Position numbers and translations under genes: made by a program. Shown here piece by piece: positions 1 to 64,000 of a stretch of 64,000 nt of DNA. Below the pieces are notes generated by a model. That model did no database searches. It was not told the DNA's origin and saw only the letters and a list, made by a program, of their open reading frames with translations. The stretch is taken from positions 326,896 to 390,895 of the forward strand of contig CAVQXS010000003.1 in assembly GCA_963717965.1 (NCBI GenBank). Reading direction: 5' to 3'. The stretch comes from an uncultured Thermoleophilia bacterium (GTDB lineage Bacteria > Actinomycetota > Thermoleophilia > UBA2241). How positions within the stretch are numbered: position 1 is the stretch's first letter; every line of letters starts with the position of its first letter.

Positions 1-70
1 CGCCTGGTCGCTCGGCTCGGCCGCCTTCGAGCTCAGCGCCGAGGCCCCGCTCTTCGCCCACGGTCTGGCC

Positions 71-664
71 GTGCTGCGCGCCTTCGCGACCTCGTCGCGC
101 GGCCTCAGCGTCCAGCAGATCGCGACCGGCGCCGGCATGTCGCGCGTCGCCGTCACGCGCATCCTGCCGCACCTCGTCGAGAGCGACCTCCTGCACGCCG
201 ACCCGGACGGCACCTACTCGCTGGGGCTCGAGCTCGTGAGCCTGGCGTCGCGCGTCGGCTGGGTCGACCGCCTGCGCATCGCCGCCCGCACCCACCTCGT
301 GCGTCTGCGCGACGCCACCAAGGAGACCGCCAACCTCATCGTCCTCGACGGCGACCACGCGATCTACGTCGATCAGGTGGAGAGTTCCTTCGCCCTGCGG
401 CACAGCGGCTGGGTGGGTCGCCGCGTGCCACTGGCGGGCACGGCGACCGGCGCGGCCTTCGAGGACCGCACGACCTCGCACGTCGCCAAGGACGCGGTCG
501 AGGCCGGCGTGACCTCCATCGTCTGCGCCATCGACCTGCCCGGCGACGCTGCCGCCGTCGGCATCACCGCGCCGAGTTGGCGGATCGAGGAGTTCGGCGT
601 CGTCCGCGCCCAGCGCATGGTCGAGGCCGTGGCACACGAGATCTCGCAGCGCCTCGGCCAGTAG
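71..664 (+). CDS. IclR-family transcriptional regulator (frame is open back to nt 2, so the true start may lie off-window)
   Basis: N-terminal wHTH (LSVQQIATGAGMSRVAVTRILPHLVESDLL) followed by an IclR-type effector domain pattern (ANLIVLDGDHAIYVDQVES...GTATGAAF). TAG stop. Confidence 0.8.
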   Translation: MLRAFATSSRGLSVQQIATGAGMSRVAVTRILPHLVESDLLHADPDGTYSLGLELVSLASRVGWVDRLRIAARTHLVRLRDATKETANLIVLDGDHAIYVDQVESSFALRHSGWVGRRVPLAGTATGAAFEDRTTSHVAKDAVEAGVTSIVCAIDLPGDAAAVGITAPSWRIEEFGVVRAQRMVEAVAHEISQRLGQ

Positions 665-856
665 CGGGGCGCCGTTCTCACAGGAGCGGCGGCGCGGCAT
701 CGGACGCCGATTGCGTCCGTAATCCGAGACTACAGGCGCCAAGGCTGGGCAGCGACCAGCGCCTCGCCTACGCTTCACGGTCAAGAACGCATCGGCGCCG
801 TCCGCGACCCTCCGGGCCGCCGTGCGCGGCGCCTGAGGCCCGCGAGAGGAGCACCC

Positions 857-2379
857 GTGACAATCATCCTGGACGGCTCGTCGCTCACCGTCGAGAAGCT
901 CGTGCGCATCGCCCGCGAGGGCGAGCAGGTCGAGCTCGACCCGGCGGCGCTCGAGCGCATCAAGGCCTGCCGCGCGATGCTCGAGGAGAAGATCGAGGCG
1001 CGCGAGATCATGTACGGCACCAACACCGGCATCGGCGAGTTCAGCGAGATGGTGCTCGACGACGACCAGGTGCAGCAGTTCCAGCGCTTTCTCGTCTACA
1101 ACCACGCCGCCGGTATCGGCGAGCCGGCGCCGATCGAGGTCGTGCGCGCCGCCATGGCGGCGCGCATCAACGTCCACGCCCACGGCAACTCGGGCAACCG
1201 CCCCGAGATCACGCAGACGCTGGTCGAGCTGCTCAACAGGGGCGTCACGCCGCTGATGAGCTCCAAGGGCTCGGTGGGCGCCTGCGGCGACCTCGCCCCG
1301 ATGGCGCAGATGGCGCTCGTCATGATGGGCGAGGGCGAGTCCTTCTACGAGGGCGAGCGCATGCCGAGCAAGGAGGCGCTCGAGCGCGCCGGCATCCCCG
1401 TCCCGGGGCTGGAGGCGCGCGACGGCCTCGCGACGATCAACGGCTCCAACGTCCTCACGGGGATGAGCGCCCTGCTCTGCTGGGACGCCGACCGCTGGCT
1501 GCGCCAGGCCGAGATCGCCGCGGCGATGAGCCTCGAGGCGCTGCTCGCCAACCTCAAGCCCTACAACGCCAAGCTCCACGAGCTGCGCGGCTTCTCCGGC
1601 GCCGTGCGCAGCGCCGCAGCCATCCGTGCCTGCATCAAGGACAGCGACCTCGCCATCGGCAAGATCAAGACCAAGGTGCAGGACGCCTACTCGATGCGCT
1701 CCACGCCGCAGGTGATCGGCGCCGCCCACGACGCCCTCGCCTGGGCGAAGAGCCAGGTGGAGATCGAGCTCAACGGCGTCGGCGACAACCCGATCTGGGT
1801 GCCCGAGGAGAAGCTGACGCTGACCGGCGCGAACTTCCAGGGCACGCCGGTCAGCCTCCCGATGGAGATGGTCGGCCAGGCGATCACCATGGTCAGCGTG
1901 CTCAGCGAGCGCCGGCTGAACCGCCTCGAGAACCCCGCGACGAGCCAGGGCCTTCCCGACTTCCTCACGCCGAACCCCGGCTTCTACAGCGGCCTGATGC
2001 TCAGCCAGTACACCGCCGACATGCTGATCACGGAGCAGCGGATCCTCTCGGCGCCGGCCGCCACGATGAGCATCCCCGCCGCGGCGGACCAGGAGGACTT
2101 CGTCTCCATGGGCATGAACACCGCCCTCAAGAACCGGCAGATCCTCGAGAACGCCTACGCCGTGCTCGGCATCGAGTTCATGGGGGCGGCGCAGGCCCTC
2201 GACTTCCGCGAGTTCACGCCCGGCAAGGGCGTGCGCACCGCCAAGGAGGTCATCCGCCGCCACGTCGCGCACCTCGACGTGGACCGGCCGCTCTACCCGG
2301 ACCACAACGCGATGGCCGCGCTGGTCGAGTCGGGCGAGATCCTCGACGCGGTCGAGGCGAGGTCGGGCCGCTGGGCTGA
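857..2379 (+). CDS. MIO-dependent ammonia-lyase/aminomutase family protein (HutH/PAL-like); 3' end out of frame
   Basis: GTG start behind GAGAGGAG. Motifs YGTNTGIGEF, GSVGACGDLAPMAQMAL, INGSNVLTG, QDAYSMRSTPQV, GANFQGTP. The frame-2 ORF has no stop until 4105. Frame 1 supplies a plausible C-terminus (..EVGPLG*) ending at 2379. Confidence 0.85.
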
Positions 2380-2447
2380 ACGCCCGCCGGTCGCTGCCCT
2401 CCGCACCGCGACGCGCGATAGACTGGGCGCGGGCAAACGGAGGGCCA

Positions 2448-4067
2448 ATGGACGAACCAGCAGTACGCGCACAGCTCGACGCGGCCGACATCACCGTCGG
2501 CCCACTCCACAGAAACCTGCCGGCGCCGGAGCTCATCGCCCGTTCGCTCGCGCGCGGAGAGGGCATCTTCGCCGCCAACGGCGCCCTCGTCGTGACCACC
2601 GGGGAGCGCACCGGCCGCTCGCCCGCCGACCGCTACATCGTCGACGAGCCGGAGGCCGCCGGCGTGGCTTGGGGCGGCCCGAACCAGCCCTGCACGCCCG
2701 AGTTCTTCGATCGCCAGGTCCGGCGCGTGAGCGACTACCTGCGCCGTCGCGAGGTCTACGTCTTCGACGGCTTCATCGGCGCGGAGCCCACGTATCGCAC
2801 CCCGATCCGCGTCGTCGCCCGGGCTTCGTGGCACGGCCTGTTCGCGCACACCCTGTTCGTCCGCCCCGAGCCCATCGACCTCGAGGACTTCGAGCCGGCG
2901 TTCACCGTCATCGCCTGCGGCGAACTGCCCGTGGACGCGCGGCCCGAGGAGCCCGATGGCACGGACTCGGGCCCCGGCGACCGGCCGTCTCCGGTCTTCG
3001 TGGGCGTCTGCCTGAGCCGGCGCCTCGTCATCATCCTGGGCACCATGTACGGCGGCGAGATGAAGAAGTCCATCTTCAGCGCCATGAACTTCCTCCTGCC
3101 CGGACGCAACGTCCTGCCGATGCACTGCTCGGCGACGGCCGGGCTCAAGGGCGACGCGGCCCTCTACTTCGGCCTCTCCGGGACCGGCAAGACGTCGCTC
3201 TCCGCCGACCCCACGCGGCGCCTCATCGGCGACGACGAGCACGGCTGGAGCGACCACGGCGTCTTCAACTTCGAGGGTGGCTGCTACGCCAAGGTCATCC
3301 ACCTGTCGCCCGTCCACGAGCCGCAGATCTTCGAGGCGATCCGCTTCGGCTCTATCCTCGAGAACGTGATCATCGACCCCATGACGCGCGCCATCGACTG
3401 GGACGACGACTCGATCACCGAGAACACGCGCGCCACCTACCCCGTGAACTACATCCCCGGCGCCATCGAGACGGGCGTGGGCGGCACGCCGCGCAACGTC
3501 TTCTTCCTCGCCTGCGACGCCTACGGCGTGTTGCCGCCCATCTCCCGGCTCACGCCGGAGATGGCCAGCTACCACTTCCTCTCCGGCTTCACCGCCAAGG
3601 TAGCCGGCACGGAGGCCGGCGTCCTCGAGCCCGAGCCCACGTTCTCGGCCTGCTTCGGCTCTCCCTTCATGCCTCGCGACCCCGTGGTGTACGCGGACAT
3701 GCTGGCCGAGCGGCTGCGGACCAGCCCGACGCAGTGCTGGCTGGTCAATACCGGCTGGTCGGGCGGCCCCTACGGGACCGGCCAGAGGATGCCGATCGAG
3801 CTGACGCGCAGCCTGCTCAAGGCTGCGCTCGAGGGCGCACTGGACGACGTGCCCGCGGCTCCGCACCCCATCTTCGGCGTCCACGTGCCGGCGTCGTGCC
3901 CGGACGTGCCCGAGCGCCTGCTCGATGCGCGCGCCACGTGGGCGGACCCGGCCGCCTACGACGCGCAGGCCGCCGCGCTGGCGCGGCTGTTCAACGACAA
4001 CTTCGAGCAGTTCGCCGGCCGCGTGCCGCCCGAGGTCGCCGCGGCCGGACCGCACCTCGCAGGCTGA
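2448..4067 (+). CDS. pckA: phosphoenolpyruvate carboxykinase (ATP)
   Basis: 539 aa, ATG behind GGAGGG. ATP-PEPCK kinase-1a motif GLSGTGKTSLS and family-wide similarity. Confidence 0.95.
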   Translation: MDEPAVRAQLDAADITVGPLHRNLPAPELIARSLARGEGIFAANGALVVTTGERTGRSPADRYIVDEPEAAGVAWGGPNQPCTPEFFDRQVRRVSDYLRRREVYVFDGFIGAEPTYRTPIRVVARASWHGLFAHTLFVRPEPIDLEDFEPAFTVIACGELPVDARPEEPDGTDSGPGDRPSPVFVGVCLSRRLVIILGTMYGGEMKKSIFSAMNFLLPGRNVLPMHCSATAGLKGDAALYFGLSGTGKTSLSADPTRRLIGDDEHGWSDHGVFNFEGGCYAKVIHLSPVHEPQIFEAIRFGSILENVIIDPMTRAIDWDDDSITENTRATYPVNYIPGAIETGVGGTPRNVFFLACDAYGVLPPISRLTPEMASYHFLSGFTAKVAGTEAGVLEPEPTFSACFGSPFMPRDPVVYADMLAERLRTSPTQCWLVNTGWSGGPYGTGQRMPIELTRSLLKAALEGALDDVPAAPHPIFGVHVPASCPDVPERLLDARATWADPAAYDAQAAALARLFNDNFEQFAGRVPPEVAAAGPHLAG

Positions 4068-4137
4068 GACTAGCGAGACGACGTACCGCATCGGTGCAAC
4101 AGTGAGGCTCGTTCAGAGGAAGCGGGGAAGGCGGAAG

Positions 4138-4214
<77 letters not shown>

Positions 4215-4272
4215 GCGGAACCGGGAGTCTAGCACACGGCCTCCGGCGCGGCAAAACGTCTCGCCCGCGGCG

Positions 4273-5556
4273 TCAGGCCGTGCCGGAGCCGCCTGCGTCG
4301 CGCTCCAGTTCGCGCCTCGCCGAGTACCCACTGCGGCGCGACCACGCGGCGTAGTCGAGCATGGCGCGGCCGTACCACGGCCTGCCCGGCAGGCCGTGCA
4401 AGCCGCGCACCTGAGGCGCTGCGAGCGCATCGTCGTAGGCCTCGATGATGCTGCCGATGATGCGGCTCCACGAGAGCTCGGCGGCGGCGGCGCTGCCGGC
4501 GGCGGCGAGCCGACGCCGCTCCTCGCCGTCGCTCAGCAGGCCGAACAGGGCGTCGGCGAGCGCGACGGGATCGCCGGGCGGCGCCAGCCGCCCGGCCTGC
4601 CCGTCGCGCAGCACCGCCCGGTAGCCCGGCAGGTCGGAGGCGACGACCGGCACGCCGGCCGCCATCGCCTCCGCGAGCACGATGCCGAAGCTCTCGGCGG
4701 CGAGCGAAGGCGCGCAGACGACCTGAGCCCGCCCGAGTTGCGCCACCTTCTCCTCGTCGTCGACCCAGCCCAGCGCCTCCACCCCCGCCATATCGACCGA
4801 GAACGGGCTGCCGTTGCGCTCCGTCTCGAGCACCTGCTGGCGAGTGGCTCCCGCGATCACCAGGGTCGTTTGCGGCAAGCGCTCATGCAGCAGCGTGAAC
4901 GCCTGGAGGAGCACGCCCAGTCCCTTCCGGGGCTCGGCGCGTCCGATGAAGAGGATGCGGCCTTGGACCTTGGGCAAGCCCACGCAGGCGGCGTACTTCT
5001 CCACCGGGACGCCGTTCGGGATGATGCGGTAGTCCCCCGGGTAACGACTCGCGGGGAAGGACTTGGCCGCCTCGCTCACCGCGATGCGCACGTCGATGCG
5101 GCGCATGACGAGGTCCGCCAGAAACTTGAGGTTGTCGTACCAGGCCGACTTCTCCAGCGCGGCGTGGAACGTCCCGACGACCGGGCACGTCGCCATCAGC
5201 ACGGCCGCAGGGGCGACCCACGGCGAGCAGGGCTCGTGCACGTGCAGCACGTCGAAGCGCCCATACCGCACTGCGCGGTCAACGCGCCCGAAGATCTTCG
5301 GCGAGACCCACACGTAGGCGCGCGAGCCGTTGGAGGGGACGGGGACCGCCGATCCCATGGGGATGAAGCGCTCGGCCATCGGGTGGCGGCGGCTGTCGAC
5401 GGCGCGCCGCGAGGGCGTGACGGCGCCTACGGGGGCGATGATCCACGGCTCGTGGCCGCGCTCCTCGAGCTCCGCCGCGAGGTGCTCGATGTGGTGGTTC
5501 ACGCCGCCGGGGACGGTCCAGGAGTACGGGGATACGAGCCCTACGCGCATCGGCAC
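4273..5556 (-). CDS. GT4-family glycosyltransferase, PimA-like (phosphatidylinositol mannosyltransferase-like)
   Basis: The N-terminus MRVGLVSPYSWTVPGGVNHHIEHLAAELEERGHE resembles mycobacterial PimA. C-terminal GT-B EX7E region (SLAAESFGIVLAEAMAAGVPVVASD). Confidence 0.8.
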   Translation of the reverse strand: MPMRVGLVSPYSWTVPGGVNHHIEHLAAELEERGHEPWIIAPVGAVTPSRRAVDSRRHPMAERFIPMGSAVPVPSNGSRAYVWVSPKIFGRVDRAVRYGRFDVLHVHEPCSPWVAPAAVLMATCPVVGTFHAALEKSAWYDNLKFLADLVMRRIDVRIAVSEAAKSFPASRYPGDYRIIPNGVPVEKYAACVGLPKVQGRILFIGRAEPRKGLGVLLQAFTLLHERLPQTTLVIAGATRQQVLETERNGSPFSVDMAGVEALGWVDDEEKVAQLGRAQVVCAPSLAAESFGIVLAEAMAAGVPVVASDLPGYRAVLRDGQAGRLAPPGDPVALADALFGLLSDGEERRRLAAAGSAAAAELSWSRIIGSIIEAYDDALAAPQVRGLHGLPGRPWYGRAMLDYAAWSRRSGYSARRELERDAGGSGTA

Positions 5557-5563
5557 ACCGGCC

Positions 5564-6196
5564 TCAGGGTTGGTCTCGATCGAGCCAGAAGCGGTTCCAG
5601 AGGACCCCGGTGGAACCGGGCAGGCCGGCGCCGTGCGACCCGCGCAGGCGCGCGGCGAACAGCACGGTGATCAGTGCCAGAGGACCGAGCGCCCGGCGGG
5701 GACTGCGGTGGATGGCGAGGCTGATCAGCGGCAGGGCGAGCGCCGTCACGGTCACGCTCTCGGCGTGCCGGTGCACCAAGCCGCCGCCGACCAGCGGCAC
5801 GCAGGCGACCGCCATCATCGCGGGGTCCATGGCAAAGGCGGCGCCGAGGGCGCACGCCGCGCCGCGCCCGCGGACGACGGCGATGTGCCCGCACATCGAC
5901 GTGATGCCGAGCGCGGCGACGGTGCCGTGACCGGCGCCGTCCAGCCGTGCCATCATCGCCGGACCGTACGCCTTGAGGGCGTCCAGCGCGAGCACGGCCG
6001 TGCCCGCCTGCCAGCCGACGCTGCGAGCGACGTTGGACGAGCCCGGCTTGCCGTCGCCGAGGTCGTCGAGCCGCTGGCCGGTGACCGCCCGCGTGACCAG
6101 ACGGCCGGTGGGGATGCCGCCGGCGGCGAAGGACGCGGCCGCCCAGGCGAGCGAGCGGGCCGCTCCCCAGCGGCGAGGAGCGCTCGCCTCGGCCGC
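5564..6196 (-). CDS. PlsY-like (glycerol-3-phosphate acyltransferase family) membrane protein; start unresolved
   Basis: My translation of 6196-5996 continues the track ORF 5564..5995 upstream as ..AASFAAGGIPTGRLVTRAVTGQRLDDLGDGKPGSSNVARSVGWQAGTAV-LALDALKAY.. (PlsY-type GSIP / G-x-x-NV-R / D-x-x-K pattern). No ATG/GTG/TTG lies upstream of 5995 in this frame. Confidence 0.5.
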   Translation of the reverse strand, partial: AAEASAPRRWGAARSLAWAAASFAAGGIPTGRLVTRAVTGQRLDDLGDGKPGSSNVARSVGWQAGTAVLALDALKAYGPAMMARLDGAGHGTVAALGITSMCGHIAVVRGRGAACALGAAFAMDPAMMAVACVPLVGGGLVHRHAESVTVTALALPLISLAIHRSPRRALGPLALITVLFAARLRGSHGAGLPGSTGVLWNRFWLDRDQP

Positions 6197-7417
6197 TCAC
6201 CGGGCGGCCGCCCTGCGCAGGAGTTCGCGATAGCGCTCGCCCACGACCGCCGGGGTATGCCGCGCCAGGGCGAGCTCACGCCCCTTGGCGCCCATCTCCC
6301 GGCGCTGCTCGGGCGAGCGCCGCAGGATCGAGGCGAGCCCGGCGGCGACCTGCTGGCTCGAGTGGCCGTCGACGACGAGGCCGGTGTCGCCCTGGACGAC
6401 GGCCTCTGGCGCTCCCCCGGAATCGCCGGCGATCACCGGCAGACCGGCGAGCGCGGCCTCCGCGAACACGATGCCGAAGCCCTCCACCTCCAGGCCGCCC
6501 CAGCGGCTACGGCACGGCGAGGCGAAGACGTCGGCGGCGCGCAGCCACTCCTTCATCGAACGATCGTCGAGCGCACCCGTCAGGTGCACACGCTCGCCGA
6601 CGCCGCGCCTCTGGGCGCGATCGTAGAGGCCGGTGGTGAGACGGCCCTCTCCGATGAGCACGAGGTGCAGTCGCGGGAAGTCGCTGCGCAGCAGCGCCAC
6701 GGCGTCGATGAGCTTGTCCTGGCCCTTGCGCGGCACGAGGCGGCCGACGCACACCACGAGCTGGCCGTCGACGCCGAGGCGCGTGCGCAGCTCCTGCGCC
6801 TCCACTGCAGCGGCCGGGACGAAGTCGTCGACGGGCAGCGGCGGGCGCAGCACCTCCGCGGGCACCCGGCCGTCGGTCTGCTTGCGCGCGGCGTTCGCCG
6901 TGTATTCGCTGACCGTGAGCAGCATCGAGGCGTTGCCGAGCACGTGGCGCAGGAGGTTGTTCACGCCAGGCACGACGCCGGGCAGCGTGACCTCGGCGCC
7001 GCCGAGGAAGACGACGTAGGGCAGGCCGCGCCGCTGGCGCAGCCGCGGGCCGAGGAGTCCTGCCGGCAGCGGATGGCCGAGCTGGATGAGCTCCGCTCCT
7101 TCGCGCTCGGCCATCTGCTCCACCGTGTGCAGCATGGCGTTCGTCGGCCAGAGCACCGAGGTGGAGGCGCGCACGACCGTGTAGGGGTGCGTCGCGTCGA
7201 AGGCGGCGGCGTCGATGTGAGCCGGCGCGAGGATCGCGACCTCGGAGGGGTCGAGCGTACGGATGACGCCCCAGTAGTAGGACTGGGCGCCGCCGATGCG
7301 AGGCGGGAAGTCGTTGGTGACGAAGAGCGTGCGCGGCGCTCGCTCGGCTGTCGTGCTGGCTGCCAGGTCTCCCTCCACTGTCGTCGCGCGGACCCCGGCG
7401 GGGACGAGGTGCTTCAC
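6197..7417 (-). CDS. GT4-family glycosyltransferase (MgtA/Rv0557-like mannosyltransferase)
   Basis: LFVTNDFPPRIGGAQSYYWG N-terminal signature and the C-terminal GT-B motif (EGFGIVFAEAALAGLPVIAGDSGG). Confidence 0.8.
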   Translation of the reverse strand: MKHLVPAGVRATTVEGDLAASTTAERAPRTLFVTNDFPPRIGGAQSYYWGVIRTLDPSEVAILAPAHIDAAAFDATHPYTVVRASTSVLWPTNAMLHTVEQMAEREGAELIQLGHPLPAGLLGPRLRQRRGLPYVVFLGGAEVTLPGVVPGVNNLLRHVLGNASMLLTVSEYTANAARKQTDGRVPAEVLRPPLPVDDFVPAAAVEAQELRTRLGVDGQLVVCVGRLVPRKGQDKLIDAVALLRSDFPRLHLVLIGEGRLTTGLYDRAQRRGVGERVHLTGALDDRSMKEWLRAADVFASPCRSRWGGLEVEGFGIVFAEAALAGLPVIAGDSGGAPEAVVQGDTGLVVDGHSSQQVAAGLASILRRSPEQRREMGAKGRELALARHTPAVVGERYRELLRRAAAR

Positions 7418-7499
7418 TCTACCATGACGCCTGCCCGGGCTCGGCCCGAGCGCCGTGGCGCGTCACGGGCTCTCGGGCCGTAGCACCCTTGACGGGCGG

Positions 7500-9114
7500 T
7501 CAAGAAGAGGTGGACGTCCCGGTCAGAGCCTGGACGACCGCCGCGAGATCTCGTCGGCGTCGACCGGCTTGGTGAGATAGGCGACGGCGCCGGCCGGCGA
7601 GCGCCGCCTCTCGGTGGGCGGCCGGATCACGGCCGCTCAGCACGATGACCGGCACGCCGGCGAGCTGCGGCAAGGCGTGCAGGCGCTGCATCACCACCGT
7701 GCCGTCGCCGCCCGGCAGCCCGATGTCGAGCACCACGACATCCGGCCGCTGCTTGACGGCCGACGTGACCGCCGTCGACCGCGTCGGTCGCGACGGCGAC
7801 CTCGAATCCCCGCCGGCGCAGCGGCGCGGCGAGGGCGACGAGCAGGTCCCGTCGTCGTCGACCAGCAGGACGAGCGCCGGCGTCCGCGCCTCGGCCGCGC
7901 CGGCGTCGGCCTCATCGTCCTCACCCATCGCCGCGCGCAGCGCCGCGAGCAGCTCGTCGGACTGCCACCGGCTTGTCGAGATAGGCCGCGGCGCCGGCGG
8001 CGAGCGCCTCGTCACGATAGCCGCTCCGGATCGCGACCGCTCAGGATCACGACGGGCACGCCCACGAGCTGCGGCAGGGCGTGCAGGCGCTCCATGACCG
8101 CATGCCGTCACCGCCGGGCAGCCCGATGTCGAGGACGATCACCTGCGGCTTGAGCTTCACGGCGACGCAGATCGCGGATGCGTCAGTGGCGACGAGCACT
8201 CGTGCCGCCACGTCGTAGCTCGGACGTCTCGGCGGAAGTCGGCTCGTCGACAGCATCACGCGCTTGCGGCATCAGGAGACCTCCTGGTCCGTCGTCGACC
8301 AGCAGGATGGTCCGCGTACGACGGTCACGCGTCTCCCCGGGCCGGACTCGGAACCGCTCCCGCGGCGGGAGCGTCACGTCCCGTGGTGCCGGCGCCGACC
8401 TCGCTGCCACGCGCGATGCGCCCGCCGTTGCGCGCCACCAGCTCACGGCACACCCACAGGCCGATGCCGAGGCCCGGCGCGCCGCGTCGCCGAGCGCAGC
8501 GCCGCGGAAGCCGAAGTCGAAGACCCGGGCCAGCTCCTCCGGCGAGGCATGCCCGGGCCCGTGTCGGCCACCTCCAGCGTACCGTCCCGTGCTCAGCCGG
8601 CGGCGACGCGCACGGTGACCCTGCCGTCGTCGGCGTGTACGTCTGGGCCGCGTTGCGGAGCAGGTCGGTGACGATCTGGCGCACGTCGTCGCGGTCGGCC
8701 CACGCGAGCAGCGCGCGCGCCGGCTCGTGCTCGACCTCGATGCGCGGCCCCTGCTGGCCGCCGAGCCGCCGCACGGCGAGGACCTCCTTCGACGCACGTC
8801 GGCCGAGCGGCGACCTCGGCCGGCCGACACCGCGCCGGCGGAACAGTCCAGCCAGCCGCTCTCGGTGACGCCGGCGAGCAGACGCTCCAGACGCACGACG
8901 TTACGCTCGAGGATCTCGAGGTACTCGCGCTGCTCGGCCGTGAGCTCGCCGGCGCTGCCGTCAAGAAGCAGGAGAGCGCCGGGTACATCACGGCGAGCGG
9001 CGCGCGCAACTCGTGCCGCACGTGGGACTGTCGTTCGCGTGCGGCCTCGCGCTCGCCGTGCGCGCGCCGTCGTCGGCGGTCTGTGGGGCGTTCCACCCCA
9101 GTCGGTCCAGTCAT
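7500..9114 (-). pseudogene. Hybrid sensor histidine kinase (HisKA-HATPase_c-REC-REC), fragmented over all three frames
   Basis: H-box SHVRHELRAPL near 9024. HATPase G2 box GLGIGLWVCRELVARNGGRI. Two receiver domains (ILLVDDGPG...VIVLDIGLPGGDG and ALVLLVDDD...VVVLDIGLPGGDGTVVMQRLHALPQLAGVPVIVLSG). The pieces are scattered over ORFs 8593..9444, 8183..8896, 8325..8774, 8047..8259 and 7500..8111. Confidence 0.6.
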
Positions 9115-9161
9115 GCTCGTACCTACCCCGGCCGGCCCTGCCGGGACGGCAGGTCGCGGCC

Positions 9162-9632
9162 TCACTCTCCCGGCGAGTCGACCGTCGCTGCCGCGAAGAT
9201 CAGCGACTCGTTGCCGTTCTGGTCGAAGAGCGTGAGTCCGCCGCCCTCCACCTCGTACGACTTCGCCTCCGAGAGCAGCTGCAGGTAGGCTCGTCTCGGC
9301 GCGCATGTCGGGCTCGGGACCGGCCATCATGGTGCTGGCGAGGTCGCCCACGCGAGAAGGCGTCGCCGGGGCCCTCGTGTACGGGCCGCCGTAGGTGTTG
9401 ACCGCGGACTTGCCCGAGATCTGGCCGTTCGCGAACGTCGGCATCGATCGTGAAGTCGTTGGGGTCGAGGCAGCTGAGCGACCATCCGGTCAGGCGCCAG
9501 GACGTGCCGTCGAGCGTCTGCGGCGTCGCCGCCCGGAGCCCCCCGCACGCCGGCGCACGGCACGAGCAGCGCCAGCGCCAGCAGGAGGCCGAGAGCCAGC
9601 GACCGTCGCGGTCGGGCGCGTGTCGTCATCAT
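9162..9632 (-). pseudogene. META-domain (HslJ-like) lipoprotein, at least 3 frameshifts
   Basis: Signal peptide with lipobox LLVPCAG (ORF 9327..9632). META-type segments follow in other frames: TLDGTSWRLTGW, FANGQISGKSAVNTYGGPY, GDLASTMMAGPEPDMRAE, YLQLLSEAKSYEVEGGGLTLFDQNGNESLIF. Confidence 0.55.
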
Positions 9633-9722
9633 GGCATCCCCTTTCGAGCGGGTCGGTCGCTGCCGGGAGACGCCGGGTCGCGGCGCAGCGGTTCGACGTG
9701 CGCCGGTCGGGGAGCGGAAGGC

Positions 9723-9797
9723 TGGTGGGCGATGCTGGATTTGAACCAGCGACTCCCTGCTTGTAAGGCAGGTGCTCTACCCCTGAGCTAATCGCCC
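9723..9797 (-). tRNA. tRNA-Val (anticodon UAC)
   Basis: Reverse complement GGGCGATTAGCTCAGGGGTAGAGCACCTGCCTTACAAGCAGGGAGTCGCTGGTTCAAATCCAGCATCGCCCACCA. Anticodon loop CTTACAA, encoded CCA. Confidence 0.9.
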
Positions 9798-9907
9798 GCG
9801 CGGCTAAGTATACGACGGCCCCGCGCCGCGCAAGACGATGGACACGCTCTCTGCGCGGACGCTCACTCGCAGTCCGGGGTCGCGGCCGAGGGCCTGACCC
9901 TGGACTG

Positions 9908-9947
9908 CAAATGCGGAGGGCAGCCTCTCGGCCGCCCTCCGCATTCG
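9908..9947 (-). terminator. Stem-loop terminator downstream of the pseudopilin operon
   Basis: Perfect 12-bp arms AATGCGGAGGGC / GCCCTCCGCATT (9910-9921 and 9934-9945), followed on the minus strand by TTTGCAG. Lies about 40 nt after the stop at 9988. Confidence 0.6.
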
Positions 9948-9987
9948 TTCGCGCTCAGTCGGCGTCTCGGCGACGCACGATCGACCG

Positions 9988-12072
9988 TCAGTTTGAGCTG
10001 GCTGACAGCTCCTGCCAGGTCCCCGGGACGACGTTCGTCTTCGTGGTGGTCGTCGTGATGGCGGTGGCCTGGAGATTCTCGAGTACCTTCTGGTTGTAGC
10101 AGATGCTGGTGTTGCTGCTGATCGTGACGTCCTTGATGCAGAAGAGCGCGCCGACGATGTTGGCGTGGCTTGCGACCGCTCCGTCGTAGCCGCCCCCTGG
10201 GTTGATGGCGGCCTCCATCAGGACCATGAGGCCGGTGAACGTGCCGCTGCTGTTCCAGACACAGGTGTTGGTGTAGAGATTGTCGTTGTCGCAGACCATG
10301 TACAGGACCATCGGCTTGTCCAGCGTACCGAAGCTACATGGCCCGCTTGTCTCGATCTTCTCCGTCGTGGCCATCAGAGGGCAGAGGACCAGGGAACTCG
10401 AGGAGGGCGAGAACTGGATGGCCACGTCGGAGGTGCCGGCATTCCCCACTACCCAAGTGGGGCCGAGAATGTGGCTGTACACGCCGCTGGGGCACTTCAG
10501 GAAGCCGGTCCACAGCGGGCCGGGGTACTGGTCGGGGTCGGGGTCCGTGTAGTCGGTGGTCTGCACCTTGAGGGGCGTGACGGCGTTCCCTCCGCTCCAG
10601 TTGCACTCGCCGCCCACGTAGATCGGCCCGAACTGCTGCACGCCGGTGGGGCCGCTGATGGTGAAGCCGTCGCGCACGTTGAGGGCGGTGGTATTGGTGG
10701 TCGTGCTGCCGTTCAAGGTGAGCGAACCCTTCACGTACAGCGACTTGAACTTGAAGATGGTCCCGGCCGCGAAGGTGCCGGTCCCGCTGTTCAGCGTGAG
10801 ACTGCCATTGACGGCCAGGTCGTTGGTGGAAGTGTAGGTCTTCGTGGCCAAATCGTAGGTGACGCCGGGGATGGTCACGATGTTCGTCGGGGTGAACTTC
10901 GTCGGGCTCACCGCGCCGTTGTCCGTCCAGGTGAAGGGCTTACCCATTCTGAAAGCGGACCCGAAGTTCTGCGCGCCGACGGTGAAGTTCCCGTTCACGT
11001 ACAGGGTGGCGGTGCTGGTGGTCGCGCCGGTCAACGTGAGCGTTCCATTCACGTACAGCGACTTGAAACGGAAGGTGGTCCCGGCCGGGAAGACGACGCC
11101 GGTGCCGCTCGTCTTGAGCGTGAGGTTGCCGCTGACATTCAGGTCGTTGGCGAAGGTATAGGTGCTCCCAACAAGGCTGGCGCCAGGGATGGTCAGGATG
11201 CTCGCCGGCGTGAACAACGTCGGGCTCACCGGGGCGGCGGTGTTGGTGGCGTTTGCCGCCGTCGGCCCGCCCGTTTGGGCTTCGAACATGAGGGCAGCCT
11301 GGTCGGCCTGGTTGAAGTAGTCGCTGAGGGCCGGCACTCCGCCCTTGGTGACGCCGGTCGAGCCCGTCGCCAAGCCGCTCACAGTGCCGTTGGCCTGGAC
11401 ACCGATCGACTGGACGCTGCTGCCCGGTGCCGCAAGGTTGGTGCTGCCGTTGCCCTTGACGTTCCCCCCAGCCATGATCTTGGTCGCGTAGTTGCCCGGG
11501 GGGTCGGGGACGTAGGCGGTGAAGTCATCGTTCACGGCATAGGCGTCGCTCGAGCCGTTGAAGTAGATGTTCTGGTCGCTGAACAAAGCCGCCTTGGGCA
11601 TTGCCTGGATTACCGTTCCCACCGTCTGGACCACCAGGACTCGCAGGCGGGATGCCTTGCCCAGGTAGGAAGTCGTCACTTCGAGCCACACCCTGTCGTC
11701 TGGGTCCGTGGGATTCCCCGGCTGTCCCTGGTCGCAGTCGATCGCCGTGTTCACGGGCGTCTGGTTGTCGTACACCCTGTACGTCACGGCAGGCCCCGAC
11801 GGATACGCGGCGTTGTAGTTGACGGCCATCTCCGCCGGAGTCAAGAAGCCTGTCGCCGACACATCGGTCTTCGACTTCACCGCGTTGACGGCGCTGTCGA
11901 GAGCGGCCTCGGCGTAGTACAGCGACGTCTTGTCCGAGCGGTCGGCGGCCGTAGCGTGCATCTGGTTGGCCAGCACCATGACGGAGGCTCCCGCCAGGAT
12001 GGCCAGCGTGGCCGTGATGCCCAGCAGGAGGATCAGAGCCGCCCCCCTTTCGTCCGTGTGCCTCTGCATCAC
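9988..12072 (-). CDS. Large PilX-N-domain minor pilin / putative pilus tip protein (694 aa)
   Basis: Hydrophobic N-terminus ERGAALILLLGITATLAILAGASVMVLANQ plus SLYYAEAALDSAVN (PilX_N-like). Two roughly 95-aa internal repeats, Thr/Asn/Gly-rich, Cys-rich C-terminus. The ATGA overlap couples it to the upstream gene. Confidence 0.7.
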   Translation of the reverse strand: MMQRHTDERGAALILLLGITATLAILAGASVMVLANQMHATAADRSDKTSLYYAEAALDSAVNAVKSKTDVSATGFLTPAEMAVNYNAAYPSGPAVTYRVYDNQTPVNTAIDCDQGQPGNPTDPDDRVWLEVTTSYLGKASRLRVLVVQTVGTVIQAMPKAALFSDQNIYFNGSSDAYAVNDDFTAYVPDPPGNYATKIMAGGNVKGNGSTNLAAPGSSVQSIGVQANGTVSGLATGSTGVTKGGVPALSDYFNQADQAALMFEAQTGGPTAANATNTAAPVSPTLFTPASILTIPGASLVGSTYTFANDLNVSGNLTLKTSGTGVVFPAGTTFRFKSLYVNGTLTLTGATTSTATLYVNGNFTVGAQNFGSAFRMGKPFTWTDNGAVSPTKFTPTNIVTIPGVTYDLATKTYTSTNDLAVNGSLTLNSGTGTFAAGTIFKFKSLYVKGSLTLNGSTTTNTTALNVRDGFTISGPTGVQQFGPIYVGGECNWSGGNAVTPLKVQTTDYTDPDPDQYPGPLWTGFLKCPSGVYSHILGPTWVVGNAGTSDVAIQFSPSSSSLVLCPLMATTEKIETSGPCSFGTLDKPMVLYMVCDNDNLYTNTCVWNSSGTFTGLMVLMEAAINPGGGYDGAVASHANIVGALFCIKDVTISSNTSICYNQKVLENLQATAITTTTTKTNVVPGTWQELSASSN

Positions 12073-12773
12073 TCCTCCTCTAGGAAGCCGGCGGCCGAAT
12101 TGCGTGGACGCACGGTGGTACTCATGTCGATGAAGTTCGGCGAATGGCCCACGTTTGAGTCGACGGCGAGCCGGATCTGCACCGAGACGATCTTGCTCGG
12201 GTCGGCGAGGGAGGTCGCCGTGACGTAGTTTCCGCTTTCTTTGTAGCCGTAGGTGAAGACGTAGGGGATGTTCACGGTCGAGGCCCCGTTCACGACGTCC
12301 TTCGCGAGGACCATCGTCCTGTCCGCGGAGGTGAACGCCAGGTCACCGTCGGTGTCGCGCTGCCAATTCAGCGTCTTCTGATCACCGGATCCGGTCAGGT
12401 AGAGCCGGGTCAACCGCAGCGCAGAGCTGCTCATGCCGCTCCCGTCGGCGCGGGCGCCGGCCTGGTTGTACGACGAGTAGAAGACGCACTCGTACGGGCT
12501 GGCGGTCTGAATCGGGCGCGCGGTGGGCGACGTGGTCGGCGGCTGGCAGTCGCGAAGCTCGCTCGACATGCGGGAGAGCGCGTCCCGCACCGTCGCTCGC
12601 GCCGTGTTGGCGCGCTGCGTGAACGCGAAGGAATCTTGGAGAGAGATCCAGCCACCCACCAGCATGGTGCTGAGGATCGTCATGATGCTCATCGCGACAA
12701 GGAGCTCGACGAGCGTGATTCCGGCCTGAGCCCCTCGCCGCTTCCTGGGTGCCGTTGTCATCGTCGGCCTCAT
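12069..12773 (-). CDS. Prepilin-type N-terminal cleavage/methylation domain protein (PilW/GspJ-like pseudopilin)
   Basis: RRGAQAG/ITLVELLVAMSIMTILSTML with Glu at +5. The start ATG at 12773 overlaps the upstream stop (ATGA). Confidence 0.8.
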   Translation of the reverse strand: MRPTMTTAPRKRRGAQAGITLVELLVAMSIMTILSTMLVGGWISLQDSFAFTQRANTARATVRDALSRMSSELRDCQPPTTSPTARPIQTASPYECVFYSSYNQAGARADGSGMSSSALRLTRLYLTGSGDQKTLNWQRDTDGDLAFTSADRTMVLAKDVVNGASTVNIPYVFTYGYKESGNYVTATSLADPSKIVSVQIRLAVDSNVGHSPNFIDMSTTVRPRNSAAGFLEEE

Positions 12774-13558
12774 GATCCGCCCGGGTTCGTATCGAAGTGG
12801 ATCGGGGTGTCGCTGAGCAGGTGGAAGGGCGGAGTGGTGAAGGTCCCGTTCGACGTGGCGCACGTCACTGTGTAGGTGATGTCAGTGCCGCCTGGAACCC
12901 CGGTCCAGGAGACCTTCGGGCTGCCGGCGGAGGGGTACAGTATCGCCTGCACCTGGCCTGCGGAGGGTGCGGTGCGCTTGAGGGTGACGCCCTTCGGGGT
13001 CTTCCCGGAGCTGGACTGATAGACGTAGGTCCAGTTCTTGAACGAGACCGTGATCTTGAAGGGGCCCATGGAAGGCAGCGGGGTGTTGGTGGGTGCCGGG
13101 TTCCCCGACGACGTCACGATCTCTTCGTCCGCAGGGTCCACGATGATCGTGTTCATGGTGGTGACGTAGTCTGAGTCCGACCACTTGACCTGTACCGTGA
13201 CCTTCTTGTGCTTCGTCTGCTCGCCGACGACGTAGTCAATGTAGTAGGGCCGGCTGCTGCCGGCGAGCGCGTAGGTGTGCCCGAACCTGCCGTCCCCGAA
13301 GTCGCTCGTCGGAGGGTGGTTCAGGTTGTCGGGGCTCGAGGTGACGACCTCGTAGTTGAGCAGGCGTATCTGCTCGATACGGTCCTGGGCGATGTTCGTG
13401 GCCGTGACGCGGAAGCCGTCGGCCGCCGACTTCTTCAGGGCGCCGGCAAACACCGGCACCATGGCCGCGAAGATGATACCGGCCAACACGATGGTCACCA
13501 AGAGCTCCACGAAGCTGAAGCCCTGGGGGGAACGTCTTACGCGTGCCGCGTTGTTCAT
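12770..13558 (-). CDS. Prepilin-type N-terminal cleavage/methylation domain protein (pseudopilin)
   Basis: MNNAARVRRSPQG/FSFVELLVTIVLAGIIFAAMVPVF with Glu at +5. ATG at 13558 preceded by GGGGAGGAG. Confidence 0.8.
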   Translation of the reverse strand: MNNAARVRRSPQGFSFVELLVTIVLAGIIFAAMVPVFAGALKKSAADGFRVTATNIAQDRIEQIRLLNYEVVTSSPDNLNHPPTSDFGDGRFGHTYALAGSSRPYYIDYVVGEQTKHKKVTVQVKWSDSDYVTTMNTIIVDPADEEIVTSSGNPAPTNTPLPSMGPFKITVSFKNWTYVYQSSSGKTPKGVTLKRTAPSAGQVQAILYPSAGSPKVSWTGVPGGTDITYTVTCATSNGTFTTPPFHLLSDTPIHFDTNPGGS

Positions 13559-14123
13559 AGCTTCACACTCCTCCCCGTCGGCTCTGGGGAGCCCAGAGGG
13601 TTCGCGGACCACCAGGTCCGTGCCTGCTCCACAGGGCGCGTATCGACGCGATACGGGCAGACATGAGCCGTCCGCCCCTAGAAGTGTATTCAGCATAGAC
13701 ACCACCCTGCCTCCCCTGCGGCCGCCCCATACCTCGGTCGGCACCGTCGCACTGCGCAAACAGACTTGTGGCTTGAAGCCCTCATGTGCCAAAGACCACA
13801 ACCCACGACTTCACAGTATAGACCTTCGTCCCCTTCGGTCCTCTTGCCCAGAGAACACTCGTCTAGGAGCCTGGCTGACGACCATGCCCAGGTTGGCCCC
13901 GACCGGATGCCCACCGCGACACACTGTCGCGTGGGCGGTGGGGCGAATACGAGAGGACGACAACCTGCGGAAGATGCGGCCCGCTGCCCGCCGCCACTAT
14001 CGGATGCCGACGAATCTGCCGATGTTCATCTGGAATACAATGCGCGCGAGGTCGTGCGGCCATCGTTGCCCAAGGATTCGCACGTCCGCAACTACGGCCC
14101 AACCGATACCAGGAGGCGGGGTT

Positions 14124-15119
14124 ATGAGAAGAAAGTTCTCGGCGTTCGTCGCGTGTCTTGCAGGCACGATGCTGCTCGTCGTGCCGGGCGCAATGGCGGC
14201 GATCACGGTCACCAGCATCGATCCGTCGAGCGGAACCGCGGGCGCAACGGTCCAGTGCACGGTCACCGGCAGCTTCAACCTTCCACTTGACGTGGCCGTC
14301 GACGGGACCACGTACAAGACGCCGGAGTTCTCCCTCGACAATGGGGTCGGCCTCGTCGTTCCGGGCGCCACGGACGCCGCCTCCGTCACGGCGACGTCGG
14401 CGCGCGTCTCGTTCGCCCTGCCGGCCGGCGCCCCTGCCGTCTGGTACGCGCTCAAGGCGAGCCAGAAGCGCAGCGTCTTCATCATCGACTTCACCGACAA
14501 AGCTTCTCTGTCCCACGCCTTCCAGGTGGTCCCCGCGATCTCCTCGCTCAGCCCGTACATCTCCACGACCCGGGCCGACGACCTCACGCTGACCGTGAAC
14601 GGGGGCAGCTTCGTCGCGTCGAGCCCTGGCGTCGAGGGCTCCAGCGTGCGCTGGAACGGGGAGGCGCTCGCGACCACGTTCAACTCGGCCACGAGGCTGA
14701 CGGCCATCGTTCCGGCCGCCAAGCTGACCACTGCCGGGACGGCCGAGGTGACGGTGCTGAACGTGACCGACGGCACGACCAGCGCCCCCAAGACCTTCGC
14801 GATCGACACCACGAAGCCGTCGACCGACGCCATCAACGCGATCAGCGTGAAACGGGGCAAGACCGCCAAGCTGCAGTTCCGCATCAGCGAGCCGGCCGGT
14901 CACAGCCCCAGCGCGCAGGTGGTCCTCAAGGTCAAGGCCGTGAAGGGCTCCAGAACGGTCAAGACGATCACCATCAAGAACGTGGCCATGAACGTTGTGC
15001 GGACGTCCAGCTTCAAGGTCACCTTGAAGAAGGGGTCCTACAAGTGGTACGTCTACGCCACCGACCTCGCCGGCAACACGCAGTCCAACGTTGACAAGGC
15101 GTCCTTCAAGGTGAAGTGA
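14124..15119 (+). CDS. Secreted IPT/TIG-repeat protein with C-terminal Ig-like domain
   Basis: ATG behind AGGAGG. Signal peptide MRRKFSAFVACLAGTMLLVVPGAMA. ITVTSIDPSSGTAGATV and PAISSLSP...LTLTVNGGSF IPT-like repeats. Lys-rich beta-type C-terminal domain. Confidence 0.7.
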   Translation: MRRKFSAFVACLAGTMLLVVPGAMAAITVTSIDPSSGTAGATVQCTVTGSFNLPLDVAVDGTTYKTPEFSLDNGVGLVVPGATDAASVTATSARVSFALPAGAPAVWYALKASQKRSVFIIDFTDKASLSHAFQVVPAISSLSPYISTTRADDLTLTVNGGSFVASSPGVEGSSVRWNGEALATTFNSATRLTAIVPAAKLTTAGTAEVTVLNVTDGTTSAPKTFAIDTTKPSTDAINAISVKRGKTAKLQFRISEPAGHSPSAQVVLKVKAVKGSRTVKTITIKNVAMNVVRTSSFKVTLKKGSYKWYVYATDLAGNTQSNVDKASFKVK

Positions 15120-15378
15120 GGCTGCCCAGGTCGAGCGTCTCGGCGAGCGTCGTGGCCGCGAAGCGTCGCGTCGCGGAGAGTATCGAACCAGGAGCCAGGA
15201 GGCGCTGGCAAACCAGCGCCACGACTAGGTCGCGCTCGCGGCAGCGTCGTCGACTGAGCACGCGCTCCAGGTCGAGGGCGCGCAGTGTGCCGAGCAGCGC
15301 CGCCGCGTGGCCATGGGGCAGCGAGCTCTCGACGGTAGGCTCGGCCTCTGCGTCCGCCAGCGCCCGCCCCGCGATCAT
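15106..15378 (-). mobile_element. IS1634/IS4-like transposase N-terminal fragment (remnant)
   Basis: HGHAAALLGTLRALDLERVLSRRRCRERDLVVALVCQRLLAPGSILSATRRF..TLAETLDLG resembles the N-terminal region of IS1634-family transposases. It is only about 90 aa long and overlaps the 3' end of the IPT/TIG gene. Confidence 0.4.
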
Positions 15379-15473
15379 GGCGCGGATGGCGGCGATGATC
15401 TCGGGCGGCAGGTTCTAGAGGTTGCCGATCGTCTCGCTACGGACCCTGCCGCCGTCTCTTCCCCGGTGCCGCC

Positions 15474-15680
15474 TTGGCTCACCAAATGGGCGGACTCCCG
15501 TGCATACGAGGTCTCCGCATCCCGGTGGCCACAGTCATCGACATGGTCGCTGACGGCATGGCCCCCGCCGATATCATCGATGCCCTCCCCGACTTGCAGC
15601 CCCAAGACATCGAGCAGGAATTTCACCACGCGGCCGAAAGCGTCCGCGAGCGGGAGATCCCGATCCGGGCAGCCTCCTGA
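15474..15680 (+). CDS. DUF433-domain protein (antitoxin-like)
   Basis: GGLPCIRGLRIPVATVIDMVADGMAPADIIDALPDLQPQDIEQEFHHAAE matches the DUF433 pattern (GG-P-I-G-RI-V...). Confidence 0.65.
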   Translation: MAHQMGGLPCIRGLRIPVATVIDMVADGMAPADIIDALPDLQPQDIEQEFHHAAESVREREIPIRAAS

Positions 15681-15936
15681 AGTTCCTCGTCGACAACGCC
15701 ATCTCGCCGGGCGTTGGTGTCCGCCGACTCCGACTTCAGCACGATCCTTGCCATCCGCGCTCAGAGCAAGCCCCCGCTCGTTCTCTTCCGGCGTGGCGCT
15801 GACCGGCGCCCGGATGCTCAGCTCGCGCTGCTGATCGACAAGCTGGCGTAGAACGCCGGCGACCTCCACGCGGGAAGGGTGGTTATCATCGAGCAGGCGA
15901 GGATTCGCATCAGGCCACTCCCGATCGGCGGTTAGG
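15677..15936 (+). pseudogene. DUF5615 (PIN-like toxin partner of DUF433) remnant
   Basis: [11 protein letters not shown] (CTG where ATG is expected, overlapping the DUF433 stop), then in another frame [55 protein letters not shown]. The middle of the domain is missing. Confidence 0.4.
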
Positions 15937-15954
15937 CGGCGCGGTGGGTACTAA

Positions 15955-18912
15955 CTACCGCTGCTGCAGGCGCTGGAGATCCGTGAGCGCCTGCTCCAGC
16001 GCCTTGATGCGGCGGCCGTACTCGGCGAAGTCGCCGGCCTTGAGCGCCTGCTGGGCGGCGTTGAACTCGCTGTTGGCGCGCGCGATGAGGGCGCGCGCCT
16101 GCGCGCTCAGCGTGCCCGTCGCCCCCCCGGTGGTCCCGCCGCCGGTACCGCCCGTGCCCCCGGTGCCGCTGCCGGTCCCGGTGCCGCCCGACTCGTTGCC
16201 CGGCAGGAAGCTCTGCCCGAAGGCCGCGAGGAGCGCCTCGGAGAGCGTGGGCTTCATGGCGACGACCTGCTCGGCGTTGCCCTGGCCGCCGGCCGGAGCC
16301 GGGGCGCGGTAGAACACGATCACGCGCTTGAGCTGCGGCAGCTGCGTCTCCGTCGACTGCAGGTAGAGCGGCTGCACGTAGAGCAGCGAGTCCTCGATGG
16401 GCACCACGAGCAGGTTGCCCATGATCACCTGCGAGCCCTGCTGCCCCCAGAGGGTGCGCTGGGAGCTGATCTCGGGATCCTGGTTGATCGTCGCTTCCAC
16501 CTGGCTGGGCCCGAACACCGTGTAGCTCTTGGAGAAGACGTAGTTGAGCGACTTGCCGTAGTCGGGCAGGTCGGAGCGGGCGCCGAGCCAGGAGATCATG
16601 TTCTGGCGGCCGTTCGGCACGAACGGCAGCATGAGCAGGAACTCCTCCTTGGCGGCGCCCGGCAGCTTCATGACCACGTAGTACGCGTCCATCCGCCCCG
16701 GACCCGAGAGCGCGACGTTGTCGGGGATCGCCCACTGGTCGCCCTTGTTGTACAGGACGTCGGCGTTGTCGACGTGATAGGTCGAGTACACCTCGGCCTG
16801 CACGTTGAACAGGTCCTCCGGATAGCGCAGGTGGTCGAGCAGCGGCTGCGGCATCTGCTCCTTGGGCGTGAACAGCGACGGGTAGGCCGCCTGGTAGGTC
16901 TTGAGCAGCGGGTCTTTGGGGTCGAACACGTAGTACTTCATCGTGCCGTTGTAGGCGTCGACCACGATCTTCACCGAGTTGCGCAGGTAGTTCACGCCGC
17001 TCTGGGGCGTGGAGTACGGGTACCTGTCGGTGGTCGTGTAGGCGTCCTGCACCCACCACAGGCGACCGTCGGCGATGACCATGTACGGGTCGTGGTCCAG
17101 CGTCAGGAAGGGCGCCGCGGCGCTGATGCGCTCGCGGATGTCGTTGCGGATGATGATGCGACTCTGGCTCTCGATGGACGAGGTGGTGAAGAACTTGATC
17201 GTGCCGAAGTGCACGGAGAAGGCGAGGCGGTTGAGGAGCGGCGAGACGGGGATGCCGCCGCTCCCCTTGTACGTGTCGTACACGTCGCCGTTGGGCCCGG
17301 GATAGTCGAACTCCTGGTCCTTGGTCTTCACCAGGCTGTAGCCGGTGCCGCGCTCGCCGTAGTAGATGCGCGGCTGCGTGACCTCCAGACCCGCCACGCT
17401 CTGCGGCGGGATGTCCTGCACGAGGAAGTCGGGGGACCCGTCGCTGGTGACCTGGTTCACGGCCGACATCGCGACGCCGAAGCCGTGCGTGTAGGTGATG
17501 TGCTGGTTGACCCAGGTCTGCGCCTGGGCCGGCAGGCCGTCGATGTTGAGCTCGCGCGGCGAGAGCATCGTCTGGCGGTAGACGCCGTTCACCGTGTAGC
17601 GGTCGACGTCGGCGTCGAGGAACGAGTAGTACGGCCGGAGCTCCTGCAGCTGCCGGTAGCTCGTGACCAGCGTGTTCGGGTCCCACAGGCGGATGTTGCG
17701 CAGCGTGGGCTGGTTGTCGGCCAGCTTCTGCGGCGTGAGCGGGGTCTTCGGGGAGAGATTCGTCTGGGTGATGTTCTCGAGCTGGTAGGCCAGCCTGGTC
17801 GCCGCCAGGTTGTTCGAGATGTACTCGCGTTCCTTGGTGAGCTGGTTCGGGTTGACGATGAGCGACTGGTACACGCTCGGGACGATGCCGCGGAGCAGGA
17901 TGACGGCGACGATCCACACGGCGATGACGACCGGCCACCACTGGTGCCGCTTCCAGATGTTCCAGACCAGGACGGCGGCCAGCAGAAAGGCGATGGCCAT
18001 GGTGACGTACGTGAGCGGCAGCCGGATGTGCACGTCGGTGTAGCCGGCGCCGTAGATCGCCCCGGCCGTGGAGTACAGGAGGTTCCAGCCCCGGAAGAGC
18101 TGGCCGACGCCGACCACGACGAAGATCGCCGCGAGGATGCCGGAGAGATGGGCGACGGCGCGGCCGCCGAGCTTGACGTCGAACTGCGGCAGCTGCGGCG
18201 TGGCGGCGCGCTGCGCGCGGGCGAACGGCGAGGCCGGTCCGGCCTCGCCCGCTCCCGCGCCGCCGGCGTCAGATGCGTCGCCCCGGCGACCCGTCTGGGT
18301 GAGATCGATGCCGCCCATCACGACGTGCATGATCGCGGCCAGCACCAGTGACGCGACCAGCGCGCCGAAGACGAAGCTCTGCAGCGCCTGCCACATCGGC
18401 AGCGAGAACACGTAGAAGCCGACGTCGTGACCGAAGATCGCATCCTTCTCGCCGAACGGAGTCTGCTTGACGTAGAGGAGGAAGGTCTGCCACTGCGCCG
18501 AGGCCGAGACGCCGGCGATGAGGGCGGCCAGGACGCTCACGCCCAGGCCGCCCCACCCGACCCACCGGCGCACCTGGTCGCTCCGAGGTTCGAGCAGGTC
18601 GCCCCTCGCGGTGACGCGGTAGCTCGGCGCCAGCCGGCGGGCGAGCTCCACGTTGAACGCGACGATGACGAGGAAGATGGCGAAGGCGATGACGCCCACG
18701 AGGACCCGCCACCAGATCCGCGTCCAGAAGACGCCGCGGTAGCCGACCTCGCCGAACCAGAGCCAGTCGACGTAGAGGCCCAGCAGCCGGCTGCCGAAGA
18801 CCAGCACCAGGACGACGAGCGCGATGATGAGCGAAGTGATGACGCGGCGTCGCGTCGAACGGCGTGGCGGGGCGGCGGGCTTCTTGGGACGCATGGGACG
18901 GACGTTGTCCAT
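15955..18912 (-). CDS. UPF0182-family large integral membrane protein
   Basis: 985 aa. N-terminal multi-TM region (LGLYVDWLWFGEVGYRGVFWTRIWWR) plus a large C-terminal soluble part typical of actinobacterial UPF0182 (COG1615). Gly/Thr-rich linker and coiled-coil tail. TAG stop. Confidence 0.8.
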   Translation of the reverse strand: MDNVRPMRPKKPAAPPRRSTRRRVITSLIIALVVLVLVFGSRLLGLYVDWLWFGEVGYRGVFWTRIWWRVLVGVIAFAIFLVIVAFNVELARRLAPSYRVTARGDLLEPRSDQVRRWVGWGGLGVSVLAALIAGVSASAQWQTFLLYVKQTPFGEKDAIFGHDVGFYVFSLPMWQALQSFVFGALVASLVLAAIMHVVMGGIDLTQTGRRGDASDAGGAGAGEAGPASPFARAQRAATPQLPQFDVKLGGRAVAHLSGILAAIFVVVGVGQLFRGWNLLYSTAGAIYGAGYTDVHIRLPLTYVTMAIAFLLAAVLVWNIWKRHQWWPVVIAVWIVAVILLRGIVPSVYQSLIVNPNQLTKEREYISNNLAATRLAYQLENITQTNLSPKTPLTPQKLADNQPTLRNIRLWDPNTLVTSYRQLQELRPYYSFLDADVDRYTVNGVYRQTMLSPRELNIDGLPAQAQTWVNQHITYTHGFGVAMSAVNQVTSDGSPDFLVQDIPPQSVAGLEVTQPRIYYGERGTGYSLVKTKDQEFDYPGPNGDVYDTYKGSGGIPVSPLLNRLAFSVHFGTIKFFTTSSIESQSRIIIRNDIRERISAAAPFLTLDHDPYMVIADGRLWWVQDAYTTTDRYPYSTPQSGVNYLRNSVKIVVDAYNGTMKYYVFDPKDPLLKTYQAAYPSLFTPKEQMPQPLLDHLRYPEDLFNVQAEVYSTYHVDNADVLYNKGDQWAIPDNVALSGPGRMDAYYVVMKLPGAAKEEFLLMLPFVPNGRQNMISWLGARSDLPDYGKSLNYVFSKSYTVFGPSQVEATINQDPEISSQRTLWGQQGSQVIMGNLLVVPIEDSLLYVQPLYLQSTETQLPQLKRVIVFYRAPAPAGGQGNAEQVVAMKPTLSEALLAAFGQSFLPGNESGGTGTGSGTGGTGGTGGGTTGGATGTLSAQARALIARANSEFNAAQQALKAGDFAEYGRRIKALEQALTDLQRLQQR

Positions 18913-18964
18913 GCCCGGAGTATGTCAGATTCGCGGCCCGAGGAAACCGGGCGGCCGAGCGGCG

Positions 18965-21900
18965 CTAGTTGTGCTCGGCCTTGTCCGCGCGGAGCATCGC
19001 CGCGAAGCGCTGGACCATCTTCGGGTCCAGCTCGTGCGCGGCGCGCACGCGCAGGTCGTCCACGCTGTCCCCGTTGTGCCGGGCCGGGTCGAACCGGCGG
19101 CAGACGGCGAAGGCGCGTGCGACCACGGGGATCTCGACCCCGCGCCGGCCCTCCGGGTAGCCGGCGCCGTCCCAGCGCTCGTTGCCGTACACGAGCGCAT
19201 CGACGGCGTTGCGCCGCACCTCGTTGGCCTCGGCGGCGCCGTTGCCGCCGGTGCCGAGGATCGTCTGCACCTCGTCCTGCACCGCCGCGCCGGTCTCGTG
19301 GACCGCCAGCGCGGTGACGAGGCCGGCGGTCTCGGCCTCGCTCAGCCCGATGAAGGCGGCGAAGCGGCGGCCGACGGCCGCGAGGTCGCCCTCGAACCCG
19401 GCCGCCTTGCCGGCGAGAGCGTCGGTGTAGAGGCAGACGCGGTCGCGTCCGCCGGCCTTGGCGCGCAGCAGCGCCGAGTCCGCGGCGCCGAGCACGCCGT
19501 CGCTGTCGGTGGCCGACTCCGGGTAGGCGGAGACGCCGATCGACATGGTCACGTGCAGGTCGGGATGGCCGGGATCCAGCATCGAGACGGAGGCCCGGAT
19601 GCGCTCGGCGAGCGTCCTGGCCTCCTCGAGCATCGTGAGCGGCAGGATCATCGTGAACTCCTCACCGCCGTAGCGGGCGAGGTAGTCGGACTCGCGCGAG
19701 CAGCTGCGCAGCACGCCCGCGACCGCGCGCAGCACGTCGTCACCCCTCTGGTGACCGATGGTGTCGTTGACCGCCTTGAAGTGGTCGAGGTCCATCATCA
19801 GGAGGCAGAAGTGCTCGCCGTAGCGCTCGGCGCGGCTGACCTCCGCCTTGAGCGACTCGTGGAAGTGGCGGAAGTTGTGGATGCCGGTGAGGCCGTCGCT
19901 GATCGCCTGCCGCTCCATCGCCTCGTAGGTGCGCGCGTTCTGGATGGCGATCGCCGCCAGGTTGGCGAACAGGATCGCCGGGTCCAGCTCGTGCTCGGCG
20001 AAGGTGCGTCCGTCCAGGCGGTCCAGGCAGAGCACGCCGGTGACCTTGCCGAGGACGTTCAGCGGCACGATGATGCTCGCCTGCTGCTCGTCCTCTTCGG
20101 TGCCGGGGATCTGGACGATGCGCGGGTCGTGGAGCATGTCGTTGACCAGCTGGGCCTGATTGTGGCGCACCACCCAGCCGCTCACGCCCTCGTCGATGGA
20201 CATGCGGAACTGCTCCATCTGCTCGGCGTTGACGTCGCGCGAGTAGATGCACACCAGCTCGCGCGTCTCCTCGTCGAGCAGCCTGATGTCCATGGCGTCG
20301 TAGTCGACGATGTCCTTGAGCATCGCGGTGATGCGCGAGAAGACGTCGTGCTGGTCGAGCGAGCTGAGGAGCATGGTGCTGAGGCTCATCAGCTCGTGCT
20401 GCAGCGCGAGCTGGCCTTCGAGGCGCGCCGAGGTGTGCTCGAGCTCGTCGTACTGGCGGGCGTTGCGGATGGCGATCGCGGCGAGGTTGGCGAACAGCCG
20501 GGCCGGCTCGAGCTCGTGGCCCTCGAAGGTGCGGCCGCCGAGCCGGTCCATCGTCATCACGCCGATGACCTCGTCGCCGACCGAGAGCGGCACGAGGATG
20601 CAGGCCTGCACCTCGTCCTCCTCGGTGCCGGGGATGTGGACGGCGCGCGGGTCCTTGGCCATGTCGTTGATGAGCTGCGCCTCGTTGTGGCGCACCACCC
20701 AGCCGCTGATGCCCTCGTCGAGGGGGATGGCGAAGTCGAAGATCTCCTCCTCGTCCTCGTCGTCCCGGGCGTAGATGGCGACGAGCTGCCGGCGGTCGAT
20801 GTCGACCAGGCGCACGTCCATCGTGTCGTAGTCGACGATCTGCTTCAGCGTGTCGGCGATGTGCTCGAGGACCTCGGTCTGCTCGAGGCTCGAGAGCACG
20901 GCACCGCTGGCGCTGAGCAGCTCGTGGCTGAGCGCCAGCTGTTCCTCGAGCCGATTCGAGGCCTTGTCCGCCTCCTGGTACTGCCGCGCGTTGTGGATGG
21001 CGATGGCGGCGAGGTTGGCGAACAGCGAGACCGGCTCGAGCTCCTGCTCGGAGAAGCTGCGCTCGCCGAGACGGTCGATCGCGAGCACGCCGATCGGCGT
21101 GTCGCCGAGCGTGAGCGGCGCGATGATCGATGCCTGCGGCTCCCATTCGGTGCCGGGCACGAGCGCGCCGCGCGGGTCGTTCAGCATGTCGTTGACGAGC
21201 TGGGCCTCGTTGTGGCGCACGACCCAGCCGCTCACGCCGACGTCCATGGGGCTGCGCCAGGAGCGCATCTCCTCGCCGTCCGCGTCGTCCGAGTAGTAGC
21301 CGCTGTAGAGCTCGTTCTTCTCCTCGTCGACCAGGCGGATCTCGAGGGAGTCGTAGTCGACGATCTCCTTGAGGAGCGTGGCGATGCGGGCGAAGACCTC
21401 GCGCGGCTCGAGCGTCGCAAGGAGCGCGCCGCTGAGCTCGAGGATCGCGTGGCGCAGGGCCAGCTGCGCCTGCAGCTGCACCGACGCCTCCTCGAGATCC
21501 TCGTACCGGCGCGCGTTCTGGATCGCGACCGCGGCGTGCGTGGCGAAGACCTCGAGCGATTTGACCAGCTCGAGCGTCGGCACGGCGCGGTCGGCGGGGT
21601 CGTAGAGGTCGAGTACGCCGATGAGCTCGTGCTCCTGGCCGTAGAGCGGGACGAAGAGGTCGTCGTTCTTGTTCCACTCGTCCGCGCGGCGCGGTCCCAG
21701 GTCCAGCTCGGGCAGGTAGTGGAGCTGCTCCTCGGTCCACTCGTGACTGCGGTGGTCGATGAAGAAGGAAGAGCCCATCTGGTGCTTCTCGAGGAAGAGC
21801 TGGTCCCAGATGCGCTGCGGGACCGGCCGCTCGAAGAGTTGCCGGTCGAAGTCGGGGTTCTCGCCGACGGTGGCATGCACGGCGAAGTCGCCGTCGGCCT

Positions 21901-22078
21901 CGCGCAGGTACACGCTCGCCTCGCGGAAGCCGAAGGTCTCGCTCAGGGCCGTGGCGATCACGTGGACGATCGCGTCGAGGGCGAGGCTCGACTGCAGCTG
22001 GTTCGCCAGCCGGATGAGGCTGCGCAGCAGCTCGAGCTCGCCCTGCTCGGCCTTGCGGTTCTTGGTTCGGAACGCCAT
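18965..22078 (-). CDS. GAFx4-GGDEF diguanylate cyclase with degenerate HD-GYP-like C-terminal domain
   Basis: Start ATG at 22078 (MAFRTKNRK). Four GAF modules, each ending (F)ANLAAIAIxNARxYE. GGDEF domain (RYGGEEF, DHFKAVNDTIGHQRGD). C-terminus has NERWDGAGYPEG (GYP), but HD is replaced (LAVHETG). Confidence 0.85.
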   Translation of the reverse strand: MAFRTKNRKAEQGELELLRSLIRLANQLQSSLALDAIVHVIATALSETFGFREASVYLREADGDFAVHATVGENPDFDRQLFERPVPQRIWDQLFLEKHQMGSSFFIDHRSHEWTEEQLHYLPELDLGPRRADEWNKNDDLFVPLYGQEHELIGVLDLYDPADRAVPTLELVKSLEVFATHAAVAIQNARRYEDLEEASVQLQAQLALRHAILELSGALLATLEPREVFARIATLLKEIVDYDSLEIRLVDEEKNELYSGYYSDDADGEEMRSWRSPMDVGVSGWVVRHNEAQLVNDMLNDPRGALVPGTEWEPQASIIAPLTLGDTPIGVLAIDRLGERSFSEQELEPVSLFANLAAIAIHNARQYQEADKASNRLEEQLALSHELLSASGAVLSSLEQTEVLEHIADTLKQIVDYDTMDVRLVDIDRRQLVAIYARDDEDEEEIFDFAIPLDEGISGWVVRHNEAQLINDMAKDPRAVHIPGTEEDEVQACILVPLSVGDEVIGVMTMDRLGGRTFEGHELEPARLFANLAAIAIRNARQYDELEHTSARLEGQLALQHELMSLSTMLLSSLDQHDVFSRITAMLKDIVDYDAMDIRLLDEETRELVCIYSRDVNAEQMEQFRMSIDEGVSGWVVRHNQAQLVNDMLHDPRIVQIPGTEEDEQQASIIVPLNVLGKVTGVLCLDRLDGRTFAEHELDPAILFANLAAIAIQNARTYEAMERQAISDGLTGIHNFRHFHESLKAEVSRAERYGEHFCLLMMDLDHFKAVNDTIGHQRGDDVLRAVAGVLRSCSRESDYLARYGGEEFTMILPLTMLEEARTLAERIRASVSMLDPGHPDLHVTMSIGVSAYPESATDSDGVLGAADSALLRAKAGGRDRVCLYTDALAGKAAGFEGDLAAVGRRFAAFIGLSEAETAGLVTALAVHETGAAVQDEVQTILGTGGNGAAEANEVRRNAVDALVYGNERWDGAGYPEGRRGVEIPVVARAFAVCRRFDPARHNGDSVDDLRVRAAHELDPKMVQRFAAMLRADKAEHN

Positions 22079-22334
22079 CGGCTCCCCTGGTGGCCATGGC
22101 CGCGTCGAAAGGGTACCCGCTAGTCTATTCCCGCTCAGGTGCCCGCGACACGGTTCGCGCTCGCTCTTGCCTACGACCATCGTGTCGGCACGGCGAAAGT
22201 GTCGCTTGAGGGGGACATCCGCCTATGCCGCCGGGCGAAGAAGCGACGGGCGGGCGGGCCGCCGAAGGCACGCCCGTGTGCGGCCGGTCCCGGTCGGGCC
22301 GCGCCGGAGCAGCGCGCGGCCCGGGCTCTGACCG

Positions 22335-23165
22335 TCAATCCCTGGCGTACTCCCCCAGCTTGAGGATCCGCCGCGCCTCGTCCGGGGTCGCGCAGGGGCG
22401 GTCCCACTCCTTGGCGATGCGCGCGACGCGGCCCACGAGCTCGGCGTTCTCCTTCGCCAGCACGCCCTTGTGGTAGAAGATGTTGTCCTCGAAGCCGAGG
22501 CGCACGTTGCCGCCCAGGGCGAGCGCGGTCATCGTCACCGGCATGTGCCAGCGACCGATGCCGGTGCAGGTCCAGGTCGACCCCTCGGGGACGCGGTCGA
22601 CCAGGAACAGCAGGTTCCTCGGCTCGCCGCTCATGCTGCCCGGCACCCCGAGCACGAAGTCCCAGTGCATGAGCGGGCCGGCCGGGCCGTACTTCTTCAC
22701 CAGCTTGACGGCGTTGTCGATCTGGCCGGCCTCGAAGATCTCGAACTCGGGCCGGACGCCCTGCTTCTGCATGCGCCGGTAGAACTCGCTCATCAGCGCC
22801 GTGTCGTTGAAGAACACCTCGTCGCCGAAGTTGGCGGTGCCCGTCGTCAGCGACGCCATCTCCGGGCCGAGCTCGAGCGGCTGCAGCCGCTCGTCGGCGG
22901 TCATGCCCATGGCGCCGCCGGTGCTCGTCTGGACGATGATGTCGGTGCGCGCGCGGATCGCCTCGATCGCCGCCGCGAAGACCTCCCTGGCCTGCGTCGG
23001 GTTGGCCTCGGCGTCGCGCACGTGCAGGTGGTACATGGCGGCGCCGGCCTCGCGGCAGCGCGCCGCGTCGGCGCCGATCTCCGCCGCCGTCACCGGCAGG
23101 GCCGGCTGCGCCTCCTTGGTGGTCTCGGCGCCGACGCCGGCCACGGTGATGATCAGCTTCTCCAT
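22335..23165 (-). CDS. BKACE-family beta-keto acid cleavage enzyme (3-keto-5-aminohexanoate cleavage enzyme-like, DUF849)
   Basis: 276 aa TIM-barrel pattern: IITVAGVGAE, MYHLHVRD, IVQTSTGG, GNVRLGFEDNIFY. Confidence 0.8.
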   Translation of the reverse strand: MEKLIITVAGVGAETTKEAQPALPVTAAEIGADAARCREAGAAMYHLHVRDAEANPTQAREVFAAAIEAIRARTDIIVQTSTGGAMGMTADERLQPLELGPEMASLTTGTANFGDEVFFNDTALMSEFYRRMQKQGVRPEFEIFEAGQIDNAVKLVKKYGPAGPLMHWDFVLGVPGSMSGEPRNLLFLVDRVPEGSTWTCTGIGRWHMPVTMTALALGGNVRLGFEDNIFYHKGVLAKENAELVGRVARIAKEWDRPCATPDEARRILKLGEYARD

Positions 23166-23207
23166 CGACGACCCCCTCTCAGGGACAGTGCGCGACTCAC
23201 GGACCGG

Positions 23208-24476
23208 CTACTTCTGCCACGGGTAGTTCTGCGCCACGTAGGCGAGCGACTCCTCGACCACGTCGAGCGCCCGGTTCAGGTCGGCCTCGGTGTGGCGGTA
23301 GCAGATGTACCAGTGGTGATACGGCTGCACGAACAGGCCGCGGCGGATGCACTGCGTGTAGAACTCCGTGCGCCGCTCCTTGTAGTGGTCGTCGACGCGG
23401 TCGAAGGTGAGGAAGGGCATCGGCGGGATGCCGCTCTTGGTCACCGGCACGCCGCTCTCGTCGACGATCTTGCCCAGGCGGTCGAGGAAGCGGGTGCCGC
23501 GCTCCCAGATCACGTCCTGCACCTTCTCGCGCTCGAGGATGTCGAGGCACGCCATGGCGGCGACCATCTCGAGGCTGTTGGGGAAGAAGGTCGAGCTGAG
23601 GAAGGCGTTCTTCTCGTAGACCGAGAGGATCTCCCGCTTGCCGACCACGGCGGCGATCGGGTAGCCGTTGGCCATGGCCTTGCCGATGGTCGACACGTCG
23701 GGGGTGACGCCGTAGCGCTGCTGGGCGCCGCCGAGGGCGACGCGGAACCCGGTGCGGATCTCGTCGAAGACGAGCACCGCGCCGTTCTTGTGGGTGAGCT
23801 CCTTGACGGCCTCGAGGTAGCCCGGCGGCGGGGCGATGATCGGCTTCGCCATCGGGTGGCCGACCGGGGTGATGACGACGCCGGCGATCTCGCCGGGGTT
23901 CTCCGCGAACACGCGCTCGAGGTCGGCGATCTCGCCGTACTCGAACTCCTTGGTCAGCTCCCAGACGGCCTGCGGGACGCCGCCGTGGTTCTCGACGCAC
24001 CAGTCGCCCCAGCCGTGGTAGCCGCAGCGGGCGATCTTGTCGCGGCCGGTGTAGGCGCGCACGGCGCGCACGGCGGCGTTGGTGGCGTCGGAGCCGGTCT
24101 TGACGAGGATCGTCTGCTCGCCGCTGGGCACGATGTCCGCGAGGCGCTCCTCGAGCTCGTTCTGGACCGGCTGGACGAGGCTGAAGCAGAAGCCCTTGTC
24201 GATGCGCGCCTTGACGGCATCGTTGATCTCGGGCTCCACGTAGCCGAGGATGATCGGCCCGTAGGCGCAGAGCATGTCGATGTACTCGTTGCCGTCGACG
24301 TCGAAGATGTGGCCGCCCTCGCCGTGGGTGATGAAGACGGGGTATTCGCCGATCACGAAGTTGTACGGACGGCGGATGCCGCCGACGCCTCCGGGCGTGA
24401 GCCGCTGGGCGTCTTCGAGCATGGCCATGGACTTGGTCAGTTCGAGCTTGGGTGCGCTTTGGACGGGCTTCGTCAT
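23208..24476 (-). CDS. Class-III (GSA-aminomutase-like) PLP-dependent aminotransferase
   Basis: GGHIFDVDGNEYIDMLCAYGPIILGY, GSDATNAAVRAVRAYTGR, VLVFDEIRTGFR, STIGKAMANGYP (PLP lysine). Confidence 0.85.
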   Translation of the reverse strand: MTKPVQSAPKLELTKSMAMLEDAQRLTPGGVGGIRRPYNFVIGEYPVFITHGEGGHIFDVDGNEYIDMLCAYGPIILGYVEPEINDAVKARIDKGFCFSLVQPVQNELEERLADIVPSGEQTILVKTGSDATNAAVRAVRAYTGRDKIARCGYHGWGDWCVENHGGVPQAVWELTKEFEYGEIADLERVFAENPGEIAGVVITPVGHPMAKPIIAPPPGYLEAVKELTHKNGAVLVFDEIRTGFRVALGGAQQRYGVTPDVSTIGKAMANGYPIAAVVGKREILSVYEKNAFLSSTFFPNSLEMVAAMACLDILEREKVQDVIWERGTRFLDRLGKIVDESGVPVTKSGIPPMPFLTFDRVDDHYKERRTEFYTQCIRRGLFVQPYHHWYICYRHTEADLNRALDVVEESLAYVAQNYPWQK

Positions 24477-24820
24477 GTGGGCTCCTTTCGGCCGGACAAG
24501 GCGAGGTAGACGATCGATCGGCCGCCACTGCGGCTACGTCCACCTGAAGGTTCACGGTAGGCGGATGCGGCGGCCCGGTCTCACCCCGGATCCGGCCAGA
24601 GACGGCTGTAGATGAGGAGGATGGTCACGGCGGGCTCCCTCCTGAGCCGGTCGGGCTCGCGACGACGTCCGCCTCGAGCCCTCGGCCAGAGCGTATCGGA
24701 TACGCCGCGCCTTGGCACGCCGCGCGCGTACGCGCGAGGGAGCGCGACGCGGTGGCGCGGCCGCCAGGATGTCCATTCCGGACAGCACGCCGCCGGTGTC
24801 CGGGCGCCCCAGTGGCGCGC

Positions 24821-25764
24821 TCACGACGAGGCTCCCGCCTCGCCCACCACTTCCTCCGGCGACCCCGCGAGACCCTCTTCGGCGGCGCCGAACAGCACCA
24901 CCAGCACGGCGCCGACGAGGATGAGGACGCCACCGAGCAGCGTCCACGAGCGACGGCCGCTCGGCGAGGAAGACGAGTGCGAACACCGGCGCGCTCGCCG
25001 GCTCCAGGAGCCCGACGATGGAGGTGTGCTGCACCGGGATGTAGCGCATGCCGTGCAGGAAGACGGTCCCGCCGAGGGCGGTGCTGAAGACGGCCAGCCC
25101 CAGCACCGCCCAGAGGTCCGTGAGCACGAAACGCGAAGCCGGCGCCGGACCACTGGAACAGCCCGAGGGGCAGCATGACCGCCGCCACGACCACGCCGTT
25201 CGAGATGAGCATGGTGCTGCCGTCGACGTCCGCGCTGAGCGTCTTGGCGACCAGGAAGAAGACCGCGAGCAGCACCCCGGACGCAAGGCCGAGCGCGACA
25301 CCGAGGGCAGACACCCGCAGCGCTGGGTCCATGAGACCGGGAGCCAGCATGACGACGATGCCGGTCACGGCAAGCGCAAGCGCCACGACCACGACCGGCT
25401 CGGTGCGCTGCCGGAGCAGACGCGGCGCGACAAGGGCGATGTAGATGGGGGACATGTAGGAGAGGAACACGGCCAGCGCGACGTCGAGGTGACGCAGCGC
25501 CAGCATGAACGTGTAGAGCTGCACGGCGTCGAGCAGACCGAGCGCGAGCAGGCGCGGCCACACCCCTGGCTTGCGCGACTGCCGCACCCATCGCGCCGCC
25601 CCGCCGAGCAGCGCGACCATCACGGCGGCCAGGGCCATGCGCATGCAGAGCACCGTGCTCGCCGGAAGGTCGGTCATACCGACCCACACTCCCGTGGCGC
25701 CGAACATGACGGCCGAGCCGCCGACCATGGCGTAGCCTTTGAGCCGGTGCGGGCCGCCGCTCAC
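24821..25764 (-). CDS. EamA/DMT-family transporter, paralog 1 of a tandem array (two frame disruptions)
   Basis: Pieces lie in ORFs 24625..26700 (KGYAMVGGSAVMFGATG...LFQWSGAGF), 24552..25301 (VLTDLWAVLGLAVFSTALGGTVFLHGMRYIPVQHTSIVGLLEPASAPVFALVFLAERP) and 24821..25687 (LGGVLILVGAVLVVLFG). The GTG start overlaps the upstream stop (GTGA). Confidence 0.6.
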
Positions 25765-26672
25765 GGCGCCGGCTCCAGGGACGTGGCGCCCTCTTCTTCG
25801 TGCTCGCCGAGCAGCACGACGAGCAGTCCGGCGATCACGATGAGGGCGCCGCCGATCACCGTCCACAGCGAGATGCCCTGGCCCAGCAGCAGCAGCGCGT
25901 ACAGCGGCGCCGAGACCGGCTCGAGGTAGCCGAGGATCGAGCTGTGCTGCACCTTGATCATCCCCATGCCGTACGTCCACATCAGGTAGGCGAGCGCCGT
26001 GCAGACCACACCGAGGATGACGCCGGCGACCAGGTCGCGGGTGGTCAGCTGGTAGCCGGCGCCCACCGTCTGCCAGAGCGCCAGCGGCAGCAGGATGAGC
26101 GCGTCGAGCCAGGCCTCGGTGAAGACGATGGTCACGGCCGAGACGCGCCTGGTCAGGTCCTTGACCACGAGCTGGAAGGCGGCGTAGCCGACGCCGGCGA
26201 GCAGGCCCGCCGTCACCCCCCACGGCGAGAGCTCGATGCCCTCGCCGAGCAGTGACGGCGCCAGGATCACGGCCAGCCCGGCGAGGGCGATCGCGAGCGC
26301 CGGGTAGACGATCGCCTCGGTCCGGGCGCGGAAGACGCGCGGCGCGATGAGCGCCACCCAGACCGGCGCGAGGAACTGCAGGAACATGCCGACGGCGACG
26401 CTCGTCCCGCGGATGGCGACGAAGAAGAGCAGGAGCGTGAAGGCGTCGATCGCCGCCATCAGGAGAAGGCGCGGCCAGACGGAGCGCTGGGCCGCGCCGG
26501 CGAGCGGACGGCGGCGGGCGAAGACCACGCCGAGCACGAGCCCCGCCGTCGCGAAGCGCAGCACGAGCAAGGCGCTCTCCGGCGCCGTCGCCCAGTCGAC
26601 CAGGGCGCCGATCAGGCCCATGATCAGGAACGAGCCGGCGACGAGCGCGTAGCCGCGGGCGGCGCGACTCAT
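25761..26672 (-). CDS. EamA/DMT-family transporter, paralog 2
   Basis: 303 aa, about 10 TM segments, two EamA repeats, conserved ..VQHSSILGYLEPVSAPLYALLLLGQ. Confidence 0.85.
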   Translation of the reverse strand: MSRAARGYALVAGSFLIMGLIGALVDWATAPESALLVLRFATAGLVLGVVFARRRPLAGAAQRSVWPRLLLMAAIDAFTLLLFFVAIRGTSVAVGMFLQFLAPVWVALIAPRVFRARTEAIVYPALAIALAGLAVILAPSLLGEGIELSPWGVTAGLLAGVGYAAFQLVVKDLTRRVSAVTIVFTEAWLDALILLPLALWQTVGAGYQLTTRDLVAGVILGVVCTALAYLMWTYGMGMIKVQHSSILGYLEPVSAPLYALLLLGQGISLWTVIGGALIVIAGLLVVLLGEHEEEGATSLEPAP

Positions 26673-26703
26673 CGAGCGCCGCTTCGCTGTGTCGGCGCAC
26701 CCA

Positions 26704-27666
26704 TCAAAGCGGCTCCGCCTCGGTGGCCGCGGCGACGGAGTCCTCGCCCTCGCCGCGGCCGAAGATCACGATCAGCAGCCCGGCGCCCAGGATCAGCGCG
26801 CCGCCGATCCATGTCCAGATCCCCGGCACCTGTCCTACGAGGAACACGGCGTAGAGCGGCCCGGCCACCGGTTCGATGTAGCCGAGGATCGTGACGTGTT
26901 CCACACGTACGCGCCTCGTCCCCTCGATCCAGAGCGTGTACGAGATCGCCGTGCAGAGGACGCCCATGACGACCGCCGCGACCCAGGCACGGCCGTCGAG
27001 TTGATAGCCGGTGCTGCCGAACTGCCAGATCGCCAGCGGGAGCACGAAGAGGGTGTCGCCCGCGGCCTCGGCCATGGAGATCGTCGACGGCGCGACGATC
27101 TTCGTCAGCCCCTTCACCGAGACCGCGTAGGTCGCGTACCCGAACCCGGTGAACAGCGCCGCGAGCAGGCCGGAGACCGAGAGCCTGACGCTCTCTCCGA
27201 GGAGGTCGGGCACGAGGATCACGGCGAGGCCGGCGAGGGCGAGCGCGAGCGCCGGCCACACCATCGGCTCACGCGGCGACTTGAAGACCCGAGGCGCCGC
27301 GAGCGCCACCCAGACCGGCATGAGGAAGAGCAGGAACATGGCGATGGCGACGCTGGTCTGACGTACGGCGTAGAAGAACAGGAGGAGCGTCAGCGACGAC
27401 ATCGCCGCCATGAGGATGAGGCGCCAGGCGGCGCCCGGGCGGCGCCAGTCGGCGATCATCGGGCGCCTCAGGAACACGGCGCCGAGCGCCAGCGCCGCGA
27501 ACGCCATACGCAGGCAGAGGATGATCGCCTCGGGCGCATCGGCCCAGGCGACAAGCGGCGCGCTGCCGGCCATCCCGAGGTAGGAGACGAGCACGATGAC
27601 GTAGCCGAGCGGGTCGCGGCGGTGAGAGGCGGGGTTCACAGCGGCGGCGCTCACGGCGGCGCTCAC
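26704..27666 (-). CDS. EamA/DMT-family transporter, paralog 3
   Basis: RDPLGYVIVLVSYLGMAGS...VEHVTILGYIEPVAGPLYAVFLVGQ. The GTG at 27666 overlaps the stop of paralog 4 (GTGA). Confidence 0.8.
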   Translation of the reverse strand: MSAAVSAAAVNPASHRRDPLGYVIVLVSYLGMAGSAPLVAWADAPEAIILCLRMAFAALALGAVFLRRPMIADWRRPGAAWRLILMAAMSSLTLLLFFYAVRQTSVAIAMFLLFLMPVWVALAAPRVFKSPREPMVWPALALALAGLAVILVPDLLGESVRLSVSGLLAALFTGFGYATYAVSVKGLTKIVAPSTISMAEAAGDTLFVLPLAIWQFGSTGYQLDGRAWVAAVVMGVLCTAISYTLWIEGTRRVRVEHVTILGYIEPVAGPLYAVFLVGQVPGIWTWIGGALILGAGLLIVIFGRGEGEDSVAAATEAEPL

Positions 27667-28628
27667 GGCGGCGGCTCCGGGCCCGGCTCGCCGCCGCCGA
27701 ACAGCACGACCAGCGCGCCGGCGACGAGGATCAGCGTCCCGCCGGCGATCGTCCACGCGGCGATGCCCTGGCCGAGGAGCACGAATGCGTAGATGGGCGC
27801 CGCCACCGGCGCGATCAGGCCGAGGATCGAACTGTGCTGCACGCGGATACGCGCCACGCCTTCGACCCACATCGTGTACGCGAGCGCCGTCGTCACGAGG
27901 CCCATCACCAAGACGGCGACCCAGTCGCGCGAGGTGAGAGTCTGACCCGCGCCCAGCATCTGCCACAGGGCCAACGGTAGGAGGAACAGGGCATCGAGCA
28001 CGCTCTGGGTGATCACCACGGTCACGCTGGAGACCTCGCGGGTCAGCCCCTTCACGAGCATCTGGAAGAACGCGTAGCTCCACCCGGCGGCGAGGCCGGC
28101 CGCCAGCCCGATGAGGGACAGGCGCACGGCGTCGTCGGTGAACGAGGGCAGGAGGATCAAAGCCATGCCGAGGCCGGCCAGGCCCAGGGCGAGGTAGACG
28201 ACGCGTTCGGTCGCGGTGCGCAAGAACCTCGGCGCCAGGAACGCCACCCACACGGGCTGCAGGAAGAGGAAGAAGGTCGCGATGGCCACGCCGACGGCCC
28301 GCACCGCGAAGAAGTAGGCAATCATCGTGAAGGCGTCGAGCGCGCCCATCACCAGCAGGCGTTGCCAGACGCCCGGCCTGAACACGCCGGCGAGCGGCTG
28401 CCGGCGAGCGAACACGAGGAGCAGGGCGGCCGCCGCGATGGCGAATCGGATCACGAGGAGGACGCTCTCGGGCGCGTCGGCCCAGGTGACCAGCGTCGCG
28501 CTCAGGCCGAGGAGGAGGTACGAGCCGATGACTAGGCCGTAGCCGACGGGGTCGCGGCGCTGGCCCTCCGCGGCCTTGGGGGCCGGGGGCGCGGCGGCTA
28601 CGCCGCCGCTTTGCCGGCCGCCGCTCAT
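27663..28628 (-). CDS. EamA/DMT-family transporter, paralog 4
   Basis: RDPVGYGLVIGSYLLLGLS...VQHSSILGLIAPVAAPIYAFVLLGQ. The ATG at 28628 overlaps the stop of paralog 5 (ATGA). Confidence 0.8.
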   Translation of the reverse strand: MSGGRQSGGVAAAPPAPKAAEGQRRDPVGYGLVIGSYLLLGLSATLVTWADAPESVLLVIRFAIAAAALLLVFARRQPLAGVFRPGVWQRLLVMGALDAFTMIAYFFAVRAVGVAIATFFLFLQPVWVAFLAPRFLRTATERVVYLALGLAGLGMALILLPSFTDDAVRLSLIGLAAGLAAGWSYAFFQMLVKGLTREVSSVTVVITQSVLDALFLLPLALWQMLGAGQTLTSRDWVAVLVMGLVTTALAYTMWVEGVARIRVQHSSILGLIAPVAAPIYAFVLLGQGIAAWTIAGGTLILVAGALVVLFGGGEPGPEPPP

Positions 28629-29635
28629 CCCAGCGGCTCCAGTTCGGGCTCGCCGCGGGCGTAAAGCACCACCAGGATGCCCGCGACGACGATCAGCGCG
28701 CCGCCGGCGATCGTCCACACGCCCGGCCACTGGCCGAGGAAGACGAGCGCATAGAGCGGGGCGCTCACCGGCTCCACATAGGCGATGATGCCGGCGTGCT
28801 GCACGCGGATGCGGTGCAGGCCGTCCATGAAGAGGCTGAAGCTGAAGGCGGTGGTGACGAGCCCGAGCAGCGCCGCCATCAACAGGTCGACACCGGTGTA
28901 CTGGTAGTGGGCGGCGCTCACGGCGAGCAGGCCGGGGACGAGCATCACGGCGGCGGTGAACGCGCTCTGTGTGAACACCACCGCCGTGCTGCGCACGTGC
29001 AGGCCACGCAGGCTCTTGGCGAACAGCAGGTAGACCGCGTACATGACGCCGGCTCCCCAGGCGCAGAGCAGGCCGGCGGCCGAGAGCTTCACGCCCTCGA
29101 GGACGAGGCCGGGCACCAGGATGAGCGCCATGCCGGCCAGGCCGATCGCGAGGGCGGCGTAGACGATGCCCTCCGTCCGCTCCTCGAGGATCCGCGGCGC
29201 GACGAACGCCAGATAGACCGGCGCCAGGTAGCTCAGGAAGATCGCCACGGCCACGCCGGTGTAGCGAATGGCGAGGAAGTAGAGGATCAGGTTCATCGCC
29301 AGCGCGATGCTGATCCCCAGCAGTCGGATGGGCGCGCCGTGCGTGCGCAGGTCACGCCAGCTACCGGATGCGAGAACGACGATCCCGAGCGCCGCGGCCG
29401 CAACGACCATGCGCAGGCAGAGCAGCATGGTCGCCGGCATGTCGGCGTAGGTGACCATGACGCCGATTGAGCCGTTGGCGAGGCTGGCGAGGCCGACCTC
29501 GAGATAGCCCCGGAGTCGCTCCGGCGGCTGCGCTCCGGCGATGACGGCGGAGTCGCTCGGGTCGGCGCCGGTGGTCGCGCCGGAGGCGCCCCGGACGGCG
29601 CCCGTGCGGACCGGCGTGGGGCGGGCGGTCGTCAT
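28625..29635 (-). CDS. EamA/DMT-family transporter, paralog 5
   Basis: LRGYLEVGLASLANGS...VQHAGIIAYVEPVSAPLYALVFLGQ. ATG at 29635 (MTTARPTP) is preferred over the TTG at 29665, which lies inside the GTAC repeat array. Confidence 0.8.
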   Translation of the reverse strand: MTTARPTPVRTGAVRGASGATTGADPSDSAVIAGAQPPERLRGYLEVGLASLANGSIGVMVTYADMPATMLLCLRMVVAAAALGIVVLASGSWRDLRTHGAPIRLLGISIALAMNLILYFLAIRYTGVAVAIFLSYLAPVYLAFVAPRILEERTEGIVYAALAIGLAGMALILVPGLVLEGVKLSAAGLLCAWGAGVMYAVYLLFAKSLRGLHVRSTAVVFTQSAFTAAVMLVPGLLAVSAAHYQYTGVDLLMAALLGLVTTAFSFSLFMDGLHRIRVQHAGIIAYVEPVSAPLYALVFLGQWPGVWTIAGGALIVVAGILVVLYARGEPELEPLG

Positions 29636-29645
29636 GCCCGGAGCA

Positions 29646-29702
29646 CTGTACAACCAGTGGTACAACGGGCGGTACCGCCACTTGTACAGTCAGTCGTACA
29701 GG
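29646..29702. promoter_or_regulatory. Five phased 12-bp repeats with a GTAC(A) core (putative operator array) upstream of DMT paralog 5
   Basis: GTAC starts at 29648, 29660, 29672, 29684 and 29696, exactly 12 bp apart: TGTACAACCAG / TGGTACAACGGG / CGGTACCGCCAC / TTGTACAGTCAG / TCGTACAGGGGC. The plus-frame track ORF 29541..29732 confirms this, reading Y at every 4th residue (YNQWYNGRYRHLYSQSY). Confidence 0.5.
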
Positions 29703-29792
29703 GGCCAGTCGCTGCTCTCCTGCCGCCCGTGATCGCGCCGGAGGCGCCCGTGCCGGCGCCGTTCGCGGCGGCGGACACTGCGCCTCCCCCGC

Positions 29793-30611
29793 TCACGTCA
29801 GGGGCTCCACGAGCGGCTCGGCCTCTCCCTTGCCGAAGACGATGACGAGGATGCCGGCGGCGACGATGAACGCCCCGCCGGCATAGGTCGTCCACGGCGG
29901 CCGCTCGCCGATGAGCAGAAACGCCCACAGCGGCGAGGTGACCGGCTCGAGGTAGCCGATGATGCCAGCATGCTCGACGCGCACGAAGCGAATGCCGTCG
30001 GTAAACAGACTGAAGCAGAGCGCCGTGTAGATCAGGCCGCTGACCACCACGATCCACGCGTCGGTCGACGTCAACTGGTAGTCAGCGGTCAGCGCCTCCC
30101 AGACGGCGAGCGGGGTGAGCAACACAACGCTGCCGAGGCAGAAGAACAGCGCGAAGGTGGAGCCGCGCACCTCCGTCCCCATGCTCTTGATGAGCATCAT
30201 CGCCGTCGCGAACATCAGGCCCGCGAGGAGCCCGAAGATGATTCCCGGGATGCTCACGCTGTCCTCGCCGAGAGCGAGTCCCGGCAAGACCAGCAGCGCC
30301 ATGCCGCCGACGGCGATGGCCACGGCGACCAGGTCGATGCCCTGGCGCCGCGTGCGCAGCACCCAGGGCGCCAGCAGCGCGACCCAGACCGGCGCCATGT
30401 ACTCGAGCGAGACCCCGACTGTGACGTTGGCCAAGCGGATTGAGGCGAAGTAGAAGACCAGCTCGAGCGCGACGACGAAGCCGACGAGGACCATCCGGCG
30501 GAAGTAGCCGGACCGGCGGACCTCTTCGACGCCTCCCGTCGCCAGAAAGAGGATGCCGAGGGCGATACCGGCAAGCGCCATGCGCAGGACGATCAGCAGA
30601 CCGGCCGGCAT
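29793..30611 (-). CDS. EamA/DMT-family transporter, paralog 6 (homology extends upstream to about 30690 without a canonical start)
   Basis: 272 aa from ATG 30611. The in-frame upstream translation RLRGYAEIGAASLILGTSATTIQIST matches the N-termini of the other paralogs. Only a CTG is available there. Confidence 0.75.
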   Translation of the reverse strand: MPAGLLIVLRMALAGIALGILFLATGGVEEVRRSGYFRRMVLVGFVVALELVFYFASIRLANVTVGVSLEYMAPVWVALLAPWVLRTRRQGIDLVAVAIAVGGMALLVLPGLALGEDSVSIPGIIFGLLAGLMFATAMMLIKSMGTEVRGSTFALFFCLGSVVLLTPLAVWEALTADYQLTSTDAWIVVVSGLIYTALCFSLFTDGIRFVRVEHAGIIGYLEPVTSPLWAFLLIGERPPWTTYAGGAFIVAAGILVIVFGKGEAEPLVEPLT

Positions 30612-30734
30612 CGTCGATATCTGGATGGTCGTCGCCGAGGTGCCGAGGATCAGCGAGGCGGCGCCGATCTCGGCGTAGCCGCGAAGCCGCCTATCAGGGC
30701 GGGGTGCGCCCAGGATCTACCCCCTCGCTGCTGA

Positions 30735-30855
30735 CGATACGCCGATCAGTGTGTGGTGTCCCTTCGGCGCACCACACGTTGACTGCACTTCGTCGGTCAC
30801 TGAAGGGTGCGGCTACGCCGCCCCCCTCGTTGACCCGGCTGCGTCGGTCAATCGG
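30735..30855. repeat. Three copies of a degenerate 51-bp unit carrying TGAC..GTCA palindromes
   Basis: Minus-strand copies are TTGACCGACGCAGCCGGGTCAACG, GTGACCGACGAAGTGCAGTCAACG and CTGATCGGCGTATCGTCAGCAGCG. The 51-nt period is confirmed by the 17-aa spacing of DRRS/DRRS/DRRI in track ORF 30694..31305. The middle unit contains an 8-bp hairpin, GTGTGGTG...CACCACAC. Confidence 0.5.
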
Positions 30856-32636
30856 CGGCGAAGCCGAGACGGCCGGCGAAGACATCCAGGAACCGCTTGT
30901 CGGTGGCGAGATCGAGGAACTCGATCCGCTCGCGCAGCCGGGCCATGCGGTTCCTCGCGCGCACGTCGATGAGGGCCATCTGGGCGCCGACACCGGCGGC
31001 GTTGCCGACGAACGCGACGCGCCGGGTGGAGACGGGCGGGAACAGGCCGAGGTACTGCGCCGCGGCCAGGTCGAGGTAGTTGCCGAAGGCGCCGGCGATG
31101 TAGACGGTGTCGAGCTCCTCCAGCGAGACGCCGAGGCTGTCCATGAGGAGCTCCCAGCCGGCGTGGATGGCGCCCTTGGCGAGCTGCAGGCTGCGCACGT
31201 CGTGCTGGGTGAAGACGATCTCGCCGTGCGGCCCGGTGGTGAGGAGGTACTCGTTGCCCTCCTCGCCCTTGCGCACGCGCGGGTGATCCAGCTGCATGCG
31301 GCCACTCTTGTCGACGACGCCGGCGTGCACGAGGCCGGCGAGTAGGTCGACGACGCCCGAGCCGCAGATGCCGATGGGCTCGGCGCCGGCTATGGTCACG
31401 ATCTCGCGGGCGTGACCGGCGGGGTCGATCTTGACGCGCTCGATGGCGCCGGCGACGGCCTTCATGCCGTTGCGGATCTGATAGCCCTCGAAGGCGGGAC
31501 CGGAGGCGCAGCTGGTGACCGTGACGCGCCCGTCGTGGGAGAGCGCGATCTCGGTGTTGGTGCCGATGTCGATCGCCATTGACGGACGCTTCTTGCCGGC
31601 GAGGTGCGTCGCCGAGATCACGGCCAGGGCGTCGGAGCCGACGAAGCCGGCGATCGGCGGCGGGAAGTGCACACCGCCGTTCGGGATTCATGTCGATGCC
31701 GAGCTCACTCGCGCGCAGCGTGAGCGGCTCGGCCGCGGCCGGCGCGAACGGCGCCTGGCCGAGGCCGACCGGTGAGAGGCCGAGGGCGAGGTGGTGCATC
31801 GCCGTGTTGCCGACCACGGTCATGTCGCACACGTGGTTGGCGTGGACCTCCTGGCGCTCGTAAAGCACGGCAAGGTTGGCGTTGATGCCCTCGCGCACGG
31901 CGGCGGCCAGGGTGGCTGTGGCCTGGTTCTGCGCCGCGTGCGCGATGCGGCTGATCACGTCCTCCCCGTAGCGCATCTGTGGGTTCTCGATCGCCTCCTG
32001 ATCGATGAGCACGCCGCGCCTGAGGTCGAAGAGATAGGCGATGACCTTGGACGTGCCGACGTCGACGGCGACGCCGTAGAGCTCGCGGTCGCGCTGGCCG
32101 GGGTGGACGTCGATGACGCGCTTCCCGTACAGCGTCGCCGTGACGCTCCACTTGCCGTCGCGGAGCTTGGCGGGCAGGCAGTCGAGCACGTTCAACGGCA
32201 CCTCGACGCCGCCGAGAGCCTCGTCGAAGCGCTCGAGGTCGGAGCGCTTGTCGGCCAGCGTCGGCGGCACAAGCTGCAGGGAAACCGTCCGCACGGCCGG
32301 GCGCGCGGCGCCGTGATGCAGCCTGGAGGTGGTGAGGATGCGCCGCTGCCCGGCGGTGCCGCGCACCTCGATGCTGACGCGCGCCGAGCGGGGGTACGCC
32401 TGGCACGCCAGGCGCCAGCCCTCGGCGCGCAGCTTCTCGGGGATCCGCTTGAGCTCGCGCTCCGAGGGCACCGTGAGCTCGCCCGAGCCCAGGCGCACGA
32501 GGCACTTGCCGCAGGTGCCGCGGCCGGCGCAGTCGGTCGGGATGTCGATCTGGGCGCGCACCAGGCCGTCGAGCAGGTTCTCCTGCTCGTCCACGGTGAG
32601 CGTGAGCCCGATGGGCTCGACGAAGACCCTGGGCAC
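30848..32636 (-). CDS. RACo/AcsV-type corrinoid reductive activase (N-terminal [2Fe-2S] ferredoxin + ASKHA/DUF4445 ATPase); one frame disruption near 31685
   Basis: CAGRGTCGKC...LACQA plant-type 2Fe-2S motif. DVGTSKVIAYLFD and AIDIGTNTEIAL ASKHA phosphate motifs. GICGSGVVDL. Split between ORFs 30813..32636 and 30848..31672. Confidence 0.8.
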
Positions 32637-32649
32637 GTCCCGACCCCCC

Positions 32650-33946
32650 TCAGACCCTGGCCGTGCCGAAGATGTCGGCCATACGGTTCTTGCGGTCGAC
32701 GACCTTCTGCATGCGCGCGTCCCAGACCTCGCTCAGCGTCGGGCCGTGGTCCGGCTCGAACATGCCGGCCACACCCAGCCGCTCGCGGTCCGCGTCGCAG
32801 TTCTCGCAGTGGCACTCGCCCTCGACGTAGTCGTCGGGCTCCGTGTACTTGCTGATCACGCCCTCGTAGTTGCGCAGGATGACCTTGCCCGGTGCCTGGC
32901 TGATGACGTAGTTGGGGAACACCGGCGTCTTCCCGCCGCCGCCGATGGCGTCGATGATGTAGGTCGGCACGCCGAAGCCGGTCGTGTGACCGCGCAGGCT
33001 CTCGTAGATCTCGATGCCCTTGGAGACGCTGGTGCGGAAGTGGGCGGTGCCCTGCGCCAGGTCGCACTGGTAGTAGTAGTAGGGCTTGACCCGGTATTGC
33101 AGCAGCCTGTGCGACAGCTTCTTCATCACGGCCGCGCAGTCGTTGATGCCGCGCATGAGCACCGTCTGGTTGCCCATCGGGATGCCGACGTCATTGAGGC
33201 GATCGCAGGCGAGCTTGCTCTCAGGGGTGAACTCCTGCGGGTGGTTGAAGTGGGTGTTGAAGTAGAGCGGCTGGTACTTGCTCAGCATCTCGACGAGCTT
33301 CGGCGTGATGCGCTGCGGGCAGACCACGGGCATGCGCGAGCCGATGCGGATGATCTCGACATGGTCGATGGCGCTGACACGCTTCAGGATGTTCTCAAGC
33401 TGCTCATCGCTGAGCACCAGCGGGTCACCGCCACTGATGAGCACATCGCGGACCTCGGGGGAGCGCTCGATGTACTTGATCGCGTTGTCGATCTCGGTCT
33501 TGGCGACGATGTCCTCGGTGCCGCCGACCAGGCGGCGACGCGTACAGTGACGGCAGTACATGCTGCACATCTCGGTGACGACGAAGAGCACGCGATCCGG
33601 GTAGCGGTGCGTGATGCGAGGCGTCGGTGAGTCGAAGTCCTCGCTGACGGCGTCCTCGATGTCCTCCGCATGGATGACGAGCTCGGCCGGCGTCGGCACG
33701 CCCTGCATGCGCACCGGGTCGGTCGGCGTCGTCCGGGTCCATGAGCGACGCGTAGTAGGGCGTCACGCTGACGCGGAACTTGCCCATGCAGGCGTCGAGG
33801 TCCCTGCGCTGCGCGTCGGTCAGGTTGAGGACGCTCTCGAAGTCGTCGGTGGTGGTGAGGCGGTTGCGCAGCTGCCAGCTGTAGTCGTTCCAGTCGGCGT
33901 CGCCGACGTCTTTGAATCGCGGTATGTCCTTGCGGTCTCTGATCAT
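32650..33946 (-). CDS. KamA-family radical-SAM aminomutase (lysine 2,3-aminomutase-like); one frame disruption near 33720
   Basis: CSMYCRHCTRR radical-SAM cluster motif, ISGGDPL, NTHFNHPQE, QTVLMRGINDC, YYYYQCDLAQG. The N-terminus (MIRDRKDIPRFKDV...VTPYYASLMDP) lies in ORF 33425..33982. ATG behind GAAGGAG. Confidence 0.85.
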
Positions 33947-33988
33947 CGAGTGCTCCTTCTCCGCGAGGCCCCTGACCCTCACGGCTCA

Positions 33989-34036
33989 CTGATTCACGGC
34001 TGCGCCGGCGCGGTGCGCGCCGGCGCTGATTCACGG
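33989..34036 (-). terminator. Perfect 11-bp GC hairpin flanked by an 11-nt direct repeat (terminator/attenuator candidate)
   Basis: Minus strand reads CCGTGAATCAG-[GCGCCGGCGCG CAC CGCGCCGGCGC]-AG-CCGTGAATCAG. It sits between MttB paralog B and kamA. Confidence 0.45.
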
Positions 34037-34053
34037 ATGCATTGTGATTAGTC

Positions 34054-35471
34054 TCAGACCACGCCTCCGCGACGATGCGCCGAAGCGTGCCGAGGACCTC
34101 GTCGCCGAGCGGCACGGCAGTGTGCTCGGCGAGGAGCCGGCCGGCGATGACGGTCGCCTTCTCGTAGGCCCCCTCCCTGCCCGAGGCGATCCAGGCGTCC
34201 CACATGCTGCGGTCGAGCAGCCGGGGACGCCACACGTCCTTCATGTGCCGGCGCGTGTGGCGCTGGCCGAGGAAGTTGCCGCAGATGTCGACCAGGCGGA
34301 TGGCGTCGAGCGCCATGGTCTCGTCGTCGACCTCGATGCCTGCCGCGATCTTCGCGTTCCAGCTGAAGATCTCGGTGTCCATGACCAGCTGCTGCGGGCT
34401 GAAGGTCATGCCGGCGCCGAGGGTACCGGCTCCGCCGGTCACGTCGGCGCCCGCGGCGGTCGTGCTCAGCGCGGCGAAGGCGTCCTGCGTGCAGGCCTGC
34501 CAGTCGGGCTCGTGGCTCGTGGTGCGCTCGCCGCCGGCGACGAGCGGCAGGCCGACGTGGGCGGCGAGCTGTGCGGCGGCGAGCTGGAAGAGCGAGGCCG
34601 ACGGGCCGGCCGCCGGCAGGCCGGCGACCGCGGGGTCGGCGGCGTAGAAGAACGGCGCGCCGGGGACCGCGGCCTGGACGGCCGCGCAGCCGGCGAGCAC
34701 GCCGGCGTGATGGCGGATGAGGGCGACGACGAGGTCGGGGGGCGGCGGGCCGCCGATCGGGGTGGGCGGGCCGGGCGGGCCGGCCCCCTCCGCGGCGTCG
34801 GTCGCAGCACCGCGCGGCGCGAGAACCAGGCCGACGGGCAGGCCGGCGCGCGCGAAGACGAGCGCCGCGTCCAGCGCGTCGGCGCCCCCGCAGAGCGAGA
34901 GCGGCGGGTGGCGGCGCGACTCGCCGGCGGAGCCGGCAACGGCCGCCGCCATCGCCGCGGCGGCTTCGGCCTCGGCGGACGCCGTCAGGCCCGAGGCCAT
35001 CACGTGCTTACTCGTGCCGGCGAAGCAGCGCACGAGCTCGCCGAGCGCGGTCTCGCCGACGGCATGCACGGGCGGTCCGGCGACGACGGCCACCTCGGGC
35101 AACCCGTCGGCGAGACGCACGGCGGCGTCCAGGTCGTCCGCGGTCGCCGGAACGGGATCGCCGCCGGCGAGCGGGCGCACCCGCGCCGGCACCCCAGCGC
35201 CCCCGGCGGTCGGGACGCCGGCCGCCAGCCACAGCAGGCCGGCGCCCACGGTCACGTCGTGCCCCGGCGCGCGGCCGGCGAGGGCGAAGGTCGCGGGCGC
35301 CGACGCGGTCGCGGCTTCAGCCGCGGCACTCCCGACGCCCAGAAGTCCCAGCGCGGCCGCGTGCACGCGCGCGACGTCATCATCGCTGAGCACGCGCAGC
35401 GAGAGGCGCGCCGGCGTCGTCATGATGGGGCGCGCCTGGGGCTGCGCCGCGCCCTGCGTCGGCTCGGTCAC
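34054..35471 (-). CDS. MttB-superfamily methyltransferase paralog B (divergent, Ala/Gly-rich); 3' end approximate
   Basis: The C-terminal half aligns with the other paralogs (SPQQLVMDTEIFSWNAKIAAGIEVDDETMALDAIRLV..GNFLGQRHTRRHMKDVWRPRLLDR). The GTG start overlaps the upstream stop (GTGA). The reading frame has no stop until 33384; a TGA one frame off lies at 34054-34056. Confidence 0.65.
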
Positions 35472-36905
35472 CGGCTGCCCCCTGCCGCCTCGGCGAGCAC
35501 GGCCTGCAGCCGCTCGCGGATCGCTGCGTCCAGCGCAAACGCGCGCGGCTCATCGCGCAGCTCCTGCGTGCGCGCGACCACGCGCTCCTTGAGCGTGCTC
35601 GCGCCGGCGGCCGCCCAGCGGTCGTGCGTGGCACGATCGAACAGGCGCGGCTGCCACGTCTCGCGGTGATGCTGGCGCGTGTAGCCCCGGCCCAGGTGAC
35701 TGCCGCCGGGGCCGACCGCGTCTATTTCGTTGAGCGCCAGCGCGTCGTCGTCCACGCCGACCTCGACGAGCAAGGCGCGGGCGTAGCCGACGAGCTCGTC
35801 ACCGAGGACGATGGTCTCGTAGCTGCTCTGCAGGCCGCTCTCGAGGTAACCGACGTCGTGCAGCAGCGTGGCGCGGCTGAGCGCACCGAGCACCGCAGTG
35901 ATGCCGGCCTCGGCCGCCCACTGCTCGTCGAACGTCTTGGCGTCGGCGACCGCGGCGTAGGCGAAGCTCGGCAGGCCGTAGAAGCGCGCCAGATCGGTCG
36001 CCGCGGCATTGCCCAGGAAGTGCTCGGGGGCGCCGTACACGTCGACGGCGGTGCGCATGTCGAAGGCACCGCAGCCGACGCCGTACACGAACGGCGCGCC
36101 GCTGCGCGTCAGCTGGTGGATGACGAGACCGCTCAGCGTCTCGGCGTTGCCGACGACGATGGTCGCGGTCATGGAGGCCGGCGCTGTGGTGCCTGCAGCC
36201 GGCGCTGGTGCGTAGATGAGCGGGATGTCGAGCTCGGCGCAGGCCTGGACCTTGTCCAGCGCCTCGGCGCTGTGGACCAGCGGCGGGCTGGGCATCGCGT
36301 AGCAGCCGAAACTCCGCGGCCCCCCCGCACATCGCGGCCATGTCCTTCATGCTGCGCAGGGAGCCCGCGTCGTGCGCCGTCGTCAGCAGCGGCTTGCGCG
36401 TGCCGGCGAGCATGGCGGCGAACTGGGCGAGGTCGCCGACCTCGGCCGCCACGTCGTTCGGGAGTCCCATGCTCATGACGAAGTCGAGGTTGGGCAGCTT
36501 CTCCGCAAGTGCGGCCATGCCCTCGACGTCGGCGGTCCTGCTCTGGCGACGCTCGCCGGTGTCGGGGTCGGCGACGTAGACGCAGTCCGACCCCGTGCCG
36601 AAGTAGCTGTTGCCGTCCTTGAGCTCGAGGCCGCCGAGCTCGCCGCGGCGGGCGTGACCTTCGCCGCCGGAAGCGCCGCGCTCCCTGAGCTTGAAGTGAC
36701 GCGGCGCGCTCTGCAACGCTGCGTCCACCAGGGCGGCCGGGATGCGGGCGCGCGTCCCTTCGACGCGCGCGCCCGCCTCCGCCAGCCGCTCGCGGGCACC
36801 GGCGTGGCGGACCTCGACGCCGGTCTCCTCCAGCAGCGACAGCGTCGCTTCGTGGACGCGCCAGCAGGCGGCGTCGTCCCAGACGGTGAGGCGGGCGGCG
36901 GGCAT
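35468..36905 (-). CDS. MttB-superfamily (non-Pyl) methyltransferase paralog A; one frame disruption near 36300
   Basis: ORF 35799..36905 (MPAARLTVWDDAACWRVHEATLSLLEETGVEV...) joins ORF 35468..36295 (MPSPPLVHSAEALDKVQACAELDIPLIYAPAPAAGTTAPAS...GYLESGLQSSYE...GPGGSHLGRGYTRQH). A likely homopolymer indel (gagTTTcgg) separates them. Confidence 0.8.
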
Positions 36906-38371
36906 CAGGCCCCCGCCAGCTCCTGGTCGGCGCGGTCGACGATCGCGCGCAGCTCCCTCACCACGTCCTCAGGGAGCGGCTCGGGCCGGTAGCTGGCCAG
37001 GATGTCGTCGGCGATCTCCGTCGCCTTCTCCAGGGCGCCCTTCTTGCCCTCGCGCAGCCAGTTGTCGTACGGGGTACGGTCCCACACGGTGGGACGCCAG
37101 ATCTCCTGCATGTGCCGGCGCGTGTGCTTCTCGGCGAGGTAGGTGCCGTTCGGACCGACCTTCTTGATCACGTCGAGCGCCAGCGTCTCGTCGTCCACGA
37201 GGATGCCGCCTGCGACCTTCTGGACGATCCCGTAGATCTCGGTCTCCATGATCATGTGCGGGTAGCTCAGGATCTTGGACCCGTTGAGCAGCCCGGCGCC
37301 GTTCATCATGTCCGCGTTGGTCATCACGCTGGCGAAGGTGCTGAACGAGTCGTCGATCGCTGCCTGCCAGTCGGGCTCCTTGGCGCCGGTGGCCATGGTG
37401 CCCATCGCCATCGGCACGCCGTAGAAGTGGGCGAGCTGGGTGGAGGCGCCGGCGAGCAGGTAGTCCTCGGGCGAGCCGCCGGTATAGCCGCCGGTCTTGA
37501 GGTCGATGACGCTCGGGGCGCCGGCGAAGAAGGCCGGCACGCCCGGGTAGGCCAGCTCGAGGAGCACGACGCCGCTGAGCGCCTCTGCATTCTGGACGAC
37601 GAGATTGCCGGCCAGCGTCGCCGGGCCGGTCCCGGCCGCAAGTGGCATGGGCATGAAGCCGCTGGCCAGCCCGTGCTCTGCGGCCACGAGATTGGCCTCG
37701 AGGTTGGGGCCATCGTGCGCGAGAGGATCCACGGCGCACTGCATGAAGCTGAGGATCGGGCGCTCGCGCAGCTTGTCCGTGCCGCCGGCGATGGCGGCCG
37801 CCATCTCGACGAGGTAGCGGGCGGGCTTCTCGCCGACCGTGGTCACCGTCTGGAAGTGCTTGCTCGTGTTGGCGAACACGGCCTCGGCGTCGTGGAGCGC
37901 CTTGGTCGCCGGGGGCACGTCCTGGCTGGTGACCACGGGGCCCCAGTAGTAGCTGATGTTGGGGAGCGCGTCGACGAAGCGGGCGCTGGTCGCCGCGTCG
38001 GCCTTGGTGCTCGGTCGCTTCTCGCCCGTCTTGTGGTCGAACACAAAGACGCCGGAGCCGTCGTTGCTGAGGTAGCTGTGCTTGCCGTCGATCAGCATGT
38101 CGCAGTCGGGGTGGCGGCCGGCGAGCACGTAGCTGTCCGGCACAAGCGAGACGGCCTCCATGACGACCGCGCGAGGGAGCTTGACGATCTGCGTCGCGCG
38201 GTCCACCTCGCAGCCGTTCTTCTCGAGCACGTCGAGGGCGCGCTCACTGGGGAACCGGATGCCCACCGTCTCGAGCACGTCGAGGGTGGCCTCGTGGATG
38301 CGCTCGAGCTCACTCGGATTGAGGACGTCCCACCAGAGACGGGGGGCGATGGGGTTGATACGGGTGGTCAT
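36905..38371 (-). CDS. MttB-superfamily (non-Pyl) methyltransferase paralog C
   Basis: Intact, 488 aa: LWWDVLNPSELERIHEATLDVLETVGIRF..., GTGPATLAGNLVVQNAEALSG, GAKEPDWQAAIDDS, METEIYGIV, GPNGTYLAEKHTRRHM. Confidence 0.9.
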   Translation of the reverse strand: MTTRINPIAPRLWWDVLNPSELERIHEATLDVLETVGIRFPSERALDVLEKNGCEVDRATQIVKLPRAVVMEAVSLVPDSYVLAGRHPDCDMLIDGKHSYLSNDGSGVFVFDHKTGEKRPSTKADAATSARFVDALPNISYYWGPVVTSQDVPPATKALHDAEAVFANTSKHFQTVTTVGEKPARYLVEMAAAIAGGTDKLRERPILSFMQCAVDPLAHDGPNLEANLVAAEHGLASGFMPMPLAAGTGPATLAGNLVVQNAEALSGVVLLELAYPGVPAFFAGAPSVIDLKTGGYTGGSPEDYLLAGASTQLAHFYGVPMAMGTMATGAKEPDWQAAIDDSFSTFASVMTNADMMNGAGLLNGSKILSYPHMIMETEIYGIVQKVAGGILVDDETLALDVIKKVGPNGTYLAEKHTRRHMQEIWRPTVWDRTPYDNWLREGKKGALEKATEIADDILASYRPEPLPEDVVRELRAIVDRADQELAGA

Positions 38372-38647
38372 TGCGGCAACCTCGCAGGGGTCCGACGACG
38401 GCGGGTCAGGGTGGAGTCGGCAGCGGGCGGGCAGTCGCGGTGTTGCTCAGAAGGAGCCCGTCCGCGGAGGCGGAGGGCTTAGAGACCGCAGGAGCGGTTG
38501 ATCGTGCTGATGCTGATGCTGGATGCGTCGGGCACGGGCCGCAGTCTATCACCGGGCCAACGCCCGGCAAAACGCCGCGCGTTTGCGGAGGGTGCAGCGG
38601 TTTTCTGTGTCCGCCGGCAGTCCACCGGCGGGCTCGTGCGGCGCCCC

Positions 38648-40060
38648 TCAGGTCCCCGGCCGATGAGCCTCGACGTCGGCGAGGATCCGGTCGAGGCCCG
38701 CCTTTGCGTCGTCCGGCAGCTCGAAGGCGCGCGGCTCGGAGCGCAGCTCCGCGACCCGCGCCCTCAGGCGGTCGAGCAGCGTCCGCGACCCGCCGGCCTC
38801 CCACGCGTCGTGGCGGGTCGTGTCGAAGAGGTCGCTCTGCCAGATCTCCCGGAAGTGCCTTCTCGTGTAGGGCCGGGCCAGGTGGTTGCCGCCCGGCCCC
38901 ACCGCCTTGATCTCGTCCAGCGCCAGAGCCTCGTCGTCGGTGGCCAGCGGCGCCATGAACGCCTTGGCCCAGCCGAGCACGTGGTCGCCGAAGACGATCG
39001 ACTCGTAGCTGCCCTGCAGGCCGCACTCGAGGTAGCCCACGTCGTGCAGCAGCGTCCCGCGCGAGAGCTTGCCGAGGATCGCCGTCAGCGACGTCTCCGC
39101 GCTCCACTGCTCGTCGAGCACCTTGCTGTCCGAGTGCGCCGCGTAGGCGAAGCTCGGCAGGTCGTACCAGCGCGCCAGGTCGGTCTGCGCCTGGTGGCCG
39201 CGGAAGACGTCCGCGGAGGAGTACACCTCGTTCATCGTGCGCATGTTCATCGCGCCGACTCCGACGCCCCAGACGAACGGCGCGCCCGGCCTGACGGCCT
39301 GGCTGAGCACGAGGCCGGCGAGCACCTCGGCGTTGGCCACCACGATCACCGCGGTGACGCTCGCCGGCGCTGTCGTGCCGGCGTTCGGCGCCGGCGCCCA
39401 GATGAGCGGGATGCCGAGCTCGGCGCAGGCGATCACCTTGCTGGCGCCGTCCTCGTCGAACAGCAGCGGGGGCACGGGCATCGCGTAGATGCCGAAGCTG
39501 CCGACCTCGCCGGCCAGCGCCGCCATCTCCCGCATCTTCGGCAGGATGTGCCCGTCCCTCGGGGCGACGATCAGCGGCTTGCGCGTGCCGCGCATCATGG
39601 CGTCGACCTGCGCGAGGTCGTCGACGGCCTGCGGCGCGTCCTCGGGCAGGCCCATGCTCATCACGAAGTCGATGTTGGGGAGCTTCTCGCAGAGCGCGGC
39701 CATGCCCTCGATGTCGGCGCGGCGCACCCGGCGGCGCTCGCGCGTGTCGGGGTCGCAGACGTAGAGCACGTCCGAGCCGGTGCCGCAGTACGTGTGGTGG
39801 GCGTCGAGGACGAGCGGCTCCGTCTCGCCGCCGCGCGGCTTGATCGTCCAGTCGCGCGGCGCGCTCTTCAGCGCCGCCTCGACCAGCTCTGCAGGGATGC
39901 GCACGCGCCTGCCGTCGACCTGCGCACCGGCCTCGGCGAAGAGCTCGGCGGCCGGCGCGTACTTGACCTCGATGCCGGTCTCGGCGAGCACCTCCAGGGT
40001 CGCCTCGTGGACGCGCCGGCAAGCGGCCTCGTCCCAGATCGTCAGGCGAGCTGCGTTCAT
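38648..40060 (-). CDS. MttB-superfamily (non-Pyl) methyltransferase paralog D
   Basis: ATG at 40060 behind AAAGGAGAGA. 470 aa, closest to paralog A (MNAARLTIWDEAACRRVHEATLEVLAETGIEV..., APAPNAGTTAPAS, GYLECGLQGSYE, GPGGNHLARPYTRRH). Confidence 0.9.
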   Translation of the reverse strand: MNAARLTIWDEAACRRVHEATLEVLAETGIEVKYAPAAELFAEAGAQVDGRRVRIPAELVEAALKSAPRDWTIKPRGGETEPLVLDAHHTYCGTGSDVLYVCDPDTRERRRVRRADIEGMAALCEKLPNIDFVMSMGLPEDAPQAVDDLAQVDAMMRGTRKPLIVAPRDGHILPKMREMAALAGEVGSFGIYAMPVPPLLFDEDGASKVIACAELGIPLIWAPAPNAGTTAPASVTAVIVVANAEVLAGLVLSQAVRPGAPFVWGVGVGAMNMRTMNEVYSSADVFRGHQAQTDLARWYDLPSFAYAAHSDSKVLDEQWSAETSLTAILGKLSRGTLLHDVGYLECGLQGSYESIVFGDHVLGWAKAFMAPLATDDEALALDEIKAVGPGGNHLARPYTRRHFREIWQSDLFDTTRHDAWEAGGSRTLLDRLRARVAELRSEPRAFELPDDAKAGLDRILADVEAHRPGT

Positions 40061-40147
40061 GTTCGGTCTCTCCTTTGCTCGCACTCGCCGGCTCGCGGGC
40101 CGCGAGAGCCCTGGACACGGTCGGCCCGCAGCGGCGATGCTACCGGA

Positions 40148-41371
40148 ATGGACGTCCAGCACGTGTACGACGATGGGCTCTGCATGCAGTGCGGCTCGTG
40201 TGTCGGCGTCTGCCCAGCCGACGCCGTTCGCCTCGAATGGGACCTGCACGTCGGACACCGCCTCCGCGTGGACCCGGCCACGTGCACCGACTGCGGCGCG
40301 TGTCTCGAGGCATGCCCCGGACCGGGCATTGATTTCGGCGCGGAGGCGTGGTGGCGCGAACGTAACGAGGGCGCTCCCGTCCGCGACTTCCTGGGCCCTT
40401 GGCGCGGCCTGTGGTTCGGCTGGGCGTCCGACGCAGAGGCGCGGCACGCCGGGGCGTCGGGCGGCGTGGCCACGGCGCTGCTCGCAGGTGCGCTCGAGTC
40501 GGGCTTCGCCGACACCGTGCTTGCGGTGGGCCTTGACCCGGACAACCCGCTGGCCGCCGTCGGCGTGGCGTGCACGACGCCGGATGAGGTCGCGGCCTGC
40601 CGCGGCTCCAAATACAACGTCGTGGCGGTGAACACGCTGCTGCGCCGCGTGCTCGAAGAACCCGGACGCTACGTGCTCGTCGGCCTGCCCTGTCACATCC
40701 AGGGGCTGCGACTCGCGCAGCGCCGCTCCCGGCGGCTGCGCGAGCGCGTCGTCCTCGGCCTGGGCATCTTCTGCGGCCTGACCAACGAGCCGCGCGCCAC
40801 GGAGGTGGCCGCGCGGCAGGCCGGTCTCGATCCGCGTGACCTGAAGAGCGTCTCGTACCGCGGGCCCGGCTGGCCGGGCGGCATGCGCCTCGAGACGCAC
40901 GACGGGCGTGTCCGCTACCGCGACTACCCGGAGTACTACGACCGGCACCTGGCGGCCATCGTCCCACCCCGCTGCCGCATCTGTCCCGACGCGCTGGCCG
41001 AGCTCGCCGACATCTCCGTCGGTGACGCCTGGCTCGAGCGCTTCGAGGGCTCCGACGGCGTGAGCGACCTCATCGTCCGCTCGCCGGCCGGCGAGCGCCT
41101 GCTGGCGGACCTCGCCGGCCGCCTCGAACTGACGCCGGCGGACCCGGACGACATGGTCGCCTCCCAGAGCGAGACCCGCCGGGTCAAGCGCGATGTCTGC
41201 CGGGGCCGCCTCTGGCTACGCTCGCTCACCGGGCGGCCGCTCCCCGAGTACCCCGGCCTCGCTCTGGCGGCATCGCCTGGCGACCGGCGGCGGGCGATCG
41301 CCGACGTGGCCGGGGAGCGCCTGTACCGCTTGCTCGCCGACAGGCGCTACCCGACGTCGGCGGGCCGGTGA
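40148..41371 (+). CDS. FrhB/FdhB-family (coenzyme F420 hydrogenase/dehydrogenase beta-like) FeS flavoprotein with N-terminal 2x[4Fe-4S] ferredoxin
   Basis: CMQCGSCVGVCP and CTDCGACLEACP motifs, then GASGGVATALL, GLPCHIQGLR, PRCRICPD..ADISVGDAW. Diverges from MttB paralog D. Confidence 0.75.
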   Translation: MDVQHVYDDGLCMQCGSCVGVCPADAVRLEWDLHVGHRLRVDPATCTDCGACLEACPGPGIDFGAEAWWRERNEGAPVRDFLGPWRGLWFGWASDAEARHAGASGGVATALLAGALESGFADTVLAVGLDPDNPLAAVGVACTTPDEVAACRGSKYNVVAVNTLLRRVLEEPGRYVLVGLPCHIQGLRLAQRRSRRLRERVVLGLGIFCGLTNEPRATEVAARQAGLDPRDLKSVSYRGPGWPGGMRLETHDGRVRYRDYPEYYDRHLAAIVPPRCRICPDALAELADISVGDAWLERFEGSDGVSDLIVRSPAGERLLADLAGRLELTPADPDDMVASQSETRRVKRDVCRGRLWLRSLTGRPLPEYPGLALAASPGDRRRAIADVAGERLYRLLADRRYPTSAGR

Positions 41372-41439
41372 GCTTCCGAGGAGCCATCATGCCGAGAGCA
41401 GCCGATCAACGCACCGGAGGCCGCGGGAGGAGGTGACAG

Positions 41440-42432
41440 ATGTTCGCGGTCTGGATCTGTCTGGCGTTCCTGGTCGCCGCCTGCTGGGGTCTGACCGTCG
41501 TCATCAACAAGCGGACGCTCAGCCTCGTCGACCCGATCGCCCTCAACGTGATCCTGCGCGGTCCGACGCTGGTTATCATGCTCCTCGTCATCGTCCCGCT
41601 CACCGCCCTGCACGGCTGGGACCTTGGCTTCGCCATGACGTGGGAGGCCGCCGGTTACATCGCCCTGTCGGCCATCGTCACGTGGCTGATCGCCTTCAAC
41701 ACCTACTACCTGGCGCTGCGTCTGGGCTCGGTCGGCATCGTTTCACCGATCGTGGCCACAGACCCGGTCTTCACGGCCCTTTTCGCCGTGCTGATCCTCG
41801 GCGCCGCCCTGGCGAGCCTGGTACTCGCGGGACTCCTTATCGCGACGGCCGGCGTGGCGCTGCTTTCTCGCGAGGGCGAGGACGAGCCTGTGGTGGGGCC
41901 GGACACGCTGGTGGCAGCACCGGCTGCCGGCTCGGCGTCGATTGACCTCGCGGGACCCCCACGACACTCGCCCGCCACACCCCACGAACGGCTGACGCTC
42001 ATCGCGCTCGCCATCGTCACGGCCGCCGGCTGGGGGCTCGGCCCCGTCCTCATCGAGCAGGCCCAGCGCACCCTCGGCGGCAACAGCGCGACCATGATCC
42101 TGATGAGTCAGGCGATCGGCCTGGTGCTGGTTCTCCCGATCGTCGTCGCCAGGCGGCGCGTGCTCCTGCGACCACTGCGAGCAGGAGAGCGTAGGCTTCT
42201 CGTCTCCCTCGTTCTCGCCTCGGCCGTACTGGAAGCGATATTCTCCATCTCCTACTACTTCCTCATCGACAACATCGGGGCCGTTCTCACCGTGCTGATC
42301 ATCGCGACGTCGCCCGTCTTCTCCATTCTCGGCGGCGTCCTGCTGCTCAAGGAGAAGTACGACCGGTCGCTGGCAGTCGGCGCCTCACTCACGCTCGCGG
42401 GCGTGGCGATGGCGATCCTCGGAGCGCGATGA
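41440..42432 (+). CDS. EamA/DMT-family transporter (seventh DMT gene, different subfamily from the tandem six)
   Basis: 330 aa, two EamA repeats separated by an acidic loop, about 10 TM segments. Confidence 0.8.
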   Translation: MFAVWICLAFLVAACWGLTVVINKRTLSLVDPIALNVILRGPTLVIMLLVIVPLTALHGWDLGFAMTWEAAGYIALSAIVTWLIAFNTYYLALRLGSVGIVSPIVATDPVFTALFAVLILGAALASLVLAGLLIATAGVALLSREGEDEPVVGPDTLVAAPAAGSASIDLAGPPRHSPATPHERLTLIALAIVTAAGWGLGPVLIEQAQRTLGGNSATMILMSQAIGLVLVLPIVVARRRVLLRPLRAGERRLLVSLVLASAVLEAIFSISYYFLIDNIGAVLTVLIIATSPVFSILGGVLLLKEKYDRSLAVGASLTLAGVAMAILGAR

Positions 42433-42466
42433 CCGCAGCGTCGGCGGCGGCAGGCCTCGCAACGTC

Positions 42467-43138
42467 CTACAGGCCGGCCTGCTCGCGCACGGCCTCCCAG
42501 GCCTCCGGGGTCAGGATCTGCGCCCCGAGCGCCCTGACTCCGTCGAGCGCCGGCGGTGGCATGGTCGCTTTGGCGCCGCCAAGGATCCCGACGAGCTCCA
42601 GCCTGTTCAGCCCCTTGAACATCCATTCGAGCGACTGCATCAGCCGCTCCGGCGGCATGGACGCCATGATCTCCCCCTGGATGGCGCCCAGCTGATCGTC
42701 GTCGAAGTGCTTCCACGTCGCCGGGAGGAGAGTCGCTTCCTCATGGGCAAGATGCTGCAGGTAGAGCGCCGTGAGCTCGTTGTAGCGCCGGTTGAGGTCG
42801 ACTCCAGCGGCCGCCCGGGATCGGGCGTCGGCGGTCCTCGCCCCGTCTAGCGCCCCGCCTGCGATCCCCAGGAGCCCCTCCACCTCCTGATGCTGCGCCT
42901 GCAGCTCGTCGACGAGCTGCGGCTCGAACGGCTTGACCCGAGGGAACACGAACTGCTCTTCCAGGTCGTGGTGCTCTTGCAGGAGGCCCAGGACCGGCTC
43001 CAACCCGTCGACCGCACGCCCGGCGCCCTGTTCGTCGGCAAAGTCGGCCGTCTGCAGGGCGCCCCCCGTCTCGTAGATCATGGCCCGGAGAGCCTTGTGG
43101 ATCGTCGTGAGCAGATCGAAACGCGGCATCGTCCCCAC
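42467..43138 (-). CDS. Hemerythrin-like (HHE cation-binding) domain protein
   Basis: LLTTIHKALR..., LLQEHHDLEEQFVFP, QAQHQEV, YLQHLAHEE: repeated H/E ligand pattern of hemerythrin-like domains. Confidence 0.65.
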   Translation of the reverse strand: MGTMPRFDLLTTIHKALRAMIYETGGALQTADFADEQGAGRAVDGLEPVLGLLQEHHDLEEQFVFPRVKPFEPQLVDELQAQHQEVEGLLGIAGGALDGARTADARSRAAAGVDLNRRYNELTALYLQHLAHEEATLLPATWKHFDDDQLGAIQGEIMASMPPERLMQSLEWMFKGLNRLELVGILGGAKATMPPPALDGVRALGAQILTPEAWEAVREQAGL

Positions 43139-43258
43139 CTCCGTCGTCGGCTGTGATTTCTTGGGAGTTGTTTCCGCGGAGATAGGCGGCTAGTCGCGGT
43201 CTCCGTTAGCGAGCGGCCGCGTATCTGGGCCGTTGGCCAAAGCGCCGCCGCGGGACCC

Positions 43259-43846
43259 TCAGATCCAGAAGCCCGGCGGCTCGGCGAGCTGCGGGTTCTC
43301 GCGCTGGAAGGCCAGAGCGGCCTCGAGCGTCCGCACCCAGTCGTAGTAGATGCCCTTGCAGTGGACGAGCTCGGCGCCGAGGTCGCGCAGGCGGGCGAGG
43401 CCGAAGGCCTGCGCGCCCGCCGGCGAGTACACGGCGTCGACGGCCACGACGACGCGGTAGTCGGCCTCGGAGAGGCCGGCGGCGGAGTGCGTCACGCATA
43501 CGTCGGTCTCGAAGCCGCAGAGGACGGCCGTCCGGCGGCCGGTCGCCGCGATCGCCGCCATGATGTCCGGGCAGGCGGCGGCGTTGAAGACCGGCTTCGT
43601 CAACACCGGCGCCTGGCGGCCGACGGCCAGCAGCACCCCCACCGCCGTGGGGCCGTTCCGCGCCGGGTCCTCCTCGGTGAGGACGGCCGGCACGCCCAGT
43701 GCCATCGCCGTCCCCGCCAGCCAGGAGGCGCGCGTGATTGCCGCACTCACCTCCCCCGCGTCGTCCTTCCCGAGCCTGTCGCCCCAGAACTTGGGCTGCA
43801 GGTCGATCACGACCAGGAGCGAGTCGTCACGGTCGATCAGCGGCAT
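43259..43846 (-). CDS. Isochorismatase-family hydrolase (cysteine hydrolase)
   Basis: ATG at 43846. LLVVIDLQ (Asp), LTKPVFN (Lys), LCGFETDVCVTHSA (Cys) catalytic-triad pattern. Confidence 0.8.
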   Translation of the reverse strand: MPLIDRDDSLLVVIDLQPKFWGDRLGKDDAGEVSAAITRASWLAGTAMALGVPAVLTEEDPARNGPTAVGVLLAVGRQAPVLTKPVFNAAACPDIMAAIAATGRRTAVLCGFETDVCVTHSAAGLSEADYRVVVAVDAVYSPAGAQAFGLARLRDLGAELVHCKGIYYDWVRTLEAALAFQRENPQLAEPPGFWI

Positions 43847-44141
43847 GGTCGCCTCCAGCGGAGTAGACGGACTGAGGAGCGGCCGGGCAGGGCCGCCGTT
43901 GCCGAGCACGATACCACCGCCGGTGAGATCCGGACTGCGACACCTTGAGCAGCGAAGCTCGCGGCGCGTCCGAGCCGGCCGGCGCCGATCGCTCGGCGAA
44001 GTCGGGCGCGCGCCGGGCCGACGCTTTACTCGCGCGCCCCCTGCCCTTACGCTCGGCCTCGGCGGGCGCCGCGGCGCCCCCGCCACGGCGCCCGCGGGGG
44101 CGGGCGTTCCGGTGGCCAAAGCTCCTCGCGGAGGTGCTGGA

Positions 44142-45611
44142 ATGAAGCGGAACCTGCATGCCGGGCGACCCACCTCAGGGGGGCTCAGCCTGAACGTGTT
44201 CACCGAGGCCGAGCTCGACGACATCCATCTCGGCTCGCTCGAGGTGCTGGAGCGTACGGGGGTCTGGGTCGAGGCCGACGACGCGCTCGACATCCTCGGC
44301 GACGGTGGTTGCGTCGTGAATCGCGAGACGCGCGTGGTGCGCATCCCGCCACATCTGGTGGAGGATGCGATCCGCTCGGCTCCACCCAAGAACTACCTGT
44401 GCGGGCGCGACTCCGAGATGGACCTCGTCCTCGAGGGCGGCCGCGTCTACTTCTCCAACTTCGACGAGGGCATCATGCTCGTCGACTCACGCACCGGCGA
44501 GTACCGCCACCCGGTCCTGCAGGACGTCCGCGAGGCCGCGCGGCTGGTCGACGCGCTCAGCGACATCGACACCTACGAGTCGGCGGTGCACCCGACCGAC
44601 GCGCCGGAGGCGACCGCCTGTCTCTACAAGTGGGAGGCGGCGATCCTCAACACCGGCAAGCCGGTCGGCACCGAGGCGACCAGCGCCTACGACTGCCGCA
44701 AGCTGATCGAGCTGGCGACCGTGGTGGCGGGTGGCGAAGACGAGTTCCGTCGTCGCCCGCTCATCGGCTTCGGCGTCTGCCCGGTGAGCCCGCTCAAGCT
44801 GCCGCGCGACGCCACCGAGGTGATCATCGAGTCGGCGCGCGCCTGGTGCCCGGACACGATCCTCAGCATGGCGATGTCCGGGGGGTCGTCCCCGGTCACC
44901 CTCGCCGGCACGCTCGTGCTGCACAACGCCGAGGTGCTCTCCGGCATCGTGCTCTCGCAGCTCGTCGAGCGCGGCTGCCCCGTCACGTACGGCTCGTCGA
45001 CGACGGCGATGGACCTCAAGCTGGCGGCGGCGTGCGTGGGCTCGCCCGAGCTCGCCCTGTTCAGCGCCGCCTGCGCCCAGATCGCCCGCCGCTACCTGCT
45101 GCCGAGCTTCGTCGCCGGGTTGTAGGCGGACTCCAAGCTCGGTGACGCGCAGACCGGTCACGAGAAGACCCTCACCGGACTCCTTCCTGCGTTGGCAGGC
45201 GCCAACCAGATCTACGGAGCGGGGATGATCGAGTCGGGCGTCACCTTCGACCTTGGCCAGCTGGTCATGGACAACGAGATCGCGCGCATGATCAAGTCCG
45301 TCGTCGCCGGCATCCCGGTCACCGACGAGACCCTGGCGGTCGACGACATCGCAAGGGTCGGCGCCTTCGGTGACTTCCTCTCGCTGGACGCGACGCTCAG
45401 GCACATGCGCGAGCTGAGCCAGCCCGAGGTCCTCGACCGCCGCGTGCGCGAGGACTGGGAGGCGCGCGGAGCGACCGATCTCGCCACCCGGACGCGCGCC
45501 CGTGCGCTCGAGCTGGTCGAGTCCCACCAGCCCCTGCCGCTCGACCCCGACGTGGCCGAGCAGGTGCACCGCATCATCGCAGCCGCCGACCGCGAGAAAG
45601 GCGTCACGTGA
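44142..45611 (+). CDS. mttB: Trimethylamine methyltransferase MttB, pyrrolysine-type (in-frame TAG at 45123-45125 = codon 328)
   Basis: ATG at 44142 behind GGAGG. ..[73 protein letters not shown].. in one continuous frame (43560..45125 and 45192..45611 are both in the same frame, coordinate mod 3 = 0). 489 codons in total. Confidence 0.75.
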
Positions 45612-46972
45612 AGGACCGGCTCAAACCCATCGACCGCGACCGCCTCGCGGGACTCCAGGCGGCCGAAGACGAGCTCTTCGTCCAGCGCCACCCGCACTCC
45701 CGCGAGCTCTTCGAGCGGGCCCAGTCGCACCTGCTCGACGGCGTGCCAATGAACTGGATGACACGCTGGGCCAGCCGGTTCCCGCCCTTCGTGGCGGAGG
45801 CGCACGGCGCCCGCTTCACCTGCGTCGACGGGCACGAGTACATCGACTTCTGCCTGGGCGATACCGGCGCGATGACCGGTCATTCGCCGGATGGACCCGT
45901 CTCGGCGATCGCCGCCCAAGCCGCGCGGGGAATCACGACGATGCTCCCCACCGAGGACTCGCTCTGGGTGGCCGGCGACCTCGCGCGCCGCTTCGGCCTC
46001 CGTTACTGGCAGCTGGCGCTCACGGCGACGGACGCCAACCGGTTCGCCGTTCGCCTCGCGCGCCACGTCACCAAGCGGCCCCGGATCCTCGTCTACAACT
46101 ACTGCTATCACGGGTCCGTGGACGAGACGATCATCACCATCAACAACGGCGTCCCGGGCCCCAAGCCGGGCAACGCCGGCCCTCCGGTCGACCCGACGGT
46201 CACCACCAAGGTGATCGAGTGGAACGACCTCGATGCCCTCGCAGAGGCGCTCGCGCCCGGCGACGTGGCCTGCGTCCTCGCCGAGCCGGCCCTCACGAAC
46301 ATCGGCATCATCCTGCCGGACGCGGGCTACCACGCCGGACTGCGCCGGCTCACCCGCGAGACGGACACACTCCTCGTCATCGACGAGACGCACACCATCT
46401 GCGCCGGTCCCGGCGGCTGCACCGCCGCGTGGAACCTCGAACCAGACATGGTCACCCTCGGCAAGCCGATCGGCAGCGGCGTCCCCGCCGCCGTGTACGG
46501 CTTCGGAGACGCGATCGCCGACCGTGTCCACGCGGACTGGGACTACCATGCCGCCGACGAGTGCGGCATCGGCGGCACACTCGCCGGCAACGCCCTGAGC
46601 GTGGCGGCGATGCGAGCAACGCTGGGCGAGGTGCTCACCGAGGAGACCTACGCGCGCACGATCCCGCTCGCCGGCCGCTGGGCGGACGGCGTCCAGGGCG
46701 TGATCGACGAGTTCGGCCTGCCCTGGGTGGTCAAGCGCCTCGGCTGCCGCGCGGAGTACTGGCCGCGACCCGTTGCGCCCCGCAACGGGGGCGAGGCGGC
46801 CGCGGCAGAGGACGAGGAGCTCGACCGCTACCTCCACCTCTTCATGCTCAACCGCGGCATCCTGATGACGCCGTTCCACAACATGGCGCTGATGGCGCCG
46901 CAGACGACCGCCGAGGACGTCGACCGCCACACCGAGGTCCTGCGCGAAGCGGCGAGGACGCTTGTCGGCTGA
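45608..46972 (+). CDS. Class-III (GSA-aminomutase-like) PLP-dependent aminotransferase
   Basis: The GTG start overlaps the mttB stop (GTGA). GARFTCVDGHEYIDFCLGDTGAMTGH, TATDANRFAVRLAR, LLVIDETHT, TLGKPIGSGVP (PLP lysine). Confidence 0.85.
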   Translation: MKDRLKPIDRDRLAGLQAAEDELFVQRHPHSRELFERAQSHLLDGVPMNWMTRWASRFPPFVAEAHGARFTCVDGHEYIDFCLGDTGAMTGHSPDGPVSAIAAQAARGITTMLPTEDSLWVAGDLARRFGLRYWQLALTATDANRFAVRLARHVTKRPRILVYNYCYHGSVDETIITINNGVPGPKPGNAGPPVDPTVTTKVIEWNDLDALAEALAPGDVACVLAEPALTNIGIILPDAGYHAGLRRLTRETDTLLVIDETHTICAGPGGCTAAWNLEPDMVTLGKPIGSGVPAAVYGFGDAIADRVHADWDYHAADECGIGGTLAGNALSVAAMRATLGEVLTEETYARTIPLAGRWADGVQGVIDEFGLPWVVKRLGCRAEYWPRPVAPRNGGEAAAAEDEELDRYLHLFMLNRGILMTPFHNMALMAPQTTAEDVDRHTEVLREAARTLVG

Positions 46973-47002
46973 CGCGCTTCTCGGGGGGCTCGAAGGAGTC
47001 CG

Positions 47003-48481
47003 TCACCGCTCGATGCCGGCCAGCTCGGCGTCGGCGGCCGCGACGAGCCTTCGGAGCTCGGCGCGCACGTCTTCGGGGAGCGGGTCGGGCGCGTGCGTCC
47101 GCAGGATCTCACGCGCCCGCTCCTCCGCGTTCTCGAGCGCGCCCCGCTTGCCGGCGGCCAGCCAGGCGTCGTAGGACGTCCTGTCCCAGACGCCCGGACG
47201 CCAGATCTCGCCCAGGTGCGCCCGCGTGTGCTTCTCGGCGAGGTACGTACCGCCGGGGCCGACCCGGCGGATCACGTCGAGCGCCAGTGTCTCTTCGTCG
47301 ACCTCGATGCCGCCGGTGACCTTCTGCACGATGCCGTAGACCTCGGCTTCCATCAGCAGATGCGCGTAGCTCAGGGTCTTCGAGCCGTCGAGCAGTCCGC
47401 AGCCGCTCATCATCTCGGCGCCTGCCGAGACGCTGGCGAGCGTCGACAGCGCGTCATCGACGGCTGACTGCCAGCCCGGCTCCTTGGCGCCGCTCGCCAT
47501 CGTGCCCATGTTCATGGCGAAGCCGAAGTGGTGCGCCATCTGCGTGGCGGCAGCGGCCAGGACGTAGTCCTCCGGGCTGCCGCCGGTGTAGCCGCCGGTC
47601 TTGAGGTCCATGACGGAGGGCGCGCCGGCCAGGAAGACGGGCGCGCCCGGGTACGCCAGCTGGACGAGGACGACGCCGGCGATCACGGCCGCGAGGTTCA
47701 CGACGAGGTTGCCGGCCATGGTGGCCGGCGCGGAGGCGCAGGCGAGCGTGAGCGAGAGAAAGCCGACCGGCACGCCGGCCTCCGCGCAGACGAGCGCCGC
47801 CTCGAGGCTCACGGCGTCGTTGCTCAGCGGGTCGATGGGGCAGGCGATGAGGCTCATGAGCGGCCGGCGGCGGAGCGCGTCGGCCCCGCCGGCCACCGCC
47901 CGCGCCATCTCGACGGCACGGCGCGTGATCTCTTCTCCGACCACGTCGACCGCCTGGAAGTGCTTGCTCGTGTTGGCGAAGACCGCCTCGAGCTCGTGCA
48001 GCGGTCGCGTCGCCCGCGGCACGTCCTCGGCGGTCACGACCGGTCCCCAGGAGAAGCTCACCTGCGGTAGTGCGTCGACGAAGCGGGCGGAGTCGGCGAC
48101 GTCGGCCTTGGTGCCCGGCCGCAGCTCGCCGGTCTCGGGGTCGATGACGCGCACGCCGCAGCCGTCGTTGCTGAGGTGACAGGCGGAGCCGTCGAGGACG
48201 ATGTCACAGCGCGGGTCGCGGGCGGCGAGGAGCGGCGCCTCCGGCGCCGCCTGCAGCGCCTCCCGCACGATGTGCTCGGGCAGGCGCGCGACCTGCGACG
48301 CGCGGTCGACGCGGCAGCCGCCGCGCTCGAGCGCGTCGAGCGCGCGCTCCAGCGGGAAGCGGACGCCGACCTCGGCCAGCGTCTCGAGGACGGCGGCCTC
48401 GAGCCGCTCAACGTCCTCCGCGCTCAGCACCCGCCAGCGCAGGCGCGGCCTGATGGGGTCGATCCGCGCCACCTCGGCCAT
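47003..48481 (-). CDS. MttB-superfamily (non-Pyl) methyltransferase paralog E
   Basis: Intact, 492 aa, closest to paralog C (LRWRVLSAEDVERLEAAVLETLAEVGVRF, GAKEPGWQSAVDDA, MEAEVYGIV, GPGGTYLAEKHTRAHL). Confidence 0.9.
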   Translation of the reverse strand: MAEVARIDPIRPRLRWRVLSAEDVERLEAAVLETLAEVGVRFPLERALDALERGGCRVDRASQVARLPEHIVREALQAAPEAPLLAARDPRCDIVLDGSACHLSNDGCGVRVIDPETGELRPGTKADVADSARFVDALPQVSFSWGPVVTAEDVPRATRPLHELEAVFANTSKHFQAVDVVGEEITRRAVEMARAVAGGADALRRRPLMSLIACPIDPLSNDAVSLEAALVCAEAGVPVGFLSLTLACASAPATMAGNLVVNLAAVIAGVVLVQLAYPGAPVFLAGAPSVMDLKTGGYTGGSPEDYVLAAAATQMAHHFGFAMNMGTMASGAKEPGWQSAVDDALSTLASVSAGAEMMSGCGLLDGSKTLSYAHLLMEAEVYGIVQKVTGGIEVDEETLALDVIRRVGPGGTYLAEKHTRAHLGEIWRPGVWDRTSYDAWLAAGKRGALENAEERAREILRTHAPDPLPEDVRAELRRLVAAADAELAGIER

Positions 48482-48610
48482 GGTTCCTCCCGGTCGCCGG
48501 CCCCGATGCTACCGGGACGCCGGCTCCCGCGTCATCCGGCCGGCGCTCGGCGCGCGCCTGCACGCGGCCCTATCTGTTGGCAGGACGCGGCCCGCTGGAC
48601 TCCGTACACG

Positions 48611-48649
48611 GAAGGGGCGGCGAGGCGCTCCGCGCCTCGCCGCCCCTTC
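48611..48649 (-). terminator. Perfect 18-bp stem / 3-nt loop hairpin downstream of the ABC operon
   Basis: GAAGGGGCGGCGAGGCGC tcc GCGCCTCGCCGCCCCTTC, 28 nt after the ATPase stop (48677). No U-tract. Confidence 0.5.
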
Positions 48650-48676
48650 TGGTTCACGGCCGAACGGCCGGCCCCG

Positions 48677-49690
48677 TCAGAGGTTCTCGTCGCCCGGAGG
48701 CAGGGGCGTCTCACCGGCCGCTCCCGGCCCCAAGGGGATCTCGGGGAGGGCGATGTCCTTGACGTTGTCTTCGTCGATCGCCGCGCCGACCGCACCCTGT
48801 GGCGGACCCTCATCGACCGCGTCGGGGTCGGGCAGCTCCTGGTCGACCTCGGTGATGCCGAGCTCCTTGGCGTGCTCGGGCTCCTTCTCCGGCAGGATGT
48901 GCCGCAGGAAGCGCTTGGTGCGGTCGTCCTTGGGATGGAAGAAGACCTCGCTCGGCGGGCCCTGCTCGATGAAGTAGCCGTCGTCCATGTACACGACGCG
49001 GTCGGCCACGTCGCGGCTGAAGCCCATCTCGTGGCTCACCACGATCATCGTCATGCCGCCCTCGGCGAGCTCCTTCATGACCTTGAGCACCTCGCCGATG
49101 AGCTCGGGGTCGAGAGCGCTGGTCGGCTCGTCGAAGAGCATGAGCACGGGGTCCATCGCCATGGCGCGGGCGATGGCAACGCGCTGCTTCTGGCCGCCCG
49201 AGAGCTGGCTCGGGAAGAAGTCCATGCGTTCGCCGAGGCCCACCTTGGTGAGCAGCTCCTGCGCCTTGCGGATGGCCTCGTCCTTCTTCTCGCCCTTCAC
49301 CAGGATCGGACCCTCGGTCACGTTCTCGGTCGCGTCCTTGTGCGGGAAGAGGTTGAACTCCTGGAAGACCATGCCGCACTTCATGCGGATCTCGTGCACG
49401 TCCTTCTTGAAGCCGCTGCCGTGGCTGCCGCAGGTGACGTGCACGTCCCCGACCCTGATCTCGCCGGAGGTGGGATCCTCGAGGAAGTTCAGGCAGCGCA
49501 GGAAGGTGCTCTTGCCGGAGCCGGACGGCCCGATGAGCACCAGCACCTCGCCCTTGTAGACCTCGAGGTCGATGCCCTTGAGCACGTGGTTGCGGCCGAA
49601 GTACTTCTGCAGGCCCTCCACCTTGACGACGAGCTCGCGCCCCTTGTCGTCGGTGATCGTCTCGTGTGGGAAAGTGTGAGTCGATGCCAT
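48677..49690 (-). CDS. Polar amino-acid ABC transporter ATP-binding protein with about 90-aa acidic/Pro-rich C-terminal tail
   Basis: Walker [10 protein letters not shown], signature LSGGQKQR, Walker [14 protein letters not shown]-loop VSHEM. Tail [23 protein letters not shown]... Confidence 0.9.
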
Positions 49691-49691
49691 G

Positions 49692-50943
49692 CTACTTCCC
49701 CTTCCCCTTCTCCTTCTCGCGGGCCTTGTCGCGCGCCATGCGCGTCTCGAGCTTGGCCTGCCAGAAGCTGAAGAAGATCGTCAGCGCCCAGTACCAGGCC
49801 GCGGCCACCAGCAGCGTGCTGAAGAAGCTGAAGGTCGCGGCGCCGGCCAGCTGCGAACGGCGCAGGAGCTCCTCGACGGTGATGACCGACACCAGTGAAG
49901 TGTCCTTGATGAGGGCGATGAAGTCGTTGCCGACGGCCGGGATCACGATCTTGAGCGCCTGCGGCAGGACGATGCGCCGCTGCGTCTGCCAGCCGCTCAG
50001 GCCGATGGCCCACGCGGCCTCGTTCTGGCCCTTGGGCACCGCCTGGATGCCGGCGCGGAAGACCTCGGTGAGGTAGGCGCCGTAGTTGAGCGAGAGGGCC
50101 GCGACGCCGGACCAGAAGGCCGGCGGGTTCAGCGACTGCGGCAGACCGAATGCCTTGATGATCTCGGGGATCACCTGGTAGATGGCGATGATCTGCAGCA
50201 ACAGGGGCGTCCCTCGGAACAGCGAGGTGTAGAAGGTGGCGACCCAGTAGGGGATCCGCCCCCACACCATCCTCCACATGTAGCCCCAGCTCTGGTACCG
50301 GTCCCACGCCTGCCTGAAGGTCATCTTCTTGGAGAGGCGCCCGAGGGAGCCGAAGAGCGCGAGGATGACTGGCGAGGACGATGGAGATGACGGTGAGCTC
50401 GACGGTGACGACGCCGCCGCGGGCGATGTACCAGAACCAGTCCTTCATCACCTGGACGCTGACAAGGCTGCCGGCGCCCGCCTCGCCCACCGACTTGAAC
50501 GACCACGTGTAGCCGACCTCTTTGCCGGTCGTGGTCACGAGTACGGCGCGGAACTCGTAGTCGCCGGCGGGGTAGGTCTTGGCCATGTCGAATTCGAGCG
50601 TCGACGTGGCCCGCGAGACGGCCGGCAGGAGGTACGGCGGCTTGCTGAGCTCCACCTCGCCGCCGTCGATGAACAGCTTGCACTTCTCCAGCGCGAGCTC
50701 CGAGCCATTCGGCTGGAAGTTCACCTCGACGGTGTCGCCCGTCCAGTTCTTGATGCCCTTAGGGTCGTCGGGATTCGGGATGGTGCCCTTGACGATGGGC
50801 GTTCCCGAAGGCGCCGACGACGGCGATGGCGACGCCGCCGCCAGCGCGATGGGCGTGAGCGCCGCCGCCGTCACCGCGAGCACGGCCGCGAAGAGGGCGA
50901 CACTCACGAACCAGCGTCGTTTGTGCATCGGCGAAGACCTCAC
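49692..50943 (-). CDS. Polar amino-acid ABC transporter permease fused to an N-terminal signal peptide + about 150-aa extracytoplasmic domain; one frame disruption near 50335
   Basis: ORF 49489..50943 gives signal peptide + beta-rich domain + first TM ([14 protein letters not shown]). ORF 49692..50324 gives the His/Glu/Gln/Arg-opine-type permease core ([37 protein letters not shown]). Confidence 0.8.
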
Positions 50944-51040
50944 TGTCGGGACTGCGGCGGGGGCCCTTGGAGGTCGCCCCCCGCCGCAGTCGACTTGGCC
51001 TAGGCGGCCACGCCCGCCGGGTGTGGCCGCAACGCTGCTG

Positions 51041-51953
51041 CTACTGCTTGACGGTCAGATCGAGACCGTTGTACCACTTCTCGCTCATCGCGGTGAGCGA
51101 GCCGTCCTCGTGCATCTTGGTGACGGCGTAGTTGAGCATCGCGAGCCAGTCGGTCTCGCCCTTCTTGATCGCGAACGAGAGATCCTCGTAGTACAGCGGG
51201 GCGCCGGAGAAGTCGAACGGCTGGCCCTGCGAGATGGCCTGCTGCCCGGTGGGGCCGGCGGTCATCACGAAATCGAGGTTGCCGTTGCGGAGGTCCGGGA
51301 AGGTGTCGGCGTCGGTCGTGTACGTCTTGACGTCGGCCTTCGGTGTTTTCCTTGAGCCACGAGTAGTAGGTGGTGCCCGCCCCGACGCCGACCTTCTTGC
51401 CGGCGAGGTCGGCGACGCTGGCGACCTGCGGTCCGCCCTTCTTCACGAACAGCTGGCCCGACGTGTAGTAGTACGGGATGGTGAAGTCGAGCACCTTGAG
51501 GCGCTTGACGATCTCGGGGGCCGTCTGCTTGCCGTCGACCGCCGAGGTCATCGAGCCGATAGACACATCGTACTTGCCCTGGTTGATGGACGTGGGGATG
51601 GTCTCCCACGCCGGGTTCTCGAACTGGACCTTGAGACCGAGGATCTCGGCCATCTTCTTGGCGACGTCGACGTCGAAGCCCACGAGCTCGCCGGTAGCCT
51701 GGTCTATCGAGCTCTGCGGCGCGTAGTTGGCGTCGTTGGCGACGATGACCGTGCCGGCATCGACGATCTTCTGTGCGAGACCGGTCGGCGCCTTGCCGAG
51801 GATCTGCTGGGCGATGTCCGCGGCTGAGGTCGCCTGCGCGCTGGGGCTGCTCTCCGTGCTGCTACTGCCACCGCACGCCGCGACAACCCCCGCGAGCGCG
51901 ATGATGGCGACGAGGAGTACCGCCGCCAGAATGTAGGTCTTGCCCTTTCTCAT
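51041..51953 (-). CDS. Family-3 solute-binding lipoprotein (polar amino-acid ABC transporter); one frame disruption near 51340
   Basis: ATG at 51953 behind GGAGG. Lipobox VVAACGG. VIVANDANYAPQSS, GFDVDVAKKMAEILG. The C-terminal part lies in ORF 51041..51268. Confidence 0.8.
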
Positions 51954-52201
51954 GCCTCCGTCCTTTCCGGCTGATTGTTCCCGACGGCCGCGTGACCCAC
52001 CGATGTGGACCTCTTGCGGATGGCGGCCCCCACCGCCCGTCAGGATGTACCTTGTCGCGTTCCCCCTGAGCGACAGTTGTGTCCGATTTATACAGCACAG
52101 CCTCGAAAAGACAACCCTCACGAGGCCGGCCGACGTTGGGGTTTGACCCGACTCGTGAGGATGCACGCGCTCGAGTGCGGGAACGCGGGCGACGTCCGAC
52201 G

Positions 52202-53584
52202 TCAGCCGACGCGCGCCAGCCGCCGGAGCTCGGCATCCACCGCCGCGTCGAGAGCGGGCGGGCGGTGCGCAGCGACCGCGCCGGCCACGCGTTCGTGGGC
52301 GCGGTCGATCGCCGTCTGCCGGCCGCCGGCGGTCCAGTAGCGGTGCGGCTCGTCGACGGCGAGGGATGGGCCGCCGGCGGCGGGCGGAGCCTGTCCGCCG
52401 GCCGAGCCGCCGGCGGCCGTCAGATCGAGACCGGCGGCGATCGTGCGTGCTTGCGTGAGCGTCTCCACCCCGAGCGCCATCTCCTCGTAGCTGAAGATCC
52501 GGCCCCCGGAGACCATGCCCACCCCGGTGAGCATGTCGACACCGGCGGCCAGCGAAAGGTACGTCGTCGTCGTGTCGTCCAGCGCCGACTGCCAGCTCGG
52601 CTCCTTGGCGCCGCTCGAGTTCACGCCGCACTGGGTCGGCAGGCCGTAGAAGTGACCGACGTCGCCGACCGCCGCCGCCATGATCGTGTCCTCGGGGGCG
52701 CCGCCGGTGAAGTCGCCGCTCTTCAGGTCCATGACGCTCGGGATGAAGCAGATGAACACCGCTGCCCCGGGGAACGCCGCTTGGATGGCGCAGACGGAGC
52801 TGAGCGCCTCGGCGATGCCGACGACGAGCGACCCCGCCATGGTGATCGGCGTGGTCGAGCCGCCCATCGGCATGGTCACGAAGCCGATCGGGATGCCGGC
52901 CTCGGCGAAGACCAGGCCGGCCTCCAGCGTCCCGGCGTCGTTGCCGAGCGGCGTGACGGTGCCGAGCAGAGCGCTGATCGGCGGCTCGGCGCGAAGCTTC
53001 TCCTCAGAGCCGCTCACCGCCAGGGCCATCCGCACCGCGTCCGCCGCGAGCTCGGGCTCGACGACGGTCACCGTCTGCACGTGCTTGCCCGTGTTGGCGA
53101 TCGCCAGGTACAGCTCGTGCAGGCCGCGGACCGAGGCGGGCCGGTCCTGCGCGCTCACCGCGGGCCAGGAGAAGTCGATCTCGGGCAGCGCGTCGACGAC
53201 GCGGCTGATGGTGGCCACGTCCTCCGCCGTGGTGCCCCGCTTCTCGCCGCTCTCGAGATCGTAGATCTCGACGCAGCAGCCGTCGGTCGTGATCAGCGAG
53301 CGGGCGCCGGTGACGATGGGGGCTGCGGCGCGAGCCCCGAGCGTCATGCGCGCCGGCGCCAGGCCGATCAGCCGGCGCACCACCTCGGCAGGCATGGTGA
53401 CGCGCGCGCCGTCTGCTGCGGCGCCCTGCGCCACGAGGGCCGCGCGCGCCCGCTCGGACGGCATGGCCACGCCGACCTCGGCGAGCACGGCGAGCGCCGC
53501 CGCATCTAGGTGGTCGAGGTCCTCCCGCGAGAGGATGGAGAGACGCCCGGCCGAGCCGATGGTGTGGGTGGGGGTGTCCGTCAT
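52202..53584 (-). CDS. MttB-superfamily (non-Pyl) methyltransferase paralog F
   Basis: ATG at 53584 (MTDTPTHTIG). LSILSREDLDHLDAAALAVLAEVGVAM, GGSTTPITMAGSLVVGIAEALS, GAKEPSWQSALDDT. Gly/Ala-rich insertion near the C-terminus. Confidence 0.85.
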   Translation of the reverse strand: MTDTPTHTIGSAGRLSILSREDLDHLDAAALAVLAEVGVAMPSERARAALVAQGAAADGARVTMPAEVVRRLIGLAPARMTLGARAAAPIVTGARSLITTDGCCVEIYDLESGEKRGTTAEDVATISRVVDALPEIDFSWPAVSAQDRPASVRGLHELYLAIANTGKHVQTVTVVEPELAADAVRMALAVSGSEEKLRAEPPISALLGTVTPLGNDAGTLEAGLVFAEAGIPIGFVTMPMGGSTTPITMAGSLVVGIAEALSSVCAIQAAFPGAAVFICFIPSVMDLKSGDFTGGAPEDTIMAAAVGDVGHFYGLPTQCGVNSSGAKEPSWQSALDDTTTTYLSLAAGVDMLTGVGMVSGGRIFSYEEMALGVETLTQARTIAAGLDLTAAGGSAGGQAPPAAGGPSLAVDEPHRYWTAGGRQTAIDRAHERVAGAVAAHRPPALDAAVDAELRRLARVG

Positions 53585-53726
53585 CGTCGCGCTCCACTTC
53601 GTCCGCGGGCATTCAACCAAGAACGGCCGGCGCACGGCCGTCCTTCTCGCCGCAGGCATGCGCGGCGCCGGGGGGCGCCAGTCTAGCACGTTGTGGCCCC
53701 CCCTTCGGGGCGAGTACCATCCGTGA

Positions 53727-54552
53727 ATGAGCCGCGACGACGCGCACGCCGGGATGCCGCCCTCAGCCGAGACGCCGTCTCCCGCTGAGACGCCGCCTCC
53801 AGCCGAGTCGCCGCCTGCCCTCGAGACGCCGTCTCGCGCCCAGGCGACCCGCGCCCGGCGCTCACGCCGGCTGCGCCTCGCCGGTGACCTCCTCCTGATC
53901 GTCGGTGGTCTGGTGCTCGCCTATCCCTTCTGGTCGGCCGCCTACGCGCAGGTGCAGCAGTCGCGGCTCGACTCCACCTACCGGGAACAGAGCGTCGCGT
54001 TCGTGCAGGACGTCACCGCCAACGTCGACACGCGTACGCACGGCGTCTCCGACGAAGAACTGCTCCGGCGACTGGCCGTCCGCTACGAGCGCCGTCTCAA
54101 GCCCGGCGACCCCATCGGCCGGCTGCGCATACCGCGCATCGACCTCGACCGCCTTGTCCAGCAGGGCGTCGGCGGCCGGCTGGCCCTGGACCCCGACGGC
54201 GACGCCTCGCTGCTGCACAGCGGTCCCGTCCACTACGCCGTGACGCCGCTTCCCGGTGCGGGCGAGCCGTTCGCCGTCGCCGGGCACCGCACCACCTACG
54301 GCGCGCCCTTCTACAAGCTCGACCGGCTGCGCAAGGGCGACCCCAGTCTTCGTGGACACGCCCTACGGCAAGTTCCGGTACGCGGTCGCGAAGACGACCA
54401 CGGTGCTTCCATCAGACGTCGGCGTGCTGCGCGACCGCGGCTACGGGCTCGTGCTCACCACGTGCACGCCGCCGTACAGCGCGAGCCGCCGGCTCGTCGT
54501 GTGGGCGACTCTCGAGAAGGCCCGGCCGCTGCGCGCGGCGAAGGGCCGCTGA
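53727..54552 (+). CDS. Class-E-like sortase; one frame disruption near 54345
   Basis: N-terminal (A/L)E(T/S)PxP repeats, TM anchor LLLIVGGLVLAYPFW, AVAGHRTTYGAPF (His), then in ORF 54256..54552 FVDTPYGKFRYAV...LVLTTCTPPY (TLxTC-type Cys)...RLVVWA (Arg). Confidence 0.75.
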
Positions 54553-54564
54553 GGGCCGCGGCGC

Positions 54565-55800
54565 TCAAGCCGCCGGGTTCGGGAACGGCGGCCGCTCGGA
54601 GGAACTGCCGGCGAGCAGCATGACGAGCAGCTTCGTCCCGGCGTCGCCGCCAGGATGCGCCGGCGGCACGAAGAACAGTCCGTCCGCACCCGCCATCGAG
54701 CTCAGGATGCCTGATCCCTGGGGGCCGGTCGTGGTGAACCTGACCGCGCCGCCGCTATGGGTCAGGCGACAGCGGCGCGCCTCCGTCCGGTCCTTCGTGC
54801 GCCCCACCGGTTCGGCCGCCTCGGCGAAGAACCAGGGACGGTAGACGTCGGGCCGGCCCTGCAGCGCCAGAAGGGCCGGCCGCACGTACATCTCGAAGCT
54901 GACCATGGCGGCCACGGGATTACCCGGGACGCCGAAGACGAGCGTGTCGCCGCGCACGCCGAAGGCGAGCGGCTTGCCCGGCTTGGTGGCGACGCCCCAG
55001 AAGCGGCGCTCGACCCCGAGCTCGTCCTGGACCTGCTTCACGAAGTCGTAGTCCCCCACGGACACGCCGCCCGAGGTGATGACGACGTCGCTCTCGAGCG
55101 CGACCGTCATCAGCCGGCGGGTCTCGTCGACGTCGTCCCGGGCGATGCCGAGAAGGATCGGGTCGGCGCCCGCCTCCACGACCTGCCCGTAGGCGGTGAA
55201 CGAGTTCGAGTTGCGGATCTGGCCCGGCTCGAGCGGCCGGTTCGCCTGCACCAGCTCGCTGCCGGTGGCGAGGATCGCCACCCGGGGCTTGCGGGCCACG
55301 CGGACGCGCTCGATGCCGACGGCCGCGAGCAGACCGACCTCCGCCGCGCCGAGCCGGGAGCCGCGCCCGAAGAGGACGTCACCGGCGGTGACGTCCTCGC
55401 CGGCGCGGCGCACGTTCGCGCCCGGGGCCGGCGCCGTCTCGACCATCACCTGGTCCCCGAGGACCGAGGTGTGCTCGACCTGCACGACGGTGTCCACGCC
55501 GGGAGGGATGGGGGCGCCGGTCATGATCCGCGCCGCATCGCCGTGGCTCACCGGCTCGGAGACGAACCGGCCGGCGGGGATGTCGACGGTCACGCGGAAC
55601 TCGCGGCGGCCGGCCTCCAGATCCGCCCCCGAGACGGCGAAGCCGTCCATGGCGGAGTTGGCGAAGGCCGGCACCTGCTCGGGCGAGACGGTGCGATCCG
55701 CGGCGGTGCGCCCAAGCGCCTGCAGCAGCCGGACCTCTTCCGCGGCCAGCGGCTTGACCGCGGCGAGGACGTCGTCGAGCGCTTCGTGGATGCTGATCAC
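54565..55800 (-). CDS. moeA: Molybdopterin molybdenumtransferase
   Basis: GTG at 55800 behind GGGGAGA. PAFANSAMDGFAV, IMTGAPIP.GVDTVV, ILATGSEL, IRNSNS, ITSGGVSVGDYDF, KPGKP..FG, GNPVAA. Confidence 0.9.
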   Translation of the reverse strand: MISIHEALDDVLAAVKPLAAEEVRLLQALGRTAADRTVSPEQVPAFANSAMDGFAVSGADLEAGRREFRVTVDIPAGRFVSEPVSHGDAARIMTGAPIPPGVDTVVQVEHTSVLGDQVMVETAPAPGANVRRAGEDVTAGDVLFGRGSRLGAAEVGLLAAVGIERVRVARKPRVAILATGSELVQANRPLEPGQIRNSNSFTAYGQVVEAGADPILLGIARDDVDETRRLMTVALESDVVITSGGVSVGDYDFVKQVQDELGVERRFWGVATKPGKPLAFGVRGDTLVFGVPGNPVAAMVSFEMYVRPALLALQGRPDVYRPWFFAEAAEPVGRTKDRTEARRCRLTHSGGAVRFTTTGPQGSGILSSMAGADGLFFVPPAHPGGDAGTKLLVMLLAGSSSERPPFPNPAA

Positions 55801-55858
55801 GTGTGTCTCCCCGGTGGAGTCATATCTGCTTACGCATCTTAGTAAACTCACCGGTCCC

Positions 55859-56083
55859 ATGACCCGATTCCCTGTTTCGAGAGAGACCTCGAAGGAGGGT
55901 CTGGTGGCCGGAGATCAGCAGCAGAGCCGTGTCGATCGCGACCTCACCGGGTCGCGCAAGCAGCGGGTCGATGTCCTCAAGGACCTGGTCGCCGACCGCG
56001 GCTACGACGTGCCGGCAGAAGACGTGGCGGCGAGCATCATCCGTGATGCGATCGTGGTCTCGCCGCCCACACCGCGGCACTGA
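55859..56083 (+). CDS. Small FlgM-like (anti-sigma-28-type C-terminal domain) protein
   Basis: 74 aa. RKQRVDVLKDLVADRGYDVPAEDVAASIIRDAI resembles the FlgM C-terminal helix pattern (V..lK..i..G.Y.V....vA..i). Weak call. Confidence 0.4.
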   Translation: MTRFPVSRETSKEGLVAGDQQQSRVDRDLTGSRKQRVDVLKDLVADRGYDVPAEDVAASIIRDAIVVSPPTPRH

Positions 56084-56433
56084 ACAGCGCCAGCCCGGCT
56101 ACGGCGCCGGCGAGGTCGACGACGAAGTCGAGGACCTGCGCGTCGCGGTAGGGCAGTGGGCTCTGCACGATCTCGATCGCCCCCCCGAGTGCCGCGGCAA
56201 GCGCGAGTCGCCAGGAGTAGCACCCGGGCGCGGATCTCCCACCCGCCGAGCGCCACGCCCAGGAGGAACCCCAGGAGCATGTAGGCGGCGAAGTGCCCCG
56301 CTGTGGTGACGAGGTCGTCCCATCCCCACGAGACGGCGCGTACCGCGCCCTGCGTCGGCAGCAGCCCACTCACCAGGATGACGGCGGCCCATGCGGCGGT
56401 GGCGATGCGCCAGCGCCGCGAGGACGGCGTCAC
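56037..56433 (-). CDS. VanZ-like membrane protein; one frame disruption near 56225
   Basis: ORF 56002..56433 (AAWAAVILVSGLLP...AGHFAAYMLLGFLLG) joins ORF 56037..56369 (GGAIEIVQSPLPYRDAQVLDFVVDLAGAVAG). This is the VanZ pattern H-x-x-x-Y...E..Q...R.....D...N/D..G. Confidence 0.55.
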
Positions 56434-57143
56434 CCGACGCTCCGCGGCGCCTCGAGTGGCCGGAACGTCTCCTCACCCCACTCCACCAGCACGGCGACCG
56501 CGCCGTCGTGCAGCACGATACGGGCGGCGCCGGGTCCCGCCACGTGGTTGCCGAGCCCCAGACAGGCGTCGGCGAGAAGGACGCCGCGATGGAGGGGGTA
56601 CTCGAGCCCCGAGAGCGTCACTGTGGCGTCGGCCCCCAATGGGACCAGCGAGACGCGCGTGCCGGCCGGAGCGTCGAGGGCGACGGCGGCGGCAGAGGTG
56701 AGCACTGTCGCCGCGAGGCGCGGCGCCACGAGGCGCGCGGCGACGCCGCCCTCCGCCAGGCGCCGGAGGATCGCGAGATGCCCCAGCGTGTGATCGAGTG
56801 CGCCGGTCCCGCCGGCGAGCACCAGCTCGCCCGCCCCCCGGCGCAGCGCCTCGTCGACGGCCAGCTCCCCGTCGGTCACGTCCTTGCGCACGGGGTGGCG
56901 GAGGAGCTCGACTCCTTCCGCGAGCAGCCGCTCAGCGTCCGCCTCACCGAGCGAGTCGAAGTCGCCGATGACCACGTCCGGCCTGACCCCGGCGCCGATG
57001 AGGAAGCGGGCGCCGCCGTCGGCGGCCAGCACGATGCCGGCCCGTTCGGCGAGGGCGCGGTACCACGCCGGGTCGCCGTAGTCGCCGTCGAGGAAGACGA
57101 CGGCGAGCGGGCGACCCTCTCCATCCGCGCCATGGGGGCTCAC
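56430..57143 (-). CDS. Thiamine pyrophosphokinase
   Basis: GTG at 57143 overlaps the thiT stop (GTGA). AADGGA, VIGDFDS, KDVTDGELA, GGTGALDHTLGHL, and a C-terminal thiamine-binding beta domain. Confidence 0.8.
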   Translation of the reverse strand: MSPHGADGEGRPLAVVFLDGDYGDPAWYRALAERAGIVLAADGGARFLIGAGVRPDVVIGDFDSLGEADAERLLAEGVELLRHPVRKDVTDGELAVDEALRRGAGELVLAGGTGALDHTLGHLAILRRLAEGGVAARLVAPRLAATVLTSAAAVALDAPAGTRVSLVPLGADATVTLSGLEYPLHRGVLLADACLGLGNHVAGPGAARIVLHDGAVAVLVEWGEETFRPLEAPRSVG

Positions 57144-57781
57144 GACGTCATCCGTCGCGCGTCGGGGAACGCGGCGTCGTAGGCCCGCAGCAACGGCCAC
57201 AGGACGATCGACGTGACCACCGCCGACGGCAGCAGATAGAGCAGGTTGTACGTGATGGAGTACAGCCAGGGGGCCTCCCACGCGGGTGCGTACTCGGCGA
57301 AGAAGATGAGCCCGGAGAGGAAGTGGCAGACGAAGCGGGCGCCCGTGCCGAGCGTCACGGCGCCGGCCAGACGGGCGACCCCGGCCGCCCCCTGAAGCTC
57401 GCCGACGGGCACGAGCCCGGCGAGCCCCAGGGCGGCGAAGGCGAGCGGGTAGTCCAGGACCGCCTGCAGCGGGTGGTAGATGTAGGGCGTGCCCGCCACG
57501 CCCGTCAACTGCAGCAGGCCGAAGAGGCCGCCGGCGACCACGCCGGGCACGACGCCGCGCCGCAGGGCGATGAACAGGATCGGCAGCATCTCCAGACCGA
57601 ATGAGCCTCCCTGCGGCAGGCGCAGGGGGAACGCCTGGGCGATCCAGCTGAGCGCGGCGGCGAGGGCTACGGCGACACCGATCTCGGCGATGGCGCGCAC
57701 GCCCCAGTGAGCGGGGTTGAGGTTGAGGCGCCCGCGCACGTCCGGCGCGCCGCCTGGGGATCGGACGATGGGTGTGCTCAC
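57140..57781 (-). CDS. thiT: ThiT-like thiamine ECF-transporter S component
   Basis: 213 aa, 6 TM. QGGSFGLEMLPILFIALRRG pattern. Directly preceded by a TPP riboswitch and followed by the thiamine pyrophosphokinase gene. Confidence 0.7.
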   Translation of the reverse strand: MSTPIVRSPGGAPDVRGRLNLNPAHWGVRAIAEIGVAVALAAALSWIAQAFPLRLPQGGSFGLEMLPILFIALRRGVVPGVVAGGLFGLLQLTGVAGTPYIYHPLQAVLDYPLAFAALGLAGLVPVGELQGAAGVARLAGAVTLGTGARFVCHFLSGLIFFAEYAPAWEAPWLYSITYNLLYLLPSAVVTSIVLWPLLRAYDAAFPDARRMTS

Positions 57782-57789
57782 GTCGACAT

Positions 57790-57925
57790 CTCTCCCTTCG
57801 CTGGCATTACCCAGCAGCGCCGGAGGGCGCCGCCGCCCCGGAGGGCGGTCAGGTTCGACGCGTCGGCGCCAGGAAGCGCCATCTCAGCTCCTCATACGGG
57901 AGCTCCGCAGGGACCACTCCAGTGT
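57790..57925 (-). ncRNA. TPP (THI-box) riboswitch
   Basis: Minus strand reads ..GGAGCUCCCGUAUGAGGAGCUGAGAUGGCGC..GCGUCGAACCUGA..CUGGGUAAUGCCAGCGAAGGGAG, containing the conserved CUGAGA, GAACCUGA and GGGUAAUGCCAGCG-AGGGA elements. Lies immediately 5' of thiT. Confidence 0.8.
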
Positions 57926-57989
57926 AGCGCAGCGGGCCGCCGGGCACCACGGATCGTTTCATCGGGCCATCTCCCCGTTCACAGGCCCC

Positions 57990-58314
57990 TGTGGAGAGTG
58001 TGGACAACTCGCTTTTGTCATGCTCTCAGGCTCACGATTGCCGTGGAAAAGGCGTTGACGAAGAATCGTTGCCTTGACAGTGGGTCAACACGACCCTCAT
58101 CTCGCGAAATCTCCGTTTTGCAGCGATTCATAGCTGCTCCCAGCCGCGAACACCGGGGTTGACAGCGGACCCGTTCTTGGGTTGCGGCCGTCCCGTCGCC
58201 GGCCACCCCGGAGGGACCCCCTGAAACCGGGGTTTCCACAACAGCCGCAAATTGGGCATCTTCGCGGGGGGCCGACCGGGGACTTTCCACATATCGTGAA
58301 CAGCCTGTGGACAA
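57990..58314. promoter_or_regulatory. DnaA-box cluster upstream of the GHKL/wHTH-dnaA unit
   Basis: TGTGGACAA at 57999-58007 and 58306-58314 (complement of TTGTCCACA). (G/C)TTTCCACA at 58232-58240 and 58283-58291. Weaker TGTGGAGAG at 57990-57998. Locally reduced GC. Confidence 0.55.
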
Positions 58315-58404
58315 CTTCGCTCTTTCGCCTGCAAAACCCCGTTTCGTGAGGCTCCATGGAGGGTTTCGGTAGGGCCGTCACGCTCTGCTATACTCGGCGC
58401 CCCT

Positions 58405-59241
58405 ATGGAGTCGTTCCTCGACAGGCTGCTCGCCGACGAGGGGGCCGCCGCACAACAGCCCGCGGGACGGGCTGCACCCACGGCGGCCCCTCCCCCGCGG
58501 GGAACGGCAGACGGCCCGCTCCCCGACGTCCCCCTCGGCCTCGAGGCGCCGCGCATCGCCATCTACGATACGCTCACCAGCCCGCCGCGAGTGATCGCCA
58601 TCGAGGAGGAGGATCTCCCGGCGCTGATCGCCTCACTCGCTGAGAAGACCTACCACTACTGCCGCGAGCAGGGCGGCCAGGTGCCCTACTCCGTCATCCA
58701 GGAGTTGATCGAGAACCTCCTGCACGCCTGGTTCCGCGACGTCGTCATCACGATCCTGGACAACGGGCAGACGATCCGCATCTCCGACCACGGGCCCGGG
58801 GTCGACGACAAGGACCGGGCCTTCCAGCCAGGGTTCACCACGGCGACCGCCTTCCAGCGGCAGATCATCCGCGGCGTCGGGTCCGGGCTGCCCCTCGCGC
58901 GCGAGTCGCTGCAGTTCCTGCGCGGCATCCTGACCGTGGAGGACAACCTCGGCGGTGGCGCCGTGTTCACCATCAAGATGCCGTCCACCGCCGAGGGACG
59001 ACCGGCGCCGGCCGGCGCCCCGGCGATCAAGCTCACGACGCGCCAGACCAAGGTCCTCGTACTGCTCATGGAGCTCGGCTCCGCCGGTCCGACGGCGATC
59101 GCCAAGGAGCTCGGATCCTCGCCCGCGACGGTGTTCCGGGAGCTCGTTGTACTGCAGGACATGGGGTTGATACACTCGCTCGGCGACGGCAAGCGAGCCT
59201 TGCGCGAGGAGGGTCTCCGCCTCCTCGAGAGCATCCTCTGA
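58405..59241 (+). CDS. Orphan GHKL (histidine-kinase-like) ATPase domain fused to a C-terminal winged-HTH
   Basis: N box ELIENLLHA, G1 DHGPGV, F box FQPGFTT, G2 GVGSGLPLA, GGGAVFTIKMP. Then TTRQTKVLVLLMELGSAGPTAIAKELGSSPATVFRELVVLQDMGLI (MarR/ArsR-like wHTH). No HisKA/H-box. Confidence 0.7.
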   Translation: MESFLDRLLADEGAAAQQPAGRAAPTAAPPPRGTADGPLPDVPLGLEAPRIAIYDTLTSPPRVIAIEEEDLPALIASLAEKTYHYCREQGGQVPYSVIQELIENLLHAWFRDVVITILDNGQTIRISDHGPGVDDKDRAFQPGFTTATAFQRQIIRGVGSGLPLARESLQFLRGILTVEDNLGGGAVFTIKMPSTAEGRPAPAGAPAIKLTTRQTKVLVLLMELGSAGPTAIAKELGSSPATVFRELVVLQDMGLIHSLGDGKRALREEGLRLLESIL

Positions 59242-59400
59242 CCGACGTTCACGACCCACCCCGGCGGGCCGCCGCATCCCCGGGGTCGACCTGACGGGAC
59301 CGCGACGGACGACGAGCTCACACGCATCTGGGAAGAGGCGAAGAAGCACCTTCGCGGGCGCCTGAACGAGTCCGCGTTCCAGTTCTGGTTCGACCGGACC

Positions 59401-60715
59401 GTGCCCTTCGGCCTCGATGACGGCGCGTTCGTCATCGGCGTGCCCAACGACTTCGCCCGCGAATGGATCGACCGGCGCCTCGCCAAGCAGGTGGCCGAGG
59501 CGCTCGAGGAGGTCCTCGGCGACGCCGTCGAGGTGCGGGTCGTCGTGGACGCGCGGGCGGCGGAACAGCCCCAGGCGCCGGCGGCGCCGGACGCCGGGGG
59601 CGGCGAGCCGGCGGAACAGGCGTCTCCGCCGCCGAAGCGTCGCCGCGGCGGCCCGAGCCGCCGCGGGCGTGCGACCGGTGACCTCAACCCCCGCTACATC
59701 TTCGATCGCTTCGTCGTCGGCCCCAACAACGAGTACGCGACCGCGGTCGCCCGCAGCGTCGCCGAGTCACCGGCCACCGCGTACAACCCGGTGTTCATCT
59801 ACGCCGACACCGGACTCGGCAAGACACATCTCACCCAGGCGATCGCGCACGCCACTCTCGAACAGCACCCCGAGCTTGCAGGTGCGCTACGTCACCTGTG
59901 AGCGGTTCACCGATGACTTCATCAACGCCGTCACCGACAAAGGGCGCATCGAGGGCTTCAAGCAGACCTACCGCGACAACGACGTCCTCATCGTCGACGA
60001 CGTGCAGTTCCTCGCCGAGAAGCAGCAGACCCAGGTCGAGTTCTTCCACACGTTCAATGTCCTGTACGAGGCCGGCAAGCAGATCGTGATCACCAGCGAC
60101 CGGCCGCCACGCGAGCTCGAGGCGCTCGAGGAGCGCCTGCGCTCGCGTTTCGGCCAGGGCGTCGTGGTCGACATCGGCCGGCCGGACCTCGAGACGCGCA
60201 TCGCCATCCTGCGCAAGCAGGTCAAGTGGGAGGGGTTCCAGATCGCGGAGCCGGAGGCCCTCGAGTGGATCGCGCAGAAGGTGACGACCAACATCCGCGA
60301 GCTGTACGGCGCGCTCACCCGTGTAGTCGGCTTCGCCTCGATCCAGGACACCGACGTCACCGTCGAGACCACCAAAGAGGCGCTCAAGGACATCCTGCCC
60401 AAGGCCTACCAGCACCCCGTCACCATCGAGATGGTGCAGGCCGAGGTCGCGCGCCAGTTCGGCCTGCACGTCAACGACCTGCGCGGCAACCGCCGCACCC
60501 AGGACGTCTCCTATGCGCGCCACATCGCCATGTACCTGTCGCGCGACCTTACCGAGGCCTCGCTGCCGCAGATCGGTGAGCGCTTCGGCGGTCGTCACCA
60601 CACGACGGTGATCCACGGCGTCGACAAGATCGAGCGGCAACTCAAGGACGGCCACGACCCGCAACTGCAGGACCTGGTCGCTCTCATCAGCGCGCGCCTC
60701 AAGACCGCGCACTGA
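59401..60715 (+). CDS. dnaA: Chromosomal replication initiator DnaA (frame disruption near 59876; domain-I homology begins upstream near 59305 without a canonical start codon)
   Basis: ORF 59401..59901 (..[49 protein letters not shown]) joins ORF 59417..60715 (..[85 protein letters not shown]). Confidence 0.9.
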
Positions 60716-60741
60716 CCCCCGGCGCATCTTCTTCACACCCC

Positions 60742-60980
60742 CCTGTGCACGATACGGGGATGGACCTGTGGACGTTCACCAAAAGAGCACTGAAATCCGC
60801 TATGCTTCGCGGAACACTGGAGCCGCCGGGGGAGGAGCGACACGTTCTGCACACACCGTCCACACCACTGTGCAGAAGCCCTCGCCCTCGCTGTGCAGCG
60901 ACAAGACCAACTCTCCACATCGTCAACAGGGACTGTGATGACGACGAGGAGTATCTACTTCTCTTTTTCTTCATAAGGAG
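60742..60980. promoter_or_regulatory. dnaA-dnaN intergenic DnaA-box cluster plus AT-rich stretch (candidate oriC core)
   Basis: TGTGGACGT at 60767-60775, CGTCCACA at 60857-60864, CTCTCCACA at 60911-60919, CTGTGCACG at 60742-60750. AT-rich TATCTACTTCTCTTTTTCTTCATAA at about 60951-60976. Confidence 0.55.
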
Positions 60981-60985
60981 TCGGG

Positions 60986-62098
60986 ATGAAGTTCACGTGT
61001 GATCGCTCTGCGCTCGTCGACAAGCTCGGAGTCCTCGCGCGCGGCGTTTCTACGCGCAGCGCTCTCCCCGTGCTGTCAGGCATCCTGCTGCAGGCAGGCG
61101 AAGGCCGTCTCGACCTCTTCTCCACCGACATGGAGCTCTCCATGAAGGCGAACTTCGCCACGCCCGTCGAACGGGAGGGCGAGATCGTGGTGCCGGCCCG
61201 GCTCTTCAGCGATGTCGTGCGCAACCTGCCCGACGAAGAAGTCGTGATCGAAGGCGGCGAAGCGGCGATCAAGATCAGCGCCGGCCGCGCCGCCTTCTCG
61301 CTCAACGCCTGGGCCGCCGCCGACTTCCCGCAGACGTCGACCTTCGACATGGCAGACGCCTTCACGGTTGGCCGTGACCCGTTCGTCGAGACGCTCAACA
61401 AGGTCGGCCGCGCCGCCTCTCGCGACGAGACGCGGCCGATCCTCACCGGCGTGCTCATGACCATCATGGGCGACACGCTGAAGATGGTCGCCACCGACAG
61501 CTACCGTCTCGCCGTCAAGGAGACCAAGCTGGACCACTCGCTCGAGACGGAGGTCCAGGCGATCGTGCCGGTCAAGGCTCTGGGCGAGGTCACGCGTCTG
61601 GCCGCCGCCCTCGGACAGGGTGACATCGAGGTCGCCATCGGCGAGAACCAGGCGGTCTTCAAGCTGCGCGATCCCGCCGGCGACGTGTGGATCGCCTCGC
61701 GGCTCATCGAGGGCCAGTTCCCCAATTACAGGCAACTGCTCCCCGACAGCTTCGAGCACGAGGTCACCATCGACCGCGGTCAGCTCATGGCGACGGCGCG
61801 GCGCGTCAGCTTGCTGGCACAGAAGAACGTGCCGCTTCGCCTCTCCTTCGCCGAGAATCGACTCACCATGAAGGCGCTCACCCAGGACGTCGGCCAGGCG
61901 GAGGAGACGCTCGACGTGGAGTTCTCGGGGGAGCCGTTCGAGATCGGCTTCAACCCGGCGTATCTCATCGAGGGCGTGGACGCGGTCGACGACGACGCGG
62001 CGCTGCTGCGCTTCACGAGCCCACTGCGTCCGGGGCTCATCAGTGGCGCCGGCGACGACTTCACGTACCTCATCATGCCGATCCGCCTGAGCAGCTAG
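60986..62098 (+). CDS. dnaN: DNA polymerase III beta sliding clamp
   Basis: 370 aa, ATG behind AAGGAG. Typical MKF.C....L, LPVLSGILL, ATDSYRLA, FPNYRQLLP, three-domain length. TAG stop immediately followed by in-frame TGA. Confidence 0.95.
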   Translation: MKFTCDRSALVDKLGVLARGVSTRSALPVLSGILLQAGEGRLDLFSTDMELSMKANFATPVEREGEIVVPARLFSDVVRNLPDEEVVIEGGEAAIKISAGRAAFSLNAWAAADFPQTSTFDMADAFTVGRDPFVETLNKVGRAASRDETRPILTGVLMTIMGDTLKMVATDSYRLAVKETKLDHSLETEVQAIVPVKALGEVTRLAAALGQGDIEVAIGENQAVFKLRDPAGDVWIASRLIEGQFPNYRQLLPDSFEHEVTIDRGQLMATARRVSLLAQKNVPLRLSFAENRLTMKALTQDVGQAEETLDVEFSGEPFEIGFNPAYLIEGVDAVDDDAALLRFTSPLRPGLISGAGDDFTYLIMPIRLSS

Positions 62099-62182
62099 TG
62101 AGCGGTGCGCCTTCGATGCTCCCCTCGCTGGCGGAGCTGCGCCGGCTCGTCGCTGCCGGCGCGTGACCGGGACCGCTGCGAC

Positions 62183-62398
62183 ATGGACGACGTCGCCGTC
62201 GGCGGCCCACTGCCGCTCGGGGCGTTCCTGAAGCTCGCCGGGGTGGCCGGGACCGGCGGCCACGCCAAGATCATCGTCCAGTCCGGTGACGTCACCGTGA
62301 ACGGCGAGGTCGAGACTCGTCGCGGGCGGACGCTTCAGGTCGGCGACGTCGTCGGCGTGGCCGGCCGGGAGTACCGCGTGTGGTCGTCTCCAGCCTGA
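62183..62398 (+). CDS. S4-domain RNA-binding protein (YaaA-like)
   Basis: LGAFLKLAGVAGTGGHAKIIVQSGDVTVNGEVETRRGRTLQVGDVV. Canonical position between dnaN and recF. Confidence 0.7.
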   Translation: MDDVAVGGPLPLGAFLKLAGVAGTGGHAKIIVQSGDVTVNGEVETRRGRTLQVGDVVGVAGREYRVWSSPA

Positions 62399-63650
62399 GA
62401 CTCGTCAACTTCCGCTCGTACTGCGACACCACGGTCACGTTCGGACCGGGCCTCAACGTCGTCGTCGGCGAGAACGCGACCGGCAAGACCAACCTCCTGG
62501 AGGCCGCGTGGTTCGCTCTGCGCGGGAGCTCGCCTCGCACGCGGCGCGACGAGAAGCTGATCACCTGGGGCGAGCGCTTCGCACGCGTGGAATTGCAACT
62601 GGACACGCCGGACGCCGGCGCGCAGCAGGTCGACGTCGGCTTCGCGCCGAGCCAGGGCAAGCGCATCCGCTGGGACGGCCTCGAGGTAGCGTCGTTCGAC
62701 GAACTGCGCGGGCGCAGCCAGGTCTTCATCTTCGTGCCCGAGAGCCTGCTGCTCGTCAAGGGCAGTCCAGCGCGGCGGCGCGCCCATCTCGACGCCTTCG
62801 CCGCCGCGCTCGATCCGCAGTACGCCGCCGCCGCCCGCGACCTGCAGGCGGTGCTCCGCCAGCGCAACGCACAGCTGGCGGCGGTGAGGAACGGGGCGGA
62901 TCCCGGCCGCGCTCGACCCGTGGGACGCGCAGTTCGCGCGCGTCGCGGCGGCGCTGGGCCGCCGCCGCCGCGACCTCGTCGCGGAGCTGGCGGCCGGATT
63001 CTCCGAGACGGCGGCGGCGCTCGCGCCGGCCGGCGAGAACTTCGCGCTCCGGCTGGCCGCGCAGCTCGAGGGCGTCGGGTACGACGAGGCGGCGCTGCTC
63101 GAGGAACTGCGCTCGCGCCGGCCCGGCGAGGTCGGCCGAGGGCTCTCGCTCTTCGGGCCTCACCGCGACGACCTCAGGTTCCTGGAGGTCGGATCGCCGC
63201 CGCCGGAGGGCGAGGCTGTCCCGGCCACCGCCGCGGTCCCGTCCCGTGCCGACCGCGACAGGGGGACGCGTGTGCGGCCCCGTCGAGTTGCCGCGCGGCG
63301 GCCGCGACCTGCGCCTGTTCGGCTCACAGGGAGAGCAGCGCGCCGCCGTCCTTGCGCTGCTGCTGGCGGAGCAGCGGCTCGCGGCGGCGCGTACCGGGCA
63401 GCAGGGGCCGCTCTTCCTCGACGATGTGATGAGCGAACTCGACGACCCCCGCCGTCGGCTGCTGGTGCGCATCCTCGCCACCGCCGGGCAAGCGATCATC
63501 ACCACGACCGACCGGCACTACTTCACCGACCAGGAGCTCGCTGGCGCCACGGTGGTCGAGCTGCCACTGGACGGTTCCCTCGCCGCCGGCGAGGTTTCTC
63601 CGCCACTCGATGACGTCCCGCCGCCGCCCCCGGGTCTGGACGCGCTGTGA
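62380..63650 (+). CDS. recF: DNA replication/repair protein RecF (two frame disruptions, near 62900 and 63200-63290)
   Basis: LRLVNFRSY, Walker A GENATGKTNLLEA (ORF 62380..63429). The middle part AALDPWDAQFARVAA..LSLFGPHRDDLRF is in the third frame. C-terminus FGSQGEQRAAVLALLLAE..PLFLDDVMSELD (ORF 62508..63650). Confidence 0.85.
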
Positions 63651-64000
63651 CCGGCGGTAGCGACAAGGGCGCCCACGGGGACCCGGGCGGTGCGAGGGGC
63701 AAGAAGGGCCGGAGCGCCGGAGCGCGTGACGAGAAGTCCGGAGGCGCGCCGAGGCGACGCGACGACCTGCCGCGCCGACTGGGAGACGTGCTCACGCCGG
63801 CGCTCGACCGGCTGGCGACCGGCGACGAGGCGCGCGCGTACTCGGCGTGGGCGCGCGCCGTCGGCGACCCGGTGACCGGCGGGACGCGCCCCAAGGCGTT
63901 CAGGCGTGGCCAGCTCACCATCGAGTGCGCCTCGTCGGTGTGGGCCAACGAGCTCACCTACCTCGGCCCGCAGATCCTGAGGCGCATGGACGAGGTCGCG
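63647..64000 (+). CDS. DUF721-domain protein (Rv0004/DciA-like), partial at window edge
   Basis: GTG overlaps the recF stop (GTGA). My translation ..LGDVLTPALDRLATGDEARAYSAWARAVGDPVTGGTRPKAFRRGQLTIECASSVWANELTYLGPQILRRMDE matches the DUF721 pattern. Conserved post-recF position in Actinobacteria. Confidence 0.65.
   Translation, partial: MTGGSDKGAHGDPGGARGKKGRSAGARDEKSGGAPRRRDDLPRRLGDVLTPALDRLATGDEARAYSAWARAVGDPVTGGTRPKAFRRGQLTIECASSVWANELTYLGPQILRRMDEVA

Follow-up and report, generated by a model that had tools for sequence, protein, structure and literature searches.

A conserved island of seven divergent MttB-superfamily genes, one of the pyrrolysine type, in a soil Thermoleophilia genome

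The island and its neighbours

The DNA analysed here is a 64-kb window from the genome of an uncultured soil Thermoleophilia bacterium (Actinomycetota, about 70% GC). Within 20 kb of it lie seven MttB-superfamily coding regions, lettered A to G by coordinate, one of which has an in-frame TAG (Table 1). A Pfam profile search places all seven in PF06253 (E about 1e-46 to 1e-98) and reciprocal tblastn concurs, so that the seven genes proposed at essentially these positions by a sequence-only reading are directly established as family members, and the dense block of divergent MttB-superfamily genes that it described is borne out. Pairwise identity among the copies is 24-62%, as for divergent genes rather than recent duplicates, and by this measure of their sequences the seven are old paralogs that diversified anciently.

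Table 1. Coordinates of the island genes and flanking features in the 64-kb window
Feature	Position	Strand	Evidence
BKACE/Kce-like enzyme	22335-23207	-	Pfam BKACE; NF052387 384.6 bits, barely over cutoff of 382
Co-directional string continuing past RACo	22335..30716	-	tblastn with genes of relative L003
GSAM-like aminotransferase	23208-24533	-	
Five EamA permeases	25770-30716	-	
RACo/RamA-type reductive activase of corrinoid proteins	30848..32636	-	58-68% identical to L003 ortholog
Lysine 2,3-aminomutase (KamA/AblA type)	32650..33946	-	Pfam Radical_SAM + LAM_C
Paralog A, divergent Ala/Gly/Pro-rich MttB-family gene	34054..35471	-	PF06253 E 2e-46
Paralog B, D-type MttB-family gene	35468..36905	-	Pfam matches both halves
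Paralog C, non-Pyl MttB-family gene (GAKEPDWQ type)	36905..38371	-	PF06253 E 1e-97
Paralog D, non-Pyl MttB-family gene (APAPNAGTTAPAS type)	38648..40060	-	PF06253 E 2.5e-71
FrhB/FdhB-like protein, two 4Fe-4S motifs	40100..41371	+	Pfam FrhB_FdhB_N/C + Fer4
Paralog E, Pyl-type trimethylamine methyltransferase MttB	44142..45611	+	TIGR02369 equivalog 660.6 bits (cutoff 525)
Rfam PYLIS_3 match, beginning at TAG	45123..45222	+	78.7 bits (gathering score 38)
Class-III (GSAM-like) aminotransferase	45608..46972	+	NF005453 648 bits (cutoff 425)
Paralog F, non-Pyl MttB-family gene, C-type	47003..48481	-	PF06253 E 2e-91
ABC importer between G and F	48677..51953	-	Pfam ABC_tran, BPD_transp_1
Importer ATPase	48677-49690	-	
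Importer permease, frameshifted	49692 to about 50820	-	
Importer family-3 solute-binding protein, frameshifted	51041-51953	-	
Paralog G, non-Pyl MttB-family gene	52202..53584	-	PF06253 E 4e-67

The division into a Pyl type and several non-Pyl types stands, though the paralogs had been mislabelled as to which belongs where. The APAPxAGTTAPAS / GYLExGLQxSYE type comprises B and D, and the GAKEPxWQ type C, F and G; there are at least three non-Pyl types, which we group as four (C/F, B/D, G, A). C and F share 62% identity. Homologs of C at 80-95% identity are frequent in soil metagenomes and Thermoleophilia MAGs, and those of D range over 63-91%. G is shorter, with a divergent C-terminal region and a PF06253 match limited to profile positions 26-407; its ortholog in relative L003 is a single frame of 437 aa, 63% identical. 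It is A that is Ala/Gly-rich; B, to which this had been ascribed, seems so only in the wrong frame. A matches PF06253 over profile positions 82-493, has a deletion of about 30 aa at its N-terminus and an 18-aa Pro/Gly insert in the alignment, and is closest to C and F (36-38% identity).

Are the first four genes a single coupled array, as proposed? The start/stop overlaps at C/B (TGATG) and B/A (GTGA, containing the GTG start of A) are present, whereas D is set off from C by a 277-nt spacer and has its own ribosome-binding site (AAAGGAG upstream of the ATG). Coupling therefore involves three genes through two junctions, versus the four through three claimed, and C, B and A appear to form a single unit of coupled translation. 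Further along, KamA lies directly downstream of A, in the same position in relatives, and the string C-B-A-KamA-RACo-EamA(x5)-aminotransferase-BKACE is co-directional throughout; relatives whose C is only 82% identical keep it at least to the aminotransferase. The FrhB/FdhB-like gene is divergent from D and is kept beside it in relatives (the same gene in L001 and L008). On the other side, G opens and F closes a G-SBP-permease-ATPase-F block whose binding protein is similar to Lys/Arg/Orn-, Gln- and cystine-binding proteins.

Nine other GTDB species-representative Thermoleophilia MAGs share the gene order A-B-C-D / E / F..G, and many more share part of it. All seven copies have dN/dS well under 1, at 0.14-0.19 for six and 0.38 for A, which evolves 2-3 times faster than the others. 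The MttB island is thus real, conserved and under purifying selection, and belongs to a gene family previously reported in this group.

Paralog E and pyrrolysine

E is the only copy to reach the cutoff of TIGR02369, the Pyl-type MttB equivalog; C, which carries Ala at the Pyl position, scores 460 bits, under it. The in-frame TAG (45123-45125) aligns with Pyl334 of the solved MttB structure 7xcl, to which E is 44% identical, and it is retained in 95 of 95 E orthologs. When the stretch preceding the TAG is compared with the database, the best 120 homologs are all cut at or near that position, nearly all at exactly 327 aa. Is the codon read through? The dN/dS of E is 0.14 before the TAG and 0.14 after it, and the segment past the TAG is under purifying selection. 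The PYLIS_3 match was rejected as structural evidence, as the region folds no better than shuffled sequence (no excess stability, z = +0.43), and we read it as reflecting homology to Pyl-type mttB. There is no pylTSBCD within the window. Because neither tRNA-Pyl nor PylS was found across 1.4 Mb of related loci, we infer Pyl decoding in this lineage from selection. E is, to judge from these comparisons, a genuine Pyl-type MttB with a UAG that is translated, presumably as pyrrolysine.

In most relatives E is followed by mttC, with stop and start overlapping, and relatives additionally carry mtbB, split at a TAG. In this genome mttC has been deleted: the alignment to L015 skips from 11483 to 12127, taking out the gene, and the aminotransferase now begins with a GTG that overlaps the E stop, its first six codons being a remnant of mttC. 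Partial deletions truncate mttC in four relatives (L038, L005, L001 and L025). Such losses could mean that some members of the clade are in the process of losing the E system.

Assembly errors or decay?

Two of the non-Pyl copies are defective as assembled. The B span of 1438 nt is not one ORF: GC3 and tblastn show two frames, the change between them being a +1 frameshift within the G7 run 36320-36326, and removal of one G gives a 478-aa protein 60% identical to D. In A the reading frame is not closed at 34054: the TGA there (34056-34054) lies one base out of frame, and the ORF extends to 33384. One might think therefore that the island is decaying, with B (frameshift), A (stop and motif loss) and the E system surviving in this genome as pseudogenes or relics. 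That reading takes E as a gene whose mttC is deleted and whose TAG serves as a stop, and it would accommodate the rapid evolution of A, the full and partial mttC deletions and the pyl genes not found in the window or the 1.4 Mb of related loci.

We regard decay as very improbable. The essential dnaA and at least five unrelated genes in the window are also frameshifted (sortase, binding protein, permease, KamA and RACo, the last near 31680), which points to consensus errors, and both lesions fall at typical long-read indel sites, the G7 run and a GG. Many species have intact B and A, among them L008, L015 and other relatives: orthologs of B (475-478 aa) are each in a single frame, and those of A, intact in at least 10 other species, are ORFs of 466-479 aa ending exactly where the window has GAG. 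Selection, low in dN/dS for every copy and also for E past the TAG, runs against decay as well. Given that frameshifts also affect dnaA, KamA, RACo and others, and that the orthologs of A and B are unbroken, we attribute the frameshift of B and the missing stop of A most probably to indels in the assembly. The sister MAGs are long-read 'MFD' MAGs, and this assembly is therefore probably one too. Some of the sister MAGs are even more fragmented. B, which had been called a degenerate or regulatory copy, turns out to be an ordinary D-like gene with a probable assembly indel, and A is an intact, faster-evolving gene under relaxed constraint, not a dead one.

A proposed role for the island

We favour the view, to which we would give a probability of roughly 0.7, that the island encodes a set of MttB-superfamily corrinoid methyltransferases (MT1) that are substrate-specific, conserved and of ancient divergence, E being genuinely of the Pyl type. 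The non-Pyl copies would each demethylate an N-methylated compound of their own, with the Co(I) of a corrinoid protein as methyl acceptor, and a second methyltransferase would transfer the methyl from there to tetrahydrofolate; the RACo-type activase would re-reduce corrinoid that had become oxidised. The domains of the activase's L003 ortholog are Fer2, RACo_linker, RACo_middle and RACo_C_ter, and against NCBIfam the gene scores 397 bits for AcsV and 137 bits for RamA, both under cutoff. On this model the coupled C, B and A would head the long string running through KamA and RACo to BKACE, and G and F would bracket a polar-amino-acid-type importer. The earlier idea of a demethylation island holds as far as the activase in the gene string is concerned; the window contains neither a corrinoid protein nor a methylcorrinoid:THF/CoM methyltransferase (MT2), and mttC is gone. 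Because the corrinoid gene beside E is deleted and no MT2 is nearby, these partners must, if the model is correct, be encoded elsewhere in the genome.

Substrates of the six non-Pyl copies

What might the non-Pyl copies demethylate? Methylamine methyltransferase activity would be expected of them from family membership alone. Every non-Pyl MttB member that has been characterised has a quaternary amine as its substrate, and MtgB R312 is reported to be conserved in all of them (PMC13080624). The six copies might therefore be demethylases of known acidic quaternary amines, glycine betaine, proline betaine, carnitine and gamma-butyrobetaine being those named, and the block a multi-betaine island. 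Divergent copies would fit different specificities, and B and D, alone of the six, retain a His at the H348 position. The active-site alignment weakens this proposal: Y97, R312 and F356 of MtgB are absent from all six, with V, F, A, F, N and Q at the R312 position and non-aromatic residues at Y97 and F356, and overall identity to MtgB is only 26-33%. The linked binding protein, moreover, is of the family-3 polar-amino-acid type, not the ProX/OpuAC betaine type. Because the substrate-binding residues of MtgB, the Arg among them, are not kept, the known quaternary amines are probably not the likeliest substrates, and a multi-betaine island seems unlikely to us.

The neighbours raise another thought. 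At least C, B and A might have N-methylated basic amino acids as substrates, N-epsilon-methyl-lysines for example, with the freed lysine degraded through beta-lysine by the adjacent KamA, the GSAM-like (possibly beta-) aminotransferase and the BKACE beta-keto-acid cleavage enzyme. The conserved co-directional string is as one would expect. KamA, once an extra, frame-shifting C near 33721 is repaired, exceeds the lysine 2,3-aminomutase equivalog cutoff (TIGR03820, 569 bits versus 525), BKACE narrowly passes the Kce model, the importer's binding protein is Lys/Arg/Orn-like, and no carboxylate-binding Arg lies near the methyl site. However, all of this is evidence from context, homologues of KamDE and Kdd were not seen, the role given to the aminotransferases is a guess (among solved structures they come closest to GSAM and to a 'probable aminotransferase' that is uncharacterised), and a literature search found no link of MttB to methyl-lysines. 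Of course gene neighbourhood in a high-GC actinobacterium is not proof of a shared pathway, and we think methyl-lysine quite unlikely as the substrate.

Comparison with known systems

E resembles MttB of the Methanosarcina barkeri type in its TIGR02369 score, its identity to 7xcl, its PYLIS_3 match and the placing of its UAG exactly at Pyl334, in the motif LPSFVAGL-O-ADSK; the overlapping mttC of most relatives recalls the MttB/MttC system. The differences are that the host here is a bacterium of the class Thermoleophilia with about 70% GC, that mttC is deleted and an aminotransferase fused to its start, that the pyl genes, mtbA and the ramA-mttP context are absent, and that the PYLIS region has no excess folding stability.

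The non-Pyl copies share superfamily, length and want of a Pyl codon with MtgB of Desulfitobacterium hafniense (2qne/9yce) and with MtpB, MtcB, MtyB and MthB of Eubacterium limosum, and as with those members there are several paralogs per genome. As in the mtgB region of D. hafniense, a gene for a RamA/RACo-type activase lies close by. Neither a corrinoid protein nor an MtgA-type THF methyltransferase adjoins them here, the neighbours being KamA, BKACE, EamA permeases and the polar-amino-acid ABC importer; the low identity and altered substrate residues further separate the six copies from MtgB.

A further parallel is with the Stordalen Mire methylotrophs (Bog-752, RBG-16-64-13; Ellenbogen et al. 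2023, PMC10805028), Actinobacteriota MAGs of the same phylum that were reported to express Pyl-type mttB and mtbB alongside non-Pyl mttB homologs. E-type genes in bog_752, fen_672 and palsa_645 MAGs are 65-69% identical to E; the bog_752 MAG recovered by our searches comes from that site. That Actinobacteriota have both Pyl and non-Pyl mttB was thus already known from that study, which sorted genes by truncation and expression (PMC10805028). What the present locus adds to it is a seven-gene island whose non-Pyl members are of four types and lack the MtgB residues, together with its linkage to KamA and BKACE and the deletions of mttC.

Results

The window is about 70% GC, and because long spurious ORFs are common in such DNA, we placed its genes by third-position GC and homology. 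Searching by tblastn with clean paralogs as queries finds seven MttB-like regions, lettered A to G by coordinate in the table below. All of them belong to PF06253, with Pfam E-values of 2e-46 to 1e-98 and membership taken as a score above the gathering score of 25 bits to the MTTB profile; the match of A is without profile positions 1-81, and that of G without roughly 408-500. The proposal of the sequence-only reading, that seven MttB-family genes lie within 20 kb, is thus borne out. Might they be near-identical duplicates or assembly artefacts? Pairwise identity among the seven is 24-62%, with C and F 62% identical, B and D 60%, G 38-40% identical to C and F, and A 36-38%. At such identities these are divergent, old paralogs, neither recent duplicates nor assembly repeats. 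The motif-defined sequence types proposed earlier also exist, but they had been attached to the wrong genes: APAPxAGTTAPAS and GYLExGLQxSYE mark B and D, GAKEPxWQ marks C, F and G, and the Ala/Gly-rich copy, taken to be B, is A.

MttB-superfamily paralogs and flanking genes of the window
Feature	Position	Strand	Profile match
Paralog A	34054-35471	-	PF06253, 158.5 bits
Paralog B	35468-36905	-	PF06253, 72.8 + 181.5 bits (two halves)
Paralog C	36905-38371	-	PF06253, 327.7 bits
Paralog D	38648-40060	-	PF06253, 240.6 bits
Paralog E	44142-45611	+	PF06253, 182.2 + 104.7 bits (two halves)
Paralog F	47003-48481	-	PF06253, 306.8 bits
Paralog G	52202-53584	-	PF06253, 226.7 bits
Array flanks: KamA, two GSAM-like class-III aminotransferases, BKACE	22335-24533 and 32650-33946		

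Paralog E scores 660.6 bits against TIGR02369, the NCBIfam equivalog for Pyl-type MttB, and is the sole copy above the curated cutoff of 525 bits, the other six scoring 210-460. It is 44% identical to the solved Pyl-type MttB 7xcl, and its TAG codon at 45123-45125 aligns with the pyrrolysine, X334, of that structure. The codon is TAG in every one of the 95 E-type genes of the fetched loci, and the best 120 database homologs of the part before it are without exception gene calls that stop at or close to this point, almost all after exactly 327 aa. The dN/dS ratio is 0.14 before the TAG and 0.14 after it (n = 17), so that read-through is under selection. Judged by its sequence, E is a genuine Pyl-type MttB. 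A TAG-split mtbB occurs in 37 of 87 related loci. More distant Thermoleophilia and Actinomycetes MAGs (loci L057, L066-L068, L078, L081, L084 and L085) carry an extra MttB type with Ser at the Pyl position and the motif S/T-DAKELCVQVGS; this type is missing from the window, and several of its loci also have the TAG-split mtbB.

What of the decoding machinery? ARAGORN finds no tRNA-Pyl in the window or in the 87 related loci, which total 1.4 Mb; there is no tblastn match to PylS in the window or the same 1.4 Mb, a weak negative, the query being an approximate sequence of the Methanosarcina mazei catalytic domain; and pylT, pylS and pylBCD were not found in the window or in those loci. In one survey PylRS turned up in just two Actinobacteria (PMC9630628). 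The Rfam model PYLIS_3 matches 45123-45222, from the TAG onward, at 78.7 bits. The minimum free energy of that region is no better than that of shuffles (z = +0.43), so we reject a stable PYLIS structure and count the match as coding-sequence homology. At least eight well-supported genes of the window use TAG as an ordinary stop (ending at 664, 15955, 18965, 23208, 42467, 49692, 57182 and 62098), among them the gene for a hemerythrin, 1 kb away from E. Were UAG read as pyrrolysine, such genes would be open to read-through, as in other Pyl-using bacteria. ARAGORN also calls a 93-nt tRNA-Leu (19075-19167), which falls inside a GAF-GGDEF ORF (18965-22222), and a 95-nt tRNA-Ser (62878-62972); the Rfam tRNA model misses both, and they are probably false positives.

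The six non-Pyl copies had been offered glycine betaine, proline betaine, carnitine and gamma-butyrobetaine as candidate substrates. In MtgB the glycine-betaine site is formed by Y97, R312, H348 and F356, and R312 is reported to be conserved in every functionally characterised member, these all using acidic quaternary amines (PMC13080624). Our alignment is ungapped in this region, anchored by FYG(L/V)P and (D/G)(S/A)K, and the HMMER alignment of C to the MtgB structure 9yce agrees with the residue assignments. Reading across A, B, C, D, F and G, the Y97 position is A/D/S/D/C/C, R312 is V/F/A/F/N/Q, H348 is G/H/N/H/S/T and F356 is G/G/S/G/S/G. Both aromatic positions are therefore non-aromatic in all six, His is kept in B and D only, and neither Arg nor Lys stands at the R312 position of any copy. 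This makes the four known betaines less likely, and the earlier substrate proposal is weakened.

A head-to-tail, translationally coupled array of four genes had also been proposed. The stop and start codons of C and B overlap as TGATG and those of B and A as GTGA, the latter arrangement recurring in the related locus L015, but D and C are separated by a 277-nt spacer, a gap that a PhzF gene fills in L001, so that three genes are coupled rather than four. A consensus scan of 33800-41500 showed no promoters or terminators, and a permissive Rfam scan of 33000-54500 gave PYLIS_3 only, with no riboswitch or other RNA in the spacers. In the spacer between A and the lysine 2,3-aminomutase gene (33990-34045, minus strand), which is locally low in GC, there is an 11-bp perfect palindrome (GCGCCGGCGCG cac CGCGCCGGCGC) flanked by the direct repeat CCGTGAATCAG; relatives have a different hairpin in that place.

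Two members of this string are broken as assembled. The coding frame of B changes within a G7 run at 36320-36326, so that the gene occupies more than one ORF; with one G removed it encodes a 478-aa protein that aligns with D end to end. A has no in-frame stop at 34054, and its ORF runs on to 33384, across the next gene; six A orthologs end ...AGPGL-TAG where the window has GAG, with a TGA one base off the frame at 34056-34054. Are these lesions biological? By comparison with the clean relative L003, the genes for a sortase, a solute-binding protein, a permease, KamA and RACo are each split over two frames, and dnaA (59242-60715) lies in two overlapping frames, 59242-59901 and 59366-60715, so that the 64 kb contain at least eight breaks of frame. 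The frameshift in dnaA, an essential gene, is the clearest sign of indel errors in the assembly. Long-read 'MFD' Thermoleophilia MAGs, their contigs named in the Flye style, are the nearest relatives in the database, and some are far more fragmented (e.g. L005). Intact copies of B (475-478 aa) and of A (466-479 aa) occur in L008, L015, L029, L034, L039 and others. Because dnaA and other unrelated genes are also hit, and because the orthologs are intact, we reject a biological origin as the main reading; the B frameshift and the A stop defect are probably consensus indels. Frameshifts in such long-read MAGs should not be taken for pseudogenes.

After dnaA come dnaN, an S4-domain gene and DciA, which places the window next to the replication origin. 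At about 10000-15400 the GC content is lower, at 64-66%, and there are ORFs with a prepilin N-terminal methylation motif, a TIG-domain protein and several overlapping frames; this block may be a pilus or pseudopilin cluster, possibly with frameshifts of its own.

Nine GTDB species-representative genomes have the complete set of seven, with order and orientation unchanged, within 10 kb on each side of the E-type gene, and many further genomes hold whatever part of the set fits in the locus. Relatives that bear a name are MAGs called 'Thermoleophilia bacterium' or 'Actinomycetota bacterium', including bog_752, fen_672 and palsa_645 from Stordalen Mire. Against orthologs, dN/dS is 0.14 for B, C and E, 0.16 for G, 0.17 for F and 0.19 for D; for A it is 0.38 (range 0.31-0.48, n = 10). 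About 30 residues have been lost from the N terminus of A and a Pro/Gly insert of 18 residues has been gained. Of 21 positions that do not vary among the other copies, MtgB and MttB, A has changed 6, among them NAE and the Lys that follows the Pyl position. One might take such a gene for a pseudogene, a view we reject, as its orthologs are intact and its dN/dS is 0.38. A is thus a fast-evolving yet constrained gene, and it is possibly non-catalytic.

Of the components of a corrinoid methyltransferase system, the window has the substrate-specific methyltransferases (MT1), seven in number, and a RACo/RamA-type activase within the C-B-A gene string. Neither tblastn with the corrinoid protein MttC of L006 nor a scan for the DxHxxG...SxL...GG motif detects a B12-binding or corrinoid protein in the window, and the ORFs scanned across it include no second methyltransferase (MT2) of the pterin-binding or URO-D type. 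The system is thus incomplete within the window, lacking a corrinoid protein and an MT2. Most relatives have an MttC of about 215 aa directly after E, with overlapping stop and start. In the window mttC is cleanly deleted: the alignment to L015 skips from 11483 to 12127, about 643 nt (window 45608-45626; L015 11467-12127), the first six mttC codons (VKDRLK) run on in frame into the class-III aminotransferase gene that comes next, and the start of that gene is now a GTG that overlaps the E stop codon. Only a C-terminal MttC fragment of 40-90 aa is left in L038, L005, L001 and L025. These four remnants are consistent with different partial deletions, so that the loss of mttC looks recurrent.

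After C-B-A, on the same strand, come genes for lysine 2,3-aminomutase (KamA), which scores above its equivalog cutoff, RACo, five EamA permeases, a GSAM-like aminotransferase and BKACE, the last just above the cutoff of the model for Kce (3-keto-5-aminohexanoate cleavage). Relatives with a C of only 82% identity keep this string up to the aminotransferase. An ABC importer lies between G and F, and its binding protein belongs to the family-3, polar-amino-acid class. These surroundings point away from the betaines. At 24875-25097, after the last of the five EamA genes and before the aminotransferase, a short piece of EamA sequence survives in two frames as the relic of one more permease copy.

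Discussion

What might the Arg-less paralogs demethylate? Methyl-lysine, or some other methylated basic amino acid, would be an appealing guess, drawn from the gene neighbourhood alone, and we found no literature on MttB with methyl-lysines. KamA, the aminotransferases and BKACE may constitute an undescribed beta-lysine route; KamDE and Kdd are absent beside these genes in the window. Put together, the Arg-less non-Pyl paralogs would be a new MttB branch that demethylates N-methylated basic amino acids (tri-, di- and mono-methyl-lysine), possibly with one methylation state each for C, B and A, and the lysine released would enter a route of KamA, GSAM-like beta-aminotransferase and BKACE, the host being a high-GC actinobacterium of soil in which UAG would likewise be decoded as pyrrolysine. 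We regard this scenario as unlikely in its entirety, and give it a probability of roughly 0.12.

The automatic label 'trimethylamine methyltransferase' is unsafe for the seven genes, as is the default assumption of a betaine substrate. Four non-Pyl types without the known binding residues are defined, conserved targets for substrate screening. Soils and peat are rich in Thermoleophilia, and soil metagenomes very commonly contain homologs of the seven genes; for these reasons the set of one Pyl-type and six non-Pyl MttB genes is probably a widespread sink for methylated nitrogen compounds, in competition with methylotrophic methanogens.

How does this locus compare with known systems? It is well known that anaerobes may carry many MttB-superfamily paralogs per genome. 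Ellenbogen et al. 2023 (PMC10805028) already describe Actinobacteriota MAGs that express Pyl-type mttB and mtbB along with non-Pyl homologs, and in one passage place Bog-752 and RBG-16-64-13 among the most active genera across three phyla, with the match of genus to phylum unstated there. The window shares this combination of Pyl and non-Pyl mttB. New in detail are the fixed architecture of seven genes, the four non-Pyl types that lack the Arg, the divergent but constrained A, the linkage to KamA and BKACE, and the seemingly recurrent loss of mttC.

Follow-up and report, generated by a model that had tools for sequence, protein, structure and literature searches.

The stretch of DNA analysed here (the window, 64,000 nucleotides) comes from an uncultured, high-GC soil actinobacterium of the class Thermoleophilia and carries on its forward strand an mttB reading frame at 44142–45611. 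The frame has 489 sense-or-UAG codons, running from ATG at 44142 to the TGA stop at 45609–45611, and its sole interruption is a TAG at 45123–45125 (codon 328). A Shine-Dalgarno-like GGAGG can be read at 44130–44134 (+), 7 nt before the ATG, and a start at 44142 gives the length of 327 aa that over 100 clusters of homologues also have. Codons 1–327 (44142–45122, +) match positions 2–312 of the TIGR02369 trimeth_pyl profile with 422 bits. The segment after the UAG, comprising codons 329–489 and the TGA (45126–45611, +), matches positions 315–469 of the same profile with 220 bits and has a GC3 of 0.91. The next gene on this strand encodes a class-III aminotransferase (45608–46972, +, in the list of open reading frames; Pfam PF00202; NF005453 transaminase, 648 bits). 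Its GTG start at 45608 overlaps the mttB TGA as GTGA, and this gene order is kept in relatives. The translation and the list of open reading frames thus bear out a preliminary description of this DNA, in which the frame that begins at the GGAGG-preceded ATG was said to stop at the TAG, to continue past it to the TGA as 489 codons with the UAG as codon 328, and to have its stop overlapped by the GTG of the next gene. Gene callers render mttB as two ORFs, one of 327 aa and one of 139 aa that starts at TTG 45192.

Pyrrolysine (Pyl) is the 22nd amino acid, and it is the catalytic residue in the known MttB enzyme. The translation joined across the UAG aligns end to end with M. barkeri MttB (PDB 7xcl, 7xcm and 7xcn), placing the UAG in the Pyl column. 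In a phmmer search of the PDB (E=3e-116), residues 2–484 of the query align with residues 3–490 of the M. barkeri chain, and query residue X328 lies opposite the X (Pyl334) of 7xcl_A. It also lies opposite a K in 7xcm_A, a chain that is otherwise identical to 7xcl. X328 sits within the conserved block ps(f/y)vag-X-(a/s)d(s/a)k...d(a/d)q(t/a)ghekt, and the two proteins share both a ...VAG-O-xDxK...DxQxGHEKT block and a SMAMSGGSSPV motif. Against TIGR02369.2 'trimeth_pyl', the joined protein reaches 660.6 bits, covering positions 2–469 of 469, where the NCBIfam cut-off for the Pyl-MttB equivalog is 525 bits. It also matches PF06253 with 302 bits. The preliminary description had placed the UAG at the canonical pyrrolysine position; judging by the residue-for-residue alignment with Pyl334, UAG codon 328 is indeed the catalytic pyrrolysine position of MttB.

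The MttB superfamily also includes enzymes that lack pyrrolysine, such as D. hafniense MtgB, a glycine betaine methyltransferase (PDB 2qne). The window MttB shares the PF06253 fold and family with these proteins. However, their codon at the Pyl column is a sense codon, and they score below the TIGR02369 cut-off, unlike the window MttB, whose score is 392 bits to M. barkeri MttB versus 215 to 2qne.

The window encodes seven MttB paralogs, and the joined protein is the only one that passes the TIGR02369 cut-off. The six others, all on the reverse strand and all assigned by PF06253, belong to the non-Pyl part of the superfamily. Three of them have a sense codon that could be seen directly at the aligned site. 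These are the paralogs at approximately 34067–35471 (CGC, Arg, at 34524–34526), at 35468–36896 (GTC, Val, at 35948–35950) and at 38648–40118 (CAC, His, at 39134–39136; no TIGR02369 match at E<=1e-10). The second of these is frameshifted in the assembly, so its 5′ end is approximate, and its PF06253 match covers the C-terminal part at 35468–36346. The remaining three lie at 36905–38371 (PF06253, 327.7 bits; TIGR02369, 460 bits, below 525), 47003–48481 (306.8 bits; 441 bits, below the cut-off) and 52202–53689 (226.7 bits; 273 bits, below the cut-off). The earlier claim that all six have sense codons at this site therefore stands by direct observation for Val, Arg and His, while the short tblastn query did not reach the other three paralogs, which have diverged too far. 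The counterparts of these three in relatives have GCC or GCG (Ala) within a ...MGTM-A-SGAK motif.

A gene resembling RACo/RamA corrinoid reductive activases lies at 30848–32636 (−; PF14574 RACo_C_ter, 268 bits). It is split by an apparent frameshift, and its 5′ boundary is approximate. AcsV and the methylamine corrinoid activase model TIGR04270 each match it in part, and the upstream half of the gene (31705–32505) has no Pfam match. From its sequence, this gene is a candidate activator of the cognate corrinoid protein. Neither tblastn nor Pfam scans of the other ORFs found a corrinoid protein in the 64-kb window. In relatives, one such protein is encoded immediately after the TAG-containing mttB and another next to pylSc. 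Indels also affect the assembly of the window, splitting dnaA (59242–59901 and 59366–60715), one MttB paralog and the RACo gene.

Conservation of the UAG is strict. The 81 fetched loci hold 89 orthologous copies, and in all 89 a TAG occupies the Pyl codon and is followed by an open frame; another stop or a sense codon never occurs there. The copies belong to uncultured Thermoleophilia, Actinomycetes and Actinomycetota metagenome-assembled genomes (MAGs) from independent short-read and long-read assemblies, and they reach down to 60% identity. Such conservation means that the shared TAG is not due to chance. The pre-UAG segment is 64–93% identical to orthologues in Thermoleophilia MAGs (83–93% for the closer ones of 327 aa), and the top MttB match is 92–93% identical. 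In a collection of 5.8 billion proteins, over 100 clusters of homologues have a length of exactly 327 aa, at 67–92% identity, whereas full-length matches of about 490 aa are only about 50–56% identical. The collection does not contain the window's own MttB fragment, and an exact search with the downstream aminotransferase likewise gave no match.

The sequence after the UAG evolves as a coding sequence. Across 77 orthologues, the post-UAG segment has no internal stops, and differences at third codon positions far exceed those at first and second positions. In a pair with 95% identity, 150 compared codons differ 6, 4 and 29 times at positions 1, 2 and 3, respectively. As read from this pattern, purifying selection is acting on the post-UAG segment.

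The window itself has none of the genes needed to make or use pyrrolysine, as the preliminary description had noted for pylT, pylS, pylBCD and mttC. None of the window's four tRNAs has a CUA anticodon according to ARAGORN, and tblastn with actinobacterial queries for PylSn, PylSc, PylB, PylC, PylD and the corrinoid protein gave no matches in the window. Likewise, the 10 kb on either side of mttB in 81 related loci contained neither pylS (tblastn with PylS) nor a CUA tRNA (ARAGORN). A few weak PylS matches near mttB in these loci were rejected as spurious, being on the antisense strand of mttB itself.

A complete set of these genes is present in a relative. In the MAG MFD04428.bin.2.40, contig CAWCSR010000003.1 (contig_23250, 1,999,427 bp) carries both a pyl cluster and an mttB with the TAG. 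The mttB lies at 1.92–1.94 Mb and is 90% identical to the window MttB. Its locus is syntenic with the window over about 22 kb, at 81–88% nucleotide identity. PylSc (P0145) and the rest of the cluster lie at 853–874 kb, about 1 Mb away. This region encodes tRNA-Pyl(CUA) (pylT), PylSc (TIGR02367, 325 bits, cut-off 178), PylSn (TIGR03912, 127 bits, cut-off 51), PylB (TIGR03910, 443 bits, cut-off 348), PylC (TIGR03909, 303 bits, cut-off 248), PylD (TIGR03911, 170 bits, cut-off 150) and a pyl-type corrinoid protein. The cluster uses both strands and is interspersed with unrelated genes. In the predicted pylT fold, a single base separates the acceptor stem from the D stem, the D loop has 5 nt, the anticodon stem is long, the variable loop is very short, the T loop lacks GTTC, and G73-CCA is present. 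The fold of this tRNA shows the hallmarks of tRNA-Pyl.

Genes for PylSc with 70% GC are also found by the dozen in metagenomes. A scan of metagenome loci for the PylS motif CLRPMLAPxLY, using a high-GC codon pattern, found 112 loci, all of which encode true PylSc. Among them, 66 are complete with a GC content of at least 0.69, and some have a tRNA-Pyl(CUA). They are about 52–57% identical, with E-values down to 1e-108, to an approximate D. hafniense PylSc query sequence, which behaved as a true PylSc against all 112 loci. The M. mazei PylRS query was confirmed against the PDB (E=5e-183). NCBI names close homologues of these PylSc proteins 'pyrrolysine--tRNA(Pyl) ligase large subunit [Thermoleophilia bacterium]'. 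Relatives also carry an mtbB that a TAG interrupts at the Pyl site, position 356 of the profile.

Taken from the sequence, 44142–45611 is very probably one functional gene for a Pyl-dependent trimethylamine:corrinoid methyltransferase MttB, whose UAG is read as pyrrolysine. We considered four other explanations and rejected each of them.

One is that the UAG is a true stop, either because the enzyme consists of two separate polypeptides (327 aa, and 139 aa from TTG 45192) or because the pyl genes were lost and mttB is decaying. The window has no pyl genes and there is a TTG at 45192, as this explanation expects. However, the 22 codons from the UAG to this TTG are among the most conserved of the family and begin right after the UAG in all orthologues, which is unlike an untranslated spacer. 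Moreover, pyrrolysine is the catalytic residue of the known enzyme, and in the syntenic relative a full pyl cluster shares a contig with the TAG-containing mttB. We therefore regard a true stop as improbable.

It is very improbable that the UAG is read as a standard amino acid, whether through near-cognate suppression or by a conventional amber suppressor tRNA. Among 85 unique orthologue sequences, the base after the UAG is G 70 times and A 15 times, and a nucleotide that is always a purine might reflect a context effect on such readthrough. Yet in this clade a dedicated tRNA-Pyl(CUA), a split PylRS and PylBCD are encoded on one contig with an orthologous TAG-containing mttB, and the non-Pyl relatives of MttB have other substrates and score below the Pyl-MttB cut-off. 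Readthrough of this kind also leaves unexplained that UAG is kept over any sense codon; this strictness argues for a needed residue that only UAG encodes.

Another explanation is that the gene is broken, with a nonsense mutation or a base-calling error having created the TAG, so that only a truncated and inactive product of 327 residues is made. Gene callers do split mttB into two ORFs, and there are indel errors elsewhere in the assembly, in dnaA, one MttB paralog and the RACo gene. The TAG, however, is a substitution, whereas the assembly errors are indels, and it falls on the catalytic Pyl site. Its presence at the same codon in every copy, across independent short-read and long-read assemblies, together with purifying selection on the post-TAG segment and the lack of further stops, effectively refutes this explanation, which we judge to be extremely improbable.

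The preferred reading, in which UAG encodes pyrrolysine in mttB, has to be reconciled with the use of TAG as a stop. TAG ends about 9–10 of the approximately 34 well-supported genes in the window, or about a quarter. The preliminary description had pointed to three of these. The TAG of dnaN, with an immediate TGA as backup, was seen directly in the sequence, and the TAGs of the IclR and UPF0182 genes fall where the homology of these genes ends. Some TAG-ended genes have long open extensions behind the TAG. The in-frame sequence behind the TAG-ended genes has low GC3 and no coding character, with one exception, in which the next gene is in frame. When all TAG-terminated, GC3-supported ORFs in the window were checked, mttB was the only one with a coding in-frame extension of its own. 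An aminotransferase gene at 23208–24533 (−) was considered as a second Pyl gene and rejected, because what follows its TAG is merely the next gene in the same frame. A genome-wide reassignment of UAG to pyrrolysine, such that UAG is no longer a stop, has next to no chance of being correct: although an archaeal code of this type is described in work cited in the gTranslate preprint, about 9–10 of about 34 window genes, among them dnaN, UPF0182 and IclR, end by TAG at their homology end, and the sequence behind these stops is, with that one exception, non-coding and low in GC3.

We did not find an RNA structure that would mark the mttB UAG. Folding of the 120 nt from the UAG is no more stable than that of shuffled sequences (z = -0.13), and the alifold consensus of 85 orthologues after the UAG is weak (-19 kcal/mol) and has few pairs. 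A PYLIS-type stem-loop, as proposed for mtmB, was therefore rejected for the region 3′ of the UAG, given both the single-sequence and the consensus folds. A PYLIS-type element is not required for Pyl insertion. Given that TAG ends about a quarter of the genes and that there is no special RNA structure after the UAG, decoding is most likely not codon-specific. By analogy with other Pyl-using bacteria, we infer that it is conditional and based on competition. The suggestion in the preliminary description that decoding would be conditional or context-dependent fits the continued use of TAG as a stop. Unrestricted suppression of UAG would be costly to an organism with frequent TAG stops.

The system resembles known ones in some respects and departs from them in others. 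In contrast to M. barkeri, the host is bacterial, a 70%-GC actinobacterium. Its mttB is followed by an aminotransferase gene and surrounded by six non-Pyl paralogs, and the gene for the corrinoid protein (mttC) is not adjacent. Pyl-using methanogens avoid TAG as a stop codon, whereas bacteria follow a strategy of 'regulation rather than codon avoidance' (PMC3941956). The window does not avoid TAG stops, unlike those methanogens, and its retained TAG stops match the bacterial strategy. The Thermoleophilia MAG also has the same architecture as Desulfitobacterium hafniense, Acetohalobium arabaticum and Bilophila wadsworthia, namely split pylSn and pylSc, pylBCD and pylT. Unlike these bacterial systems, it belongs to the phylum Actinomycetota (class Thermoleophilia), and its pyl cluster is distant from mttB, interrupted and distributed over both strands. 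The mtbB of the relatives is of the Pyl type, a kind once held to be almost exclusive to Methanosarcinales.

The novelty of pyrrolysine in such a lineage, which the preliminary description had implied, does not hold. Guo et al. (2022, PMC9630628) report PylRS in two Actinobacteria, and Actinobacteriota MAGs from Stordalen Mire express Pyl-encoding mttB and mtbB (Ellenbogen et al. 2023, PMC10805028). The latter study recognised the Pyl-type genes through their truncation and does not mention pylS. The NCBI name of the Thermoleophilia PylS also precedes our analysis. We found orthologues with the conserved TAG in the Stordalen MAGs fen_672, bog_752 and palsa_645. By sequence comparison, the genome of the window is a further species beyond the published Actinobacteria cases, with a best MttB identity of 93% and nucleotide synteny with relatives of at most about 91%. 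What is worked out here is the linkage of the TAG-containing mttB and a full pyl cluster on the same contig, the conservation of the TAG in all orthologous copies, and the spread of this gene over Danish soil, lake and peat MAGs.

We propose the following mechanism. Judging from the syntenic relative and the family, the source genome would have a bacterial-type pyl cluster elsewhere, with pylT(CUA), pylSn and pylSc, and pylB, pylC and pylD. The products of the last three would build pyrrolysine from lysine. Pyl-tRNA(CUA) would then compete with release factor 1 at the mttB UAG, yielding a full-length enzyme of about 54 kDa that is expected to move a methyl group of trimethylamine onto the corrinoid protein. 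The RamA/RACo-type activase at 30848–32636 may keep the corrinoid active. The cell probably tolerates UAG decoding by regulating its pyl genes and expressing them in response to the substrate, as is described for other Pyl-using bacteria.

The finding does not overturn current understanding. It adds to the use of the 22nd amino acid in high-GC Actinomycetota, a phylum thinly covered in the pyrrolysine literature, where it has so far been represented by two genomes in one survey and a single sentence in a peatland study. In public databases, hundreds of MAG and metagenome records show mttB as the fragments of 327 aa and 139 aa that standard gene callers make of it. Therefore, methylamine use in soil and peat Thermoleophilia is systematically missed or mis-called. 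The PylRS/tRNA-Pyl pairs of Thermoleophilia are a new, divergent source for genetic-code-expansion tools. In addition, a high-GC host in which TAG serves both as a common stop and as a pyrrolysine codon lends itself naturally to tests of conditional code expansion.

A broader proposal is that a large group of high-GC Thermoleophilia, all uncultured, maintains Pyl decoding by vertical descent as a trait of the whole clade, neither avoiding TAG stops nor using a recoding RNA element. We regard the arguments for and against this proposal as evenly balanced. If it is correct, such Thermoleophilia would be common in soils, peat, lake sediments and digesters, and each genome would have one to three copies of Pyl-mttB in addition to Pyl-mtbB, with a pyl cluster that is unlinked to its client genes. 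An abundant actinobacterial lineage of soils would then turn its genetic code on or off according to conditions, and would constitute a substantial and so far uncounted sink for tri- and dimethylamine, in competition with methylotrophic methanogens. Pyl-dependent demethylation of trimethylamine and dimethylamine by abundant organisms other than methanogens is relevant to how bacteria and methanogens share the methylamines of wetlands.

Translation from ATG 44142, which lies downstream of a GGAGG sequence at 44130-44134, carries the mttB (trimethylamine:corrinoid methyltransferase) frame to TAG 45123-45125, and past this codon the frame is open up to TGA 45609-45611. Joined, the gene has 489 codons, of which the UAG is codon 328. 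The next gene, a class-III aminotransferase, starts with a GTG at 45608 that overlaps the mttB TGA. The sequence thus bears out the preliminary description of this region. The window has a GC content of 70%, and GC3 is ~0.9 in mttB before the UAG and likewise after it, which in this genome is the mark of real coding sequence.

When all PDB chains were searched with the joined protein, M. barkeri MttB (7xcl/7xcm/7xcn) matched at E=3e-116, nearly end-to-end. Residue 328 pairs with the X (pyrrolysine, Pyl) of 7xcl, and with K in the otherwise identical chain of 7xcm; the M. barkeri side of the alignment reads psyvagsXsdakvpddqaghekt here. The proposed location of the UAG at the canonical Pyl position is therefore exact. 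The match to M. barkeri MttB reaches 392 bits, that to the non-Pyl relative MtgB (2qne) no more than 215. On the NCBIfam equivalog model TIGR02369.2 (trimeth_pyl; cut-off 525 bits), the joined protein reaches 660.6 bits, while non-Pyl paralogs in the window score 460, 441 and 273. The gene belongs to the Pyl-MttB family. There are seven MttB-superfamily genes in the window in total, and those other paralogs that can be aligned at the Pyl site have sense codons there, as had been reported.

A search of 5.8 billion proteins gave more than 100 homologue clusters with a length of exactly 327 residues (67-92% identity); the closest full-length proteins (~490 aa) are just ~50-56% identical. Scanning one genome per GTDB species yielded 79 orthologous loci, all from uncultured Thermoleophilia, Actinomycetes or Actinomycetota MAGs, whose sources include Microflora Danica soils, digesters, lakes in Sweden and Finland, catalogues of soil MAGs, and the fen, bog and palsa of Stordalen Mire. 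Together with two ENA contigs, these loci hold 89 copies that share 60% identity or more in their C-terminal part; TAG occupies the Pyl codon in 89 of 89, with no TGA, TAA or sense codon, and the frame stays open afterwards in all of them. Distant non-Pyl paralogs in related loci have GCC, GCG and similar codons at this site. In 77 orthologues, the 150 codons compared after the UAG contain no internal stop, and substitutions there are mostly in the third position (6/4/29 at codon positions 1/2/3 in a 95%-identical pair). The UAG is not an accident, and both it and the downstream frame are held by selection.

Assembly noise is readily dismissed as the cause of the TAG, which is a conserved substitution-type codon, as was argued at the outset. 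Indel errors do affect the window assembly: dnaA (59242-60715, plus strand) falls into two frames that overlap (59242-59901 and 59366-60715), and an MttB paralog (35468-36896, minus strand) and the RACo gene (30848-32636, minus strand) are broken. Related ENA contigs have similar splits in TetR, a B12-binding protein and PylC. All these look like long-read assembly errors and not biology. The N-terminal dnaA frame directly follows, in the same frame, the TGA (59239-59241) of an HATPase_c-domain ORF within 58300-59901 (plus strand); most likely, these are merely neighbouring genes that share a frame.

Genome-wide reassignment of UAG can also be rejected. As previously remarked, TAG still terminates genes: it ends ~9-10 of the ~34 supported genes in the window, and the sequence 3' of these stops is non-coding in character. 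Nor did we find a recoding structure: predicted folding of the 120 nt after the mttB UAG is no more stable than that of shuffled sequences (z = -0.13), and the orthologue alignment has no convincing consensus RNA structure. A purine follows the UAG in every case. One class-III aminotransferase gene (23208-24533, minus strand) ends in TAG, and a gene for the beta-keto acid cleavage enzyme BKACE (22335-23207, minus strand) follows in the same frame 14 codons later with no stop between. If Pyl-tRNA suppresses this UAG, a fused aminotransferase-BKACE protein would result.

The window has no tRNA with a CUA anticodon and no tblastn match to PylSn, PylSc, PylB, PylC, PylD or the corrinoid protein, in agreement with the preliminary description as to pylT, pylS and pylBCD. 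ARAGORN calls a 93-nt tRNA-Leu(GAG) at 19075-19167 (minus strand) and a 95-nt tRNA-Ser(CGA) at 62878-62972 (plus strand), but these are probably false positives of high-GC DNA, since they lie inside well-supported coding sequence (a GAF-GGDEF gene and a recF-like ORF, respectively). Since pyl genes are also missing within 10 kb of mttB in every relative's locus, we searched JGI metagenomes for CLRPMLAPxLY, a motif conserved in all PylS, in high-GC codons. All 112 matches are true PylSc genes, 66 of them complete and on contigs with a GC content of at least 69%, and several have a tRNA-Pyl(CUA) nearby. With one of them as query, more than 100 close clusters were retrieved, some named in NCBI 'pyrrolysine--tRNA(Pyl) ligase large subunit [Thermoleophilia bacterium]' or '[Actinobacteria bacterium]'.

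One of the metagenome PylSc genes, P0145, maps to contig_23250 (1,999,427 bp; CAWCSR010000003.1) of MAG MFD04428.bin.2.40, at 853-874 kb. The same contig carries, at 1.92-1.94 Mb, an mttB-TAG 90% identical to that of the window. The region around P0145 encodes PylSc (325 bits, cut-off 178), PylB (443, 348), PylC (303, 248), PylD (170, 150), PylSn (127, 51), a pyl-type corrinoid protein and a 73-nt tRNA-Pyl(CUA) that folds with tRNA-Pyl hallmarks. The cluster is dispersed over both strands, in the order (L194:10001-17520, within this region) pylSc (+), corrinoid protein (-), a second radical-SAM gene and two unknown ORFs (+), pylSn (-), a Germane/Gmad2 protein (+), then pylT, pylD, pylC and pylB (all -). 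The extra radical-SAM protein (L195:11744-12805) matches no NCBIfam family. A complete bacterial-type pyl system is therefore present in the clade, in this relative on one chromosome-scale contig with mttB-TAG. The window is syntenic over ~22 kb with the mttB loci of this and several other MAGs at 81-91% nucleotide identity, indicating that its organism is a distinct but related species of the same group; we strongly infer that it has the pyl cluster as well. This system would be of the split-PylRS type, as in Desulfitobacterium, Acetohalobium and Bilophila.

Position, family score, conservation and the relative's pyl cluster all support the original pyrrolysine reading, and it is very probable that this Pyl-mttB is functional and that a pyl system located elsewhere in the genome decodes it. 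Split PylSn/PylSc would charge Pyl-tRNA(CUA), which would compete with release factor 1 and place Pyl at codon 328, giving full-length MttB. The enzyme would then use trimethylamine to methylate a corrinoid protein, which the RACo/RamA-like activase encoded at 30848-32636 may keep active.

The gene lies within a ~30-kb island (22335-53689) that looks devoted to methylated-amine or betaine-type catabolism. This island contains six non-Pyl MttB paralogs, the activase, BKACE, two class-III aminotransferases, a lysine-2,3-aminomutase-like radical SAM enzyme whose AblA score of 508 bits falls slightly below cut-off, and, for transport, five or six EamA proteins plus an ABC transporter that includes an SBP_bac_3 domain. 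No corrinoid protein gene lies in it.

Relatives have further Pyl genes. The dimethylamine methyltransferase gene mtbB, which is absent from the window and nearly restricted to Methanosarcinales according to Borrel et al. 2014, occurs with an in-frame TAG in two related loci (L002:7037-8449, plus strand; L001:1166-2554, minus strand). Its halves match positions 6-355 and 357-464 of TIGR02368, placing the TAG in the Pyl356 column. Two Pyl-type mttB copies at most 20 kb apart occur in loci L001, L003, L004, L006, L011, L012, L019, L036, L047, L057 and L066. The second copy is more divergent and often reads YRLPSYVAGL-TAG-GDSKLFDAQTG; TAG is retained in all copies. These Thermoleophilia have more than one gene for a Pyl protein.

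The initial belief that such a lineage was not known to have this trait is out of date. PylRS genes in 'two Actinobacteria' are listed by Guo et al. 2022 (PMC9630628), and Ellenbogen et al. (PMC10805028) report Pyl-type mttB and mtbB expressed by Actinobacteriota MAGs, with pylS going unmentioned. Stordalen MAGs are among the genomes in which we found mttB-TAG orthologues. Our literature search found no work treating pyrrolysine together with Thermoleophilia in substance. What is added here is the exact alignment to a solved Pyl residue, the 89/89 conservation of TAG, the breadth over many Thermoleophilia species, the location of mttB-TAG and a full pyl cluster on the same contig, and the finding of neither TAG avoidance nor a recoding element. 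Pyl-mttB in Thermoleophilia is real and under-described in the literature, yet no surprise for the specialist.
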